Source: a virus (taxonomy: Duplodnaviria; Caudoviricetes). From it: 60,047 nt of DNA. Positions 1 through 60,047 of this stretch are shown one piece after another. The notes under the pieces are model-generated. The model was not told the DNA's origin. It did no database searches and worked only from the letters and a program-made list of their open reading frames with translations. The translations under genes were made by a program, and so were the position numbers. Location of the stretch: the IMG/VR virus record IMGVR_UViG_3300000101_000017, positions 1-60,047 of that record; one strand, written 5' to 3'. Each line of letters begins with the position of its first letter. Positions within the stretch are counted from its first letter, which is position 1.

Positions 1-1
1 T

Positions 2-1234
2 ATATATGTTACAGATACCAAAAAAGTTTGGGTAGGCGATGGGTCTACAGTAGGTGGGGTTGAGTTTGCACTTAGTAGCAACTTACAAAACGTTGTTGAA
101 GATGTATCACCACAACTAGGTGGTAACTTAGATTTAAACAGTAACAATATTGTTGGTGTAGGTAATATTAATGTTACCGGCACAATCACAGCGTCTGGAA
201 ACATTAACTTAGGTGATGGTTCAGGTAGTGATCAAATTAGTGTAGGCGGTGAACTTACAGGTGGACTAGTTCCAAGTGCTAACGGAGCATATGATATTGG
301 TACAACTGCTTTACGTTGGAATACACTAAACGCAAATAGTGCAAATATTTCAGGACAGATAGATGCTGGCGCTATTAATGCAAACGTAGTTGCAGATGAC
401 TCGAGCATTATGGTAAATGTTAGTAATAATATATTCACAGGAGCATTTGCAGGTAACGTAACAGGTAGTGTTTTAGGTAACGTAACTGGATATCATACAG
501 GTGATGTTACAGGTAGTGTCTTTGCAGACAATAGTACTTTACTAGTAGATGCAGTTGCAGGAAATATTCCAAGTGCTAATATTAGTGGCACACTAACAAA
601 TAATTTAACTGGTGATGCTACTGGTAATCATTCAGGTACATTTACAGGTGAAGTAATTGGTAGCGTATTTTCAGATGATTCATCTGTTTTAGTAGATGCT
701 GTTGCAGGTAAAATTGTAGGTGCTTATGAAAACGGTGTTAGTGTTATTAGCAGTGCTAATATTACATCAGCAACTTTAAATGCTATAGGGTCTGATACGA
801 ACGGTACTGTTATAATACAAAACAATAGTAGTTCTGCACTTGCTGATCAAGCTAACTTAGGTAGAATATTATATAGAGAAAATGAAAATACACCATACTG
901 GACAGTTGGTGTTACAAAAGATTATTACACTATGTTTCCTAATCCAACTGGAACTGCTGATTACACAAAATTTGCACAAGTTTGGAAAAACGGTAAATTC
1001 CAAATAGGTGGCGAAGCTGGTGGAAGTGGATTTGTTGGTTGGGAAAGAGAACCAGCGGCAACACTAGAAGTAACAGGTAATGTTAAAGTTAATGGTGCGT
1101 TTGAACTGCTTTTAGGTAACATGACAACTACACAACGTGATGCACTAACAGCCGCAAACGGTATGATTGTGTACAACACAACTGATAATAAGTTCCAAGG
1201 CTACGAAAACGGCTCTTGGGCCAACTTAATCTAA
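2..1234 (+). CDS. Tail fibre-like structural protein, 5'-truncated by the window edge (Mtd N-terminal-like domain, GNVTG repeats)
   Basis: Frame of ORF 410..1234 stays open back to nt 2: IYVTDTKKVWVGDGSTVGG (Mtd_N/hyaluronidase-N-like motif), EDVSPQLGGNLDLN, YDIGTTALRW, repeated GNVTG and 'VF(A/S)D(N/D)S(T/S)xLVDAVAG', C-terminal 'TTTQRDALTAANGMIVYNTTDNKFQGY..GSW'. Confidence 0.8.
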   Translation: MYVTDTKKVWVGDGSTVGGVEFALSSNLQNVVEDVSPQLGGNLDLNSNNIVGVGNINVTGTITASGNINLGDGSGSDQISVGGELTGGLVPSANGAYDIGTTALRWNTLNANSANISGQIDAGAINANVVADDSSIMVNVSNNIFTGAFAGNVTGSVLGNVTGYHTGDVTGSVFADNSTLLVDAVAGNIPSANISGTLTNNLTGDATGNHSGTFTGEVIGSVFSDDSSVLVDAVAGKIVGAYENGVSVISSANITSATLNAIGSDTNGTVIIQNNSSSALADQANLGRILYRENENTPYWTVGVTKDYYTMFPNPTGTADYTKFAQVWKNGKFQIGGEAGGSGFVGWEREPAATLEVTGNVKVNGAFELLLGNMTTTQRDALTAANGMIVYNTTDNKFQGYENGSWANLI

Positions 1235-1251
1235 ATCTTAGATAAATTCCA

Positions 1252-1259
1252 ATAAATAC
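1252..1259 (+). promoter_or_regulatory. Putative late promoter ATAAATAC upstream of the desaturase
   Basis: ATAAATAC followed by AGGAG RBS and ATG at 1276; the same motif precedes several structural genes. Confidence 0.55.
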
Positions 1260-1275
1260 ATTTGTAGGAGTACAA

Positions 1276-1911
1276 ATGGAAATTTTAATAGCAATTCTAA
1301 TTGGTATATTATGGAGCCAAGTGATCAGTCATTGGGGCGCAAGTATATTATTACACAGATACTATTGTCATAAACAATTTAATATACCGGTATGGTTTGA
1401 GACTATTGGATTGGCAATGCTAATGATAGCATGTATTCGTACACCTATTGGTTGGATTGCAAGTCACAGAATGCATCATGCACACAGTGATACTGAACAT
1501 GATCCACATGCGGCCAAGCATGTAGGCTACTGGAAAGTGCTTCTAACTACGTGGGACATTCCTAAGATACCAATGAAGTATGCTAGAGACTTATATGATA
1601 ATCCAAGATTAGTATTTTGTCATAAGCATTGGTTAAAAATATTAGTAATAGTAAATGTAGTGAGCTTTTTAATTAGTCCTTTGTTTTGGACTGCATTTTG
1701 TGCAGTACCATTTGTATTTGCTAAAATAGGATTTGGACTACTTAATACAGTAGGACACAAAGTTGAAGGTGGAGCAGATGTTCCTTGGCTTAACTTTTTT
1801 ATTGCAGGTGAAGGCTATCATAGACAACACCATAACAACTTCCGTAAAGTAAGATTGCACAAATATGATACTGCTGGATGGATTGCTGAAAAGCTATTTG
1901 TTAAAAATTAA
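1276..1911 (+). CDS. Membrane fatty acid desaturase (delta-9/DesC-like)
   Basis: Three His boxes HRYYCH, HRMHH, GEGYHRQHH; 'SDTEHDPH'; hydrophobic TM segments; AGGAG RBS. Confidence 0.88.
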   Translation: MEILIAILIGILWSQVISHWGASILLHRYYCHKQFNIPVWFETIGLAMLMIACIRTPIGWIASHRMHHAHSDTEHDPHAAKHVGYWKVLLTTWDIPKIPMKYARDLYDNPRLVFCHKHWLKILVIVNVVSFLISPLFWTAFCAVPFVFAKIGFGLLNTVGHKVEGGADVPWLNFFIAGEGYHRQHHNNFRKVRLHKYDTAGWIAEKLFVKN

Positions 1912-2454
1912 TTCTTCAATATAATTTATATCACCTGTATAGATAATACCTTGTATATTATCTTTCCATAGTATTTCGACAGGTTTATCATGCACTGTCC
2001 ACGAGTCAAATACATCGCTACGTGCTTGTTTAATACGTCTAAAGAAGCCTGTTCCTTTGTCTCTACTCCAAAAGAATAACTTAAATTTGTCTTTTAGTTC
2101 GTTTAACATATACATGTCTGTATCAAAGTTATCTATTTTTGCATACAAATTGTCAGTATGTTTTGTACGATAATCATTAAACAAATAGTATCTACTAAAC
2201 AGTCTACAACAGTTTTTGCTCATATTTTGAGCTCCGCTTGCCATTACAGGACGGTTTACTTTGTTATCCCAAACAACACAGTACATTGCCATAGTTTCTA
2301 GTTTAAGCCATTTATCATAATTTTCTGCAAGCCTATCAGACTTACTTTCTTCTTTCATATATTTTATAGATTGTCTAGCATTAATAAAATCTAAACTAGG
2401 TAGATTTTTGTTCTCTTGCCCATCGATAATATACGGAATAATTTTTAAGTCCAT
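1894..2454 (-). CDS. Putative GNAT-fold acyltransferase
   Basis: 'MYCVVWD..PVMASGA..CRLFSRYYLFNDYR' resembles the GNAT beta-strand/motif A region; divergent. Confidence 0.4.
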   Translation of the reverse strand: MDLKIIPYIIDGQENKNLPSLDFINARQSIKYMKEESKSDRLAENYDKWLKLETMAMYCVVWDNKVNRPVMASGAQNMSKNCCRLFSRYYLFNDYRTKHTDNLYAKIDNFDTDMYMLNELKDKFKLFFWSRDKGTGFFRRIKQARSDVFDSWTVHDKPVEILWKDNIQGIIYTGDINYIEELIFNK

Positions 2455-3728
2455 ATGTGTGCTATCTTTCGTCTACCTGAAAATACATTTGCTTCTACTA
2501 CCCAATCTTTGTAATTGTAAGCGTCAGCATACATATGAAGGTCTTGTTCTATTGTATTCAGTTGCATATTAGGTAACCATTTATCAGTATCTTGTATCAA
2601 ACAAGGTTCTTGTATAATTGCATGACTAGCATTATATTCTTTAAATGTAACATTATTAAATAGTGTCATATGATTTTGGGGATCATATAAAAGAACTCCG
2701 CTCCATATTACACAGTCAACATCAAAGTCTACAGGATTTGAATCGTACATACTTGCACATCTGTATTCTATATTATTGTAACCTGCCCATATTTCTTTTG
2801 CATATTTTATAGGTTGCGGACTTGTGTCGTACCCCATATAGTTATAGTCTGTGTAGCCACGTTCTTGTAAGATATTATTTACTATACCTATTCTACAGCC
2901 TACGTCAACAATACCTTTAATATTATTGTCAATAATGATATCTGCTTGTTTTTCAAAAATACAACGTGCCTCTGGAGTATCTAAATAGTCCATGCTACGT
3001 AATTTGTAATCTTCTTTTAGTGGAACTTCGACTATATCTTTTGCATTATTATCAATACGAGGCCAAGGCATTCCGTTTACTCTGTATATAGGCTTCATTT
3101 CATAGCGCCAGGCTATATCCCATTCATTATACGATTTAAGCCACGTTAGACTGCTATATTCTTCGTTACAGCGTGTCTTTGTACTACTTGGCACATAAGT
3201 ACCCAGAAAACTCTCAACCGCACTGTAGACGCTTTTAACAGCGTTAATACCACCCGGAATAACCGTTTTCCAAGAATCATTGATTAAATGGCATTCTTTT
3301 ACCTTTGATCCTAATTTTTCTAAGAGTTGTGTAGTCATATCAAAGTGTCTGCCGCCGTTTGGAGCATACTTAGTTGGAGTAAATGTAACTACAAATATAG
3401 GCTTATCTGTAATAGCATAGTCTGTACCTAGATTTGCATTGAACTTTGCTTTAACTACTAACCAATCCATTGCATTTTTAAAACCGGCACAATAATGACT
3501 AGTTGCTTCACTTATAGCAAATATCAATACATCTGCATCATTTAACTTTTTAACAAACTGTTCTACACTATTAGGTACATTTCCATCGCTTTTATTACTA
3601 TTACAAATAGGCATATTAAAATCTAACATACCAAAGACTTCCATATCTAATTTCTCTTGTAATAATTTTAAGCCACGTGTCTGTAAACTATTGTCTGCAT
3701 AACTAAAACTTATTCCTACTACTTTCAT
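2445..3728 (-). CDS. Fusion: NADPH-dependent FMN reductase (flavodoxin-like) + class I SAM-dependent methyltransferase
   Basis: N-half 'KVVGISFS..S', 'DADVLIFAISEATSHYCAGFKNAMDWL' (FMN_red); C-half 'IVDVGCRIG', 'YMGYDTS..PIKYAK', 'DCVIWSGVLLY'. Confidence 0.75.
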   Translation of the reverse strand: MKVVGISFSYADNSLQTRGLKLLQEKLDMEVFGMLDFNMPICNSNKSDGNVPNSVEQFVKKLNDADVLIFAISEATSHYCAGFKNAMDWLVVKAKFNANLGTDYAITDKPIFVVTFTPTKYAPNGGRHFDMTTQLLEKLGSKVKECHLINDSWKTVIPGGINAVKSVYSAVESFLGTYVPSSTKTRCNEEYSSLTWLKSYNEWDIAWRYEMKPIYRVNGMPWPRIDNNAKDIVEVPLKEDYKLRSMDYLDTPEARCIFEKQADIIIDNNIKGIVDVGCRIGIVNNILQERGYTDYNYMGYDTSPQPIKYAKEIWAGYNNIEYRCASMYDSNPVDFDVDCVIWSGVLLYDPQNHMTLFNNVTFKEYNASHAIIQEPCLIQDTDKWLPNMQLNTIEQDLHMYADAYNYKDWVVEANVFSGRRKIAHIWT

Positions 3729-3853
3729 ACTATATAACTCTCTAAATCTGGAGCCGATATTCCTTGTTTGTTTAATTGAAGCTTCCTAGCCCAAACACTA
3801 ACAGTATCTAAATTATAGTTTAGATCAAGTGCTTTACCCCATTTCAGTTGCAT
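3725..3853 (-). CDS. Small 42-aa ORF below the ORF-track cutoff (MQLKWGKALDLNYNLDTVSVWARKLQLNKQGISAPDLESYIV)
   Basis: ATG at 3853 overlaps the end of the upstream TauD gene; its TGA overlaps the next gene's ATG (ATGA at 3725-3728); it fills the intergenic gap exactly. Confidence 0.55.
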   Translation of the reverse strand: MQLKWGKALDLNYNLDTVSVWARKLQLNKQGISAPDLESYIV

Positions 3854-4644
3854 ACTCTTTTGTAGTCGCAAGCTACTCTCCATAACAGCCTATCGCCCAT
3901 AACAGGGGTGCGTCTATGTAAAGTAGTAAACTGATCCATCAATAACAAATCGCCTTCTTGAAAAACATGATGTGTCTGATAACAGCTTTTAAATATAATA
4001 GGCTTTAGTCGTTCAATAATTTCTTTATGGTCTACTTGTTTTTTTCCTTCCCATGCTTTTATAATAAAGTGGTAAGGAAAGTAGAAATAGTCTTTGCCTG
4101 TATGCGGATGCTGTCCTACTAACGATCTAATACTACCTTTGTTCTTGCTCATAAATTCAAGCTCAGGATCATCTTCATCTAAATGGTACATTGTATCGTT
4201 TTGAAACTTTAATCTGATTGTAATACTACGCCAATAGTCTTGTTCGTCTTTAGACAAATCGTAAAAAGGATCACTTGTATTACAAATGCTTAATGTAGTA
4301 TTAGGATCACCTTTAATACAATATAATGCAATAAGTATTTTATCTATAAGGTGCCTACTATTTCCGTTTGAGTGCCAACCAAGTTCGCCTCCGCCAAACA
4401 TTCCTAGTTTATTCCCTTGCTCGTCCTTGCGATCAGAAACTAAAAATAGTTCCGGATGTTCCTTAGGATTCATAAACAATCCTGGTGCTTCACATTCACC
4501 TATACGTTTGAAAAATTCTACAATTTGTGCTTCAGTAAACTGTTGTTCGTGATGTATTGAAAGACCTTGTGTTTGTATTTTGTTTACAAGATCTCTTAGT
4601 TGTTCATCATTATAATCATAAACTTGAAATATCATCTGTACCAT
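3844..4644 (-). CDS. TauD/TfdA-family Fe(II)/2OG dioxygenase (HxN variant)
   Basis: 'GELGWHSNG', 'LIALYC', 'LVGQHPHTGK', 'HVFQEGDLLLMDQFTTLHRR', 'RLLWR'. Start may be the Met at 4635. Confidence 0.85.
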   Translation of the reverse strand: MVQMIFQVYDYNDEQLRDLVNKIQTQGLSIHHEQQFTEAQIVEFFKRIGECEAPGLFMNPKEHPELFLVSDRKDEQGNKLGMFGGGELGWHSNGNSRHLIDKILIALYCIKGDPNTTLSICNTSDPFYDLSKDEQDYWRSITIRLKFQNDTMYHLDEDDPELEFMSKNKGSIRSLVGQHPHTGKDYFYFPYHFIIKAWEGKKQVDHKEIIERLKPIIFKSCYQTHHVFQEGDLLLMDQFTTLHRRTPVMGDRLLWRVACDYKRVCN

Positions 4645-5227
4645 CCAAACTAAACATTAATGCAATTCTAGGTTTGTCACTCATATTAACAACTGCATGG
4701 GCATATCCTATATTAAGGAAATTTGCTGTTCCATCTGTTAAATTATATGCTTCTAACTTACCATCTCTTTTAAATAAGTTCACTACATTACTACCACCAT
4801 ACACAGGTACAATACATCTTACAGCATATGAAACATCATAATCAACGTGAAACGGTATTGTTTTTCCTGGTGCTAGTTTTGTAATTCTAATCCGACTTGC
4901 TGGTGATTTTAATTGTGTAACTATTTCCTCAAAGTAACTGCCAAGATAGTCTTCTGTAGGAACATTATAAAGGTGCTCTTCTCGGCGTCTTAGACGCTCC
5001 TTAATGCTGGCTGTATGCGGTAATACTTCACTAGGCGTAGTTAGGTTTATCTGTTCAAAGTTATCGTATACATCCTTAACTAAGTCTTCGTGGTTCATAC
5101 ACAGCCCAGGGTTTGCTGTACGTACATCAACAAATTTTCCTGCAAGTGTATCTGTAGCCTGTCTTAATTTTTGCAGATCTATATTCAACCCCAAATTAGC
5201 AATAGTTGGTAAGTTTTTCTTATTCAT
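4616..5227 (-). CDS. Aspartyl/asparaginyl beta-hydroxylase-like Fe(II)/2OG oxygenase
   Basis: 'RIRITKLAPGKTIPFHVD', 'HAVVNMSDKPRIALMFS'; AGGAG RBS. Confidence 0.8.
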   Translation of the reverse strand: MNKKNLPTIANLGLNIDLQKLRQATDTLAGKFVDVRTANPGLCMNHEDLVKDVYDNFEQINLTTPSEVLPHTASIKERLRRREEHLYNVPTEDYLGSYFEEIVTQLKSPASRIRITKLAPGKTIPFHVDYDVSYAVRCIVPVYGGSNVVNLFKRDGKLEAYNLTDGTANFLNIGYAHAVVNMSDKPRIALMFSLDGTDDISSL

Positions 5228-5269
5228 AATATCTCCTACAACACATAATCAATTAGCATAATATCTCCT
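5225..5269. repeat. 13-bp direct repeat CATAATATCTCCT (AGGAGATATTATG on minus strand)
   Basis: Identical copies at 5225-5237 and 5257-5269. Confidence 0.8.
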
Positions 5270-5351
5270 GGCTTCCAAATATGCTTATATGTATACTTAT
5301 CGGAGCATACCCAATCGTTCCATATAGTCTGATAAAATTATTGTGTCTCAT
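5236..5351 (-). pseudogene. Deleted/frameshifted remnant of a third TauD-like gene
   Basis: 5337->5236 translates FYQTIWNDWVCSDKYTYKHIWKPGDIMLIDYVL*, matching the TauD 'Y.H.W..GD.L..D' motif of both neighbours; a coupled ATG at 5351 is in a different frame. Confidence 0.65.
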
Positions 5352-6214
5352 TGAAAAATTACTGGCGTATAATTAGAAACTGCTTTTGAATAATCAAAAG
5401 CTGTTCGCCATAATTGCCTTTCTTTGTTTTTAATTGCTGATCGTCTATGACTAGTTGTCAACTGATCCATAAAAAGTAAATCACCTTTTCTAAAAACATG
5501 GTGGAACATATACTTAGAACGTGTAATTACTTTATATAAATTATCTTTGAATTCGTTAAAGTTCTCTATTTCTTTGCCATCTTTGTAATATGCTTTATAC
5601 AAATATATAAACATAGGATAAAAATATTCTCTACCACTTACAGGATGTAGTGCAACTAAAGGACGTCTATCTATTGTTTCATTATAGTGTTCTTGTCCTG
5701 TTCTAAATTTTTCTTCACCAGCTGTTTGATATGCTTTACTATAAACACCGTCATCTCTCCAAATTGGTTCTGCAACTCCTTTTGAATTATTTAGGTTAAT
5801 ATCTATACCACGGTAGTATTCTTTTTCTTGTTCTGACAATTCTTCAAATGCGTTGCATTGGTCAACTATAGATAAAACTGTATCAATACATTCTGTTTCA
5901 CAATATAATCCTACACATATTTCGTCAAAGTTATAACGCCCTGTGCCGTTAGCATGCCATTCTAATTCTGTAGGGCCAAACATACCTATTGCTTTTCCGT
6001 CTACTATTGCTCCGGATACAATACTAATTTGAGGACTGTCTTCGGGATTCATAAAATAATCTAATTCTTCTACTTTTCCCATTCTAGCACAGGCTTGGGC
6101 TAGTTCTTGTCTAGTTAATTTTTGATCGTGTAATACTGCTGATCCATTATTAACAATTTTATTAACTAACTGTTGTATTTCTTCCTCAGTATAATCTAAA
6201 ATATTCTTATCCAT
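5348..6214 (-). CDS. TauD/TfdA-family Fe(II)/2OG dioxygenase (HxN variant), paralogue of 3844..4644
   Basis: 'ELEWHANG', 'RPLVALHPVSGR', 'HVFRKGDLLFMDQLTTSHRR', 'RQLWR'. Start placed at 6214 (TAATG overlap with the upstream stop) rather than 6250. Confidence 0.85.
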   Translation of the reverse strand: MDKNILDYTEEEIQQLVNKIVNNGSAVLHDQKLTRQELAQACARMGKVEELDYFMNPEDSPQISIVSGAIVDGKAIGMFGPTELEWHANGTGRYNFDEICVGLYCETECIDTVLSIVDQCNAFEELSEQEKEYYRGIDINLNNSKGVAEPIWRDDGVYSKAYQTAGEEKFRTGQEHYNETIDRRPLVALHPVSGREYFYPMFIYLYKAYYKDGKEIENFNEFKDNLYKVITRSKYMFHHVFRKGDLLFMDQLTTSHRRSAIKNKERQLWRTAFDYSKAVSNYTPVIFQ

Positions 6215-7116
6215 TAAATTGCTTCCTCTTGTATCAGGGGAGTAATACATATTCTTGCGTTATTATTCCATTTCATTCTTCGTCTTCTTGTATAGTAAGG
6301 ATCTTTAGTTGTAGCTAAGAAAAAACAATCTGACGCCACAAAATTGTATTGTTTACAAATTTTTAATTGTTGCTGTCTGTATCTATTCCACATATCATCG
6401 ACAGCAAATTTATCCATAATTAACGATAGTGTCTTAACACTATTGTAGTTCCAATTTTCAAACTCTTTTAATCTATGTAAAGTTGCATGTGGTTCTTTAG
6501 TATAAACTAATCCTAGTCGTTGTCCTACTAATCCAAAACCTTTTGAAAAACTAAAAAATACTTGTTCAGTATTTACAGGCACATTTATTCTTTGTATTTT
6601 TGTTGAGCTTACATATGTACAATCTAGTATTACTGGTGCTTGTATATTTCCTACATCAAAATAATTTCCATCAGCGGCACTAGGTACACTTACAAATAAA
6701 GGTTTGTTAGGATCAATATTTCCTTTTAGTGCTGACCGACCTGTTTGTTCATCCATGTGCTGTCCTGGTACATCACAAGTAACTTGTCCTGTTGTTCCTA
6801 TAATATCTGCATATTCGTATTCGCCGTAGCATAACTTTTGCCAAGGTCTTTTTTCCGTAAGTACCCAATGATGTATTGCATCCGTTGCTCCATTTACAAA
6901 ATAACAATGTTTAAAATCTTTAAGGTCAATTATATCTTTGACCCATTCTCTATGGAGTGCTTCTGCATGGTTTAAATCATTAGTAGCTTGTCCATTTCCT
7001 CTTTCATAATAGGTATCTGCTACTTTTAGATTAGTCAATAGATCTAACACGTCATTATGACATGGTACATCAATCCAAGGATTTTTTCGTAATTTATTTT
7101 TAATCACACTATCCAT
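6214..7116 (-). CDS. PLP-dependent fold-type I enzyme (aminotransferase class I/II-like)
   Basis: 'FVNGATDAIH', 'VILDCTY', 'FFSFSKGFGLVGQRLG' (Schiff-base Lys motif). Confidence 0.8.
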   Translation of the reverse strand: MDSVIKNKLRKNPWIDVPCHNDVLDLLTNLKVADTYYERGNGQATNDLNHAEALHREWVKDIIDLKDFKHCYFVNGATDAIHHWVLTEKRPWQKLCYGEYEYADIIGTTGQVTCDVPGQHMDEQTGRSALKGNIDPNKPLFVSVPSAADGNYFDVGNIQAPVILDCTYVSSTKIQRINVPVNTEQVFFSFSKGFGLVGQRLGLVYTKEPHATLHRLKEFENWNYNSVKTLSLIMDKFAVDDMWNRYRQQQLKICKQYNFVASDCFFLATTKDPYYTRRRRMKWNNNARICITPLIQEEAI

Positions 7117-7768
7117 TCAATATTGTCTCTATTCTGTTTTTGAATTCATGAAAATCTATTTCTTTTGGTATATTATTCCAGCGTGTTACCCAAGCACACC
7201 TTGGTGCTTCTGTAACTACTACTCTATGCATAGTGTTGGTATCTATCAGTAAAGGTTTGTCTACAATAATATGTCCAATCTTTCTATTGCTTAAAAATGT
7301 TTCAAACTCTGGGGTTCCTTGACCCATTTCTTTTTGTGCATGAAATTCATGATAATAAGCATAACCGTGTGCATTTAGTTCTGGCAAGTATACTTCATCT
7401 TCTCGAGTTTCAAAATAATCTATTCTTGACGCACCAAACACAGGTATTACTAAATTATAATAATTAGGATGTTCTGTATCTAAATCTATATCAGTATGTG
7501 CAAAAACATCTTTCTCTGTACTGTCTGCTGTGTTAAATCCTGTAGACCTAAATTGATAATTAGGGTGAACTTTTCTATGTTCTGCAAGTATAGAATCAAA
7601 CTCTTGTTCATATCCTGTTGGCTTGCCTTCGCGATCTTCAAGTGAGTAACTTCTAAATGGTGTTTTGCCAAAAGTATTTGATGGTGCGTCACTTACTTTT
7701 TTGCATAAAGCTTCAAGTAAATTTACTCTATCACTTATGTTTACGTATTCAGCAATACCTTTGATCAT
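7109..7768 (-). CDS. Putative Fe(II)/2OG-type (cupin/DSBH) oxygenase
   Basis: 'VFAHTD' ... 'NLVIPV' ... 'PLLIDTNTMHRVV..APRCAWVTRW' fits HxD...H..R. Confidence 0.6.
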   Translation of the reverse strand: MIKGIAEYVNISDRVNLLEALCKKVSDAPSNTFGKTPFRSYSLEDREGKPTGYEQEFDSILAEHRKVHPNYQFRSTGFNTADSTEKDVFAHTDIDLDTEHPNYYNLVIPVFGASRIDYFETREDEVYLPELNAHGYAYYHEFHAQKEMGQGTPEFETFLSNRKIGHIIVDKPLLIDTNTMHRVVVTEAPRCAWVTRWNNIPKEIDFHEFKNRIETILNG

Positions 7769-8172
7769 TATAAAACGCCTTCTATAAAAGGATCGTCATA
7801 AAACTTAACAAATTTTCCGTCTTGTAACAACATAGCAAAACGCTGACATCTTACTCCCATAGTATTGCCAAAGTCTTTGTCTTTGCCTATGCTTTTACTA
7901 AAAACTGCTAACGGGTCTGCAACTGCATCTATATCTTTATGTCCGTGTAGTGTGTTCCATTCGTGCATGACGCTGGGATCATTTACGCCTATAAATACAA
8001 CCTTACAATCTAGTTTGTCTAAACTATTTGCAAAACCAGGTAGATGTCTTTTTGTGCAACCTGGTGTAAACGCTCCGGGTACACCACACATAATAACTTT
8101 ACCCATAGGTATTTCATAAGGTAGATAGTCGCCTTCTTTTAGTATGTATAAGCCTTTATTGTTAATTTCCAT
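7768..8172 (-). CDS. Peroxiredoxin (Prx5/redoxin type)
   Basis: 'VPGAFTPGCTKRHLPGF', 'VNDPSVMHEW', 'GVRCQRFAML'. Confidence 0.92.
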   Translation of the reverse strand: MEINNKGLYILKEGDYLPYEIPMGKVIMCGVPGAFTPGCTKRHLPGFANSLDKLDCKVVFIGVNDPSVMHEWNTLHGHKDIDAVADPLAVFSKSIGKDKDFGNTMGVRCQRFAMLLQDGKFVKFYDDPFIEGVL

Positions 8173-8173
8173 G

Positions 8174-8860
8174 TTAATCCTTAGTTGTAAATATACTTAA
8201 TCCAATCTTACGCTCTATTCCTTTACTTTTGAAATTAGAACTACAATGTAATGCTAAACTATCAAAGCATAGTGCATCTCCAATTCGCCAATCTAGTATT
8301 TTATTAATACTCAATCCGTTAAGCCAATTAGACTGTAAGTGAGTTAGATAGCTAAGTTCAATATCATTTAATCCTGCTATTGACTGTTCTTCTACATCGT
8401 TATAGTTAGTTAAGAACTTATTATAATGTACAGGATAATCTGTCATATCACTGCCGTTAACAAACTTTACAGGGCCACCATAGTAATATTGATCAAAAAT
8501 AATTAACTTTACATCGTCACTATCTCCGTATATACGCAAAGGAATTGTAAATGCTTTATAACAATTAGGATAATCAAATTCGTCGTCATTGTGTATAATA
8601 TGTGGGTCTGTAACATCAAAGTAATGTATGTATCTAATATCAAACTCGCCCACTTGTTGCTTTAAAGAAGTAATTAAAGGTTCAAATACTTTTTCATTAG
8701 GATCTACTTTTAGTACTTTGGGTCCTGTATTTTTCTGTATTGCTTGTTCTTCATTAATTACATAGTATTTGTATAGACTATTAACGTCTACTATATCTCT
8801 TATTGAATAAGGATCGCTTTGTCCTTGTTTTATTTTTTGTATTTGTTCTAGTGTACGCAT
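8174..8860 (-). CDS. Putative Fe(II)/2OG-type oxygenase (PhyH-like)
   Basis: 'HIIHNDD', 'AFTIPL', 'WRIGDALCFDSLALHCSSNF..RKIGLSIFT'. Start placed at Met 8860 (TAATG overlap) rather than 8905. Confidence 0.65.
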   Translation of the reverse strand: MRTLEQIQKIKQGQSDPYSIRDIVDVNSLYKYYVINEEQAIQKNTGPKVLKVDPNEKVFEPLITSLKQQVGEFDIRYIHYFDVTDPHIIHNDDEFDYPNCYKAFTIPLRIYGDSDDVKLIIFDQYYYGGPVKFVNGSDMTDYPVHYNKFLTNYNDVEEQSIAGLNDIELSYLTHLQSNWLNGLSINKILDWRIGDALCFDSLALHCSSNFKSKGIERKIGLSIFTTKD

Positions 8861-9609
8861 TAATAGTTTCTCAAACAGCTCATTAACTTCATTACGTTTT
8901 CCCAAGTCTTAGGCACGTTTAAAATTAGGTGTAAACTATTATCTTCCCAACTATGTGTTCTATGTACTTTTCTTGTATCAACAAAATATGTTTTATTTGC
9001 AGTAATTGTTTGCCTAACATCATTTAACCACCATTCATAACTGTCCATTCCAGACTGTGATCCTAAGAATGTAATTACTCTAAAACAATCTCTTGTTAAA
9101 TGCGGGCTATCACGATGAGGAGGAAACCAGCCACCTTGATTACTTCTAATAATCATTGTGCGTCCAAGTGTACCCCAATAATTTAAAAGAGGTTGAATAC
9201 TAGTTAATTCGTTGTAGGCTTGCGTAGGATATTTGAAATCCTTTTCATATAGCATACGCCCTGCACGTTTAATTGCTTCTGGTCTGCTTAAACTATCGCT
9301 CGGTTTGTCGCCTTCTAATCCAACTAACAACAATCCCTCTCTGTCATTACTTACACCTTCTCGTCTAAGATATGGAACAAAGTTTTGTTGTTCAATTTGT
9401 TGGTGGAAAAGATTGTGATCATAGTAAATTTCTAGTTGTTCAAAATCTCCTAGTGCTTGTAGTTGTAGTTCGCACTTGATATCTTCTGCTGTAGGTTCTA
9501 AACTTGCAGGATCATTTTCCCAATAACTATAATAGTCTGATTGCGAACGATTAGCTTTTGGTGTTAAGTTTAAAGGTTTTCCGTCTTTATCTGTTTTCTT
9601 TAAATCCAT
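8860..9609 (-). CDS. Asp/Asn beta-hydroxylase-like Fe(II)/2OG oxygenase
   Basis: 'GRTMIIRSNQGGWFPPHRD', 'YFVDTRKVHRTHSWEDNSLHLILNV'. Confidence 0.72.
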   Translation of the reverse strand: MDLKKTDKDGKPLNLTPKANRSQSDYYSYWENDPASLEPTAEDIKCELQLQALGDFEQLEIYYDHNLFHQQIEQQNFVPYLRREGVSNDREGLLLVGLEGDKPSDSLSRPEAIKRAGRMLYEKDFKYPTQAYNELTSIQPLLNYWGTLGRTMIIRSNQGGWFPPHRDSPHLTRDCFRVITFLGSQSGMDSYEWWLNDVRQTITANKTYFVDTRKVHRTHSWEDNSLHLILNVPKTWENVMKLMSCLRNY

Positions 9610-10310
9610 TTAACAATCTCCTTGTATTCTGGCTTAGGATAAGCAAGATCTACCTTAGTAGGCTCGAAAGGTATCGGCTTTATTTTGTTTACTCTTGGAT
9701 CTAAATAATCATGTCGAATGTTTGGATCTTTTCCATATCCTATTCCCATTATAAATCTAAAGTCTAATGCTTTTTCATCCTCAGCTAGTTTAAATATTTG
9801 TGTCATCATTGCATAATTATTGCATACATTCTGACACATGCCACTTTGTATTCCGCGATTGGCTAGTGCCAACATAATATATGCAGAGAACAACCCTATT
9901 TCAATATTTTCTGTTTGTGCTTGATGACCACTAGGATCGTTAGTTCGTAAATTACCTTTGCCAAATCCATCTACTTTTCCTCTTTCACTATTTTTTTCAT
10001 AGCGTACTTCTGTATCTGCACACCATCTAGCATTAAATCCTAATAACCAAGGTGCAAGGACTTGAGGATTACCTGGATCATCTTCAGCTTGTAAATCTGC
10101 ATTCCTATGACATATAGTAAATATTTCTTTGCGTATTTCAGGATTATTATTTCTTAACATTCTTACTTGATAAGGAAACTGTTGATTCTTACTAGGAATG
10201 TTTGTAAGCACTTCTTTAATTGCTTCTTCAATTGTATCCTTGGTAGGAACAAGTTCTTCATCCCAAGCAAACGTAGTATGCCTAGCTTCTATTAAATTTA
10301 ACCATTCCAC
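9600..10310 (-). CDS. Nitroreductase-family flavoprotein
   Basis: 'IEARHTTFAW', 'IPSKNQQFPY', 'EIGLFSAYIMLALANRGIQSGMC', 'IMGIGY'. Confidence 0.78.
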   Translation of the reverse strand: MEWLNLIEARHTTFAWDEELVPTKDTIEEAIKEVLTNIPSKNQQFPYQVRMLRNNNPEIRKEIFTICHRNADLQAEDDPGNPQVLAPWLLGFNARWCADTEVRYEKNSERGKVDGFGKGNLRTNDPSGHQAQTENIEIGLFSAYIMLALANRGIQSGMCQNVCNNYAMMTQIFKLAEDEKALDFRFIMGIGYGKDPNIRHDYLDPRVNKIKPIPFEPTKVDLAYPKPEYKEIVKWI

Positions 10311-11422
10311 TATATCTTCCTTTTTGGTATCTTGCTATCAGCAGAACTTACACAACTTTTTGTAATACATGTCTTAGGTGTCTTAAACAGTTCAAACCCT
10401 GTTTCTATGTTACCAAGGGGTGCATCATGGCAAGAATAACTTCTTTTTATGCTACCGTCTGGCTCGCGTATTATAAGTCCGCTGTAACCGGCATTGCACC
10501 GCCATCCTTCAAAATTGTTAAAATTAAAGGCATTAAAGCGTTCTGCTTGATCCATATAGTACTTATCGCCCTTTGAATCTTCTAATTCAACTTGCATATG
10601 CCACGGAATACTTGTATCTAGTTTTCCATTTACTCCTGTAGGTATTTGGAATGAAGGCTTGGGCCTTTCTGCCCACTTACGTTTGCTTTCTGTATATGCT
10701 CGTTGTGGCATTCCGTTGTAGAGCTTTTTAAGGTCTTCTTCTTTGTAGCCTTCAACCACCCGGCTCGCAGTAGGATCGGATTGCGGTTTAAGGGTAACGT
10801 TGATTCCTTGTTCGTGAAAGAAGAGAGCATTTTCCCAATCCCTTTCAAACCAGTCTGGTACCATAACTTGATTAATTGTAACTTGTACATCGTGCTCCTG
10901 ACAGAAGATCAACTTGTCTGCAAAGTCTTGCATCTTCTCTTTGTTGTTTACGTGTTCTGTATGCAGACTTGCTGTAATACTTGCTCTATGAAATGGCTTT
11001 GCATACTCTACATAAGTTTCAAACCACTTCATTGGTCGACTACAATTAGACGTCATGTGTACACTTGTATAATTTGTATTCTCTACATCATCTGCTAAGT
11101 GCTTTAGTATATCTAAGTATCCAGGATGAAAAGTAGGCTCTCCTCCCGACAAGGAAAAGTGGAAACTGTTAAAACCGTTATCACGTGCCTGCCTCTTTAT
11201 CTCATCGATTGTAAGAAGACATAGCTCTGTTGGCCGGTGATCTTTACGATCTGATCTAGCGTATGGCCAACAATAACTACAACGATAGTTGCAAAAGCGA
11301 CCAAGGAGCCAACTAACAGTAAAAATATCTCTGTATAAGAGTGTTCTTTGACCCACCGAAACAATGTCGTCAAACGGGATCTTAGTAAAGTCATAATTGC
11401 TCCATTTTAAGTCTTCATTCAT
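10310..11422 (-). CDS. Radical SAM protein with C-terminal twitch-like Cys cluster (subfamily A)
   Basis: CNYRCSYC, 'FSLSGGEPT', 'TSNCS', C-terminal CNAG..SC..C..C. Confidence 0.92.
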   Translation of the reverse strand: MNEDLKWSNYDFTKIPFDDIVSVGQRTLLYRDIFTVSWLLGRFCNYRCSYCWPYARSDRKDHRPTELCLLTIDEIKRQARDNGFNSFHFSLSGGEPTFHPGYLDILKHLADDVENTNYTSVHMTSNCSRPMKWFETYVEYAKPFHRASITASLHTEHVNNKEKMQDFADKLIFCQEHDVQVTINQVMVPDWFERDWENALFFHEQGINVTLKPQSDPTASRVVEGYKEEDLKKLYNGMPQRAYTESKRKWAERPKPSFQIPTGVNGKLDTSIPWHMQVELEDSKGDKYYMDQAERFNAFNFNNFEGWRCNAGYSGLIIREPDGSIKRSYSCHDAPLGNIETGFELFKTPKTCITKSCVSSADSKIPKRKI

Positions 11423-11427
11423 AATTT

Positions 11428-11456
11428 AGTATAGCACCTTTTGTCTTATATGTCAA
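11428..11456 (-). promoter_or_regulatory. Sigma70-type promoter, probably giving a leaderless mRNA
   Basis: Minus strand TTGACA-17 nt-TATACT with extended -10 TGn; the ATG at 11422 is 5 nt after the -10 box, with no RBS. Confidence 0.8.
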
Positions 11457-12112
11457 GTATATCTATTAAATCCCCAGTGTCTTTCCATACACCACCAACA
11501 TTTACCACAATGCTTGTCAATATTGTATTCTAATGTGTTTTCAAACGCTTCACAACTACGTGTTAACGGAAATAGAGTATCTATAACTCCTAGTGTTTCG
11601 TACAATTCTGCAACACCTTTTTTGTCAATGTTAGAAAGATGTCTCCAAGAATTATTTACACGTACAGGAAAATTTTTTCCGTTCCTATCATCAGCAGGCC
11701 CATTGTGCAAATGCTGATCTGTAATTTCTTTAGGAGGGTTAGCTGTTATACCTGAATAGTTTCTATCAATGTTTTCATTAACACATGCTTCTTTCCAGAG
11801 ACGTTCTTGTGCAGTAATATAATCTGATGATCCATTACATATGTTTACATAATGCTTACCAAAAACATTACCAAATTTATTTGTAAGCCAATTTATAATA
11901 CGTTTAGAATACATTTCTTGAAATGGCTTCTCACTATGAATAGTTGTTATAGGTATTATTTTTATATCAGGACGTTCTTTTGTAATATATTCACATAACA
12001 TATATGCTATAATAGCACTATCTGCTCCGCCAGATATTTTTAAAGATACAGTTTTGACATCTATATCTTCCTCTAATATTATATTTTGTTGGCTGTTAGC
12101 GAAGATCATCAA
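11453..12112 (-). CDS. QueC-like PP-loop ATP pyrophosphatase
   Basis: 'SLKISGGADSA', 'DKKGVAELY', 'TRSCE...HCGKCWWCMER' Zn-site. Confidence 0.8.
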   Translation of the reverse strand: MMIFANSQQNIILEEDIDVKTVSLKISGGADSAIIAYMLCEYITKERPDIKIIPITTIHSEKPFQEMYSKRIINWLTNKFGNVFGKHYVNICNGSSDYITAQERLWKEACVNENIDRNYSGITANPPKEITDQHLHNGPADDRNGKNFPVRVNNSWRHLSNIDKKGVAELYETLGVIDTLFPLTRSCEAFENTLEYNIDKHCGKCWWCMERHWGFNRYT

Positions 12113-12891
12113 TCAATATCCGTAATTTCCGTTTTTAAATAGTATTTCCAATGATGATATGGTTCGCACCAGTCATCTTCTGTTAGAGTAAATTCACCAG
12201 TGTTTGTCCAACCTAATATCTTGTCATACATCATTTGATTATTTTCTATTGAGAGATGACATACTCTAGTGTCATAGTGTCCTAGTCTTTTATTTAATTT
12301 CTTTTTTGAGATTTTTTGATTTTTAACCCAAAAGTCTTCTTCCATAAATTGTAAGTCAGCAAGGGCTATTTCATTATTAAAAAGATCAGGCCTAGTATAT
12401 TTACACGAGTCGTGTTTTTTGATATATGGTCCAAAACAAGTTAAAATAAGCATATCTGGTTTTTTACGTTTAGCATCTTCTATCATTAAACTTGCTGTTG
12501 TATATTCTTTCTTTTGATCTAATACATAATAATAAGAATCTAAACATTCATAAACTAGCATATTCGAAGGTGGTATCTTTTCACCTTTTTGCATAAGCTG
12601 GTTTATGAATTGTTTATCACAGTACATTGGACTAAAATGTGATAGTGTAGGTATATCTGTTTTTGTGTTAGGTATGTATCCTCTCATTGGATCTGATACT
12701 GCCCAAATAATTAAATCGTAATCTTTTTCGTAGTGTTCTAGAAATTTTTGGTAACTCCAATATACTCCAGAACCACTAACACCTAAATTAGTAACAAGAA
12801 AATGTTCTTTAAGTTTGTCAACCCAGGAGTGTTCTTTATTAGGTCCGTAAGCTACTACAAAACTATCGCCTATTATTAGCAACTTCTTCAT
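12109..12891 (-). CDS. SGNH/GDSL hydrolase-like protein
   Basis: 'LIIGDSF', 'NLGVSGSG', C-terminal 'CHLSIENNQ'. Confidence 0.7.
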   Translation of the reverse strand: MKKLLIIGDSFVVAYGPNKEHSWVDKLKEHFLVTNLGVSGSGVYWSYQKFLEHYEKDYDLIIWAVSDPMRGYIPNTKTDIPTLSHFSPMYCDKQFINQLMQKGEKIPPSNMLVYECLDSYYYVLDQKKEYTTASLMIEDAKRKKPDMLILTCFGPYIKKHDSCKYTRPDLFNNEIALADLQFMEEDFWVKNQKISKKKLNKRLGHYDTRVCHLSIENNQMMYDKILGWTNTGEFTLTEDDWCEPYHHWKYYLKTEITDID

Positions 12892-14060
12892 TATAATTCC
12901 TTTAAAATAGATACGTCTATATGATTTTTTACTACATCAAGATAATTTTCTTTGTACTTACTTTTTGGGGCGCATAGGCCACAACCGCATGTATGTCTAG
13001 GACAAGTAATAGTGGGCATTGTTTTTGCCTTTAATTGTTTTCTTAAATTTTTTATAATTTTCTTACCTTCGCTTATTTTTCCAATTGGTCCTCTAGTACC
13101 GTCAAAACGTGCTTGACATGTTTGATGATGAAATACACTATCTGTTTGTTGTTCTAAATGTAAGAAAAACCAATTTACACTACATTGCCAGCCTTTAAAT
13201 TCACGCAAGTCGACAAACGTAGCATTGCGACTAACTCCTTTGTTAGACAAACACATCTCTCTACTACCACAACAAGGACGCCCAACAGTCATGCCTAATT
13301 TTTTCTTTTCAGTAGTTTTTTCTCCGGCGGCACTTAACACTTTTGCTGCTTCTACATCATCATTAAGTTTTGCGTTTTTATTCTTCCAAAAGTTTTTCAT
13401 GTAGTCTAATTGTTCATCGTTGTACTTGTGAGCGAAAGTAGGTTTACTGTCTCGTTCTTCACCAATAATTCTAGGAACATATTTTATTTTATGTTCATCT
13501 AAAAATTCACATAACGATTTACATTCGTCAAACAATTCTGCATGGAACATAACATTGACACTCAATGTTAATCCGTAGTCTGGTCCTTGAGTATGGAATT
13601 GTAATAACCTATCTCTAACTTGTTTTTTAAGTTTTTCGTTACTTTCAGCATGATAACTTACTGTTATATGCCTCATATTTTCCATAACCTTTGTTGCCAT
13701 TTTTTCACCCATGGCTCCGTTACTTGTAAGAGCAAAATTAGCCTTCCAGCTATTAGAATATTTTGCTTCGTATTCTTTTTTAAGGTATTGTATAAAAGGA
13801 ATGAAATTAGGATTAACTGTAGGCTCACCTCCAGTAAAACTTATACTTGCAAATTTAAAATCTCTGTACTTCATATGCAGATCTATATACTCGTATAGAA
13901 AATCAGTGTTTGCTTTTAGTTCATCTAATGTAGCATGTTTACTAAAATTATCATGTCGTGTTACAGGACAATAACTACAGTCATAGTTACACCTGCGCCC
14001 TGTGTCCCAAGTCACTTGAAATACATTACCTGTTAAAAGATCAATAGTATCAAAACTCAA
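12891..14060 (-). CDS. Radical SAM protein with C-terminal Cys cluster (subfamily A)
   Basis: CNYDCSYC, 'ISFTGGEPT', 'LTSNG', 'GRPCCG', 'WQC', 'CPRHTCGCGLC'. Confidence 0.92.
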   Translation of the reverse strand: MSFDTIDLLTGNVFQVTWDTGRRCNYDCSYCPVTRHDNFSKHATLDELKANTDFLYEYIDLHMKYRDFKFASISFTGGEPTVNPNFIPFIQYLKKEYEAKYSNSWKANFALTSNGAMGEKMATKVMENMRHITVSYHAESNEKLKKQVRDRLLQFHTQGPDYGLTLSVNVMFHAELFDECKSLCEFLDEHKIKYVPRIIGEERDSKPTFAHKYNDEQLDYMKNFWKNKNAKLNDDVEAAKVLSAAGEKTTEKKKLGMTVGRPCCGSREMCLSNKGVSRNATFVDLREFKGWQCSVNWFFLHLEQQTDSVFHHQTCQARFDGTRGPIGKISEGKKIIKNLRKQLKAKTMPTITCPRHTCGCGLCAPKSKYKENYLDVVKNHIDVSILKEL

Positions 14061-15012
14061 GTTTATTCTCCTTCATAGCCCATTGTCTTTCTACACACCA
14101 AAAGCATTGACCACACTCTGGTATGTGACTACCTTGATTATGTTTGTACCAATATAGATCTAGTCCAGACAATTTATCAACTCCGTTACCATCACCTTCG
14201 CAGCTACGTGTAGTTTTAAATAGGTCTAACTTATCATGGTCCATATATTGTTTCACTACCCAATCTTTTTCTATCATTTTTAGCGGCATGATTCTCCAAA
14301 AATCTGCCTTGTTCTTTGCTAAATCATCCATGCGAACTTTTTTAAGATTAATATCTCTGTTTCTCATCCTATCTTTTGTAGGAACATCCATGCTAGGATT
14401 TTTTGTAGTAGCATTATAGATTGCATCATAATCATTTTCATATTGAATATATGTGTTAAAACTATCAACAGTAATTTGGTCAGCACTACGTTTGCCAACA
14501 ATATTTCCAATAGCACCGTGTTCTAATTCAGGAGGAATAAAGTTACTGTAGCGTTCGCCAATTATTGTTGGATATAATTGTTTTAACTTTTGATATACTT
14601 TTTTACTTACTGGTCCTGCCCAGGGCCTTGCATTATAAACTCTTGTATGTGTAATAATATCTATTTTACAATTATAATTATTTTTTAAAATAATATCTGA
14701 TAAAAGGAAAGTAAGGCATGCACTATCTGCGCCGCCACTTAAATTTATAGCTACCTTTGTCCAATTAGGATTGAAAGGAAGATATACACCGTCAATAAGA
14801 TGAGCTTGTATTCCTTTTAAATTTAACGCTTCCTCTTTTTTGATAATTCTTTGCCTTTGTGTTTTTTTAGATTCTGAGCGTATGTGCTGTAGGTCATCTG
14901 ATCTGCGTATTTGTTTTATTCTACTATTACAGTCATTATCTATTTCTTTTAACACAGTATCAACATCAAAGTCAATGTTATACTTACAGTCTTTATAATA
15001 ATTAATTGACAT
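14050..15012 (-). CDS. QueC-like PP-loop ATP pyrophosphatase
   Basis: 'AINLSGGADSA', 'TRSCEGD', 'ECGQCFWCVER'. Confidence 0.8.
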   Translation of the reverse strand: MSINYYKDCKYNIDFDVDTVLKEIDNDCNSRIKQIRRSDDLQHIRSESKKTQRQRIIKKEEALNLKGIQAHLIDGVYLPFNPNWTKVAINLSGGADSACLTFLLSDIILKNNYNCKIDIITHTRVYNARPWAGPVSKKVYQKLKQLYPTIIGERYSNFIPPELEHGAIGNIVGKRSADQITVDSFNTYIQYENDYDAIYNATTKNPSMDVPTKDRMRNRDINLKKVRMDDLAKNKADFWRIMPLKMIEKDWVVKQYMDHDKLDLFKTTRSCEGDGNGVDKLSGLDLYWYKHNQGSHIPECGQCFWCVERQWAMKENKLEF

Positions 15013-16342
15013 TTTCTATTTCCCTTATAGCTCTATATACCTGGTTATTGTTATCTATTTTATAATTGTTTATTGAAGAATTAAAATCTTTCTTCCAAAG
15101 TGCATCAATTTTTCTGCGATATACTAAAAATGCTTCCCAGTGTTTATAATCTGGTTTGTGTGATAAAACGTATTGTTCTATTCTATCAATACTACGTAGA
15201 CTAGATTCAATATCTTTCCAATACTGTTTTCCTTTTAGATATCCACGTCTATTTGCATAGTCACTTCTATTTTTTTCGCGGTGTTTTTTCTCTGTCTCGA
15301 CAATTTGTCTTGCTTTTTGTAAATCACCTAAAACTTCATCTGAAAAATGAAACATCATAATAGCTGGATTTAAGTATGGCGGTGTATAAACAATTGAAGA
15401 GTCAATATCTTCTACATCTAATTCTAAGAAACTTTGAAATATATCTGGTAAATCCATAATTTGATATATGCTAGTTGTAAGTACAACTTCTAATCTTGTG
15501 AAGTTGTTTATTTCATTAAACTTACGTACATTCTCTTTTAAGACATCCCAGTCACCGTCCCTAAAATAAGCATATAAATTTTTACCTGCATCTAAACTCA
15601 TCTTAACACTAGACTTGCCAAATGGTTCTAATAGTTCACTTAGTCTTACAGGATCAAAACGTGCATTAAAGTTTGTATGGAATGTCAAACTTATATTTTC
15701 TATATTTGGATGTTTTGCTAGTCTTTCTAAACAAGGAAAAAATTGTTTCTGATGCAAAACTTCTCCACCTGCAAAGTCTATCTTTTCAATATTAGGAAAA
15801 TTATTATTTAGATCATCGACTATTCTTTCCATTTCACTCATTGGTAAATCTATACTAAGATCGTCATCACTTGTTGATCTATGCATAGCACCTGTAAGTT
15901 GATCTAACTTGAGTGTATGGTCTTCAAGTGTAGGTTCATATCTTTTTAATTTACTTACCCAGCCACTAGAATAAACCTGACTACAATGCAAACACGCCAT
16001 ATTACAACTATTACTAAAACGTAACTCTACATGATGCAATCCTTTAAAATCAACAGCACCTGTTTCTTCATTATAAAATGTTTCGTCTGCTGGATAGTCA
16101 TGGCGCATACTCTCAATACTGTCTGCCTCTTCTGCTTCGGCACATAGATGGCAACCTTTGCACCACTTGCCTGACATAAGTTCTTTTCTGTGTGTTCTAA
16201 AGCCTTTGTTATTCCAAAACTCACTAGGTAACTGGTTATCTAATATGTGTAGTTGATCACTTTGTTGTGGACAGCTAGTGGCAAATCCATTCTTAAAATT
16301 CAATCCACCTAATGCATAGTAGCAAGGAATCTTTTTAGACAT
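15002..16342 (-). CDS. Radical SAM protein with N-terminal twitch-like domain (subfamily B)
   Basis: N-terminal C..SCP..CKGCHLC; CNMACLHC + 'SSGW'; 'FAGGEV'. Confidence 0.9.
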   Translation of the reverse strand: MSKKIPCYYALGGLNFKNGFATSCPQQSDQLHILDNQLPSEFWNNKGFRTHRKELMSGKWCKGCHLCAEAEEADSIESMRHDYPADETFYNEETGAVDFKGLHHVELRFSNSCNMACLHCSQVYSSGWVSKLKRYEPTLEDHTLKLDQLTGAMHRSTSDDDLSIDLPMSEMERIVDDLNNNFPNIEKIDFAGGEVLHQKQFFPCLERLAKHPNIENISLTFHTNFNARFDPVRLSELLEPFGKSSVKMSLDAGKNLYAYFRDGDWDVLKENVRKFNEINNFTRLEVVLTTSIYQIMDLPDIFQSFLELDVEDIDSSIVYTPPYLNPAIMMFHFSDEVLGDLQKARQIVETEKKHREKNRSDYANRRGYLKGKQYWKDIESSLRSIDRIEQYVLSHKPDYKHWEAFLVYRRKIDALWKKDFNSSINNYKIDNNNQVYRAIREIENVN

Positions 16343-17753
16343 CTTTAAAAATATCCTTCATGTCAGGAAACACTGCACTGAAACTATTATTACGTTGTCG
16401 ATCACACAACCCTAAAAATTCTTTCATTTCCGGTAGTCGTTGACTCCAGTCTTCGCTTTCCATAAAACTAAGAATACCATCTAATCGTTTAATTCCATAT
16501 TCAGCACTACGCCATGTATCATACTCGACTTTACCTTTGTGCCAACTCGGAATACCTAACTCCCAATTTTCTTCCCACCAGGGATACCATGCTTCGTACT
16601 TTTCTCTTGTTTTTTGTTTAAACCATGTAGGTAAACTTTTAACATTTAAGTGTGCTGGCCAGTATACAAAGTGCTGACTAATTCCGCCAGCTCCAAATGG
16701 CCACATGTTAACTTTATTAAAGTTCTGTTCTAATTTCCATTGAATAAGATCTGGTAAGTAATAAACATTGAGCGCCTGTACTGCACAAGCAATCGTTACT
16801 TCTACATTATCTGTAGTTTCTTTATCTAATCTATGGAACGTGTTTACTTGATTTTCCCACTCACTAGGATAACGAATATAATCATTCATTTCTTTTATAC
16901 TGTCAATACTATAGTGAAAACGTACTAATTTAAAATGACTCCATAATTCAAATAAATCTTCACGCCATTCTACACCATTACTATTGTAACGTAGTTCGAG
17001 ATCTTTTGCATACCCCATTTTAATTGCATGTTCAAGTATTTCATAATGTTCTTCAATAATAAGACTTTCGCCACCAGCAAAATAAATTTGTTGCATACTA
17101 GGCATTTGTTCATAGAACTGATCCCAAAACACAGGATTTTGTTTATGCCAATTATAACTACTGCCGTTAGTACTACCTTTGTCTTTCCACTGCATAATCT
17201 CTTTTAATGATTCATTTTTTACAGCTGGAAATATTTTCTTATAATCCTTTATCCATCCTGATGAATCATGTGGTGAACACATAACACAAGCAAGTTGGCA
17301 CTTAGTTCCAAAACGTAAATCAATATATGCTAGATTAGGCGGTACTTCTCCGTCCTCCTTTGTATCTGCTAATATTTTTTCTAAGTCTACACGCTGACTC
17401 CAGTAATGTGTTTCCCACATACGCTTACTACGATGGCCTGCGGCTTCTTCTTTGTAACACTTTAAACAACTAGGAGGTTTTTCACCTGCAAGCATTTGTT
17501 TACGTACATTCTTCATGTAGTCACTGTTCCATGCTGTTTGAAAATCACTAACATTTAAATTATTAGGACGTCCTTGGCTATCTTTAAGTATACCTACTTG
17601 GCCGCCGTGTTCTTTATCGTTAGTAGGACCTACTGAACTAGCGTTTGCTGTACAACATACTCGCATACTACCGTCTGGTCGTGTACTTAGGTGTACCCAA
17701 GGTAGTAAACAAAAGGTTTCTGATGGATATTTTGTTTTAGTTTTATCTTTCAT
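16335..17753 (-). CDS. Radical SAM protein with N-terminal twitch-like domain (subfamily B)
   Basis: 'FCLLPW', 'RVCC', 'SCLKC'; CQLACVMC + 'SSGW'; 'FAGGES', 'YNSNG', 'YIRYPSEW'. Confidence 0.92.
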   Translation of the reverse strand: MKDKTKTKYPSETFCLLPWVHLSTRPDGSMRVCCTANASSVGPTNDKEHGGQVGILKDSQGRPNNLNVSDFQTAWNSDYMKNVRKQMLAGEKPPSCLKCYKEEAAGHRSKRMWETHYWSQRVDLEKILADTKEDGEVPPNLAYIDLRFGTKCQLACVMCSPHDSSGWIKDYKKIFPAVKNESLKEIMQWKDKGSTNGSSYNWHKQNPVFWDQFYEQMPSMQQIYFAGGESLIIEEHYEILEHAIKMGYAKDLELRYNSNGVEWREDLFELWSHFKLVRFHYSIDSIKEMNDYIRYPSEWENQVNTFHRLDKETTDNVEVTIACAVQALNVYYLPDLIQWKLEQNFNKVNMWPFGAGGISQHFVYWPAHLNVKSLPTWFKQKTREKYEAWYPWWEENWELGIPSWHKGKVEYDTWRSAEYGIKRLDGILSFMESEDWSQRLPEMKEFLGLCDRQRNNSFSAVFPDMKDIFKDV

Positions 17754-17768
17754 TATATACGTACTTAT
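17751..17768 (-). promoter_or_regulatory. 18-nt motif ATAAGTACGTATATAATG (includes start codon), copy 1
   Basis: Identical to 22432-22449; lies directly on the start of a radical SAM gene. Confidence 0.65.
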
Positions 17769-18799
17769 TCCTTATTATGGTGTAATTCATTATTAATGGT
17801 ACTTATTACATTTTCTTTACAGTGTCTAGTGCAAGGTCTCCACGTTTCTTTTAGAATCATAGCATGTAAATCGTTATACCATGGACTATCTAAAATTTCT
17901 TGGAAACTATTTTTACCACTCAATACATTATCTAAAATATTATATTTGTATCCGTGTTTGTCATATAAATTTTGCATTTCTGTTTCAGTGCCTACCCAAC
18001 AGCACGGCAAAACTGTTCCTCTATTTGTAACATACAATCCTGTATCTAAACCAAAATAGTTAGGTCTACTTAGTGCTTTACATTGAATTTCAGTTGCAGG
18101 CTTTTCATTTTCTAATTGGAACTTAGGTGTTGATGCTTGTTTTACTTTTTCTATAGCATCACGCCCTTTGGTGCCTCGCCATTTGATGCCTTCAAATCCT
18201 TCGTCTATACTACGCTGTCTTGCTTCTTGATCTTGATGTTCATTATGACTGAAATATATAAACTGCCATATAGCACGGCCTCCATGTTTAATAAATGTTC
18301 TAAAGTTTTCTTGCAACTTATCCCATTTAACATTTACTCTGTAAATATGGTTGGTATCTTCAAGTCCATCAATACCCCAATTTACTTGTATCCTTTTAGT
18401 ACCTCCAGGTGAAATGTTAGCACTGCTAATCTCAGCAAGCTCTTTCCAAAACTCTTTGTTTCTTGTTCCGCCATTTGTAGAAATGTTTACTTTGAGATAG
18501 TTATTAAATCCTTTGTAACTCATTATCCATTTTACAATTTTTATTAGGTCTGGATTAGTTGTAGGTTCATCATAACTTCCACAAAAGTCTAACAACAATA
18601 AATTCTCCCAGTTATCTTTGTCAAACCAACTCTTAAATTGTTCAAGTGTTATAAAGTTATCATTTATACCTATATGTTTAGGTTGTACTTTACCGTCAAA
18701 TATTAATTCTCTTGCACACTGTGGACAACGTGCATTACAATAATTTGAGATTTCCATTTGTATCTTTTTAACATTTTTTGCTTCTACTGGCCAACCCAT
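17765..18799 (-). CDS. Radical SAM protein with C-terminal twitch/SPASM (subfamily C)
   Basis: CNARCPQC, 'FCGSYDEP', 'STNGG', 'FSHNEHQ', 'LPCCW', 'PCTRHC'. Confidence 0.9.
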   Translation of the reverse strand: MGWPVEAKNVKKIQMEISNYCNARCPQCARELIFDGKVQPKHIGINDNFITLEQFKSWFDKDNWENLLLLDFCGSYDEPTTNPDLIKIVKWIMSYKGFNNYLKVNISTNGGTRNKEFWKELAEISSANISPGGTKRIQVNWGIDGLEDTNHIYRVNVKWDKLQENFRTFIKHGGRAIWQFIYFSHNEHQDQEARQRSIDEGFEGIKWRGTKGRDAIEKVKQASTPKFQLENEKPATEIQCKALSRPNYFGLDTGLYVTNRGTVLPCCWVGTETEMQNLYDKHGYKYNILDNVLSGKNSFQEILDSPWYNDLHAMILKETWRPCTRHCKENVISTINNELHHNKE

Positions 18800-19344
18800 T
18801 ATACTACGCTCACATTTTCATATATTTGTGTAGCCGGACAATATTCATTCATTCTATATAGTCCAAATTTTATAAAAGGAGATATTGTATCATATTGTCT
18901 TGAGGAAGACAAGTAAATATTATCAATATAATAATCTACATTTATAAAATTTTCAATAATTGATATTTCTGCAAGTAAACTAAATTTATCGGTTGCAGTA
19001 ACAAAGGTATTTCCAAGTCCTACATGCCAAAATTTCTTACATACTGATAACAAACTAGGAGGCTGGCCTCCTACAACACCGTTGTGTAATTGAAATACGC
19101 TATACCATTCAGCCTGTGGAAATTCTTCTGCTTGTATATTAACATCGGCTTTAAATTTATATGTGCCTTCTGGTAGCAAAGTGCTTTTTACTTCGTTACG
19201 CTCTTTGTAATCCCACATCTTATTTCCATAGACGTTATATTCTGGATCAGAATCACCGTTGCACTTGCCTCTAGCATTTTTAAAAGTATAAGTGTTGTCT
19301 TTTACAGTATATGTACTATTACAACTAGGAATAAATTTTATCAT
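18799..19344 (-). CDS. Polysaccharide lyase-like (heparin lyase I / PL jelly-roll) protein
   Basis: 'ERNEV', 'VFQLH', 'FIKFGLYR' match the RxE / QxH / YxKxGxYR pattern of jelly-roll lyases. Confidence 0.55.
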   Translation of the reverse strand: MIKFIPSCNSTYTVKDNTYTFKNARGKCNGDSDPEYNVYGNKMWDYKERNEVKSTLLPEGTYKFKADVNIQAEEFPQAEWYSVFQLHNGVVGGQPPSLLSVCKKFWHVGLGNTFVTATDKFSLLAEISIIENFINVDYYIDNIYLSSSRQYDTISPFIKFGLYRMNEYCPATQIYENVSVV

Positions 19345-20297
19345 AATTCTTCCTTAATAAATTTATCTCTAATTTTTTCTGCACATGTACTTTCACATTT
19401 AGGTATACGTACATCATCAGTCCAACTATCTTTAATGCCATTCCACACTTTGCTATTCATTGCTTGATCTAAACTAACATTTTTTAAGTTAATGTCATTT
19501 AGATAATCGTGTTCAACTAGCAAGTCCTCAAACTTATCTTTTATTTTGTGACTTACAGGAAATTCTAACATTTTACTATTCAAATGACAACAAGGAATTA
19601 CATTACCCATATGGTTAACAAATATACGTTTTTGGTTTGCATACTTACAGCTAATACAAGGTTGTGGTTTAGGATTTCGATCTACTTTTGCTCTTTTATG
19701 CTTAACATCTTTTGTATCTTTTCTGTGACTAATAATAGTTTTAAAATCACGGAAGCCTTCATCTTTGGCCATTTGCTTTGCAGTTTCTAATTGGTGCTCG
19801 TTGTGTTCAAAACTAATAAACTGCCAGACACTTTGTCCACCAGCTGCTATAAAAGCTCTAAAGTTCTTTTGCACTTTTTGAAAACTAGATCCTTGTCTGT
19901 ATACTTCTGACAATTCGTCACTGCCGTCAATACCCCAAGTTACTCTATGACTGCATGTTAATTCTTTTGCTAGTTTTTCCCACCATTGTATTGTACGTAA
20001 ACTTCCATTAGTAGCAATATTAATATGACATCCCCAAGCAGCAAAGTGTTTGATAATGTCATGGAACTGAGGATGACTACATGGCTCGTCAACACTACCA
20101 CAAAAATTTATTATTTTTATGTTAGGAAACATGTCTTTTTGAAACTTTTCTTTTATAGTATCTAAGTCAAGATATGTTTTATTAAGTATGTCATCTTTGT
20201 AGTCTGATAGCACACGAAAACATCCTTTGCATTTAATATTACAAAAACTAGTTAGTTCAATATCTATCCATTCTAATGTTTCGCTAGACCATGTCAT
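19341..20297 (-). CDS. Radical SAM protein with C-terminal twitch/SPASM (subfamily C)
   Basis: CNIKCKGC, 'FCGSVDEP', 'ATNGS', 'FEHNEHQ', 'IPCCH', 'KCESTC'. Confidence 0.9.
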   Translation of the reverse strand: MTWSSETLEWIDIELTSFCNIKCKGCFRVLSDYKDDILNKTYLDLDTIKEKFQKDMFPNIKIINFCGSVDEPCSHPQFHDIIKHFAAWGCHINIATNGSLRTIQWWEKLAKELTCSHRVTWGIDGSDELSEVYRQGSSFQKVQKNFRAFIAAGGQSVWQFISFEHNEHQLETAKQMAKDEGFRDFKTIISHRKDTKDVKHKRAKVDRNPKPQPCISCKYANQKRIFVNHMGNVIPCCHLNSKMLEFPVSHKIKDKFEDLLVEHDYLNDINLKNVSLDQAMNSKVWNGIKDSWTDDVRIPKCESTCAEKIRDKFIKEEL

Positions 20298-21409
20298 TCA
20301 AAGCACCATCCTATTATTCTTTTACTGTCTGTTCCTCTTTTAGCATCTAAATCTAAAAGATAATTTTGCATTACACCATTTAGTACACTGTTGTATTCAT
20401 ATTGATTACAATATTGCTTTACTTCCTCTATACTTGTGTTAGTCATTACATTATCAACTACATGAGGTTTGAGTGCATTAATTTGAAGATAATTGGGCCA
20501 AACTAAATTATGCATAGCAATTGAAAAAATACAAGCATTACTCCATCTATCTTTAAGATTGTTAACTAACGTATCTATATTAGGTAAGTTCATTGCTTGA
20601 ACTGTTATAGAAAAACCAAAACTATCTCTTGTGCCGCAAAGAGAATTTATTTCATCAGTCATAGTTATAAATGTATTGTGATTGGTTGGAAATCTAATAA
20701 GTTCGTTTACTTCTCCCCAGCCATCAACACTTATAGTAAAGTTACGTTTTTTAAATTTTGCTAATACATTCATTAACTTTGGTGTATTACTAACTCCATT
20801 TGTTTGAATTTTTATAAGTGTATTTTTACAGTTCCATTCATTTTTTGATAATTCAAATAAAAATTTATAAACATTTTTCATGTAAAATGGTTCGCCGCCG
20901 GCAAAATAAATAGACTCTGCTTTGTCTATAACTTGACTGTAAATCCAATCCCAATCAAGATCTTCTCTAGTTGTTTTTTGAATAATGTTGCTGGTGTATT
21001 TTTCTTCAATATCTTTATCTTCAAGCCATTTGCTACTGTTGCCGTAATTACACATAGCACATTTTAAATTGCAAGTGTTACTAGGACGTAGGTCCCAATT
21101 AACTATGTGCCCGTTATATCCAGATTGTAAACTACGCTTACGTTTAGTAGGCAAATCTAGTTTTTCCTTTTGTATACAGATTCGGCATTCAGATTGTTTA
21201 CGCCAGTTTCCTTTAAACTTTTCTCTTATATTATTAATAACAGGATTATCTAACAACTCCTGTATAGTGTCAACTGTATGTTTATCATGGTCGTTTTGGT
21301 ACAAGCAACAAGGTTTAATATTGTAGCCGTCATTGCCTAATTCTACATACATACTGTTTATAGATTCTAAGCAATGATGTCTTTCATATTTTCTTTTAAG
21401 TTTTTTCAT
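20294..21409 (-). CDS. Radical SAM protein with N-terminal twitch-like domain (subfamily B)
   Basis: 'HC', 'KPCC', 'ECRIC'; CNLKCAMC + 'SSKW'; 'FAGGEPF', 'QTNG'. Confidence 0.9.
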   Translation of the reverse strand: MKKLKRKYERHHCLESINSMYVELGNDGYNIKPCCLYQNDHDKHTVDTIQELLDNPVINNIREKFKGNWRKQSECRICIQKEKLDLPTKRKRSLQSGYNGHIVNWDLRPSNTCNLKCAMCNYGNSSKWLEDKDIEEKYTSNIIQKTTREDLDWDWIYSQVIDKAESIYFAGGEPFYMKNVYKFLFELSKNEWNCKNTLIKIQTNGVSNTPKLMNVLAKFKKRNFTISVDGWGEVNELIRFPTNHNTFITMTDEINSLCGTRDSFGFSITVQAMNLPNIDTLVNNLKDRWSNACIFSIAMHNLVWPNYLQINALKPHVVDNVMTNTSIEEVKQYCNQYEYNSVLNGVMQNYLLDLDAKRGTDSKRIIGWCFE

Positions 21410-22434
21410 TCAACGTTAATTTCATTTTGATATGCTTTGTTATATGCACATGTTCTAATACAACGTGTAAGATGCTTGTTGTGTGCTGGATCCCAACTGT
21501 CGCCTAGTACTTTATCAAACCACGGATGTACAAGTACTTCTTCAATGCTGTTTGTTTTCAAACTATTCCAACCTGTTTGATATTCACTTAATTTATCTAA
21601 TATGTTTTCTTTATTTTTAAAAGCACTGTCCCATAGGAAACAACAAGGCCATAGTTCTTGTTTAGCACTTATAAAAATTTCGCCTTCATGTATCAATTTA
21701 CATTTTACAGTTTGAATAATTTTCTTATCGACTTTGTTTGCTTTAATAATTTTATCTAACTTTTGGATCTGTGCTTTTTTACTGTGTTCTTTTTTACCTG
21801 TGGTTGTAATAACTTTCTTTTCTTGTTGATTTTTCTTTCCAATTAATGCAACCCAGTCATGATAACTATTACGCATTCCTGTGCGAGTTGCAAATTCAAA
21901 TCCTAAACGTTTTGCATGTTCTCTTGCGGCATCTAATTCATGTTCATTATGGTCAAAGACAATAAAGATCCAAGTTGCTTTGCCGCCTGCATCGCTGTAG
22001 GCTTGCATATTTCTTTCAAGTACATTCCACTTTGTACCAACCCTGTAAATATGATTAGTTTCTTTATGCCCGTCAACACAAAAGTTTACATCAACTAGTT
22101 GTGTATCTTTACTAATTTGTCCTAATTTAGTCCACCAGTCTGCGGTTTGGTATGCGCCGTTTGTACTCCACTGACAATAGCCACCTGACTCTGTAAGATA
22201 TTCTGTCATTAGCACACCGTCTTTGTTTAATGCAGGGTCTCCTAAAACACCGCAAAATTTAAATTGCTTGTTAGCAATATATCTTTCGTTAGGAAACAAT
22301 CTCTTTATATCATCTAAGTAAAAACTTTCAACATCAAACAAGTCTATATTTTGTGTTCTTGCACAACCAGGACATGCCGCATTACAATTACTTGTAATTT
22401 CTAGTTCTATTTTTTTAATATTATCTATATTCAT
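21406..22434 (-). CDS. Radical SAM protein with C-terminal twitch/SPASM (subfamily C)
   Basis: CNAACPGC, 'FCGVLGDP', 'STNGA', 'FDHNEHE', 'WPCCF', 'RCIRTC'. Confidence 0.9.
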   Translation of the reverse strand: MNIDNIKKIELEITSNCNAACPGCARTQNIDLFDVESFYLDDIKRLFPNERYIANKQFKFCGVLGDPALNKDGVLMTEYLTESGGYCQWSTNGAYQTADWWTKLGQISKDTQLVDVNFCVDGHKETNHIYRVGTKWNVLERNMQAYSDAGGKATWIFIVFDHNEHELDAAREHAKRLGFEFATRTGMRNSYHDWVALIGKKNQQEKKVITTTGKKEHSKKAQIQKLDKIIKANKVDKKIIQTVKCKLIHEGEIFISAKQELWPCCFLWDSAFKNKENILDKLSEYQTGWNSLKTNSIEEVLVHPWFDKVLGDSWDPAHNKHLTRCIRTCAYNKAYQNEINVE

Positions 22435-22449
22435 TATATACGTACTTAT
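22432..22449 (-). promoter_or_regulatory. 18-nt motif ATAAGTACGTATATAATG, copy 2
   Basis: Identical to 17751-17768. Confidence 0.65.
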
Positions 22450-22451
22450 CT

Positions 22452-23528
22452 CTACTTAAACTGCTCAGCAAACGGATCAAATTCTGCACCGCATTTCATT
22501 GCACATACTTTTAATTTGCCATCTCCGCAACTAGGTTTATTCCAACTTTCTTGTATATCATCGAATATACCTGTTTTAAAAACTTTATCTAATCCGTTAC
22601 GTGCATCTAGTGCATTCTTATCTGGAATAAAATCCCATATCTGTTCTACTTTAGGATCTTTATGCCACCATTTGTACATACGTCCAGCAGTCCAACAACA
22701 AGGTAATGCAAGCCCTTCTGCTGAAATATATAAACTGTTGTCTTTTTTAACTTTGCATATTACAGGTGCGGCATCATAATAAGCATCCATACTACCGTAC
22801 TTGTTTATGATTACTTCTTGCTTGCTAAGAGCTTTGTTTAAATATTTTTTATCTGGTTTTTTAAGCTCTGCTGAATCTTTACCTTTTCTATCTTTGGCTT
22901 GATGACTTTCTTTAGGTTTTGTTTTTGTGTCTATGAATCTTCCTGTTTTCTTTTTCATAAACTTTTCACATCCCCATTCGTTAGCAAGTGCTTCTGCTTC
23001 TTCCACTTGATGTTGGTTATGTTCAAAGATTAAAAAGTCCCAACGAGCTCTACCACCAGCTGAAATAAATGCTTTCATATTACGTTCTACGTTGTTCCAA
23101 ACAACACCTTGACGATATATATGGTTAGTATCCCGTAAACCATCAACGCTAAAAATAACAGCACCCATCCTACCAAGAGTTGTCGCCAAGTCGCGCCACC
23201 ATATTTCATTCTTTGCTCCTGCGTTTGTATTCATACTCAACCACATGTTAGGATTATGCTCTCTAAAGTATTTGAATATTTCTAATGTGTCTTTAGCAAC
23301 AATAGGATCTCCTAAGTTTCCGCACATGTACATTGTCTTTAACTGTTTAATAAAGTCTGGTGTAAAGATTTGTTTACAATCATCTAATTTAAGTTCGTCT
23401 AAGTTAATATGCGGATTGATACCTTCGCCATTCATGTTTCTATCACACATTGGGCAACTTGCCTGACAATTTTGTGTAACTTCTAAATGTATAGATCTTA
23501 TATCTTCATATCTATACATCTTTTGCAT
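22452..23528 (-). CDS. Radical SAM protein with C-terminal twitch/SPASM (subfamily C)
   Basis: CQASCPMC, 'MCGNLGDP', 'NTNAG', 'FEHNQHQ', 'LPCCW', 'VCAMKC'. Confidence 0.9.
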   Translation of the reverse strand: MQKMYRYEDIRSIHLEVTQNCQASCPMCDRNMNGEGINPHINLDELKLDDCKQIFTPDFIKQLKTMYMCGNLGDPIVAKDTLEIFKYFREHNPNMWLSMNTNAGAKNEIWWRDLATTLGRMGAVIFSVDGLRDTNHIYRQGVVWNNVERNMKAFISAGGRARWDFLIFEHNQHQVEEAEALANEWGCEKFMKKKTGRFIDTKTKPKESHQAKDRKGKDSAELKKPDKKYLNKALSKQEVIINKYGSMDAYYDAAPVICKVKKDNSLYISAEGLALPCCWTAGRMYKWWHKDPKVEQIWDFIPDKNALDARNGLDKVFKTGIFDDIQESWNKPSCGDGKLKVCAMKCGAEFDPFAEQFK

Positions 23529-24027
23529 CCTGTATTTTTTTATTTACCAACATAAATATTTCAGTAAAAAACCCAGGTGTGCGCCAATGAACATAATCGT
23601 GACTTAAAGTAAAACTGTCTAGGTCTATTAATTTAATTTGATATTCATTTGTTATAACAAAATTCTTAAAGCGAGCATCTGTATATGTTAAATACGTACC
23701 TTTAGGTAAATGTTTTTTTGAATATTCTAGTGTGTCGGTATATACAGATATTCCTATATTTACTAGATCTAAACAAACATCTAAAGGAATATTCATAGAT
23801 GGGTCATTAATACAGTCTTGGGCTGTGTTGAGAACATCTAGTCTTTCCATAGAGTAACTAGTATTAGAATGCCAATCTAATAATTGGGTATAATAGGGCT
23901 TTCCGTTTGATAAGTTTTTTACATGATCATATACGTTTTTACTAAACTGTGAATTTATTAGCTGTTTCCTAACTGAATTTTTATTGTAAAAAATCGTTGA
24001 AGTATGATTTTTTTTAACTTTTTTCAT
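23512..24027 (-). CDS. Small protein-kinase-like fold phosphotransferase
   Basis: 'YSMERL', 'YTDARFKNFVI' (catalytic loop), 'IKLIDLDSF' (DFG-like). Confidence 0.6.
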   Translation of the reverse strand: MKKVKKNHTSTIFYNKNSVRKQLINSQFSKNVYDHVKNLSNGKPYYTQLLDWHSNTSYSMERLDVLNTAQDCINDPSMNIPLDVCLDLVNIGISVYTDTLEYSKKHLPKGTYLTYTDARFKNFVITNEYQIKLIDLDSFTLSHDYVHWRTPGFFTEIFMLVNKKIQDAKDV

Positions 24028-24245
24028 TCTTCGCTATCCATAACTAATTTAATATCTTTTGCAGGTCCAACTTTGCTCGGTAAATCACCATACTGTTCTA
24101 CGTACCAATCTATTACTGCTTGATACCAATTTTGACTATTGTGATGTGCTTTTTTATTGAATTGGTATATGTTATCGTTGGTGGCTTGCATTGTTGATAA
24201 TGCTCTAGCACTTTCTTTTTGCATTTCTCTTAAACTAAGTTCCAT
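24024..24245 (-). CDS. Hypothetical protein (73 aa)
   Basis: Translationally coupled at both ends (overlapping stop/start codons). Confidence 0.7.
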   Translation of the reverse strand: MELSLREMQKESARALSTMQATNDNIYQFNKKAHHNSQNWYQAVIDWYVEQYGDLPSKVGPAKDIKLVMDSEE

Positions 24246-27172
24246 TATTTGTATCCAATCCGCATATACCTTGTATATTTGTCTAACGGCAATTCACCTT
24301 CATATAATACATTAGACATAGGTGTCATTTCAGCAAACTCCTGTGTGTTACTTACACAATTAACATGTTCTTCAATTTCAAAATAATTGTTGGTTTGTAA
24401 AATTAATAATTTTCCATCTGGAATTTTAGCATACCATTCTGCAAAGTTAGGTATGTGTTCACAACTTGTGTTAATAATAGTGTCGGGAGTATCTTTTAAA
24501 ACTTCAACATCACCTGTGCCTTTAACTGTTTCGTATGTTGTTTCTACATAATCAATATCCATTATGTCTTTTGTTTGTGCTTTAAATTTCCAACTATCTA
24601 GCAGTAATTCTTTGTTGAATGTTTCTGCAATTTTCCAAACATCTGGATCAATATCGAAACTTCTTACTTTTGTAAATTTAATACCATTCTCTACAAACAT
24701 AGGAACAATAGTCGCATACCAACCTGCACACAAATACACTGTGCCTATGTGTCTAATGTGTTTGTGTAATTCGGTTACTAGCCACTTCTTACTAAGCAGT
24801 TGTCCTCTACTAAAGCAGTCTATATCAAATTGTATTTGATTGTTGTAAAAACTTTTTAATGGTTTAGTAAATGCACTGTTTGTATATTTTTCAAGTAGTC
24901 TCCACAATGCAAAACGATCATTGTTTAGTAATTTAAATTCATCTGTTAGTCCTTGTTTCTCTAACAATCTTTTTGTACTATAGTAATTGCCTTCAATAAC
25001 TGCTTTACGTACATCATCATCAGTATCTAATATTCTAAATATACTATGCAAATTCTTTTCTACCATTGCTTTACGCAATTCTTCATGATCAGATCCTAGT
25101 AATCTAAAAAGTCCGTATAGGTTTTTATCAAGCATTGCCGAACGTAAATCTTCGTGTTCGTCACCTAACAATCTAAATAGACTATGTACGTTATCTTCAG
25201 TAACTACTTTTCTAACATCTTCATCTGCATCTATAATACGAAATAAACTGTGTAAGTTTTTCTCTAGTATTGCTTTACGCACATCTTCGTCAACATCGAC
25301 TATCCTAAATATACTGTGCAAGTTCTTTTCTAGTATTGCTTTGCGTAAATCTTCGTTCTTTGATAGTTTAAAAATACTGTGAATGTCTTGATTATTATAA
25401 AAGCGTCTTAGATTTTCTACATCGCCACCATATAAGGTTTCATATCTATCTAAAAGATCGACTATAAAATTATCAGGGTTTGCTTTGTCAGGTACATTAA
25501 AACTATTTGCTACTTGTTTTTGAATATCTCCAACTGAGCCTATAGTGTCTGTTTCAGTTTCTAGTTCAACTTCTTCAGTAAGACTAAACTGCTCGTACAA
25601 CCAATCAAAATCATTTATTAGCCGAAGATCAGAGCTGCTAGAAAGCCCATACTCCCTGCCAGCGATAGCACCTTTAATACAGTATTCGCCGAACTGTTTG
25701 TCTTTTCCCACTGTTGTCCAAATTCTAAGTCTTTCATTTGTTTCATCCTCTTTTTGTCTGTCAATAACTTTAGAACTTAATTTAGCACATTCTCTAAATG
25801 CACTTTTCCAAGTTTCAAAAGGTCCTGTATTAAATGCTGTAATATTACTTACAACTTTAATTGGTTTAAAATGCCTGCTTATGCTTGTAGTCATGTCAGG
25901 ACGTGATGTATCCATATCAAGTGTTGCTTGTCTTGGAAATAATTTGATGCCGCCATATCCATATTCTAAATTATTTATTGGGTTACGACTGCGCCATACT
26001 TTTACAAAGTTCATTTCTGATTCAGGTGCAACATAATCAAAATTAAAATCATCTACTATTGTAGCATCACCGTCTACAATCCATATAAGATCAGTTTTAC
26101 AGAGTTTTGCGGCTTCAATATGTGCTTGGTGTATTCCTTTAACTTTGTCTACACGCTTTGCTCTAGGGAATTTCTTTTTTAATTTATCATAATTTTGTTC
26201 AGCATTTGGTTCATTATATGTAATCATCACAATATCATAATTAGATTTTGTACTGTCCTTAAAGTACGAATGAGGTACCCTGTCTGGATTAGTATACATG
26301 TTTTTAAAGAACTTGCTTGCTTCTTTTTCTAACGGAGCATCTGTAATACCAAGACCAAGTTCGTTGTTAAGTTCATTGCCTAATTTTGTAATCTCATTAT
26401 GTAGATCGTCTTCATTAATTTTGCTGTATTTGTCTTTCCATAATTTGTTCAGATATTCAAAATCACGTACATTAACAAAGTCCCAGTCAGTACAATTAGT
26501 TTGATAACATCCTTCACGAGCGCCATATATTGCCCATAAGCCGTTTTCACTATCAGCGCCTGCACTACACCATATCTTTAATCTGTCTAAATTCTTTTTG
26601 TGGACACGATTTCTAAACTCTGTGTTAGTTAGTTTGTTTCCTTCAAACAAACTCATCTTTACACCTTCTCGAAATCCTGCTCTCCAGGCTTGCCAAGGAG
26701 TAGCATTATTATAAACGTAGCTGTAGACTTTGCTAATTTGTAAATAGGTTAGGCCCCAACAAAAGTCTATACCTGCTGCAATATTGTTTGGATCTGCGTT
26801 TTCATGCGTTTTCATACTTTTAACAAGTTCAGTTGGCCAGCACTTTATTCCGCCATTTCCGTATGTTAATCCGTTTACAACATTATAACCACTCCAGCTA
26901 ACAACGCATTTTTCTAAATCTATGTCGTCTCTAAAATTGATAGTTTCATTAATAAACTCTGGATCAACAATGTTGTCTCCATCTACAGTAATAAAACGTT
27001 CTGTTTCTGCTATGTTTGCACACGCTTTATGAGAAGCATCTGATCCTTCTACTCCGTGTATACGTTTTGCCCAGGGTATTTTTGTAAGTATGTCAGCGTA
27101 ATTTTTATCGGCATTAGGCTCGTCATAACTCAAATAAACTATGTCACAGTCACTTACTTTAAATAATGCCAT
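24245..27172 (-). CDS. Multidomain protein: two tandem GT-A glycosyltransferase-like domains, helical repeats, C-terminal class I methyltransferase-like domain
   Basis: Duplicated 'DIV..(S/T)Y.EPNA..NY', 'VDGD', 'YG.GGIK', 'W...FRE..K'; six ~22-aa repeats; C-terminal 'LCAGWYA', 'SFDIDP', 'INTSCEH'. Confidence 0.78.
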   Translation of the reverse strand: MALFKVSDCDIVYLSYDEPNADKNYADILTKIPWAKRIHGVEGSDASHKACANIAETERFITVDGDNIVDPEFINETINFRDDIDLEKCVVSWSGYNVVNGLTYGNGGIKCWPTELVKSMKTHENADPNNIAAGIDFCWGLTYLQISKVYSYVYNNATPWQAWRAGFREGVKMSLFEGNKLTNTEFRNRVHKKNLDRLKIWCSAGADSENGLWAIYGAREGCYQTNCTDWDFVNVRDFEYLNKLWKDKYSKINEDDLHNEITKLGNELNNELGLGITDAPLEKEASKFFKNMYTNPDRVPHSYFKDSTKSNYDIVMITYNEPNAEQNYDKLKKKFPRAKRVDKVKGIHQAHIEAAKLCKTDLIWIVDGDATIVDDFNFDYVAPESEMNFVKVWRSRNPINNLEYGYGGIKLFPRQATLDMDTSRPDMTTSISRHFKPIKVVSNITAFNTGPFETWKSAFRECAKLSSKVIDRQKEDETNERLRIWTTVGKDKQFGEYCIKGAIAGREYGLSSSSDLRLINDFDWLYEQFSLTEEVELETETDTIGSVGDIQKQVANSFNVPDKANPDNFIVDLLDRYETLYGGDVENLRRFYNNQDIHSIFKLSKNEDLRKAILEKNLHSIFRIVDVDEDVRKAILEKNLHSLFRIIDADEDVRKVVTEDNVHSLFRLLGDEHEDLRSAMLDKNLYGLFRLLGSDHEELRKAMVEKNLHSIFRILDTDDDVRKAVIEGNYYSTKRLLEKQGLTDEFKLLNNDRFALWRLLEKYTNSAFTKPLKSFYNNQIQFDIDCFSRGQLLSKKWLVTELHKHIRHIGTVYLCAGWYATIVPMFVENGIKFTKVRSFDIDPDVWKIAETFNKELLLDSWKFKAQTKDIMDIDYVETTYETVKGTGDVEVLKDTPDTIINTSCEHIPNFAEWYAKIPDGKLLILQTNNYFEIEEHVNCVSNTQEFAEMTPMSNVLYEGELPLDKYTRYMRIGYK
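24965..25390 (-). repeat. Intragenic tandem repeat of ~22-23 aa units (EDxRKAxxEKNLHSxFRxx), about 6 copies
   Basis: EDLRKAILEKNLHSIFRI / EDVRKAILEKNLHSLFRI / EDVRKVVTEDNVHSLFRL / EDLRSAMLDKNLYGLFRL / EELRKAMVEKNLHSIFRI / DDVRKAVIEGNYYSTKRL; boundaries approximate. Confidence 0.85.
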
Positions 27173-27702
27173 TAAAAGTTCTCCACATGTATATATTTGT
27201 CGTCAGCCCTTGCACATAGTATACTAACGTTTCCTTTAGTTTCTAAGTTTGCTTCTATTACTCCAGATTCGTTTAATACAGATAAGTCTAACTTAAATGA
27301 GTCTAACAAATAATTTGTATCTCTGTCTTTAGTAACAAATATAGTTTTAAGTCGTGGTTGAGTTTGAATGTAATAAATTAATTCGTCATTGTTCACATCA
27401 ATCTCTAACGCCCACTTATCTTTATATTGTATAATATTTACTTTATCTTTGGCTCGTTGACCCTTAGGTATGGCATAAGAACTTAGTACTGTATCTAATT
27501 TTATTTCGTCTTCATGCTTAATGAGATATTGTTTTGATCCTAGTGCATTTATATAATAGTCTAGCAAGTTTTTTTGATGTGTGTTGAATGCCTTAAAATC
27601 TTCTTGGGATATTTCAATATAAGGATTTGTGTTTTTAGGATTTATTTCATTTGTACAAGATAAACAATTTCCTGTTTCTTTTTCATATATCATATAGTAC
27701 AT
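27172..27702 (-). CDS. Hypothetical protein
   Basis: Coupled ORF within the operon; no recognisable motif. Confidence 0.65.
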   Translation of the reverse strand: MYYMIYEKETGNCLSCTNEINPKNTNPYIEISQEDFKAFNTHQKNLLDYYINALGSKQYLIKHEDEIKLDTVLSSYAIPKGQRAKDKVNIIQYKDKWALEIDVNNDELIYYIQTQPRLKTIFVTKDRDTNYLLDSFKLDLSVLNESGVIEANLETKGNVSILCARADDKYIHVENF

Positions 27703-28499
27703 TGTTCTAGCCTCTCTATAATTGTACTTGTTAAAAAGTTTTTCTCAGTATAATGAAATACATCTTTTTGTAAAAAATTATCAAGGTATAATCTACAATC
27801 ATTTGTAAATTCTATGTCTAATGCTGTTGTCCATCTTGTGTGATGATTGTTCCAATTTTGTATACGAGGTTTCATATGTGTAAATGTAATAGGGATATTG
27901 CTTATACTAACATCTAAAATTTTACATGCAAATGCTGTGCATATATCATAACTTACCCATTTTTGTTTAGTAGTACCACAGAGCATATTGTTATATTCAT
28001 CAAAGTTTTTCATTATATCTTCTACAAGCATAAAAAACTTTTTTACAAAGTTATTCTTCTTAAAATAATAAACACCACTGTATATGTTAGGTAGATTGTT
28101 TTCAATAAATGTTTTCCTGTAATATTGATCGTTGATTTTTTCGTTACGATATGTTTTTACATCTGTAACAAAAAATAAATCTTCTGTTGATAACATTCCC
28201 CACCAATGATTAATATCATTTAGAACTAACATATCTACGTCCATAACAATAGTTTCGTCATAGGGTGTATGTTCAAATACTTTATATCTGTTTTGTATTT
28301 TCCAATCTTTATCTTTTGCTAAGTCGTCTTTTAATATAACAGTATGATCATAGCAATTTTTAAAGTCATCTGTATCTGTAATAAGACATACGTTTGTATC
28401 TTTGCTTTGCAACTTTATACTCAAAGCAAGTGCATATGCTTGATCTAGATAATTTGACTCTTTGTTGTTTTGTGCAACTAATACTATACCTCTAGACAT
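27690..28499 (-). CDS. GT-A fold glycosyltransferase (GT8/nucleotide-diphospho-sugar transferase-like)
   Basis: 'YLDQAYALALSIK', 'TPYDETIVMDVD' (DxD), 'NIYSGVYYF', 'FTHMK'. Confidence 0.75.
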   Translation of the reverse strand: MSRGIVLVAQNNKESNYLDQAYALALSIKLQSKDTNVCLITDTDDFKNCYDHTVILKDDLAKDKDWKIQNRYKVFEHTPYDETIVMDVDMLVLNDINHWWGMLSTEDLFFVTDVKTYRNEKINDQYYRKTFIENNLPNIYSGVYYFKKNNFVKKFFMLVEDIMKNFDEYNNMLCGTTKQKWVSYDICTAFACKILDVSISNIPITFTHMKPRIQNWNNHHTRWTTALDIEFTNDCRLYLDNFLQKDVFHYTEKNFLTSTIIERLEQCTI

Positions 28500-29310
28500 T
28501 TGTGCACCTTCCTAAACTATATTTGTTCATTATATGTACGTCGGTATCTTTTATTCTTGCAGGATAATATTCGCTGTCTTTTTCTAATAAGAATAACAGT
28601 CCTGTGTCTTTCATATCTATTAATATATCTTTATCTAACGTTTGCCATAAATTACCTGGTATAGAAATATCTTCTAATGGACTAAACCCATTCATTATAT
28701 GTAAAGCAATGCTAAATGCATAATCATTTCTAAATTTTGTTTCTACAATTTTATATTTCAATCTATAAAAATCATAGTTTTCTTGAATGTGTAAAATTAA
28801 ATCAAATAATATTTTGTTTTGTGTAGATTTAGTAAAGTAAAATACTGTTGCCCAATACATAGCAACACCTGTATCAGTTATTCTTTTCATACTTGTAACT
28901 CTATTATGCTTAACGTCAACCCAGTCTTTGTTAATTAATAAATTTTTTCCAGAATCAAAACATTTAAGCAAATTATTACTGTTAATAATAAAGTCTGTAT
29001 CTATAACAATAGTTTGCTCATATGGTGATAAGTCATAACACATTGCCCTACCAGCGTTATTCCAAGGTAGTTTCTTTTGTGCATACAAGCCATCTCTAAA
29101 TGTTTTATTATTATTACTTTTTGGCATTTCAACTTCAATAATATTATCTATTTCATCTTTGATAATACTTTTTGCATAGTCAACAGAGCTTGTTACAAGA
29201 CTAACTTGTAAGCCCAAAAATTGTTTTATTCTTGAAGCACAAAAAACTGCTTGTTTGATGTAGTCAATATCTGAATTGTTATGTGCAAAAAGTAGTATAC
29301 CTTTGCTCAT
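28492..29310 (-). CDS. GT-A fold glycosyltransferase, paralogue of 27690..28499
   Basis: 'YIKQAVFCASRIK', 'SPYEQTIVIDTD' (DxD), 'WATVFYF', 'RNDYAFSIA', 'HIMNK'. Confidence 0.75.
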   Translation of the reverse strand: MSKGILLFAHNNSDIDYIKQAVFCASRIKQFLGLQVSLVTSSVDYAKSIIKDEIDNIIEVEMPKSNNNKTFRDGLYAQKKLPWNNAGRAMCYDLSPYEQTIVIDTDFIINSNNLLKCFDSGKNLLINKDWVDVKHNRVTSMKRITDTGVAMYWATVFYFTKSTQNKILFDLILHIQENYDFYRLKYKIVETKFRNDYAFSIALHIMNGFSPLEDISIPGNLWQTLDKDILIDMKDTGLLFLLEKDSEYYPARIKDTDVHIMNKYSLGRCTNV

Positions 29311-29633
29311 ACACTAACAAACCCTTCAACTGTTCTATTTTTTGCTAATTTTTTATATTCTGTATTATACTTGTTAATTGCTTCGTTATAGACTGCAAGA
29401 ATTTTTTCGTAAAATGTATCATCTACTTCAATTGGAGTACAGTTATCATCATCTATAACATTTGGGTTTGAAACTTTTACAAATGCTATTAGTTCTTTAG
29501 TTACTGTAAATTTGCCGCCATTACAGTAAAATATTCTGTCAGAATGAAACTTTTGCATTAATATATTTTTTTGGTTATTTAGGGTGACCATTAGATTGCT
29601 GTGTTCTAATGCACGTTCTAGTCTTTTATCCAT
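29307..29633 (-). CDS. Hypothetical protein (108 aa), first gene downstream of the sigma70 promoter
   Basis: GAGG RBS; ATGA overlap with the next gene. Confidence 0.7.
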   Translation of the reverse strand: MDKRLERALEHSNLMVTLNNQKNILMQKFHSDRIFYCNGGKFTVTKELIAFVKVSNPNVIDDDNCTPIEVDDTFYEKILAVYNEAINKYNTEYKKLAKNRTVEGFVSV

Positions 29634-29644
29634 ACGATATTTCC

Positions 29645-29687
29645 TCAGTTATACGTATATTATAACTGATTTCTTACTGTTTGTCAA
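29645..29687 (-). promoter_or_regulatory. Consensus sigma70 promoter overlapped by a 9-bp inverted repeat (operator-like)
   Basis: Minus strand TTGACA(29687-29682)-17 nt-TATAAT(29664-29659); TCAGTTATA 29645-29653 / TATAACTGA 29661-29669. Confidence 0.85.
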
Positions 29688-29690
29688 GTA

Positions 29691-30641
29691 TTAAAGTGTG
29701 CTACTATTAGCGAATGCTGGTGCTGCTACTGAAACATTAGATCCTGTTGGTCTAAACATTTGTATTGTGCTTGTGATAGTGCCTTTTACATTTTCATCTA
29801 CTACAGCACCTGCTATTGCAACTCCGTCAGTGCCGCCGCCATCTAATGCTGCTTGGTCACCAACGTCATTATCTTGGAATTCTACATTAAATGTAATTGA
29901 ATTTGTTGCAGATGTTTTTGCTTGGATTTTGTAAAGATTTTCCGAATATGGATTTGCTCCACCTTTAGAATATAAGTCTTGATAACTTGCTGTTAGATCG
30001 TAATTACCAATTGTTAATGGTGTTCCTCTTGCTACAGCATTACCTGTTCCTGAAATATTAAATGCTTCTAAATAGTTAACACCCATACTACCTGCATCTG
30101 ATAACATTGTTTGCCAGTCTAAAGTCTTTGCTTCTGAAGCTGAATATGCTAAAGCAGCAGAAAATATTATGTGTCCGCCAGCATTGAAAAATGCCTTACG
30201 TGTATTTGCGTCTGCCCAAGTAACAGTAAATTCATGATTAATTGTACCATTCCAATCAGTAGTTCTTTGACTTGTAATACCTGCTTCAGTTGAACCTTCT
30301 CCAGCATCTATACCAAATGGTGTAGATTCTGCTGTTGCTACTGTTGTTTCATATGCATTAAAAATTGTTGCTGCAATACTGTTGCCTGCGGCAACATTTG
30401 TAAGTGAAGGATCTGTACCTGTTTGATGTATAGCAATCTTTTCTATATCAGTTCTTAAGTTATCCCATTGTGTTGCTGTGATAACACTATCAGCTGCAAC
30501 TGTTGAACTGCTTAATGCTTGTCCATATCCTCTAGAATTTACTTCAGTAGTACCTGATGGCGACCCTAACAAAACGTTTACACGACTTCGTAAAGTATTG
30601 TAATCATTTTCTGTAATACTATTTCCGACTGATACTGCCAT
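29691..30641 (-). CDS. Putative virion structural protein
   Basis: Ala/Thr/Gly/Ser-rich; 'ITATQWDNLRTD' and 'FFNAGG' motifs; preceded by TATAAATA; lies in the tail module. Confidence 0.6.
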   Translation of the reverse strand: MAVSVGNSITENDYNTLRSRVNVLLGSPSGTTEVNSRGYGQALSSSTVAADSVITATQWDNLRTDIEKIAIHQTGTDPSLTNVAAGNSIAATIFNAYETTVATAESTPFGIDAGEGSTEAGITSQRTTDWNGTINHEFTVTWADANTRKAFFNAGGHIIFSAALAYSASEAKTLDWQTMLSDAGSMGVNYLEAFNISGTGNAVARGTPLTIGNYDLTASYQDLYSKGGANPYSENLYKIQAKTSATNSITFNVEFQDNDVGDQAALDGGGTDGVAIAGAVVDENVKGTITSTIQMFRPTGSNVSVAAPAFANSSTL

Positions 30642-30672
30642 TATTAATCCTTCTTTGTATTAAGTACGTAGT

Positions 30673-30680
30673 TATTTATA
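30673..30680 (-). promoter_or_regulatory. T4-type late promoter TATAAATA
   Basis: Exact match to the T4 gp55 late consensus, upstream of the gene starting at 30641. Confidence 0.65.
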
Positions 30681-32202
30681 CCTTTAACACACACTCTACT
30701 AATTTTTCTTCATCTAAATCATTTGAATCTAGTGCAACACCTACCATTGATGTTGTTTCTATTGTAGAACAAACTCCGTCTTCCCAAGCATACACTGGCT
30801 GACCCTTTGTAACTGGTCCTTTAACTCTTACAGGAACACGTCCTTTAAGTCCGATTGCTTGTCCTTCTGATTCGCTGTTCATTAAGTATGCAGGTTCTGC
30901 TGATATAACACCAATACTAACACTACTAGTCTTAGAAGCTGTTGTTTCAGCGTCTCCGCCTACACACATTGCTGTGCCTACTGGATACTCTTGGTCAGTT
31001 GTATATTTCTCTGCTAAGTCAGCATATTGAGCTTGTGTACCAACACCAACAAAGAAGTTTGCTTTTAATGATCCTGCTGTAATATTCTGTCCATTGATTG
31101 TTTCATCAACTGATGTACGTATAGCAAGTGTGCCAGCGTTAGCAGAAATTGATCCGCCTACATCACCTAGTCCAGATACAGTTAAATATTCTGCTTTTTC
31201 TGCTGTACCAAACAATTTACCTGAAGCATATATATTTCTAAATTTTAAAGCAGTTGTACCTAAGTCAACTGTTTGTGCTACTTCTGATGGAGTTCTAGCT
31301 GATAATCCTGGTAATACTTTCCCTGGACGTAATTCAATAACATCTTTGTTTGTTGCGCCATCTTTGGCTCTAAAAATTAAATTTGCACCAATGTCATTAG
31401 CAAGAACAACATCTTGGCCGTTTTCAACTTTAAATCTACCGTCTGCACTTACACCTACTGTAATACCATCGTCAGTAGCAAAGTTCGTTTGGTTTGTAAA
31501 TGATGCACTACCTGTTGTAACAAAATCTGATGCAGTTACGAATGCTCCATCAACTACTAGGCCTTCAGCACTTTTTGCTGTACCCCAGAATCTGTCAGCT
31601 GTAGATGTTACTCCATTTGATGCTTGTGAGCCTTTAAGCGTAACACCTTGTCTAATGTCAGTAAATCCTGTAATTGCACTTTCTGTACTTAAAGTAAACT
31701 CTGTTCCGCTTATTGCAAAAATAACTTCATCGTTGATAGTAGCTGTTATTATAGATCTAGAAACTGCACTTGTATCAAGTACTGTTTTACTTTGCATTTG
31801 TGTAATACCGTCGCCAGCATCTTGTGGGCCAATTAAAACAAAACCTGATGAACCTAGGGCATATAATTGTTCATTGTTTGTGTCCCACCAAAAATCGCCT
31901 AAAGCAAGTCCGGAAGGGGATGTTCCACTTACTTCTGCTCCGCCTGTTGTACGCCATTGACTGCCGTCATAAAATTTTAATTTGCTGTTTGAATTATCAA
32001 ACCAAATTTGTCCGCTTACTGCTTTTGGCGGTGGATTGCCACCGTTAAAGTTTTCTAATAAGAAAACAAAATTTTCGTTTTGTATTTCACCGTAACCCGC
32101 ATAGTTTTTACCAACTAGCTTTAAATCCGTAGTTTGGTCAATAGTACCATCCTGGATAGTTGTTAACGGTGTATTATTGTATCTATCAATATTATATGCC
32201 AT
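30676..32202 (-). CDS. Tail fibre/baseplate-attached protein with C-terminal intramolecular chaperone (peptidase G2/IMC-like) domain
   Basis: Shared N-terminal domain 'TDL.LVGKNY.GYG..QNENF..LLENF..P..GQIWFD'; C-terminal 'YADLAEKY', 'IGVISAEPAYLMN', 'LKGRVPVRVKGPVTKG'. Confidence 0.75.
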   Translation of the reverse strand: MAYNIDRYNNTPLTTIQDGTIDQTTDLKLVGKNYAGYGEIQNENFVFLLENFNGGNPPPKAVSGQIWFDNSNSKLKFYDGSQWRTTGGAEVSGTSPSGLALGDFWWDTNNEQLYALGSSGFVLIGPQDAGDGITQMQSKTVLDTSAVSRSIITATINDEVIFAISGTEFTLSTESAITGFTDIRQGVTLKGSQASNGVTSTADRFWGTAKSAEGLVVDGAFVTASDFVTTGSASFTNQTNFATDDGITVGVSADGRFKVENGQDVVLANDIGANLIFRAKDGATNKDVIELRPGKVLPGLSARTPSEVAQTVDLGTTALKFRNIYASGKLFGTAEKAEYLTVSGLGDVGGSISANAGTLAIRTSVDETINGQNITAGSLKANFFVGVGTQAQYADLAEKYTTDQEYPVGTAMCVGGDAETTASKTSSVSIGVISAEPAYLMNSESEGQAIGLKGRVPVRVKGPVTKGQPVYAWEDGVCSTIETTSMVGVALDSNDLDEEKLVECVLKV

Positions 32203-32221
32203 TTATATACCCCTTGCGTAT

Positions 32222-32229
32222 GTATTTAT
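32222..32229 (-). promoter_or_regulatory. Putative late promoter ATAAATAC
   Basis: Intergenic, upstream of the AGGGG RBS of the gene starting at 32202. Confidence 0.6.
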
Positions 32230-32252
32230 CGCTATCATAAGTTTATTCCTCG

Positions 32253-34190
32253 TTACGGATAAGCAGTTGTTGAAACCCATTGCCACGCATTTGAGCCGCT
32301 TACACTTAAATTCATTATTTTTCTTGTTACACTTAAAGATACAGTCGAACCAGATATAGTATTAAAACTAATATCTTTAAGGACTGACACATTTAAAGTT
32401 CCGTTTGCATCAACATTTTCAAACGTTCTGTTTCTAGCAGTATTTAAATCTGACCCTGTAATATCCACAGTTGTAGTACCATAGTTAGTGGTTAAAACTC
32501 TAGCTACTGTACCAGGTGCTTTGCCTGCAGGGGGAGATAAAATGTTTAATATACTTATTACGTCATTATACGGTCCATCTGCACCACCTGGATTTGTTAA
32601 TCCAGTGATATCTAATGATGTAATAACCGGTGTGCTATCAATTTGTGTATCAACATAATTTTTTGTAGCAACATCTTGTGCTGAAGTAGGATCTGCTACT
32701 CCTGTAATTTTTTTACTATTTACTGTAATATCAGCACCACTAGACAATGCTATTGCACTAGAACTTGTAATAGTGCCGCCTGTGACTGTTAATGCTGTTG
32801 TGCTTAAATTTGTAATAGTTCCTATTTGTGTTAAACCTAAAGCAGTTGTTATCCCTGTACCTAACGAATTATTTGTAAGTACAGTACTATTGTTTATTTT
32901 GTAAACATGACTTTCTGTTAAATCAAAATGTTGATTGCTAGTCCAGTTACCTGTACTATTGTACCATGCTATATCTTTGCTTCCGTTTGAACTTACAACA
33001 GTAATGCCTGCTCCGTCAACACTAGTATCATTACCTTCTGTAAGACTACTATCATCGTTTGTTATATAACCTAATTCTAGGTTTTTATCTTGACTTCGAA
33101 GTGTTGTAACTTGTAAATTTGTTGTGCCTCCGTTTACAGTTAAATCTCCTGTAACTGTAAGATTTCCGCTAAATTTACCATTACCATTTACATCTAATGC
33201 TTCACTTGGAGTATTTTTAAATATTCCAACATTTCCTGCACTTGCATCAACAAAGATTGCATCAATACTATCTGAACCTTGTCTAACTTGTATTGAAAAG
33301 TCTTGGTTTAATTGTTGTAATTCAATTACTGTATTAGTTGTACCCTGGTCAACTTTAAATGTAGCATACTTTGTTGATCCTACGCCTACTGCTAAACCTG
33401 ATTCACCTTTAACAAACAATGATCCTAATGTAGATTGTTCTATGTAAGCATTTGTTAAACTGTCTCTAGCATTTGTGCTTACAAAATCAGTAGGTGCAAA
33501 CGATACTCCTGCTCCGTCAACAAGATTGTTTGCTGTAGTAGCAGTACCATTCCAAATATAGTTTAGAGGATCTACTAAATTAACCCCTACTTTAATAAGT
33601 TGTCGCTTTGGTGTTTGTGTATCATTATCATCAACTGGATAGTTTGGTATTGCAAAATCACTATTACTTGCTACTCTAAATTCTGTTCTACTGTGTACTT
33701 CAGCAAGTACTCCGTTTATGTAACCTAATAGTATTGTTTTACTTTGATTAGAAACGTCAATAGTTGTAAATGCTTCGTAAGTTGTTTTGCCTTGTGCTGC
33801 TGTGTATGAAGGACCTACTAATACTGGTGTTGTTCCATCAAAAAAGTATAACTTCTTAGTTGAGTTATTAATCCATAAATCGCCTTCGACTAAGTTTGAA
33901 GGTTGTTGTGAAGAAACAGAAGGAGTACCTGATACTTTAAATATTGAGCCATCATAAATTTTTAATTTTTGATTTGCAGTATCGTACCAAAGTTGTCCTT
34001 TTACAGGGTTTACCGGAGCTGAACTAGATGAAAAGTTTTCAAGTAAAGCAACAAAGTTTTCATTTAAGTATTCGCCAAAACCTTTATAATTTTTTCCTAC
34101 TAATGTAATATCTGTAGTGCCAGTATCAATTGCACCGTCAACTAGATCTACAAGCAATGTGCCGTCTGTTTTATTAATTCTATAACTCAT
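32253..34190 (-). CDS. Tail fibre-like protein
   Basis: Same N-terminal domain as both neighbours; 'VGIFKNTPSEALDVNG', 'GNLTVTGDLTVNG', 'KITGVADPTSAQDVATKNYVD' fibre motifs. Confidence 0.75.
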   Translation of the reverse strand: MSYRINKTDGTLLVDLVDGAIDTGTTDITLVGKNYKGFGEYLNENFVALLENFSSSSAPVNPVKGQLWYDTANQKLKIYDGSIFKVSGTPSVSSQQPSNLVEGDLWINNSTKKLYFFDGTTPVLVGPSYTAAQGKTTYEAFTTIDVSNQSKTILLGYINGVLAEVHSRTEFRVASNSDFAIPNYPVDDNDTQTPKRQLIKVGVNLVDPLNYIWNGTATTANNLVDGAGVSFAPTDFVSTNARDSLTNAYIEQSTLGSLFVKGESGLAVGVGSTKYATFKVDQGTTNTVIELQQLNQDFSIQVRQGSDSIDAIFVDASAGNVGIFKNTPSEALDVNGNGKFSGNLTVTGDLTVNGGTTNLQVTTLRSQDKNLELGYITNDDSSLTEGNDTSVDGAGITVVSSNGSKDIAWYNSTGNWTSNQHFDLTESHVYKINNSTVLTNNSLGTGITTALGLTQIGTITNLSTTALTVTGGTITSSSAIALSSGADITVNSKKITGVADPTSAQDVATKNYVDTQIDSTPVITSLDITGLTNPGGADGPYNDVISILNILSPPAGKAPGTVARVLTTNYGTTTVDITGSDLNTARNRTFENVDANGTLNVSVLKDISFNTISGSTVSLSVTRKIMNLSVSGSNAWQWVSTTAYP

Positions 34191-34191
34191 A

Positions 34192-36240
34192 TTAATCTGT
34201 TCCTGCGTAAATTATGAAGTTCATTGTCATAAACGGATTTACAACATTTAGTGCATCTCCAGTATCGCCAACAACTCCTCCACTGCTTGGTAATTTCTGC
34301 GAAGCAAACGATCCTACGCTTAATGTAGAACGTTGTACTCCAGCTGGCAATGTGTCACCTGTATCTTGCTCTCTAACAGCAAAGAATTGGTTGTTATCAC
34401 CGTCCTTCATATCGTGACTGTGTTCTGGTAGGTTATTAACTCCAATTGTAACTGTTTGATCACCGTCAACAGCACCTAAATTATTAATTCCTGTGCCTGT
34501 AGTAATTCTATTAGCACCTGTTGCTGTTCCTAACAGTCCTGCTAAGAATCTACCACGTAAATCAGGTAGTCCAAATTTACCAGCACCCGGACTACTATTA
34601 TATGTATTTCCAATTACTGCTTCAAGTTTACTATAAACTGCCGTATCTACTTCTGTTCCGTCACATAATAAAAATCCTGGCGGAATAGCAGCACCTGCAA
34701 AAGGTAATACAGTTCCAACTGGCATAAGTCCTTGGATAGATGAAAATAATGTGTTTCTTGACATCTTCTTTAATCCAGTATCACCTGTTACTCTGTTAAT
34801 TAAAACTTCGTCATCTGAGTTACTAGAAGATGTATTACTCTTATTACTAATAATTGTATTTTTAATTTGTAAATTAAATTGTTTTGTACCAGCACCAAAG
34901 TCGCCTTCAAACTGTGTTTGTCCGTCAAAACGTTGTGTGACGTCTTCTACGTCTCCTGTAATCTTAAATAGTGTTGCAGAGGTTAGTTTATCAGCTGTTC
35001 CTGCACTACCTGAAACACTTCCGCTAACATTACCTTCTAAATTTCCTTTAAACGTTGTTGCATAAATGTTTCTCCATTTAAGTGTAGAGGTACCTATGTT
35101 TCTTGTGTTATTACTATCTGGTAATACAAGGTCGCTTTGTGCAGTATCAACTAGTAAGTTTGTATTACCTAAAGTAATTTTTTTACTTACTGCAATATTT
35201 TCTCCAACAAACAAATTTTTAGCAATACCAACGCCACCTTTAATTATAGCACTACCGTCGCTTATGTTTGTAGAATCTGTAACATCTTGAATTTTTAAAA
35301 TTCCACTTGCTTTTATATTTCCTGTTACGTCTAATGCTTCTTCTGGTGCAAGGTTTGCAATACCAACTTTTAAATCACTATCAATTCTAATTGCAGTTTG
35401 ACTTGAGCCATCTTTTTTAACTCTAACATCAATACTAGAACCTTCAACTTGGTGTTGAATTAAACCTGCTTGGCCTTCAACTCCTATTGATAGTTCATTG
35501 TTTATTCCGTAACTAATACCTTCATTGTTTTGTACACGAATTGGAAAAGTAGTAGTGCTTTCTACATCACCTCTTAAAAAGTTTGCTGCTAATACTGTTG
35601 TTGTACCAACAATTAAACTTTCTGCTTTTTCTGCTGTACCGTAAAATTTTGTTGTGTTTGATAAGTTTATACCTGGACGTATTGTTCGTTCTTGGAAACC
35701 TATAATTGTTGCTTTAGGAGTAAATGTATCCTTTGATATAATTGCAACAATTTCGCTGTTAACTTGAATTTGTAAAGTTGTATATGTTATGTCATCTTGA
35801 CCAACAATTTCTACAGGTTGTGGACCTGTACTTAATCCTTCACTAAAACTAGGACCTACTAATACCCAATTACTACCACTAAACAAATATAACTGCTGAT
35901 TATCAGTGTCAACCCAAAGGTCTCCTAATATTGCTGTGCCTGTATCAGGAGCTGATGTTGCACGTTTTAGTCCGCCTGATGCTACCCAATTAGTACCATT
36001 GTATACTTTTAAAACATTTTCATTACTATCATACCACAGTTGCCCTTCTATAGGACGAGATGGTTCTGTTCCACTGTTAAAGTTTTCTAACAGGTGTAAA
36101 AAGTTTTCCGATATAGCACTACCGTACCCGGTTGCGTTTCTACCAGGAAGACTTAAATCTGTTTCGCTGTTGATTATCCCGTCTTCAATAGTAATGCTAC
36201 CATTGTTTGCTTGATCTGTAAAATTGATAGTATATGCCAT
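34192..36240 (-). CDS. Tail fibre protein with phage tail collar domain (short tail fibre-like)
   Basis: Shared N-terminal domain; 'MPVGTVLPFAG..PPGFLLCDG..FGLPDLRGRF', 'NLPEHSH', 'NPFMTMNFII'. Confidence 0.85.
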   Translation of the reverse strand: MAYTINFTDQANNGSITIEDGIINSETDLSLPGRNATGYGSAISENFLHLLENFNSGTEPSRPIEGQLWYDSNENVLKVYNGTNWVASGGLKRATSAPDTGTAILGDLWVDTDNQQLYLFSGSNWVLVGPSFSEGLSTGPQPVEIVGQDDITYTTLQIQVNSEIVAIISKDTFTPKATIIGFQERTIRPGINLSNTTKFYGTAEKAESLIVGTTTVLAANFLRGDVESTTTFPIRVQNNEGISYGINNELSIGVEGQAGLIQHQVEGSSIDVRVKKDGSSQTAIRIDSDLKVGIANLAPEEALDVTGNIKASGILKIQDVTDSTNISDGSAIIKGGVGIAKNLFVGENIAVSKKITLGNTNLLVDTAQSDLVLPDSNNTRNIGTSTLKWRNIYATTFKGNLEGNVSGSVSGSAGTADKLTSATLFKITGDVEDVTQRFDGQTQFEGDFGAGTKQFNLQIKNTIISNKSNTSSSNSDDEVLINRVTGDTGLKKMSRNTLFSSIQGLMPVGTVLPFAGAAIPPGFLLCDGTEVDTAVYSKLEAVIGNTYNSSPGAGKFGLPDLRGRFLAGLLGTATGANRITTGTGINNLGAVDGDQTVTIGVNNLPEHSHDMKDGDNNQFFAVREQDTGDTLPAGVQRSTLSVGSFASQKLPSSGGVVGDTGDALNVVNPFMTMNFIIYAGTD

Positions 36241-36243
36241 CTA

Positions 36244-36858
36244 TTATTCCTCGTTAAAGCCAGTTAAACTTTGTACTCTTACAGTATAATCAATTTGTAT
36301 TAATCTGTTTAAACTCTTTTGTACTGGATGGAAGACTACGTGTGTAAGTAATTTTCCTGTGCCTGTTGGTGAATAGCTTTTAAGTCCAAGTTCATCAAAC
36401 ACATATAAACTTGCATTATCTGTTGCAGTATCAAATGCATCCTGACCACTTGGTTCACCGTAATCTAATAAGCATGTTACTAATACATCTGTATAGTTTG
36501 TTCCGCTTACGTGTCTTGTTTCAATTTTGTTTCTTGCTGGATCAACGTTGTTTATGCTTTTATCATCTACAACTTTAGTAAATGTTTGATTGTATAAACT
36601 AGCATTTGTTCCTGTGCTGTTAGGAGTAAGATATGTAATAATTCCAGTAGGATCTACTGAAGTACCTCCATTACCTAGTGATAATTCATATATCCAACCC
36701 TGGCCTGCATTACCTACACTTTCAGCTAAAGCAATACTCATGTTTTCGTAGTGAATAGCATTACGCTTATCTACGTGTACTTCGCCCGATTTTGGATCAA
36801 ATATCTTGATATGTCCTTGGATTAGTACACCACTTTTTTCATTTATTTTGTCTGTCAT
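36244..36858 (-). CDS. Putative baseplate/tail structural protein
   Basis: Lies between the giant wedge-like protein and the fibre genes; 'FDELGL..LLTHVVFHPVQKS.NR.IQIDYT' beta-rich C-terminus. Confidence 0.55.
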   Translation of the reverse strand: MTDKINEKSGVLIQGHIKIFDPKSGEVHVDKRNAIHYENMSIALAESVGNAGQGWIYELSLGNGGTSVDPTGIITYLTPNSTGTNASLYNQTFTKVVDDKSINNVDPARNKIETRHVSGTNYTDVLVTCLLDYGEPSGQDAFDTATDNASLYVFDELGLKSYSPTGTGKLLTHVVFHPVQKSLNRLIQIDYTVRVQSLTGFNEE

Positions 36859-36874
36859 ATTTACTTTCCTAAAT

Positions 36875-36882
36875 GTATTTAT
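36875..36882 (-). promoter_or_regulatory. Putative late promoter ATAAATAC
   Basis: Overlaps the stop codon of the giant gene, upstream of the AGGA RBS of the gene starting at 36858. Confidence 0.55.
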
Positions 36883-39800
36883 CTGGGTAGGTCAACTTGC
36901 TTTGCACGTAAGAATCTTGCTATGTCAGAATCAGCACCACTTAGTGGTGTTCCTGGGTCTGACCAAAGTTTACCTTGTCTTCTAACTATAATTATTTTCT
37001 GATTGACTCCTGGAGCATCGGTTAAGGTTAACATATTACCGCTTACTGTAAATTCAGCTGGTAATGTAATATCACCTTCCGGTGAATCTTGAGCAATCAA
37101 CGGTGTTGCTATTGTACCATCAAGATTGTATGTTTCTCTCTGGTAATGTTCAATATTGTTCTTTCTTAAACGCTTGCCTCCTACAAATACTTCAAAATCA
37201 TTAACACCAGTTGCTTCAAAATCTAGTTCATATACTGTGCTTGTTCCATCAGCTGTTAAAATAGTTGTTAATGCTTTGTCGCTATATGGTAGATTTGTAT
37301 TTGAACTCTGCGGATATACTTCAGATCCTTGGTTAATCAGTTTATTTGCACCTGTGCCTAAAGTTCCTCTTCTTATTTGCTGTAACTCGTTGCCTTCTTT
37401 AACAAAATATTCTATTCTTTCACCATTAATAAATATCACGCCAGGGTATTTTGCATCTCTACTAGGCTCACTTAGTGTACTAGCATCATTTACATATATT
37501 ACGTTGTCTGTAATGTTTAAATCTTGACTTAGAATAATATCTTGTGTACCATCTAAACGCTTATAATGGTTTCTATTAAGCATGTCTTTGAACTGTCTCC
37601 ATCCAAACTTATCAACTGTTTTATCTCCAGCAAAGTGGATTACGTCAATTACATCATTATCTGCAATACTTGCAATAATTTTTACATAATTTTTGTTATC
37701 TGTTACATAATAATCAATACTTGGGTTTAAGAAATTTCCGTTTATAGATACCCAAACATACTGTGCATCTAACGCAGGTGTATCTAATTTAATAAGTCCA
37801 TTAGCAAGATGTCTACTGTTAGTCCAAGATTCGCTACCAACTGTTAATACTGTTCTATTTACAACTTCATAATTTAGTCTTTCAATTTTTTGCTTACTGT
37901 TGTTACTAAATTGATAAACTTTTATTATTTCGTTTTCGGCAGGTGGATTTACCAATCTTAGTTCATTAGGTGTTTCAATCCAAGAATTTATACTACTATC
38001 TAAATATCCTAAACTGTATTCTCCATCTGATAGAACAAATACTTTTAGATCTTTACCATTAGTGTCTAGTTCGTTTTTTAATCTTATAATATTTGCATCT
38101 TGATTTTCTGCATCAATACTACTATCATAAACATCTGACCCAATGAATGTAAAATCTTTACTTTCTTGTAATTTTTGGTCGCCTAAGTATACATAAACTT
38201 CTGCAGAACCTACAGATGCAACTGGAATTTGCCATAGCTCTAATTTATATTCTAATACACCAGCTTGTGTTTTAAATGTTTTGCTGTAACCAGGATTTAA
38301 AATTTTGTTGTTTACTTCTACAATAATATCAAATGCACTTGGTTCCGATGTAAACGGAGTAGTTGATAAATCGTAAACAGTAGATGTACCGTCAGCAGTA
38401 ATAGTTTCTATATTTACTTCACTAAAGTTTTGTAGTATTGTACTATCTGCTAAAGTTAGTCCTCTAAATATTGCAAATCTTACTGGTGCGTCTTCTGTAG
38501 GTGCTGAACCAAAGTTAAGCAAAGCATTTCCTGGATATTCGTAAGTTTTTGGTGCTTCAGATAAATTACTTTCAACACGCTTGCCGTTTACAGTTGCATA
38601 AAATTCTAAATTAGACTCATATGGTACACTTGTTAAAAATTGTGTAGTTGACCCATCACCAGTAAATTCGTCAATATCTAAAATTTGTGCGCCGCTTACA
38701 TCAACTGTGATCAAAGTAACACGTTCTCCTAAAGTAGGAGCAGTTGTAAATATAACTTCGTCTGTCGTTAGGTCTAATGTATAAGAACTTGCATCTTGTA
38801 TAACATAACCAACTTTAACAAATACACTTGATTCTAAAACAGGTTTGTTACCTATTTTATATCTTACAGTAGTTCCATCGCCAACATAATTTGTTGCATA
38901 AATTTGACTTGCACCACCTGTTGGTCTTTCGTATACTTGAATATCAAGTGTATCTAAAATTTGTCCTGGAACAAGTTCTTCAGGTCCTTTAGATGTAAGT
39001 TGTGTAACAAATCCGTCGCCGTCAATATTAATATCAGAAGCAGCAACACCTGTTGCTGTAGAATAATTAAGTGCTCCACCTTGTATAACACTATCATAAG
39101 ATATAGGATCAGGTAGGAAAGTTCCGTCACTTGTGCTTTTTCTAAATATTATTGTATCAGTATTTGCAAACGGAACAGCTTCTTCGTCAAAAACAACTAT
39201 GTTTGTAGGAAGGGCGCCGTCGTCAGTTCTAGACCAAGCTGTTTGCCCAGATCCTGTAATACTTTGCATGATTGCATTTTTGTTTGTAACAACAGTACTA
39301 CCGTCCCATTTAGGATCATCAATTCTTACATTATTTTTGTATACATGGTATTGGACACCTGTTTCTAAGGGCTTAGTAAATGTAAACTGTGTGGTACTAT
39401 CTTCTAATTTAAATATTTCATCTTCATAGGTGTTATCGTAAGTATCGTATCCTGACTCATAGAAGTTATCTGAATCATAACCTGATGTAGTATCAAATCC
39501 AAAACTCTTTACTTCTACGCCGCCGTAATCAACACCGTCCATTAACTGTGACAGCTCTTTACCTAATTGTCCTGTAGTAGGATCGTAAAATAAATTAATT
39601 CTATCTGCTGCATCAAGTAATTCAATGCTTTTCTTGTAACTGATAATTACAATAGCATCTTTAGCTGGTTTAGTTACAAATGTAATTCTACCATAGTATC
39701 TATCGTAGCCTTTGGTAACATCTAGAACATTAGTAAAACTATATTCACTGCGTAACGCTTCAGTTCCTGAAACTTTGACTTGAACATCTTTTCTACCTAA

Positions 39801-42800
39801 TGACATAGGCCAATCTAAATTAAAGTCAAATGCACTTCCAGATGCTATAAATGTTTTTTCAGCAGGTAAAGTCTTTATTTCAAAATTACTTTTTATTCTA
39901 TCATATTTTACAATAGTTTTTGCACTTCTAATAGTATTGTTTTCTAAAATAACACTTGCTGTACATGGTGTACCTGTTTCTTCTTGGTTTACATCAAAAC
40001 TTATAATAGGAGCACTTAAATATCCTGATCCTTTATTGGTAATTTCAATTTTTGTTATTTTACCATTACCAATGTACGCTTTTGCTGTTGCACCTGTTCC
40101 ACCGCCGCCGGAAAATTTAACCTGAGGAACACTTAAGAATCCTGAACCACTGTCTGCAATTATAACTTTAGATATTTTATGAGTATGGTTATCTAACCAA
40201 TGCTTATTAGGATAAGTTGTAATATTTGCATCAGTACCTATTAGTAAATCATTCTGTACTTTAATATATTCAGGAAGTATTTCTTGATAATCACTGTTAT
40301 ATTTAGGCGGTAAATCAAAATCTGTTATACTTGTTCTACTCTGTTCTATCTTTTCATAAGCACTTAGATACTCTCTTACCTTTGTTTTAAAAGGTTTTAC
40401 TTCTTCAACATATTTTTCATAGCTATCTAAGTTGTCATTATTAAATGTAATGTCTTCTCTCAACGTTCCTACGTTATGTTTTGCTTTTATAAAGCTGGTT
40501 TTAAACAACCAATCAACATAATTTTGTTCTGACAATACATATCTTACACTACTAAAGAATAACTTATTATATTCAATTTTTAATTCATCTATTAATATGT
40601 CATATTTTAATGCTTGAAGAATTTGTTTTGTTTCTTTAATGGGCTCATTGTCAAAGTATTGTGTATCAAAACTAATAGTATCAAAACCTACAAAACTTTT
40701 AGCAGTATTATATAATTCTTCTTTAAACTGAATAGTTCCGTTTTGTCGACCAATCGTACTATAATTTACAGTATAATCTGTAGTATCTTGATTGTCTATT
40801 TTTCTAAGTAATAGCCAGCCGCCGGAACCTATGTTTTTAATTTTTACAATATCTCCCATACTGTCATCTAAAGCAGTAAGTTCATAAGAGCTATCTATAG
40901 CAAAATTAATTTCTGTAAGGTCACTATAACCAGTAGCATACCAATCTGCATAATTCCAATATTTTGTTACATCAAATGATGAACTAGATACACGTCTCCA
41001 AACCTTCTCTACTGGAAGTCTTTCGTATATCCCCCACTTGCCTTGAATTGTTTCGTCAGCATTAACAAGGACACTATAGTTCCTTACTTCTATTGTGGTT
41101 GCATCAGTATAATTAGTACCTTGCTCAACCATTGTTACATCAGTAATTTTACCAAGTGCATTAATAGCAATATTAAACTTTGCTCCAGTACCTTGGCCAT
41201 CAATAGTGTATGTAGGTGCAACACGATATCCTCTACCTGGATTATCTATTAATACTCTTGAAATTTTACCATCTTTAATTATTGGTCTTAGTTCTGCTCT
41301 TTCAGCTTTAGCAACACCTAATAAACTTAAATCTGCTAATGTATCAACACTTGTGTCATATAATCTAGTAATTGTACTAGGCGCAGGATCTTTGGCTTGC
41401 AATTTAGTTAGGATCTTGTCGTCTATAATTAAATTTGTTAGTAGAACACTATTTGTTCTATCAATAAACTGTTTAAATGCTTCAACTCTATTAATAAACC
41501 AACCTTGTCTTGGTTTAGATAAAGAACCATATTTTAATTTTTCGGGTAATGTTGAATCTGGAACAGGTCTGTTAAATTTATCATAACCTACTAAACTATC
41601 AAACCATTTGTTTTCAACATCAGTATTAGGAACACTTGTATCTAAACCTTCTGTTATAAGTTGATATTCATTATGTATATTTTGTGTTTGGTTATCTATA
41701 GTCCAATATTGTAAACTTATTGCTACATCATTGTCTTCAATTAATTTATCGCAATTATGTAAAACAAAACTATTATTGCTTAGTAAGTTAACAAATTTAT
41801 ATCCAGTAGAAGCAGGATCTTGAATATACTTTGCAACATTTTGTATACTTAAATTTCTACCTTCAACATCAGGTATTGTAACTTTATTTTTTACCCAGAA
41901 GTAATACTTGTTACTAAATGTTTGTTTTACACTATCGTATACTCTATTTTGTGCATATGATGCATTACCGTATTTTGATTGTCCGGAATAACCTTGTGCA
42001 AAGCCGTCATTAGTATCTGCTAATGTATCCCAATCTGCAGGTAATATATTAGATTCTACCCATTCGTAAATATCTACACTATTTCCTGGAAATACTCTGT
42101 TCCAATTATTCGTACTGTAAATTATACTATCTTGATACGGATTTACAAATTTACATGTTGTTAAATCCCACCATACTTGTCCAATTTGCCTTGTACCCCA
42201 TGCATCAGTTGGATCAACATTTACACCTATTCCTCCTATAGAATAGTTTGCTGGGTCGTATAAAGTTTTATATCTAATGTTTTCTTCGGCTGGTCCTGCA
42301 ATTTTACCTTGTATAGGATCAATGTAATCTATATAAGTTAGTAATTTGTTAGTTTTTGTATTGTATAAAATTGCTCTTTTAATTTTTGATACATCAACAG
42401 GATCTTTTGCAACACGATAATCGCTATAAATTGTTTCGTTAATATTTTTTCTATAATTTACTAATCTACCTTGTGTATTAGTATTTGATAAAGCAGGTAG
42501 TCCTACATATAAATGATTTCGTCTTGATAATATATTTCTTCCAAAGTAATTTACATTTGTATTATCAACATTTATTGTTTGTCCAAATAGTAGACCAGCA
42601 TTAGAATTTTCATAAAGGTAAACTACACCACTATTTTCATTTACGTTTTGGAAACTTGTAAATTGGTTGTCAAATGTAGTTGGTATCTGTTGTGTAGATG
42701 TATTATCTAAAACATAACCTGTACTAGGCCTAGTATATGTGTCAAATGTAGTTTTAATAATACTATCGCCGTTACGAGCTGTAATAGCAAGTGTATTTCC

Positions 42801-45800
42801 ATCAAACTGTAAAGCAGATCCAAACATTTCTGCTCTTTCGTTATTAGGACTGTTAAGAGTTTGTGTTAAATTAAATGTACCATTTACTTGCTTATAAATT
42901 AAAACTTTACCTTGATCTAACTTTTGATCATCATCGTATGGTGTACCTACTGCAATAGTCATACCATCATTGGAAATACTTAATGCGTGGCCAAAGCCAA
43001 TAGTATTGCTAGGGGCTTCAATTTGTTGTGCTCTATAATAAAATCCTTTGTTTTCTCTATATACAAAAATTAAATTAGGTTTATCATTTCCGTAAATTGC
43101 ACTTGTAACAAGCACTTGTCCAGTTCCACTTACATCATAATTTTTACCAAAGGATATTAAACTTCCTTGATCAGCTGTTGTGCTATCTAAAGAACTGTCA
43201 CTTATAACACTTATACCTTGATCGTTTGGAATATATCCAACGTAATCAATTAAATCGTCTGTTGATGTCCAGTCAGTAATATTAAATGTACCAGGAGCAA
43301 TATTAGTAAGTGCAGTATACAACCTGCCTTCGCCTGCATTGTCGCTTTCTAAGTAAACAATGTCTCCTGTTGCATATGTATTTGCATTTGAAAATTCCCC
43401 TTGGAACTTTTTATTACGTGCAATTTCCCAATTATACAATATATTATTTTCTGTGCCGTGTTTTGTAAAATGTATGCGTCCTGGACTATCATTGTCACTG
43501 TGTATAAATGCCCTGTACAAATCATTATGCTTAGATATTTTAATTTTGCTACCTAATTTATAACTGCTTGTAGCTTCTGGTAATGTATAAGCATTAATAA
43601 AGTTATAATTGCCTTGTGTATTACGTTCGTATACTGAATAATGTCCTTCATTTGTATAGCTACTTGCTACTCCGCTAATAGATAAAGGAATATTAAACAC
43701 TTGAGTCCAGTCATTATTTACACTAGATGGAATGTTTGAGTTTCTTGCAATACCTGATACCACTCTTTCTTGGTATACATAGTATTCAACATAACGTAAA
43801 CTACGTGATGTAACTCCTGTTATTGAAATATTACTTGAATCATCTGTTGTTAATACTAATAGTTTACCAATATCGTTTGGTGCATAACCTAAACTAGTAA
43901 ATTGTATTTGTCCTACTGTTCTATCAACAGTGTATAAAGGATTTACACTTCCTGGAATTGCTAACATTCTTAAATTACTATTAGCACCAAAATCAAAACC
44001 TTCAGACCAAGTGCCAGTTACATTTTTTAAAAATACTGTTGCAGTTAAACTGTCTCTTTCATAGTGTGCAATTATACCTTCTGCACCTGTATTAAAGTCT
44101 TGTACTGTTTGACCTACTAGAGGTTCTAAAGGATTGCCTCCATCAAATTGTGTTATATTATATGTTACATAACCGTCATATATGTCGGTAATTACATGCG
44201 ACCTATTTGTTTCTGTAGTAGATAGATTTGTAGCTTCTATATTGATAAAACTATTATCGCTATATCGAGGTAATTGGTTTACATATAATGAAACTGTATC
44301 TCCAGAGCTAACACTATCACTTAAAGTTTTAGAAACTCTTATATAGTAATTAGGACTTGTAATAGGACTAGTTACACCATAAGCGCCTGGTGCGCCTTGA
44401 TTTGTGAAAATTCCAATTTCACTACCGTATGTGTTTCTACTATTAATAACTGTTGTGTCGTTGTCTAAACTGTTGTTGTAAACTAGACCTGTATTTGCAC
44501 TATCTGTAATTGTATCAATATAAACTAATCCACGTCCTTGATCGGAAGTTTGTGTACCAACTGCTGGTGCAAGAGGATTTGTAATTGTATAATTTGGTGT
44601 TTCAATTACAAAATAACCATTCCAAGTACTTGAAACATCTATATTTTCGTTTGGTGCTACGAGCTCAAATTCGCCAATAAAATCACTATCTTGATTAAAC
44701 AATGTGTCTGTAGGTTCAAAGGTTCCTGTTTGATTGTTTACATAAACTGATACTTCGTTCCCATTACTTACAACTTGTGTTACAGTTGCTGAAGCAGTTG
44801 CAGTTGACACTACATTGCCTTCATCTGGTATTATACTAGCTGAAGAAATATATAAAATACTTTCAACTTTTCTTTGTATTGTATGTGTCGTATTTTTGAT
44901 AAAGTCTTCGTCAATAATAGACCCATAATCTCCGCCAAACGGTTGAGTAACAGTAAGTGTAGACTGATCTTGGTATGAATAAGATTTTGTATTCCAGTCT
45001 AATTCTAATTGATCGTTTTCGCCTGCACCGTCAAATATTTCTTTTGGTGCTCTTACAAGTATGTGATTAGTAGTAAATCCTCTAATAGGAAAGCCGCCTG
45101 TTAAAATTGTTTTTACAGGATTAGAATTATCTGTTGCATTAGATGTGTCTAATATAGATTTTGTTACTGAATAAAAACTATTAAATGTAACAGCACCAGT
45201 TGCTGGTAAAATAGCAGTGTTTGCTTTCCATAGTAAATTATCTTTACGTACAATATCTGCTTTTGTATATGCAGATGCACTTGTCCAATCTTGTTTATAG
45301 GTAGTTTTGTTTTCACTACTGTTAGGACTTCCTATAATCAAATATTTCCCATCTTCTGAAATATCTAATGATGCACCAAATCTTTCATCTACATTTCCAA
45401 ATTGAGTAGGTATTAATTCTTCAACAAGTTGTAAAGCAGTATTATCCGAGGGCCGCTTGTAAATGAAAACTTTACCATTACCATTATCAGGAGCTCCTAC
45501 AGCAAGTACACTATTTCTAATATCACTTGCTAATGCTATACCATAATTATGATTATTTCCTGAATCATTATTTTCTAATTCAAGAAACTTATTCCATACT
45601 TGGCTGTTTTTCTTTACGCTCCAGTTTCCATTGCCAACATCAGATATCCAAATTAGATCATCTTTGTTTACGCCTTTTTGTAAAATAGTATTTGCTTCAC
45701 TAATATTAGCTACTTTTACACTAATAAATTCTGTAATATTACCTTTACATTTTTCTAGTTCTGCAGGTGGAGTATTTGTTAAGAATGTTAATTTATCATT

Positions 45801-48800
45801 TTCAATTGTTGCAATTTTATAAAAACCTTCAAAGTTTACTTTTTGATTTTCTACATTAACACTACTATCTGCACCAGCTGTTATTGTTTCAGTAACTATA
45901 CCACCTAAGCCAATAATATCACCAACTGCAAAATTTGGAATTGTTTTACATGTTATACCAAACCCACCTGGTTCAGTTGTAATACTGTCCATAACTAGAT
46001 CAGTATCAATATGTTTTACAACGTCCCATGTTAAATTTACATTACCTATCCAAATATAATCACCATTGTCAATATCTTGGTATGTTAGATTAACAATATC
46101 ATCTTTAAATGTTACTAATTTTTTAACATCATTAGTGTTAACAAATCCACTATCTCTAGTAAATGTCTTTTTTACATTTTTTGTAATAAAAGGTTTATGA
46201 TCATAATTATCAGGTGCTACATATACCTCAGAAGGTAAAATGCGGTAAACTAAATCCTTACTATCATTTGGAATACTGTTTGTTAATTCTATTGGTTGCG
46301 GTTTTAGTCTAAATTTAGATTCATCTAATTTATATTCAACTTCGTCAAATCCATCAGCGGCGCCGTATTGTCCACTCTTTATAGCCCATTCTTCATAAAA
46401 TTCTAAACTGTCTTTATCATCACTTGCTAGTGCGTCAAATAATTTTGTTAGTGCATTTTTTGTACCCTTGTCTAATATAAACCCTTGATAAAATTTATAC
46501 TGACTTACATTATCATTAATAATATTTTCTAAATAATCACGTTTTTGATAACCAATTAAATGCTGTGCTAAACGTTGCTGTTCAACATCAAAATTATCTG
46601 AGTCTAAGTCATAGAAATCATTAAATTGATTTGTTTTATAATCAAAGTTACTAATAAGTTCATTATTAGGTTTTTCGTCTAATCTAACCCAACTAGTATC
46701 AACAAATGTTTCTGTACCTGCTATTTTTGTTAATGCACTGTAATAAAATTCTTTGTATTTTACAACACTGCCAATTTGATAATCAGTGTACTGTGTCCAT
46801 TCAGTAATTTTTACATCATCGTAAATAAAGCCAGGAATATTTAAACTACCGTCCCAATCTGTAGTTCTATATCCTGCAATCTTAATTCTTTCTTGTCTAT
46901 ATCCCGGTTCTAAATCATAAATTATATCACCAAATACAGTTTTATTATCTAATAATACAACATGTTCTTTTTGTATAAGGCCAATATTAATATTAAAAAT
47001 TCCATCTGCTGTATTTTTAGGAGCCACACTAAAGTTTTTAATTGACTCTCTGCCAATACTTGCTAATTCTTTTTCTAATTTTTTACCATCTGCTTTAAAC
47101 AGACTATATCCATAAAAATTATCGTAGATGTCATCAACTGTAGCATATTGTGTTTCAAACTGCAAATCTGTTGCACCAGGGCTTAAAGTAATTACACTGC
47201 CTTCGCCCCAATTTTGTGTAGTCCAAAATAAGAATTCTTTTGCACTGTGTACAAAATCAAGTACAGTCTTTTGTTCGCCATTATATGCTTCAAAAGAAAA
47301 ACCTTTTAATTTTAAAAATTCACCATATCCTAATAAAAAGTCAACAACATCTTGTATTGTTCTTAATAGTGTTCCATAAGGTAATTCACTAACTTGTGTA
47401 TTATTAAATGTTTTTTTAATTACTGCATCTCTGCCGCCTATTAGTGGTAAACTAGGTAATTTTGCTAAGTTTGTATTGTCAAAATCTGTACCTGATTGGA
47501 ATTGTGATTTTACTCTGTAATAGGTTCCTTGGTATTGAACATTAGTTCCAGGAACATATGTTTGTCCACTAGCCCAATCTATGTAATTTTCCGATACGCC
47601 ACCAATATTAATAATAGGATCGTTTGCTAATTTAATTGCTGGCAAATATTTAAATGCACTTGATACTTCACTATACCCTTTAATTATAAAACCGTTTGTA
47701 GCTTTTTCAATAATAACACCACTATAATTTAATATTTCAATAGGTACACTTTTGTTTAAGAAAACTTTATAATTTTCTTCTGGAACAAAAACATTACCTT
47801 TATTTAAAGGTGTTCTGCTATCTAAAATTAACTTAAATTTATTCTGTTCAGTAAATCCGCCTAACTTAAATCCAAGTTGATTGGATATTAATTTTAAATT
47901 ACTTTTGTATTGACTATAATTAGACAATACATTAGACGCCATATAATTTGAAATATAATTTATAAGACCACTTGTATAAACTTGTGCTGTATCTTCTACT
48001 GTATTTGGAAATACAATATCTTGTAGTCTAATTTGTTTTTGTGTTTCTGAATAAACAATATTTCCTGCATTATTTTTTACTTGTCTAATTCTATCAAAAC
48101 CTTTTGAAAATATTTCACTAGGTTTGTTTAATATCCAAGCTGTAATTAAACTAAATGCATATTCGCTACTACGGCGCCAGGCTGTTTCAACAGGAGATCC
48201 GTCGCCGAATACCCAGTTACTATCTAATCCGGTACCATCAAACTGACTTACATAATTTGAATCACTAGGTGAAAGCAATTTTCCGTTACCGTTTACAGGA
48301 ATATGATTTGTTAAATTAGGACGTTTGTATTTCTTAATTGCATAATATTTTTTTCCTGGCTCTCTAACAATGCCCTTTTCCATATCCTGCCATAAGTTTA
48401 AATTATCAGATGTATATGGTGCTGGTCCGTATTGTGTTTCCCACCAAGAAGGTTTAATAAAAAATCCAACCATTTCCCAAGGATGTGTATGAGGACGGTC
48501 TGTGTCATAAGCATGTTTATAAACTTGTCTCCAAAATCCCGGTAATTTGTTTCCTGATTTATCTGATTGTATATATAAGTTAAATGTAAAACTTTGATCT
48601 CTATTATAAGTGTCATTGTCAGTGTAGTCAGTATCAATTAATTTTGACCATTGTACAAAGTCTTGTAACATTGCTTTATTAATATTTGCAGATACTACAT
48701 TAGTTTGTCTTGCTTCGCCGCCAACAAAATCATGTATGTTAAGCATTGAAGTATCATATGCTACTTTTATATTATTAAAAATTCTTTTTTCTAATTCTAA

Positions 48801-51800
48801 AAGTAGATTATCTCTAAAATCGTCATATGCAACTACAATAGAACCGTCATGACCTTGTATAACCTTTGTAGGAGTTTGATAAGTGTTGTCTTCATATATT
48901 GAAGGCTCATATACAGGATACAATCCTAATTTAGACGGAGTTGGTGGTACATAACTTCCGTTGGTGTTTTCGTATTCGTAAATACCTAATTTATCACCTG
49001 GTTGTTTTGTTGCAGTACAATTAACAAACCCTTCTGTTGTAAATGTGTAATCTTTGTTTAATACTAGTTGTACGCCGTTAAGATATACTCCTACAGCTTT
49101 CCTACTAGGAGTAGAAGCCGAGTATATTTCATTTAACGCAAAGTATTTTTCATCTTTATCAATAACATCATGTTCAGTAAATTTAGTAGCACCAGTAGGA
49201 ACCATATCGGAAAAATAGAACGGCATTTTACTAGTTTTATCAATATTAAGTTCTGCCATTATTTTATCAAAATGGCCTTTTACTGGTCCTTCATATCCTA
49301 AATTTTCTGCAACTTGTAAGAACAGTCTTTTAAATTTTCCGTATTCACGTCTAGCATATCTAATTGACTTTATAATATTAGCGTCTTTATCTAATAAATG
49401 ATATAAAGATAAATTTAACGGAGCACTGTGTTTTACAATTTTCTTGCCTTTTGATACAAGGTCACCAAAATCTCTTAAATTACTTTGTCCAGGATATATT
49501 CCAGTAAAGTTGTCAAGTGATTCTATTATAGTTGCTACATGATCATTAACTTCACCTAAAGTAAATTCTGTAAGATCATTGTTTAACGGATTCTTTTCTA
49601 AGTTTGGTGCTATCTCATAATATCCGTTGGCATTTTTTGTTGCCATTGTTTGTGTTTTAATAATAATGTTATCATTAATACTAGGAGTTTTTACAAAAGT
49701 TACGACTGTATTATTAAGTGCATTTATTGATAGTGTGTAGTCTGAAGTATTTTGTAAGACATTATTTTTATAGATAACAATTTTTAAATCAGTTAATAAT
49801 CCACTATTTTCATAAACATCAATTTCAAAATCATTAGTAGAATTATCATAAATTATTTGTTGTATAACAGGCTGTGTACTTTTTTCTTTTGCTTTTTTCC
49901 ATCCAGTGAACGACTCGTATGTTGTTAAATCAGTATACTTTCTTAAAAAACCAATATCTGATCTTTTAGTAATAACAGCGTTGTCTTGTGTATATGTAGA
50001 TGTACCAGTAAGTAGATTAAAGTTAAAAACAATATCTCCTACATTATCGATACTTCTATAACTAATAGGAAATCCTAATTCGCTATCGTTGCTACCAGAA
50101 CCTTGCTTATAAGTAAAAATAGTATTACCTATAAATGTAGTTGAAGAGTATGTTGTTGAGTTACCAAAACTTTTACCATTAGCATCGTACAAGTCAAAAC
50201 GTGGAGCTTGATTTGTTGCTGTTTTATCTTGTGCTAACACCCATGCAGTGCCGTTATAAAAATATGTTTTACCTTTGTTAACAGTACCTTGTGTTACTAG
50301 CACAACTTCGTTTGTAATAGGATTAGTATCTGAAACTTCTTTAAGAGTAATTTGGTTATTATTATTAAATTTAATTACATCAACTTCAAAAATTTTATTT
50401 TTAACTAGTACATCAGTATCTGCTGCAAATAGTACTCGCATTCCTTTAGTAACATTAACACCGTCTATGTTATATCCAATGCTTCCTTCTATTATAGAAA
50501 ATGCATCCTTAGTAAATGTATCAATTAAATCAATTGCTTTTTTGTTTTTTGTACCATAATTAAAAAGTTTTAGTCCTGCATCAAATTCGATAATAGGACG
50601 TATTGCTCTTTGGCTTTGGTCTATTTCAACTGGTTGATTATTAATACTAGCTGATTCAATAATAACATCTCTGTGGAACCATCTGTTATATCTACTCCAC
50701 AAGTTACCATCGCTACTTGCTCTATTAATTAATATATAATCTTTGTTAGTTGGATAGCCTATTGCTTTACTAAAAGGCAATCTATCAAAACCGTTGCCAT
50801 CAAATTCTACATCAAAATCTTCTGTATACGAAGAGGGAATATCTAAGTCTGTTTCAGAAATAAGTTTTATTTGTGATCCTACACCCTCTATATAGTACGA
50901 CCCTTCAGCATAAGATGTTGGAGTAACTTCGCCACCAAACTTAACTTTCATGCCGTTTGTTAGATTAAATCCTGTTGAGCTTTTATAAGATATTTTACCT
51001 AATATTTCTGCTTCAATATCAATAGCACTTGCTTCTTCTATATTAGCAACTTTTATCATACCCGAAGCGTTGATGTCGTTATCAGCAACGTAGTATATTA
51101 CATCTGGTGTTTCAGCAGTAAGTGTTAGTGTAAGTTCACCTACTTCTGTACCTTGGCTTGAAATTCCTGTTGCTGTGCTGTCTTGGTTAAGCAAGAACTG
51201 GTCGTCTAAAGTTTTTTTCGTTCTAAAAGTAATAGGTAAATTAGGTGTATTTAAAATAAATTTGTATGTTACACCTCTATATAATTTTAACGTTGGGTTT
51301 TGTGTTTTACCATCAGGTGAAAAAATGTAAGCATTGTTGTCGTCGTTGTCTGCTAACGTTACAGTATATGTACTTTCAACATCTTTAGTTTGTCCAAAAA
51401 CAGTTATAGTTTGTGGACCTTGAGGTAACCAATAATACTCACGGAAGTTAGTAAACTTATCAAAGTCAATACTAGGGTTCCATGCATAATATTCTTGGCT
51501 GTTAAGCACAGAATCATTTAAGTTTCCGCTGTTAAAGTTCTTTATTTGATTTACATAATCGTTATAGTCATTATAAAATTCAATTTCGCCTATGTTGTTT
51601 TTTATTACACTTGCAGGTTCTAATTGATAGTTTTGTCTATTTGTAGTTACGTCACCAAGGTAGTTGTCATTGACATTATATGCTTTAGCTGCTTTCCTGC
51701 CTATGTATCCATTTATTTTTTCTACTTGTCCCGGTTGTGTCAGCTGATCAACTGTAGAAGACAAAAACTTTTTATTAGATTGTGTTCTAAAAAACCTTGG

Positions 51801-51878
51801 TAGCAAATCACTTGTAGATCGTTTTTGCTCTCCATTGACAGGTAAAGTTGGTTCGTTTTGATCTTTATCATATGCCAT
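36879..51878 (-). CDS. Giant (4999 aa) virion structural protein, positionally gp7-like baseplate wedge/fibre hub
   Basis: Directly follows the gp6-like gene (TAATG overlap); contains W...Y..G..V.Y carbohydrate-binding-like repeats, FG-GAP-like propeller motifs, 'GSGYLSAP' motifs and '(G/A)DG(T/S)(T/S)..(Y/F)' repeats. Confidence 0.75.
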   Translation of the reverse strand: MAYDKDQNEPTLPVNGEQKRSTSDLLPRFFRTQSNKKFLSSTVDQLTQPGQVEKINGYIGRKAAKAYNVNDNYLGDVTTNRQNYQLEPASVIKNNIGEIEFYNDYNDYVNQIKNFNSGNLNDSVLNSQEYYAWNPSIDFDKFTNFREYYWLPQGPQTITVFGQTKDVESTYTVTLADNDDNNAYIFSPDGKTQNPTLKLYRGVTYKFILNTPNLPITFRTKKTLDDQFLLNQDSTATGISSQGTEVGELTLTLTAETPDVIYYVADNDINASGMIKVANIEEASAIDIEAEILGKISYKSSTGFNLTNGMKVKFGGEVTPTSYAEGSYYIEGVGSQIKLISETDLDIPSSYTEDFDVEFDGNGFDRLPFSKAIGYPTNKDYILINRASSDGNLWSRYNRWFHRDVIIESASINNQPVEIDQSQRAIRPIIEFDAGLKLFNYGTKNKKAIDLIDTFTKDAFSIIEGSIGYNIDGVNVTKGMRVLFAADTDVLVKNKIFEVDVIKFNNNNQITLKEVSDTNPITNEVVLVTQGTVNKGKTYFYNGTAWVLAQDKTATNQAPRFDLYDANGKSFGNSTTYSSTTFIGNTIFTYKQGSGSNDSELGFPISYRSIDNVGDIVFNFNLLTGTSTYTQDNAVITKRSDIGFLRKYTDLTTYESFTGWKKAKEKSTQPVIQQIIYDNSTNDFEIDVYENSGLLTDLKIVIYKNNVLQNTSDYTLSINALNNTVVTFVKTPSINDNIIIKTQTMATKNANGYYEIAPNLEKNPLNNDLTEFTLGEVNDHVATIIESLDNFTGIYPGQSNLRDFGDLVSKGKKIVKHSAPLNLSLYHLLDKDANIIKSIRYARREYGKFKRLFLQVAENLGYEGPVKGHFDKIMAELNIDKTSKMPFYFSDMVPTGATKFTEHDVIDKDEKYFALNEIYSASTPSRKAVGVYLNGVQLVLNKDYTFTTEGFVNCTATKQPGDKLGIYEYENTNGSYVPPTPSKLGLYPVYEPSIYEDNTYQTPTKVIQGHDGSIVVAYDDFRDNLLLELEKRIFNNIKVAYDTSMLNIHDFVGGEARQTNVVSANINKAMLQDFVQWSKLIDTDYTDNDTYNRDQSFTFNLYIQSDKSGNKLPGFWRQVYKHAYDTDRPHTHPWEMVGFFIKPSWWETQYGPAPYTSDNLNLWQDMEKGIVREPGKKYYAIKKYKRPNLTNHIPVNGNGKLLSPSDSNYVSQFDGTGLDSNWVFGDGSPVETAWRRSSEYAFSLITAWILNKPSEIFSKGFDRIRQVKNNAGNIVYSETQKQIRLQDIVFPNTVEDTAQVYTSGLINYISNYMASNVLSNYSQYKSNLKLISNQLGFKLGGFTEQNKFKLILDSRTPLNKGNVFVPEENYKVFLNKSVPIEILNYSGVIIEKATNGFIIKGYSEVSSAFKYLPAIKLANDPIINIGGVSENYIDWASGQTYVPGTNVQYQGTYYRVKSQFQSGTDFDNTNLAKLPSLPLIGGRDAVIKKTFNNTQVSELPYGTLLRTIQDVVDFLLGYGEFLKLKGFSFEAYNGEQKTVLDFVHSAKEFLFWTTQNWGEGSVITLSPGATDLQFETQYATVDDIYDNFYGYSLFKADGKKLEKELASIGRESIKNFSVAPKNTADGIFNINIGLIQKEHVVLLDNKTVFGDIIYDLEPGYRQERIKIAGYRTTDWDGSLNIPGFIYDDVKITEWTQYTDYQIGSVVKYKEFYYSALTKIAGTETFVDTSWVRLDEKPNNELISNFDYKTNQFNDFYDLDSDNFDVEQQRLAQHLIGYQKRDYLENIINDNVSQYKFYQGFILDKGTKNALTKLFDALASDDKDSLEFYEEWAIKSGQYGAADGFDEVEYKLDESKFRLKPQPIELTNSIPNDSKDLVYRILPSEVYVAPDNYDHKPFITKNVKKTFTRDSGFVNTNDVKKLVTFKDDIVNLTYQDIDNGDYIWIGNVNLTWDVVKHIDTDLVMDSITTEPGGFGITCKTIPNFAVGDIIGLGGIVTETITAGADSSVNVENQKVNFEGFYKIATIENDKLTFLTNTPPAELEKCKGNITEFISVKVANISEANTILQKGVNKDDLIWISDVGNGNWSVKKNSQVWNKFLELENNDSGNNHNYGIALASDIRNSVLAVGAPDNGNGKVFIYKRPSDNTALQLVEELIPTQFGNVDERFGASLDISEDGKYLIIGSPNSSENKTTYKQDWTSASAYTKADIVRKDNLLWKANTAILPATGAVTFNSFYSVTKSILDTSNATDNSNPVKTILTGGFPIRGFTTNHILVRAPKEIFDGAGENDQLELDWNTKSYSYQDQSTLTVTQPFGGDYGSIIDEDFIKNTTHTIQRKVESILYISSASIIPDEGNVVSTATASATVTQVVSNGNEVSVYVNNQTGTFEPTDTLFNQDSDFIGEFELVAPNENIDVSSTWNGYFVIETPNYTITNPLAPAVGTQTSDQGRGLVYIDTITDSANTGLVYNNSLDNDTTVINSRNTYGSEIGIFTNQGAPGAYGVTSPITSPNYYIRVSKTLSDSVSSGDTVSLYVNQLPRYSDNSFINIEATNLSTTETNRSHVITDIYDGYVTYNITQFDGGNPLEPLVGQTVQDFNTGAEGIIAHYERDSLTATVFLKNVTGTWSEGFDFGANSNLRMLAIPGSVNPLYTVDRTVGQIQFTSLGYAPNDIGKLLVLTTDDSSNISITGVTSRSLRYVEYYVYQERVVSGIARNSNIPSSVNNDWTQVFNIPLSISGVASSYTNEGHYSVYERNTQGNYNFINAYTLPEATSSYKLGSKIKISKHNDLYRAFIHSDNDSPGRIHFTKHGTENNILYNWEIARNKKFQGEFSNANTYATGDIVYLESDNAGEGRLYTALTNIAPGTFNITDWTSTDDLIDYVGYIPNDQGISVISDSSLDSTTADQGSLISFGKNYDVSGTGQVLVTSAIYGNDKPNLIFVYRENKGFYYRAQQIEAPSNTIGFGHALSISNDGMTIAVGTPYDDDQKLDQGKVLIYKQVNGTFNLTQTLNSPNNERAEMFGSALQFDGNTLAITARNGDSIIKTTFDTYTRPSTGYVLDNTSTQQIPTTFDNQFTSFQNVNENSGVVYLYENSNAGLLFGQTINVDNTNVNYFGRNILSRRNHLYVGLPALSNTNTQGRLVNYRKNINETIYSDYRVAKDPVDVSKIKRAILYNTKTNKLLTYIDYIDPIQGKIAGPAEENIRYKTLYDPANYSIGGIGVNVDPTDAWGTRQIGQVWWDLTTCKFVNPYQDSIIYSTNNWNRVFPGNSVDIYEWVESNILPADWDTLADTNDGFAQGYSGQSKYGNASYAQNRVYDSVKQTFSNKYYFWVKNKVTIPDVEGRNLSIQNVAKYIQDPASTGYKFVNLLSNNSFVLHNCDKLIEDNDVAISLQYWTIDNQTQNIHNEYQLITEGLDTSVPNTDVENKWFDSLVGYDKFNRPVPDSTLPEKLKYGSLSKPRQGWFINRVEAFKQFIDRTNSVLLTNLIIDDKILTKLQAKDPAPSTITRLYDTSVDTLADLSLLGVAKAERAELRPIIKDGKISRVLIDNPGRGYRVAPTYTIDGQGTGAKFNIAINALGKITDVTMVEQGTNYTDATTIEVRNYSVLVNADETIQGKWGIYERLPVEKVWRRVSSSSFDVTKYWNYADWYATGYSDLTEINFAIDSSYELTALDDSMGDIVKIKNIGSGGWLLLRKIDNQDTTDYTVNYSTIGRQNGTIQFKEELYNTAKSFVGFDTISFDTQYFDNEPIKETKQILQALKYDILIDELKIEYNKLFFSSVRYVLSEQNYVDWLFKTSFIKAKHNVGTLREDITFNNDNLDSYEKYVEEVKPFKTKVREYLSAYEKIEQSRTSITDFDLPPKYNSDYQEILPEYIKVQNDLLIGTDANITTYPNKHWLDNHTHKISKVIIADSGSGFLSVPQVKFSGGGGTGATAKAYIGNGKITKIEITNKGSGYLSAPIISFDVNQEETGTPCTASVILENNTIRSAKTIVKYDRIKSNFEIKTLPAEKTFIASGSAFDFNLDWPMSLGRKDVQVKVSGTEALRSEYSFTNVLDVTKGYDRYYGRITFVTKPAKDAIVIISYKKSIELLDAADRINLFYDPTTGQLGKELSQLMDGVDYGGVEVKSFGFDTTSGYDSDNFYESGYDTYDNTYEDEIFKLEDSTTQFTFTKPLETGVQYHVYKNNVRIDDPKWDGSTVVTNKNAIMQSITGSGQTAWSRTDDGALPTNIVVFDEEAVPFANTDTIIFRKSTSDGTFLPDPISYDSVIQGGALNYSTATGVAASDINIDGDGFVTQLTSKGPEELVPGQILDTLDIQVYERPTGGASQIYATNYVGDGTTVRYKIGNKPVLESSVFVKVGYVIQDASSYTLDLTTDEVIFTTAPTLGERVTLITVDVSGAQILDIDEFTGDGSTTQFLTSVPYESNLEFYATVNGKRVESNLSEAPKTYEYPGNALLNFGSAPTEDAPVRFAIFRGLTLADSTILQNFSEVNIETITADGTSTVYDLSTTPFTSEPSAFDIIVEVNNKILNPGYSKTFKTQAGVLEYKLELWQIPVASVGSAEVYVYLGDQKLQESKDFTFIGSDVYDSSIDAENQDANIIRLKNELDTNGKDLKVFVLSDGEYSLGYLDSSINSWIETPNELRLVNPPAENEIIKVYQFSNNSKQKIERLNYEVVNRTVLTVGSESWTNSRHLANGLIKLDTPALDAQYVWVSINGNFLNPSIDYYVTDNKNYVKIIASIADNDVIDVIHFAGDKTVDKFGWRQFKDMLNRNHYKRLDGTQDIILSQDLNITDNVIYVNDASTLSEPSRDAKYPGVIFINGERIEYFVKEGNELQQIRRGTLGTGANKLINQGSEVYPQSSNTNLPYSDKALTTILTADGTSTVYELDFEATGVNDFEVFVGGKRLRKNNIEHYQRETYNLDGTIATPLIAQDSPEGDITLPAEFTVSGNMLTLTDAPGVNQKIIIVRRQGKLWSDPGTPLSGADSDIARFLRAKQVDLPR

Positions 51879-54800
51879 TAATATGCACTGCCTCCGCTAC
51901 TGCTACTAGAACTGCTACTAGAACTGCTACTAGAACTGCTAGATGTGCTACTAGCTGTTGTACTACTAGAACTTTGTATTCCAGTATTTGATGTAGTAGA
52001 TGATGTTAATACATTACCTTGTGCTTTAAGTCTTGATGCTGTAATTGCATCTACAATTTCTATATCATCAACTGTTGCACCACTAATGAATATTTCATCT
52101 GATTCTGATTTAATTTCAAGTAATGAACCAAATGACTGAGCAGATTGATCTGGTACTAAAACAAACATAACTAAATCTGGTGCAAGTTGTTGCATTACAT
52201 ATGCACTCAATTCAGTAAAATAAAATGTTTCGCCAAATTCCCAATTTTCTAAAGCAAAGAATTCGTTAATTGAACTAATTACTCTTGACTTTAAATCATT
52301 GTCGTTAATTGTAAGATCTGCATTTTTAACAATTTTAAAAGTTGCTTGTAAATCATCCTTTGCTTTGTTTCCAAATAATACTTTATATTTTACAGGGTGA
52401 TAAATTATTTCATCTGTTAAACTTTTTATTTTGTTTAATTCTGTACCATAACTTTGGTATAACTGATCTTGACTTGGTGGTAAAGGTTTAGCAGAAATAG
52501 TTCCTTCTAAATATTGTCTATATGTATTATCATATGAACGTGTTAAAAGATATGTGTCAATAATATTAGAAACACTAGGATCTATTCTTGAACTTGCGTC
52601 TGCAGCATGAACATATAAGAATTTTAATTTATCTCTACCTAATCTTGCTCTAAAGTCATTAGTAAGTGTTAAATTTCCAGTTAGTTTATCTATCTCGTAA
52701 AATATATTTTCATCTACAAAATAAAGAACTTGTTTGTCTTCATAAACTGTTGTTGTTCCTAAAGATGCTAAATTTTGTAAAGTTATAATAGGTTGTGTTC
52801 TTGCTGTATTATTAACATAATTATAATCTTCACTTCCGTCGTTAGTAGATTCTTTTTGTAAGAAAACAAATTTATTTAAAGGTGTAACTTTAGGTGCAAC
52901 TATATCTTCAAATATTTGAGGATTATCTACAACACCGTCTTCGTCTTCATCAAAGAAACTTACTTGTATTTTTTTACTATTAACATAGCCATCTGTATCT
53001 CTAAACTCTTCAACAATTTCCCAATCAAAGTCAATTGTAAATGGAGATGTTACATCAGGTTGTGTATTAATATTTAAAATACTTATTTTATCTTTAACAG
53101 TTTTTCCTGTCAAATTGTTATAAATTTTATCGCCTGAATCATAATAGAATTTAATTTCTTTATCACTCTCAAATACGTACCTACTTGCTCTATATGTAAT
53201 TGTGTAAGTTTCGCCATCAGTTTCAAAAAGTAATAACCAACTTGCATCTAACTGTTGATTAGTACTATCACCAGTTTTACCTATACTGAAAGCGCCTCCA
53301 ATATTTAAATCGTTTTCTGTAATTAAACGCCATTGTCTAAGATCTCTATCAAATCTTAATCCAAATGTTTTATATGCAAATGCTTGATCTACAATTTGTG
53401 TTTTTACATCATTTTCTAATGCAGTTGCTATGCGAGGCATAATTTCAACTAGCTTGGCTCCTGTTGGAATAGGGTCAGCTAAAATAACTCCGCCGCTTCC
53501 GTCTGCATTTGTAACTGTTCCATCGCCTGTTACACTTACAACTTTAGTCCATTTGTAAGATATAGCATTTGGATGATCTGGTAATCCATCCATCAATCCG
53601 TGTTCGTTATTTGCCATAAAGTGTTGACCAGTTGGTGGAACAAATTTTATTAATGTTCCCGGAACTATTAATTTTAATAGACTTCCTGTAAATGATCCTA
53701 TTTGACTTCTAACACCTGTAGTATTTTTTAAATATCCTGTATTTAGATTTGTATCATTAGACAGTGATGTCCATGTATTATTCAAATCTTCTGTAAGTAG
53801 TTTAGGATATTCGCTCATGTAAAAGTTTTTTACTTTGCGGTCTGTTAAAATAGGCTCGATTGTATTTTCAATCGCTCCTTCAATATCTGTTTGAGTAGCA
53901 AACGTAAATGTATTTTGTAATTCAAGTTTTTCTTTTGTAATAATACCGTCAATACCAAACAAGTTTGTTTTACTATATTTTCCTGTAGCATCAGTTAGAT
54001 CAAAATATCTTGATATACCACTTGCAATCCTGTTAATAGATTTTGCTTTTACAATTTCTTGGTTAACTGTAAGCGGACCAATTTGATAATCTTCAGCAGT
54101 AACCATTCTATTTTGAGTATAATAGTTTGCTGGTGCTGAATTTTTTATGCTACCATTTGTTTCGCTTGTTGTTGCATTATCAACAGTGTATCCTAATTCA
54201 AAAACAAGACTTAAAGTTTCACTTCTTCCTTTACGTGAAACATAAGGAATTTTAATACTAACACCACGCATGTCTGCTGGGTCAATAATTTGTCTTTGAT
54301 TTTTACTAGTTCTATAATATACTCTAAAATTACCTTTTGGTAGGTTTCCAAAAACGCCATCACTAAAAATTAAACTTATTCTATCATTAATTCTTGTTAA
54401 TACAGAATAAATGTTTCTTACTTTTTTACTTAAACTATTATAAATTACATTATTGCCTTCAACAGCATCAACCTTAGACCATTGTTCGTCTTCCAACCCA
54501 AAGCCGTCTAATTTGTAAAGCCATACATCGTTGTTGTTTATATTAACAGCATCAATAGCAACTACTTGATTAGTGCTAGGTGTTGAAATATTAAATGTAC
54601 CTTGATCTAAAGTACCTTGCCTAAAGTGACAAAAGAAACCATTATTAGTACTTGCTGGCCCGCGGCCGTCATCTCTATACAAGAATGCAAAGTTATTACC
54701 TGGGAACGGTGATTCTTCTTCAATACTTCCTTTGGTTACATCTGTACTTACTATTTCAAATCTTGTACTTGTACCATTAACTACTTTAGAAAAACCAAAT

Positions 54801-55393
54801 ACAGGAACTTCTTTATTTGTACTGTTAAATCTATACTGTTCAGTAGGAATGCCAGCTACAGTTTCTTTTTTAACAGGACGTCCGTATGTGCCGTTAATAG
54901 GTAACGATGCATTAAGTACTTTTGTAAATTGTTCGTTCCAATCAGGGTTACTTGGATCATTCCATATAATTGTTTGATTTTCTAAATTTATATTATTAGC
55001 ATCAAACAATTCTTCTGTAGTTTGTACACTAGTAATTTTAAGTAATCCGTTTGCAGGTTGATTTCGCTTTGGGTTATATGAAAGCAAACGTGCTAGACGT
55101 AATACGCTTTCTCTACGTTCTGCTAATTCTAGAAAATTTTCTCTAGCATTAAGATCGATTCTGTATGATATATTTTGTCCTAAAAATGCTATCAAATCTA
55201 TCAATGCAAGGTACTCTGAGCTTTCAATATAATCATTGAAATCCTCAGGGTAATTTTCCCTAATATAATTAATCATTACACGGCGAAGATTGTCAAAGTC
55301 GTAACTTTGGAAATCCGCATTTCTATAACTTTGATAGATGCGTTTCCAATCTTCTGCAACTAGTAATCTATTTTGTCTATCTGTTGACGACAT
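51878..55393 (-). CDS. gp6: Baseplate wedge subunit, T4 gp6-like
   Basis: 'YDFDNLR..I.Y..YPEDFNDYIESS..ALIDLIA', 'ARENFLELAERRESVLRLARLLSYNPKR', 'FSDGVFG.LP', 'YYTQNRMVTAEDY'. Confidence 0.85.
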   Translation of the reverse strand: MSSTDRQNRLLVAEDWKRIYQSYRNADFQSYDFDNLRRVMINYIRENYPEDFNDYIESSEYLALIDLIAFLGQNISYRIDLNARENFLELAERRESVLRLARLLSYNPKRNQPANGLLKITSVQTTEELFDANNINLENQTIIWNDPSNPDWNEQFTKVLNASLPINGTYGRPVKKETVAGIPTEQYRFNSTNKEVPVFGFSKVVNGTSTRFEIVSTDVTKGSIEEESPFPGNNFAFLYRDDGRGPASTNNGFFCHFRQGTLDQGTFNISTPSTNQVVAIDAVNINNNDVWLYKLDGFGLEDEQWSKVDAVEGNNVIYNSLSKKVRNIYSVLTRINDRISLIFSDGVFGNLPKGNFRVYYRTSKNQRQIIDPADMRGVSIKIPYVSRKGRSETLSLVFELGYTVDNATTSETNGSIKNSAPANYYTQNRMVTAEDYQIGPLTVNQEIVKAKSINRIASGISRYFDLTDATGKYSKTNLFGIDGIITKEKLELQNTFTFATQTDIEGAIENTIEPILTDRKVKNFYMSEYPKLLTEDLNNTWTSLSNDTNLNTGYLKNTTGVRSQIGSFTGSLLKLIVPGTLIKFVPPTGQHFMANNEHGLMDGLPDHPNAISYKWTKVVSVTGDGTVTNADGSGGVILADPIPTGAKLVEIMPRIATALENDVKTQIVDQAFAYKTFGLRFDRDLRQWRLITENDLNIGGAFSIGKTGDSTNQQLDASWLLLFETDGETYTITYRASRYVFESDKEIKFYYDSGDKIYNNLTGKTVKDKISILNINTQPDVTSPFTIDFDWEIVEEFRDTDGYVNSKKIQVSFFDEDEDGVVDNPQIFEDIVAPKVTPLNKFVFLQKESTNDGSEDYNYVNNTARTQPIITLQNLASLGTTTVYEDKQVLYFVDENIFYEIDKLTGNLTLTNDFRARLGRDKLKFLYVHAADASSRIDPSVSNIIDTYLLTRSYDNTYRQYLEGTISAKPLPPSQDQLYQSYGTELNKIKSLTDEIIYHPVKYKVLFGNKAKDDLQATFKIVKNADLTINDNDLKSRVISSINEFFALENWEFGETFYFTELSAYVMQQLAPDLVMFVLVPDQSAQSFGSLLEIKSESDEIFISGATVDDIEIVDAITASRLKAQGNVLTSSTTSNTGIQSSSSTTASSTSSSSSSSSSSSSSSSSGGSAY
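51900..51941. repeat. 12-bp tandem repeat (CTGCTACTAGAA x3.5) encoding a poly-Ser C-terminal tail of gp6
   Basis: Direct reading of the sequence; protein ends SSSSSSSSSSSSSSSGGSAY. Confidence 0.9.
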
Positions 55394-55415
55394 GGCTATT
55401 CCTCTTTTTACTAGT

Positions 55416-55423
55416 GTATTTAT
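55416..55423 (-). promoter_or_regulatory. Putative late promoter ATAAATAC
   Basis: Intergenic, upstream of the GAGG RBS of the gp6-like gene. Confidence 0.6.
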
Positions 55424-55449
55424 TTAAATGAGATAAGTGCGTATATAAT

Positions 55450-55896
55450 TTATGCACTTAGTAAACCTGCTTTTTCATCGAACTGAAATCGCAGCTGTTC
55501 ACTAATATTGTAGGGTAAAAACAATAAACTTACTTCTACTTGAATACCACTTTCGTACTGATCAACAACGATATTATTGACTTGTACTCTTGGATCTAAA
55601 TTTACAATATTTGATACATTTGCTACTATTGCATCTTTTAATGGTTCTGTTAACGGCTCGAATAAAATGTCCCAAATAATTGTACCAAATTCTGGATCGC
55701 TAATTTTTTCACCTTGGCGAATATGAAAATGGTTGATAATATCCTGTTTAATAAGTTCTATATCATATAAAACAAATTTACCAGTGTTGTTTACTGTACT
55801 AAAGCCTCTATACGCCTTAGTACCAACACCAAAGTCGGTTTTTTGATTAGATTTTACTTCTACTTGTTTATATAATTGTTTTTCTAATGAGCTCAT
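55450..55896 (-). CDS. gp25: Baseplate wedge subunit, gp25/GPW family
   Basis: 'DIELIKQDIINHFHIRQGEK..DPEFGTIIWDILFEP', 'DPRV'. Confidence 0.9.
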   Translation of the reverse strand: MSSLEKQLYKQVEVKSNQKTDFGVGTKAYRGFSTVNNTGKFVLYDIELIKQDIINHFHIRQGEKISDPEFGTIIWDILFEPLTEPLKDAIVANVSNIVNLDPRVQVNNIVVDQYESGIQVEVSLLFLPYNISEQLRFQFDEKAGLLSA

Positions 55897-55899
55897 ACT

Positions 55900-55907
55900 G
55901 TATTTAC
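55900..55907 (-). promoter_or_regulatory. Putative late promoter GTAAATAC just upstream of the gp25 start
   Basis: TAAATAC-AGT-ATG with no room for an RBS downstream of the motif. Confidence 0.45.
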
Positions 55908-55908
55908 C

Positions 55909-57318
55909 TTAGGTTGGTTTGCTAAAAGTATCCAGCACAGGTGTGTATTTGCCTAATGCTGTAGCACCATTTAGACCTAAAATGTTTGCTGGATTTGTAG
56001 CATCTGTTTTAAGTGGTGTATGTTCTGCAGGATTTAAATTTTCATGGCCAGTCCACGGTTCGTGCTGAGGCTGTCTTAATGGCGATTTAGCATCACTAGC
56101 TTGTTGAGCTACAGGTCCGTTTAAGTGCAACGGATCAGAAGTCAAATACATACCTGAAGAGCTTACATCATGTCTGCCTTCACAAGTAATTTTGCCATTT
56201 GCGCCTACTTTAACTTCCCAGTTCTCTCCAGTCTGTGTAAACATGCCTTGTCCAGATATCATGTTTATATTATTTCCAGCTTCAATATTGATATCTCTAT
56301 CTGCTTTGAAATTAAAATCATTTTCTGAATGAATACTAACACTATCTTTTGCGTAGATATCAATTTTGCCGTTTGATGTTAATTCAATCCAAGCAGTACC
56401 TTTGCCGTTTGCAATATAAATTAGTTCTTCAGAATTATGCATTAATATCTGATGACCTGTTCTTGTCTTTAATCTTATTAAATCATTATGAGGTAACGTT
56501 ACATCTCCTGATTCACCTTTTTCAATACTAGCATATTCTGGTGGACCTTCAGAAGCAGAAGTTTTCCTTAACAAACTTGCATCTCCGTCATCCATTACAA
56601 AACTAGATCCACTTAATCTGTTAAATGCAACATCACTTTGTGCAAATTGTTCTCCGTACTTTACTTTAGGAGATCCTGGTCTCCTATCAGCTGGGCCCGG
56701 AGTGCTAAATCCAAATACCATACTAGGTGTTTCACGTCTAGCACTACTTGTTGTTGTGCCTCTAGTATGATCTGTAGTTAAGCCTGCGTTTTCTAAAATA
56801 CCTTGTCTATTTACATCTGTTGGTTTTACAAATTTTGTTGCATCTTTGCCAGCGCCTTTTTCAACTTTTTTATTATATTCGCCAACAGGTAATGGTTTGC
56901 TTTTATCTGAATTATTAAATGAAGTACTTGCATACCCTGGTAACATAAAATTCATGTATTCTTCTTGTACACAACCTATCCAATACCCTTGTCCAAAATT
57001 ACCTTCAGCAAATATTACTAATACCTTTGTACCAATGTCTGGTGGTACTGCCCACATTCCATAACTTTTTTGAGTATAGGCATAACCTTCATTATTACTA
57101 ACACCTTTGTAGGGAGTAACACCGTAAAAAGGATTTAAATATTTTACAGGAACCATTTGTCCTGTTTTTTCAGTACTGTTTCCTGCATCTGTTACTTTTA
57201 ATAGTTCAACTTCTAAACTACCCATATTTTTGCTGTCAAGATGATTTACAACTGTTGCAAGAAATGGGCCAGGATTTCCGCTTAGGTCGGTTTTTGCTGA
57301 ACGTTGATTCTCTGCCAT
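55909..57318 (-). CDS. Baseplate central spike, gp5/VgrG-like (OB fold + beta-helix, no lysozyme domain seen)
   Basis: 'GMWAVPPDIGTKVLVIFAEG...YWIGC', 'FVMDDG', 'RLKTRTGHQILM', 'WIELTSNGKIDIYA..SVSIHS..DFNFKADRDINIEAG'. Confidence 0.8.
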   Translation of the reverse strand: MAENQRSAKTDLSGNPGPFLATVVNHLDSKNMGSLEVELLKVTDAGNSTEKTGQMVPVKYLNPFYGVTPYKGVSNNEGYAYTQKSYGMWAVPPDIGTKVLVIFAEGNFGQGYWIGCVQEEYMNFMLPGYASTSFNNSDKSKPLPVGEYNKKVEKGAGKDATKFVKPTDVNRQGILENAGLTTDHTRGTTTSSARRETPSMVFGFSTPGPADRRPGSPKVKYGEQFAQSDVAFNRLSGSSFVMDDGDASLLRKTSASEGPPEYASIEKGESGDVTLPHNDLIRLKTRTGHQILMHNSEELIYIANGKGTAWIELTSNGKIDIYAKDSVSIHSENDFNFKADRDINIEAGNNINMISGQGMFTQTGENWEVKVGANGKITCEGRHDVSSSGMYLTSDPLHLNGPVAQQASDAKSPLRQPQHEPWTGHENLNPAEHTPLKTDATNPANILGLNGATALGKYTPVLDTFSKPT

Positions 57319-59885
57319 TATTGTGCCTGTCCTAATTTACCCCATTGCGTGTCTGGTTTTGTTGGATCAAAATCTCCTGTGCTTTTAGAAGATTGGCCGC
57401 CTGTGCCGTCTTTGCTACCTGATGTTTCTGTACCTGTTACTGCTCCGTTACCGCTAGGTGATATTGCATTTTCGCCAGTACCTTCTTTCATAACTGCTGA
57501 TGTTGAAGCTACTTCATCAGCTTGTACATCTTGGTTACGTCTTCTAATACAACTTAATTCTTGTGTAAACTGTCCTTCACTAAATCTATTTGCACATGTT
57601 AAGACTGTATACAATCCACTAAATGCACCAACTGGTTGTGTGCCCCCGCCTGGAAAATCCATTCCGCCGTTATTATTATAGTCTAAAGGTGTTCTAAAAT
57701 TCATTAATATATCTACTTCACTTGATTGTTGATTCATTGCACCATCTGAATTAACATTTAGTAGACCTTCTACAGGACTAGCATTATAGTTTCCTACTCC
57801 GCTATCTGCAATGTAATAAGGGTCGCCCATTATTTTAAAATCAATTGATACAAGGTCTGTTGGACTATTTACTATTGCTTCATTAAAATTACGTGCTACC
57901 TGGCTTTCAGCACTAATTGCTGCTCCACCTACTGCTCTTGCAGAACTTACTGATCCGTCTGCTCGTGTAGATGATTGTCCTTCAGCAGGTATAACTTCTG
58001 TATTACCGTCGTTAATTGCAGGCGATGCATCTGATGTACCTGAAGCCATTCTACTTGCATCACCAGTTTTTTGATCTGAATTTAACTGACCAAGATCTGG
58101 TTGTAAAGCATTAAAGAATGCTGCATCAAAATTAATTTCAAAATCTAGTATATCTTTATTTTGTCCTGTGTAGATATAATTGTATTCTTTAACTGCTTGA
58201 CGTTTTAATTTTTCAATACCAGGTGAAGGTTGAGTTGAACCTGTTAATTTACTAATTTGTACTTTGTAAGGAACAATTCTATAGACATATACTCTAGGTG
58301 GTTTTCCTGTTTGTGTTACTTGTTCAGTGCTTGTAACATCAAAAACTTGTGATTCTACTTTATACCATTTAATCATACCAAATCCGTCTGGCTCTTGGAA
58401 AGCTAAATTTCTGCCATAATCACTTAATAGTATAACTTCCTCAACAACATCTTGTATTCTTGTACCTTTAGGAAAAGTAATTCTACGACCTTCGTCACTT
58501 ACTTGTACCTTGCCTCTAGAAAACACACCTGGTTTGTCATCAACTTCGGAAAATGCTGGCTTACCAAATGGTGTTTCGCCTCCGTCTAAGAAACTTTTTA
58601 CAATTTTGCCTGAGCCTATAGAATTTATATTATCATCGTTTTCGGAAAACTCTCTAATTGTTTCTCCAAAATCACTACGTTTAATTACAATTCCAAGTAT
58701 CTTTTGTAATTCAGCATCAAAATCTGCAGGTGCTTGACCGTTTTGTATTCCTGAAATAGTTTCAAATAACTTTTCTTTTTGCTCTGCTGTAAGTTCTCGT
58801 GTAGCTTCTGATGAAGGATCTGAATCAGATTGTGTTGTTGCTCCTCCAGCATCTTGTATTGCACCTAGCAAATTTTCTGAAGCACTGCTATCAGCTGTTG
58901 GAAACATAATTATATATTGATCTGCATTTTTTAGTTGTTTTGCGTTTAACAACTCTAATTGTCTATCGTTCATTGCAACTGATAAACTTTGTCCACCCGA
59001 TTGTAACATTTCTGATACAGTTGATCCAGTTATTGTAATATCTGTTTGTGTAGCTTGTACGCTATCACTAAATGCTTCTTCGTTGTAGGGAAATCCTGAA
59101 ACCCTATATGTACTACCGCCTTCGTTAACATTAAAAGTTACGTCTGCAAGTTTGAAGGGAAACATGCGTCTTGCACGTGGTACAGTAAATGTCCTGCCGG
59201 TATCGTCGTGTCCTTTAAAATCTATTGTTATAATAAACGGAGCTTCTAAATAATTTTTATGACCTGCTCGTAACGAAGCAACTTGTAGTGTTTGTAAAAA
59301 TAATCCCATACTATATGGTTCAGTTACTTCAAATTCTACAGAAGTAGCATTTGTCTGTCTAGTTTTTTGGTTAGGTATAATTAATGATTCTACTTGCAAG
59401 TTGTCTATAAAATACTCAACCCTACCGTTAGTTTCAAATAATGTTGTTGCTTTGTTTGCGCCAGCGCCGCCTCCTGTACTTGCAATAATTACACTAGGTT
59501 CACGTTTTCTATAAGTTGCATCTGGAAAGTTTAATTCTAATGACGTTAAACATCCAAAAGTTAATACGTAATTAAAAGAAGCGAACGCTTCTAAAGAATT
59601 TTTAGCAGGTAGTCCACCACCAAACATTCCGCTTACTGCACTACCAACTACTCCGCCTAGTAAGCCACGGACCTCTGCATCAATAGTTTTATAATCACCG
59701 CTAAGTGGAAAAATTTCTTTGACTGCTAAATCAATTTCTTCAATCGTTCCTTCTATAGAGTTAGCAATACCATTTATATCTATGTTAGCTGAGGTTGGTA
59801 CAATTACTGAATTTTTTACATTCTCTTGTATTGTCTTACCTGCGGCTTGTGCCCTAGCAAGTGCGTTTTGGATCGACATTGACAT
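57318..59885 (-). CDS. Putative baseplate hub protein (gp27-like)
   Basis: Position between gp53-like and gp5-like genes; C-terminal 'KIMGDPYY', 'FSGLYTVLTCANRFSEGQFTQELSCIR' typical of hub proteins. Confidence 0.6.
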   Translation of the reverse strand: MSMSIQNALARAQAAGKTIQENVKNSVIVPTSANIDINGIANSIEGTIEEIDLAVKEIFPLSGDYKTIDAEVRGLLGGVVGSAVSGMFGGGLPAKNSLEAFASFNYVLTFGCLTSLELNFPDATYRKREPSVIIASTGGGAGANKATTLFETNGRVEYFIDNLQVESLIIPNQKTRQTNATSVEFEVTEPYSMGLFLQTLQVASLRAGHKNYLEAPFIITIDFKGHDDTGRTFTVPRARRMFPFKLADVTFNVNEGGSTYRVSGFPYNEEAFSDSVQATQTDITITGSTVSEMLQSGGQSLSVAMNDRQLELLNAKQLKNADQYIIMFPTADSSASENLLGAIQDAGGATTQSDSDPSSEATRELTAEQKEKLFETISGIQNGQAPADFDAELQKILGIVIKRSDFGETIREFSENDDNINSIGSGKIVKSFLDGGETPFGKPAFSEVDDKPGVFSRGKVQVSDEGRRITFPKGTRIQDVVEEVILLSDYGRNLAFQEPDGFGMIKWYKVESQVFDVTSTEQVTQTGKPPRVYVYRIVPYKVQISKLTGSTQPSPGIEKLKRQAVKEYNYIYTGQNKDILDFEINFDAAFFNALQPDLGQLNSDQKTGDASRMASGTSDASPAINDGNTEVIPAEGQSSTRADGSVSSARAVGGAAISAESQVARNFNEAIVNSPTDLVSIDFKIMGDPYYIADSGVGNYNASPVEGLLNVNSDGAMNQQSSEVDILMNFRTPLDYNNNGGMDFPGGGTQPVGAFSGLYTVLTCANRFSEGQFTQELSCIRRRNQDVQADEVASTSAVMKEGTGENAISPSGNGAVTGTETSGSKDGTGGQSSKSTGDFDPTKPDTQWGKLGQAQ

Positions 59886-59886
59886 T

Positions 59887-60047
59887 TTAGATTCCTAATA
59901 ATCGTTGTAACTTGTCACCTTGTGGTAGATAAATCTGTAAACCTGCTTCAAGATCATAAACAGGATCTTTTAAAATATCCATATTTCTCTGCGAAAATAC
60001 CCACCATAACTTCCTGTCACCATATAGATCGTGTGCTAATAAATCTG
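59887..60047 (-). CDS. Baseplate wedge gp53-like / LysM-like protein, 5'-truncated by the window edge
   Basis: Translates DLLAHDLYGDRKLWWVFSQRNMDILKDPVYDLEAGLQIYLPQGDKLQRLLGI*; not in the ORF track. Confidence 0.8.
   Translation of the reverse strand, partial: DLLAHDLYGDRKLWWVFSQRNMDILKDPVYDLEAGLQIYLPQGDKLQRLLGI

What the first reader, a model, noticed from the sequence alone, without database searches (positions are those of the whole stretch)
10310..23528. Nine radical SAM genes in 13 kb forming three paralogous subfamilies
Seen: subfamily A (10310, 12891: W..G..CNYxCSYC, GGEPT, C-terminal Cys cluster); subfamily B (15002, 16335, 20294: auxiliary Cys cluster at the N-terminus, SS.W after the CxxxCxxC motif); subfamily C (17765, 19341, 21406, 22452). 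All keep an intact CxxxCxxC motif. Inference: local duplication and diversification, each copy acting on a different position or residue of a shared substrate. This is a large Fe-S investment for a virus.
Basis: partly seen in the sequence, partly recalled or inferred. Interest (0 to 1): 0.8.

Follow-up and report, generated by a model that had tools for sequence, protein, structure and literature searches.

The report
Nine-gene radical SAM island in phage
A marine giant phage carries nine intact radical SAM enzyme genes next to its tail-fibre and sugar-transferase genes, a recurring but biochemically unstudied cassette that probably decorates a surface structure.

Summary
Nine intact radical SAM (rSAM) genes lie at 10310-23528 on the minus strand and fall into three families: A x2, B x3, C x4.

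The paralogues are 22-32% identical to each other, but each has orthologues of 50-96% identity in other phage contigs. An AU test rejects the four C copies as one clade (p 1.8e-36). The paralogy is therefore old and the cassette is mosaic, not duplicated in place.

- **How common it is:** 41 of 81 related viral loci hold 5 or more such genes, and 15 of 81 hold 9 or more.
- **Earlier reports:** multi-rSAM phages are in print (Campylobacter phage CP220, a T4-like marine genome with 12 rSAM genes, pelagimyophage cassettes). None of those papers assigns a function.
- **Context found here:**
  - The genes sit in a gapless operon after fibre-like genes and four GT-A-type glycosyltransferase domains.
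  - A core of GT-A, B2, A1 and C4 recurs in Bdellovibrionales chromosomes.
  - B1 is fused to a PP-loop ATPase in four viral loci.
  - A cultured Ralstonia jumbo phage has a B-type rSAM gene between two GT-A genes.
- **Best reading (0.4):** a modular island that tailors a surface or virion glycoconjugate. The substrate is not shown.

The parts
30673..30680 (-). TATAAATA, a T4-late-promoter-like motif 32 nt upstream of the start of the first gene of the operon
   Evidence: the motif is strongly depleted in the window (2 vs 15.2 expected; ATAAATA 10 vs 48). 4 of 5 minus-strand ATAAATA sites lie in intergenic spacers 18-32 nt before the structural-gene starts at 30641, 32202, 36858 and 55393. None lies at the rSAM block. 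That this consensus is a late promoter is recalled knowledge of T4-like phages.
29691..30641 (-). Ser/Thr/Ala/Gly-rich fibre-like protein (316 aa), first gene after the promoter-like motif; a candidate acceptor
   Evidence: Translation. Homologue of Ralstonia phage RsoM2USA ORF355, which also matches the N-terminus of the collar-domain fibre 34192-36240 (Collar domain). The acceptor role is inference.
28492..29310 (-). GT8-like (glycogenin-like) glycosyltransferase
   Evidence: A profile of this gene, its paralogue and their orthologues hits glycogenin, E 2e-6, over the N-terminal ~94 positions. No Pfam hit at E<=0.01.
27690..28499 (-). Second GT8-like glycosyltransferase, paralogue of 28492-29310
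   Evidence: 23% identical to its neighbour. Both are conserved upstream of the island in many viral loci.
24245..27172 (-). 975-aa multidomain protein: GT-A domain 1 (aa ~1-290), GT-A domain 2 (aa ~305-540), about seven diverged ~21-residue repeats, and a C-terminal methyltransferase-like domain (aa ~745-975)
   Evidence: Weak Pfam Glycos_transf_2 hit. The AF2 model of domain 2 (pLDDT 86.6) gives Foldseek hits to the GT-A enzymes RmlT, WrtF, SunS, ppGalNAc-T, PBCV-1 A64R, ArnC and TarS (E 1e-5 to 1e-3, TM ~0.38). The C-terminal domain has only an ESM-Atlas lead to Methyltransf_31 and no PDB sequence hit. The repeats were read from the translation and are not seen at DNA level.
24024..24245 (-). 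73-aa ORF, start and stop overlapping both neighbours; no cysteine
23512..24027 (-). 171-aa ORF of unknown function (Z); missing in some natural variants
   Evidence: No family hit. Contigs of runs X1 and X20 join 23518 to 24028.
22452..23528 (-). rSAM C4 (family C); part of the conserved core
   Evidence: (phrog_21308). Orthologues are 64-85% identical in viral loci and 44-48% in Bdellovibrionales.
21406..22434 (-). rSAM C3 (family C)
20294..21409 (-). rSAM B3 (N-terminal-twitch family NF033640)
   Evidence: 189.3 bits vs cut-off 170
19341..20297 (-). rSAM C2 (family C)
   Evidence: Best cultured relative is CP220 gp084, 27.6%.
18799..19344 (-). 181-aa ORF of unknown function (Y)
   Evidence: No family hit. 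Orthologues found in only 2 loci.
17765..18799 (-). rSAM C1 (family C)
   Evidence: (534 homologues at E<=1e-5 among 1459 candidates)
16335..17753 (-). rSAM B2 (NF033640); part of the conserved core
   Evidence: 421.8 bits vs 170. SPASM-type hit on residues 15-100. Orthologues are 79-91% identical in viral loci and 54-59% in Bdellovibrionales.
15002..16342 (-). rSAM B1 (NF033640); fused to the next gene in other phages
   Evidence: 201.7 bits. ORFs of 827-836 aa in L012, L013, L014 and L069 carry the B1 part at the N-terminus; the PP2-like C-terminus was checked by alignment in L013 only.
14050..15012 (-). PP-loop ATPase PP2 (SGGADS motif, C-terminal Cys motif as in QueC)
   Evidence: (26% to PP1, E 2e-15). 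Overlaps B1 by 11 bp in another frame. DNA contigs of three runs cross this junction and no insertion or deletion is listed there among the rows shown.
12891..14060 (-). rSAM A2 (family A), with many C-terminal cysteines
12109..12891 (-). 260-aa ORF (X). The N-terminal GDS motif suggests an SGNH-type hydrolase, but this is my reading only.
   Evidence: Translation. No family hit.
11453..12112 (-). PP-loop ATPase PP1
   Evidence: PF06508 QueC 24.4 bits, on the last ~52 residues only.: QueC TIGR00364 scores 17.1 bits vs cut-off 150.3.
10310..11422 (-). rSAM A1 (family A), the most conserved gene of the island; part of the core
   Evidence: Orthologues are 75-95% identical in most viral loci and 60-67% in Bdellovibrionales. 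Four invariant extra cysteines: C309, C331, C352, C357. AF2 pLDDT 86.7.
9600..10310 (-). 236-aa ORF, possibly of the nitroreductase fold (weak)
   Evidence: PDB phmmer E 0.11 to a nitroreductase, N-terminal 64 residues only. No Pfam hit. Homologues lie next to A1 in several loci.
8860..9609 (-). 249-aa ORF, possibly an Asp/Asn-hydroxylase-like cupin; conserved near the island in phages and Bdellovibrionales
   Evidence: ESM-Atlas lead: PF05118 on 11-16% of the members of the nearest clusters. Homologues. No Pfam or PDB hit.
8174..8905 (-). 243-aa ORF of unknown function, conserved beside 8860-9609
7768..8172 (-). Redoxin / peroxiredoxin-like protein
   Evidence: PF08534, E 1.2e-12
5348..6250 (-). 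TauD/TfdA-family Fe(II)/2-oxoglutarate dioxygenase
   Evidence: E 1.4e-21
4616..5227 (-). Asp/Asn beta-hydroxylase-like protein
   Evidence: PF05118, 25.2 bits vs cut-off 22.6
3844..4644 (-). Second TauD/TfdA-family dioxygenase
   Evidence: E 3.6e-16
2445..3728 (-). Fusion of an NADPH-dependent FMN reductase (flavodoxin-like) with a methyltransferase; a candidate electron donor for the Fe-S clusters
   Evidence: FMN_red E 3.7e-13, Methyltransf_25 E 3.8e-6. The donor role is inference.

Best explanation
The nine genes are the radical-chemistry part of a modular tailoring island for a surface glycoconjugate.

Proposed working:
- Glycosyltransferases (two GT8-like proteins and the two GT-A domains of the 975-aa protein) put sugars on an acceptor. 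In this phage the acceptor is most likely a tail-fibre or other virion protein encoded just upstream.
- The rSAM paralogues each cleave SAM at their CxxxCxxC cluster. With an auxiliary cluster they carry out a different radical step on the sugar or on the residue that bears it, for example epimerisation, dehydration or deoxygenation, decarboxylation, or C-C or C-X bond formation.
- The PP-loop ATPases adenylate a carboxyl or carbonyl group for amidation.
- Fe/2OG oxygenases and methyltransferases add further marks.
- The FMN-reductase domain could supply electrons.

Shown: the gene identities, the operon structure, the conserved GT-A + B2 + A1 + C4 core, and the B1-PP-loop fusion (domain-checked in one of four loci).

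Inferred: the substrate class, the individual reactions, and expression timing.
For: 1. **One tight operon with glycosyltransferases.** From 30641 down to 5348 the minus-strand genes overlap or are at most 57 bp apart (at most 30 bp within the rSAM block; coordinates). They follow a late-promoter-like motif at 30673-30680. The order is fibre-like gene, GT8 x2, GT-A x2 plus MTase-like domain, then the rSAM block.
2. **rSAM genes interleaved with GT-A genes elsewhere.** In Ralstonia phage RsoM2USA the order is GT8, GT8, one unmatched ORF, GT-A domain 1 (43%), a B-type rSAM (473 aa), GT-A domain 2 (45%), MTase-like domain (30%). L015-L018 show the same pattern; L068 has several rSAM genes at that position.
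3. **GT-A is the conserved non-rSAM partner in cells.** Pieces matching the 975-aa protein lie beside B2 (54-59%), A1 (60-67%) and C4 (44-48%) on Bdellovibrionales MAG contigs. In L095, L105 and L107 these pieces align with its GT-A domain. These contigs also carry ABC-transporter genes, and the four MAGs show no T4-type capsid gene.
4. **Sugar genes among the cellular neighbours.** Of 136 neighbour ORFs in 15 such loci: GT2 5, Glyco_tranf_2_2 3, UDP-Glc/GDP-Man dehydrogenase 3, NAD epimerase/dehydratase 3, GDP-Man dehydratase 2, DegT aminotransferase 2, RmlD 2.
5. **CP220 precedent.** The rSAM cluster of CP220 holds two nucleotide-diphospho-sugar transferase genes and an amidinotransferase gene.
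6. **PP-loop works with a B-type rSAM.** Four viral loci carry a B1 orthologue of 827-836 aa; in L013 its C-terminal part aligns with PP2 at 54%.
7. **Linkage in viral loci.** 25 of 41 viral loci with 5 or more rSAM genes also hold a homologue of the 975-aa protein.
8. **Sugar-acting structural neighbours.** The twitch rSAM enzymes BlsE, DesII, AbmM and BtrN, which I recall as sugar-acting (the output gives only entry titles), are among the structural neighbours of A1. BlsE ranks first: Z 14.8, rmsd 4.0, 269 aligned.
Against: - No substrate was identified.
- The structural neighbours of A1 are tied within about 1 Z unit. They include peptide enzymes (SkfB 14.6, PqqE 14.2, EpeE 14.0, CteB 13.7) and nucleotide enzymes (viperin-like 13.7, MoaA 13.3).
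- The window encodes no recognisable NDP-sugar synthesis enzyme.
- The Pfam tally of 150 of 207 viral neighbour ORFs looks more like peptide or natural-product tailoring than sugar work: Nitroreductase 7, Asp_Arg_Hydrox 5, AMP-binding 3, Trp_halogenase 2, P450 1, against UDPG dehydrogenase 2.
- 16 of 41 viral loci rich in rSAM genes show no homologue of the 975-aa protein within the DNA held. Only 4 of 14 rSAM-rich cellular loci do.
- The Foldseek TM-scores for the GT-A model are low (~0.38), and nucleotidyltransferases also appear in the list.
- The cellular tally has no measured background, and 10-kb flanks hold unrelated genes.
- The promoter reading is a motif argument only.
Confidence: 0.4

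Rival explanations
1. Direct post-translational modification of structural (fibre or baseplate) proteins. The SPASM/twitch-type rSAM paralogues install cross-links, epimerisations or other radical marks on different motifs of fibre proteins. The Asp/Asn hydroxylase-like and TauD-like oxygenases hydroxylate residues. The glycosyltransferases act separately.
For: - Most curated relatives that the nine proteins touch weakly are peptide or protein maturases: anSME, PapB, YhhB, SkfB, mycofactocin and tungsten-enzyme maturases.
- The structural neighbours of A1 include SkfB, PqqE, EpeE, CteB, SuiB and anSME.
- The window holds one Pfam-supported Asp/Asn hydroxylase-like gene and one lead, plus two TauD genes.
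- Asp_Arg_Hydrox recurs among the neighbours: 5 of 150 viral, 4 of 136 cellular.
- The island follows fibre genes in one operon.
Against: - No peptide-binding (RRE/PqqD-like) domain appeared in the Pfam hits of the nine proteins. A and C start their rSAM core within the first 10-45 residues.
- Fibre-like genes were not found beside the Bdellovibrionales clusters by blastp against window proteins.
- It does not explain why a B-type rSAM gene lies between two GT-A genes, nor why GT-A is the conserved partner in cells.
Confidence: 0.2
2. Remodelling of the host cell envelope (O-antigen, capsule or lipid A) during infection, for example to block superinfection. This is what was proposed for glycosyltransferases in pelagimyophage host-recognition clusters.
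For: - PMC7029224 (passages) proposes host O-chain modification for the glycosyltransferases of this genomic region, and notes rSAM cassettes there.
- Cellular homologues lie in chromosomes beside nucleotide-sugar and GT2 genes.
- I recall that some Asp/Asn hydroxylase homologues act on lipid A. No call here tests that.
Against: - The block has no promoter-like motif of its own and lies after late-type motifs and structural genes. An exclusion function would be expected early.
- No membrane transporter, flippase or polymerase gene was recognised in the window.
- Timing is not measured, so this argument is weak.
Confidence: 0.15
3. Biosynthesis of a small molecule (a glycosylated natural product, cofactor or peptide-derived compound) that serves the infection, with the rSAM enzymes as pathway steps.
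For: - The viral neighbour tally holds AMP-binding 3, Trp_halogenase 2, aminotransferases 3, sulfotransferase 1, P450 1, aldo-keto reductase 1 and methyltransferases 9.
- A cyanophage paper reports an rSAM gene beside an aminotransferase-family gene and an amidinotransferase gene (PMC12801897, passages).
- CP220 and one Bdellovibrio locus have pentein or amidinotransferase-like neighbours.
Against: - No scaffold-forming enzyme (NRPS, PKS or precursor peptide) was recognised in the window. The only small ORF (73 aa) has no cysteine.
- Gene content varies strongly between loci. That fits tailoring of a polymer better than a fixed pathway.
- The position inside the structural module argues against it.
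Confidence: 0.12
4. Nucleotide or DNA hypermodification. The family A enzymes act on nucleoside triphosphates as viperin and MoaA do. The QueC-like PP-loop ATPases amidate a base-linked carboxylate. The GT-A domains glycosylate DNA bases.
For: - The family A profile's best solved relatives by sequence are viperin-like enzymes and MoaA (E 1e-7 to 2e-5).
- There are NCBIfam viperin and MoaA hits below cut-off and a PHROG 'QueE-like' hit, E 1.8e-7.
- PP1 and PP2 share the C-terminal Cys motif with QueC.
- I recall that phages are known to glycosylate DNA and to use 7-deazaguanines.
Against: - QueE, QueC, MoaA and viperin equivalog scores are far below their cut-offs: 17-41 bits vs 150-450.
- No thymidylate-synthase-like, kinase or transglycosylase gene was recognised in the window.
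- The island sits in the structural module and is shared with bacterial chromosomes, where it neighbours sugar genes.
- Only about 16% of the genome is in hand, so absence elsewhere is not shown.
Confidence: 0.08

Closest known systems
Radical SAM clusters of Campylobacter phages CP220/CPt10 (Timms et al. 2010, PMC2853527; passages seen)
   Same: A myovirus with many rSAM genes (11 and 12). Several lie in a block, with nucleotide-diphospho-sugar transferase genes and other tailoring genes beside them. CP220 gp080, gp083 and gp084 are family C relatives (25-29% identity) and gp081 and gp099 weakly resemble family A. The function is unknown there too.
   Different: Only distant sequence relatives. 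No B-type (NF033640) gene and no 975-aa-type GT-A gene were seen in the 25-kb CP220 stretch by blastp. The host and habitat differ. The authors proposed a metabolic benefit at low oxygen, not a link to surface structures.
Marine T4-like genomes with rSAM cassettes: TARA_ERS488813_N000010 with 12 rSAM genes (PMC5332604, section 14 read) and the pelagimyophage 'host recognition cluster' (PMC7029224, passages)
   Same: Marine myoviruses with many rSAM genes. The cassettes lie in the variable region with tail fibres and glycosyltransferases. 81 related IMG/VR loci show the same families and gene order. One T4-like contig (with Gp23), binned into a MAG, holds at least 9 of these genes.
   Different: This window is probably from a jumbo myovirus, not a T4-like phage. 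Its baseplate hub is nearest to PA5oct (35%) and 121Q-type phages (30%), it is syntenic with RsoM2USA, and CheckV puts completeness at 16%. The papers give no family assignment or function. Their supplementary gene tables could not be opened, so I cannot say whether the same families are listed there.
NCBIfam NF033640, 'twitch domain-containing radical SAM protein' (N_Twi_rSAM)
   Same: B1, B2 and B3 exceed its curated cut-off (201.7, 421.8 and 189.3 bits vs 170) over nearly the full profile. They have the N-terminal Cys-rich domain ahead of the CxxxCxxC core.
   Different: The family is a 'subfamily' model without an assigned reaction. Families A and C match it only over the shared core (28-52 bits).
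Ralstonia jumbo phage RsoM2USA, ORFs 347-355 (MG752970; paper PMC8504454, passages)
   Same: The only cultured phage in the collection with the GT-A domain family (1 record of 50,697). The order is syntenic: giant structural protein, fibre-like protein, small protein, GT8 x2, GT-A domain 1, B-type rSAM, GT-A domain 2, MTase-like domain.
   Different: It has one rSAM gene in the module instead of nine, and no A or C family gene in the 30-kb stretch. All these ORFs are annotated hypothetical. A word search of the paper found no occurrence of 'radical'.
Solved twitch/SPASM radical SAM enzymes (BlsE, SkfB, PqqE, EpeE, anSME, viperin, MoaA)
   Same: The A1 model has the partial TIM-barrel rSAM core plus a C-terminal Cys-bearing extension. 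Z is 13-14.8 with 224-269 residues aligned.
   Different: Sequence identity is 8-18%. No neighbour stands out, so the fold gives no substrate.
QueC/QueE 7-deazaguanine pathway
   Same: A PP-loop ATPase with a QueC-like C-terminal Cys motif lies next to rSAM genes.
   Different: QueC and QueE models are matched far below their cut-offs. The PP-loop partner shown by gene fusion is a B-type rSAM, not a QueE-like one.

Membership tests
Radical SAM superfamily (PF04055) | CxxxCxxC motif for the SAM-binding [4Fe-4S] cluster | tested here: met
   Exactly one motif in each of 9 of 9 proteins. It is kept in 580 of 602 homologous ORFs of 200 aa or more in related loci.
Radical SAM superfamily (PF04055) | Pfam model score over the gathering cut-off (29.5 bits) | tested here: met
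   8 of 9 are over the cut-off in hmmscan; C4 scores 26.0 bits. 7 of 9 are over it in the six-frame search. C4 belongs by its 25-30% identity, E 1e-32 to 1e-39, to C1-C3.
Radical SAM superfamily (PF04055) | Reductive SAM cleavage activity | not testable with these tools
   Needs purified, reconstituted protein.
NF033640 N-terminal-twitch rSAM (family B) | Full-length match over the curated cut-off of 170 bits | tested here: met
   B1 201.7, B2 421.8, B3 189.3 bits. Families A and C score 28-52 bits and are not members.
SPASM/twitch auxiliary-cluster rSAM enzymes | Conserved extra cysteines outside the CxxxCxxC motif, able to bind a second cluster | tested here: inconclusive
   - A1: C309, C331, C352 and C357 are invariant in 24 of 24 sequences.
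- C family: C73, C266, C267, C323 and C327 are invariant in 12 of 12.
- B family: C96 and C99 invariant, C33 nearly invariant, in 13.
- Pfam SPASM is over its cut-off only for B2 (24.6 vs 21.5); C1 scores 20.9 and C2 17.3.
- Cluster binding itself is not testable here.
   Best scores are viperin_w_prok 41.1 vs 180, MoaA 40.5 vs 284, NrdG2 23.0 vs 131, and QueE 20.6 vs 260.
QueC (7-cyano-7-deazaguanine synthase), for PP1 and PP2 | Full-length QueC model match | tested here: not met
   TIGR00364 scores 17.1 vs 150.3 for PP1 and gives no hit for PP2. Pfam QueC scores 24.4 bits, on the last ~52 residues of PP1 only. The PP-loop SGGADS motif is read directly from both translations.
GT-A fold glycosyltransferases (the two N-terminal domains of the 975-aa protein) | GT-A (Rossmann-like nucleotide-sugar binding) fold with a DxD-type motif | tested here: met
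   The AF2 model has pLDDT 86.6. There are 48 PDB matches at E<=1e-3, led by GT-A transferases. An invariant G-D pair within 'VDGD' lies at the usual position. TM-scores are low (~0.38) and nucleotidyltransferases also match. Transfer activity was not tested.
GT8 (glycogenin-like), for 27690-28499 and 28492-29310 | Sequence-profile match to GT8 structures, and a DxD motif | tested here: inconclusive
   The profile matches glycogenin at E 2e-6, but only over ~94 N-terminal positions. D87 is nearly invariant and D89 invariant. There is no Pfam hit at E<=0.01.
RiPP (ribosomal peptide) maturation cluster | A precursor peptide gene and a peptide-recognition (RRE) domain | tested here: inconclusive
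   The only small ORF not nested in a gene is 73 aa and has no cysteine. No RRE/PqqD-type family appeared among the Pfam hits of the nine proteins. Neither result excludes a large protein substrate.
Phage DNA hypermodification system | A base-exchange or base-modifying enzyme (transglycosylase, hydroxymethylase or kinase) with the tailoring genes | not tested
   None was recognised among the window ORFs scanned, but no targeted search was run and only about 16% of the genome is held.

The most novel reading that the evidence does not exclude
The island is a diversity generator for the host-recognition apparatus. A conserved GT-A + B2 + A1 + C4 core builds an unusual radical-modified sugar or linkage on fibre or surface proteins. 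The swappable extra rSAM, PP-loop and oxygenase cassettes vary its decoration between phage lineages. On this reading, marine myoviruses and predatory Bdellovibrionales, which both attack Gram-negative cells from outside, share and exchange a previously unrecognised class of radical-SAM-tailored surface glycoconjugate.
Probability: 0.25. Interest if true: 0.8.

Novelty: new member of a known kind. Interest (0 to 1): 0.55.

Why it matters
Three abundant rSAM families have no characterised member. One of them (family C) has at least 582 relatives in viral contigs. The partner GT-A family has at least 8000 relatives in metagenomic proteins, and every named row among the 120 listed is called hypothetical.

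If the island decorates fibres or surface glycans, it would add radical chemistry to the means by which phages vary host recognition. It would also explain why ocean phages invest in so many Fe-S enzymes.

This report adds concrete handles for experiments that earlier descriptive reports did not offer:
- the conserved four-gene core;
- the rSAM-PP-loop fusion;
- the link to Bdellovibrionales chromosomes;
- a cultured phage with a one-rSAM version of the module.

Tried and rejected
- **Close DNA relatives in cultured phages.** A megablast search of the 13-kb block found none.
- **Fused forms of family C.** The search among longer proteins found none, which is weak evidence by the tool's own note.
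- **Pfam, PHROG and NCBIfam scans of X, Y, Z, 7109-7768, 8174-8905, 8860-9609 and 9600-10310.** Nothing usable.
- **PDB sequence searches.** No hit for the GT-A domain profile, the C-terminal domain of the 975-aa protein or 8860-9609.
- **Fold search with the A1 model.** It did not separate sugar, peptide and nucleotide enzymes.
- **Strict PP-loop + family A gene pair.** I considered this because each A gene follows a PP gene in the window, and dropped it. In other loci the PP genes sit elsewhere or are absent, and the fusion partner is B1.
- **'T4-like pelagimyophage' as the identity of this record.** Rejected in favour of a jumbo myovirus.
- **Sigma-70 promoter and terminator scans of the block.** At background level: 94 vs 91.5 and 11 vs 7.1 expected.
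- **tRNA genes.** None in the window.
- **RNA library X20.** Its contigs lie on parts of the block, but the tool warns that DNA can be present in such libraries. Expression is therefore not shown.
- **Long-range joints between paralogues in the laid contigs.** The flanks are short (23-48 letters), so I did not read them as real deletions.
- **DNA-level tandem repeats in the 975-aa gene.** None in the repeat region.
- **Supplementary tables.** The supplements of PMC5332604 and PMC7029224 are closed and were not seen. They may list the rSAM genes of those genomes.
- **Literature searches that found nothing on the GT-A or Bdellovibrio link:**
  - 'phage-encoded radical SAM', 0 papers;
  - Bdellovibrio + radical SAM + glycosyltransferase, 1 paper, unrelated by title;
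  - radical SAM + jumbo phage + glycosyltransferase, 0 papers;
  - twitch domain + radical SAM + phage, 2 papers.

Full report
**What is there.** The window is a 60,047-bp IMG/VR virus record that CheckV rates as 16% complete. Almost all of its genes are on the minus strand.

- It encodes a myovirus baseplate: a gp5-like hub at 55909-57318 and a gp25-like wedge at 55450-55896.
- It also has a 4999-aa ORF (36879-51878), a collar-domain fibre (34192-36240) and fibre-like proteins.
- The hub's nearest cultured relatives are jumbo phages: PA5oct-type at 35% and 121Q-type at 30%.
- Gene order matches Ralstonia jumbo phage RsoM2USA.

I therefore read the record as a fragment of a marine jumbo myovirus. 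Near-identical DNA occurs in marine or seawater metagenome runs. 20 of the 24 listed rows hold part of the stretch and 10 hold at least half of the sampled words. Those 20 rows name 9 studies, and one row names none.

**The observation.** Nine ORFs at the stated coordinates are rSAM proteins.

- Pfam PF04055 matches 9 of 9, and 8 of 9 exceed the gathering score.
- A six-frame search of the record finds these nine places and no others.
- Each has exactly one CxxxCxxC.
- Blastp separates three families: A1/A2 at 22% identity (E 2e-12), B1/B2/B3 at 24-26%, and C1-C4 at 25-32% (E down to 5.5e-45).
- Family B meets the curated cut-off of NCBIfam NF033640, the N-terminal-twitch rSAM family.
- Families A and C meet no curated family. 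MoaA, QueE, NrdG, viperin and all peptide-maturase equivalogs score far below their cut-offs.
- Each family keeps extra invariant cysteines that could bind an auxiliary cluster.

**Duplication in place, or old paralogy.** Related loci came from two scans. The second used a family B alignment against GTDB genomes: 117 of 174 hits, 79 loci kept.

- In FastTree trees, every window paralogue lies in its own starred clade with genes from other contigs:
  - C1 10 rows, C2 13, C3 14, C4 19;
  - A1 19, A2 9;
  - B1 11, B2 18-20, B3 5-7.
- In an IQ-TREE tree of 32 family C sequences, forcing C1-C4 together costs 1830 lnL units (p-AU 1.8e-36). The orthologues for that tree were picked by best blast hit, which favours clean groups. 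The identity gap is large in any case: 50-96% for orthologues against 22-32% for paralogues.
- dN/dS between orthologue pairs is 0.03-0.11 for 11 of 12 rSAM pairs. It is 0.24 for C1 against L009, where few changes exist. dS is at or near saturation in several pairs.
- Identity to the closest relative, L009, jumps from gene to gene in nt terms: C1 97%, C3 86%, B2 80%, C4 78%, C2 76%, Y 67%. C2 is 92% identical (aa) to L014, whose C1 is only 57% identical. This pattern points to exchange of single cassettes.
- L069 has two C3-type genes side by side. Their grouping is not resolved, so local duplication may happen in some lineages.

**How common it is.** Counting ORFs of 200 aa or more that hit the window's A, B or C proteins at E<=1e-5 within at most 21 kb:

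- 41 of 81 viral loci hold 5 or more, 15 of 81 hold 9 or more, and the maximum is 13;
- 36 of 81 hold all three families.

The loci were chosen through family C, so these are not population frequencies. rSAM genes of other families are missed by this count: 7 more turned up by Pfam among 150 neighbour ORFs.

Print precedents:
- CP220 and CPt10, with 11 and 12 rSAM genes (PMC2853527, passages);
- a T4-like marine genome with 12 (PMC5332604, section 14);

None of them assigns a function.

**Context in the window.** From 30641 to 5348 the minus-strand genes overlap or are at most 57 bp apart. The motif ATAAATA is depleted, with 10 sites against 48 expected. 4 of its 5 minus-strand sites sit 18-32 nt before structural-gene starts, the last of them at 30673-30680. 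None lies at the rSAM block.

Gene order downstream of that site:
1. a Ser/Thr-rich fibre-like protein and a small protein;
2. two glycogenin-like GT8 proteins (profile E 2e-6) and a 176-aa ORF;
3. a 975-aa protein with two GT-A domains, diverged repeats and a methyltransferase-like end (AF2 pLDDT 86.6; Foldseek hits to RmlT, WrtF, SunS, ppGalNAc-T, PBCV-1 A64R, ArnC and TarS);
4. a 73-aa ORF and ORF Z;
5. the block itself: C4, C3, B3, C2, Y, C1, B2, B1, PP2, A2, X, PP1, A1;
6. a possible nitroreductase-fold protein;
7. two conserved ORFs, one with an Asp/Asn-hydroxylase lead;
8. a redoxin;
9. two ORFs without a family hit (7109-7768 and 6214-7116);
10. two TauD dioxygenases, an Asp/Asn hydroxylase-like protein and an FMN-reductase-methyltransferase fusion.

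**Links between the parts.**

- *Fusion.* In L012, L013, L014 and L069 the B1 orthologue is an ORF of 827-836 aa. In L013, the one inspected, its C-terminal part aligns with PP2 at 54%. In the window the two genes overlap by 11 bp in different frames. Contigs of three DNA runs cross the junction, and no indel is listed there among the rows shown, so the split does not look like an assembly error of this record.
- *A GT-A partner in cells.* Bdellovibrionales and Pseudobdellovibrionaceae MAG contigs carry B2 (54-59%), A1 (60-67%), C4 (44-48%) and pieces that match the 975-aa protein. PP-loop, A2 and C3 homologues are often present as well. In L095, L105 and L107 those pieces align with its GT-A domain. 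In L097 and L103 they align with its C-terminal domain.
- *These contigs look chromosomal.* The four MAGs tested show no T4 capsid gene. The cluster contigs also carry ABC-transporter genes. Housekeeping families appear among the flanks. The four MAGs hold 12-37 matches to NF033640 each, not all over the cut-off.
- *Mis-binned phage DNA.* One 'Chloroflexota' MAG contig with the cluster carries Gp23 and is a T4-like phage genome that was mis-binned. L091-L094 are probably phage DNA in MAG bins too, since they are 58-89% identical.
- *A cultured relative.* Only one cultured phage has the GT-A family: RsoM2USA (1 of 50,697 records). There a B-type rSAM gene lies between the two GT-A genes, after two GT8 genes and fibre-like genes. 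L015-L018 show the same interleaving.

**What it most likely does.** The constant companions of the rSAM genes are glycosyltransferases.

- Among 136 neighbour ORFs in 15 Bdellovibrionota loci, Pfam finds sugar genes:
  - GT2 5, Glyco_tranf_2_2 3;
  - UDP-Glc/GDP-Man dehydrogenase 3, epimerase/dehydratase 3;
  - GDP-Man dehydratase 2, DegT 2, RmlD 2.
- The same tally holds 9 further rSAM genes and 8 B12-binding hits.
- CP220's cluster has two sugar-transferase genes.

I therefore favour a tailoring island for a surface glycoconjugate. In the phage this is probably a decoration of fibre or virion proteins.

The case is not closed, for four reasons:
- The viral neighbour tally leans toward peptide or natural-product tailoring (Nitroreductase 7, Asp_Arg_Hydrox 5, AMP-binding 3, Trp_halogenase 2, 150 of 207 ORFs scanned, loci after L067 dropped).
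- The window has no NDP-sugar synthesis gene.
- The A1 fold does not discriminate between substrate classes (BlsE 14.8, SkfB 14.6, PqqE 14.2, EpeE 14.0, viperin-like 13.7).
- Timing is inferred from a motif.

Direct protein modification, host-envelope remodelling, a small-molecule pathway and nucleotide or DNA modification remain open, in that order.

**Novelty.** Multi-rSAM phage islands are known as an observation. This window is a new member, from a jumbo phage.

What appears not to be in the papers I could search:
- the three-family anatomy;
- the GT-A + B2 + A1 + C4 core;
- the rSAM-PP-loop fusion;
- the Bdellovibrionales connection;
- the RsoM2USA module.

Supplementary tables of the two marine papers were closed.

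Noticed in passing
window 36879-51878 (-): A single 4999-aa ORF follows a 1171-aa ORF (51878-55393) and baseplate genes. It has weak similarity to the virion-confirmed 2541-aa structural protein ORF361 of RsoM2USA.
   Followed up: partly
window, whole; sites 30673, 32223, 36876, 55417 (-): TATAAATA and ATAAATA are strongly depleted (2 vs 15 and 10 vs 48 expected). 4 of 5 minus-strand copies sit in intergenic spacers just before structural genes, as expected for a late promoter.
   Followed up: partly
window 15002-15012; L012, L013, L014, L069: B1 and the PP-loop gene PP2 overlap by 11 bp in different frames here. In four related loci the B1 orthologue is an ORF of 827-836 aa, and the one inspected (L013) carries PP2 at its C-terminus. 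Contigs of three DNA runs support the split form.
   Followed up: yes
window 23518-24028 and 10309-10317: Natural variants exist. Contigs of two runs lack ORF Z precisely. One contig has 711 extra letters between A1 and the next gene.
   Followed up: no
window 2445-3728 (-): A fusion of an NADPH-dependent FMN reductase (flavodoxin-like) with a methyltransferase lies at the end of the gene array. It could be the reductant for the Fe-S enzymes.
   Followed up: no
G001-G004 (genomes of L095, L105, L107, L100): Bdellovibrionales MAGs hold 12 to 37 matches each to the N-terminal-twitch rSAM model, spread over several contigs. This is a very large expansion for a bacterium. L112 has eight B-type genes, seven of them codirectional within about 10 kb.
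   Followed up: partly
L139 / G005 contig C1; L091-L094: A 161-kb contig binned as a Chloroflexota MAG carries a T4-type major capsid gene and at least nine of these rSAM genes, so it is a phage genome. Small contigs in Flavobacteriaceae, Crocinitomicaceae, Neisseriaceae and Pseudobdellovibrionaceae MAGs are 58-89% identical to the window's genes and are probably phage DNA too.
   Followed up: partly
window 24245-27172 (-), aa ~560-740: About seven diverged ~21-residue repeats lie between the GT-A domains and the C-terminal domain. They are not detectable as DNA tandem repeats.
   Followed up: partly
L055 9092-15773: Giant rSAM fusion proteins occur in a related viral locus. One of 1417 aa has two rSAM stretches plus a SPASM domain. 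One of 813 aa joins a B-type rSAM to a weak aminotransferase match.
   Followed up: no
GT-A domain family (alignment A7): The GT-A domain of the 975-aa protein belongs to a very large family. 8000 of the 8000 scored candidates match at E<=1e-3. Of the 120 listed, all rows that carry a name are called hypothetical, and only two carry any Pfam domain.
   Followed up: partly
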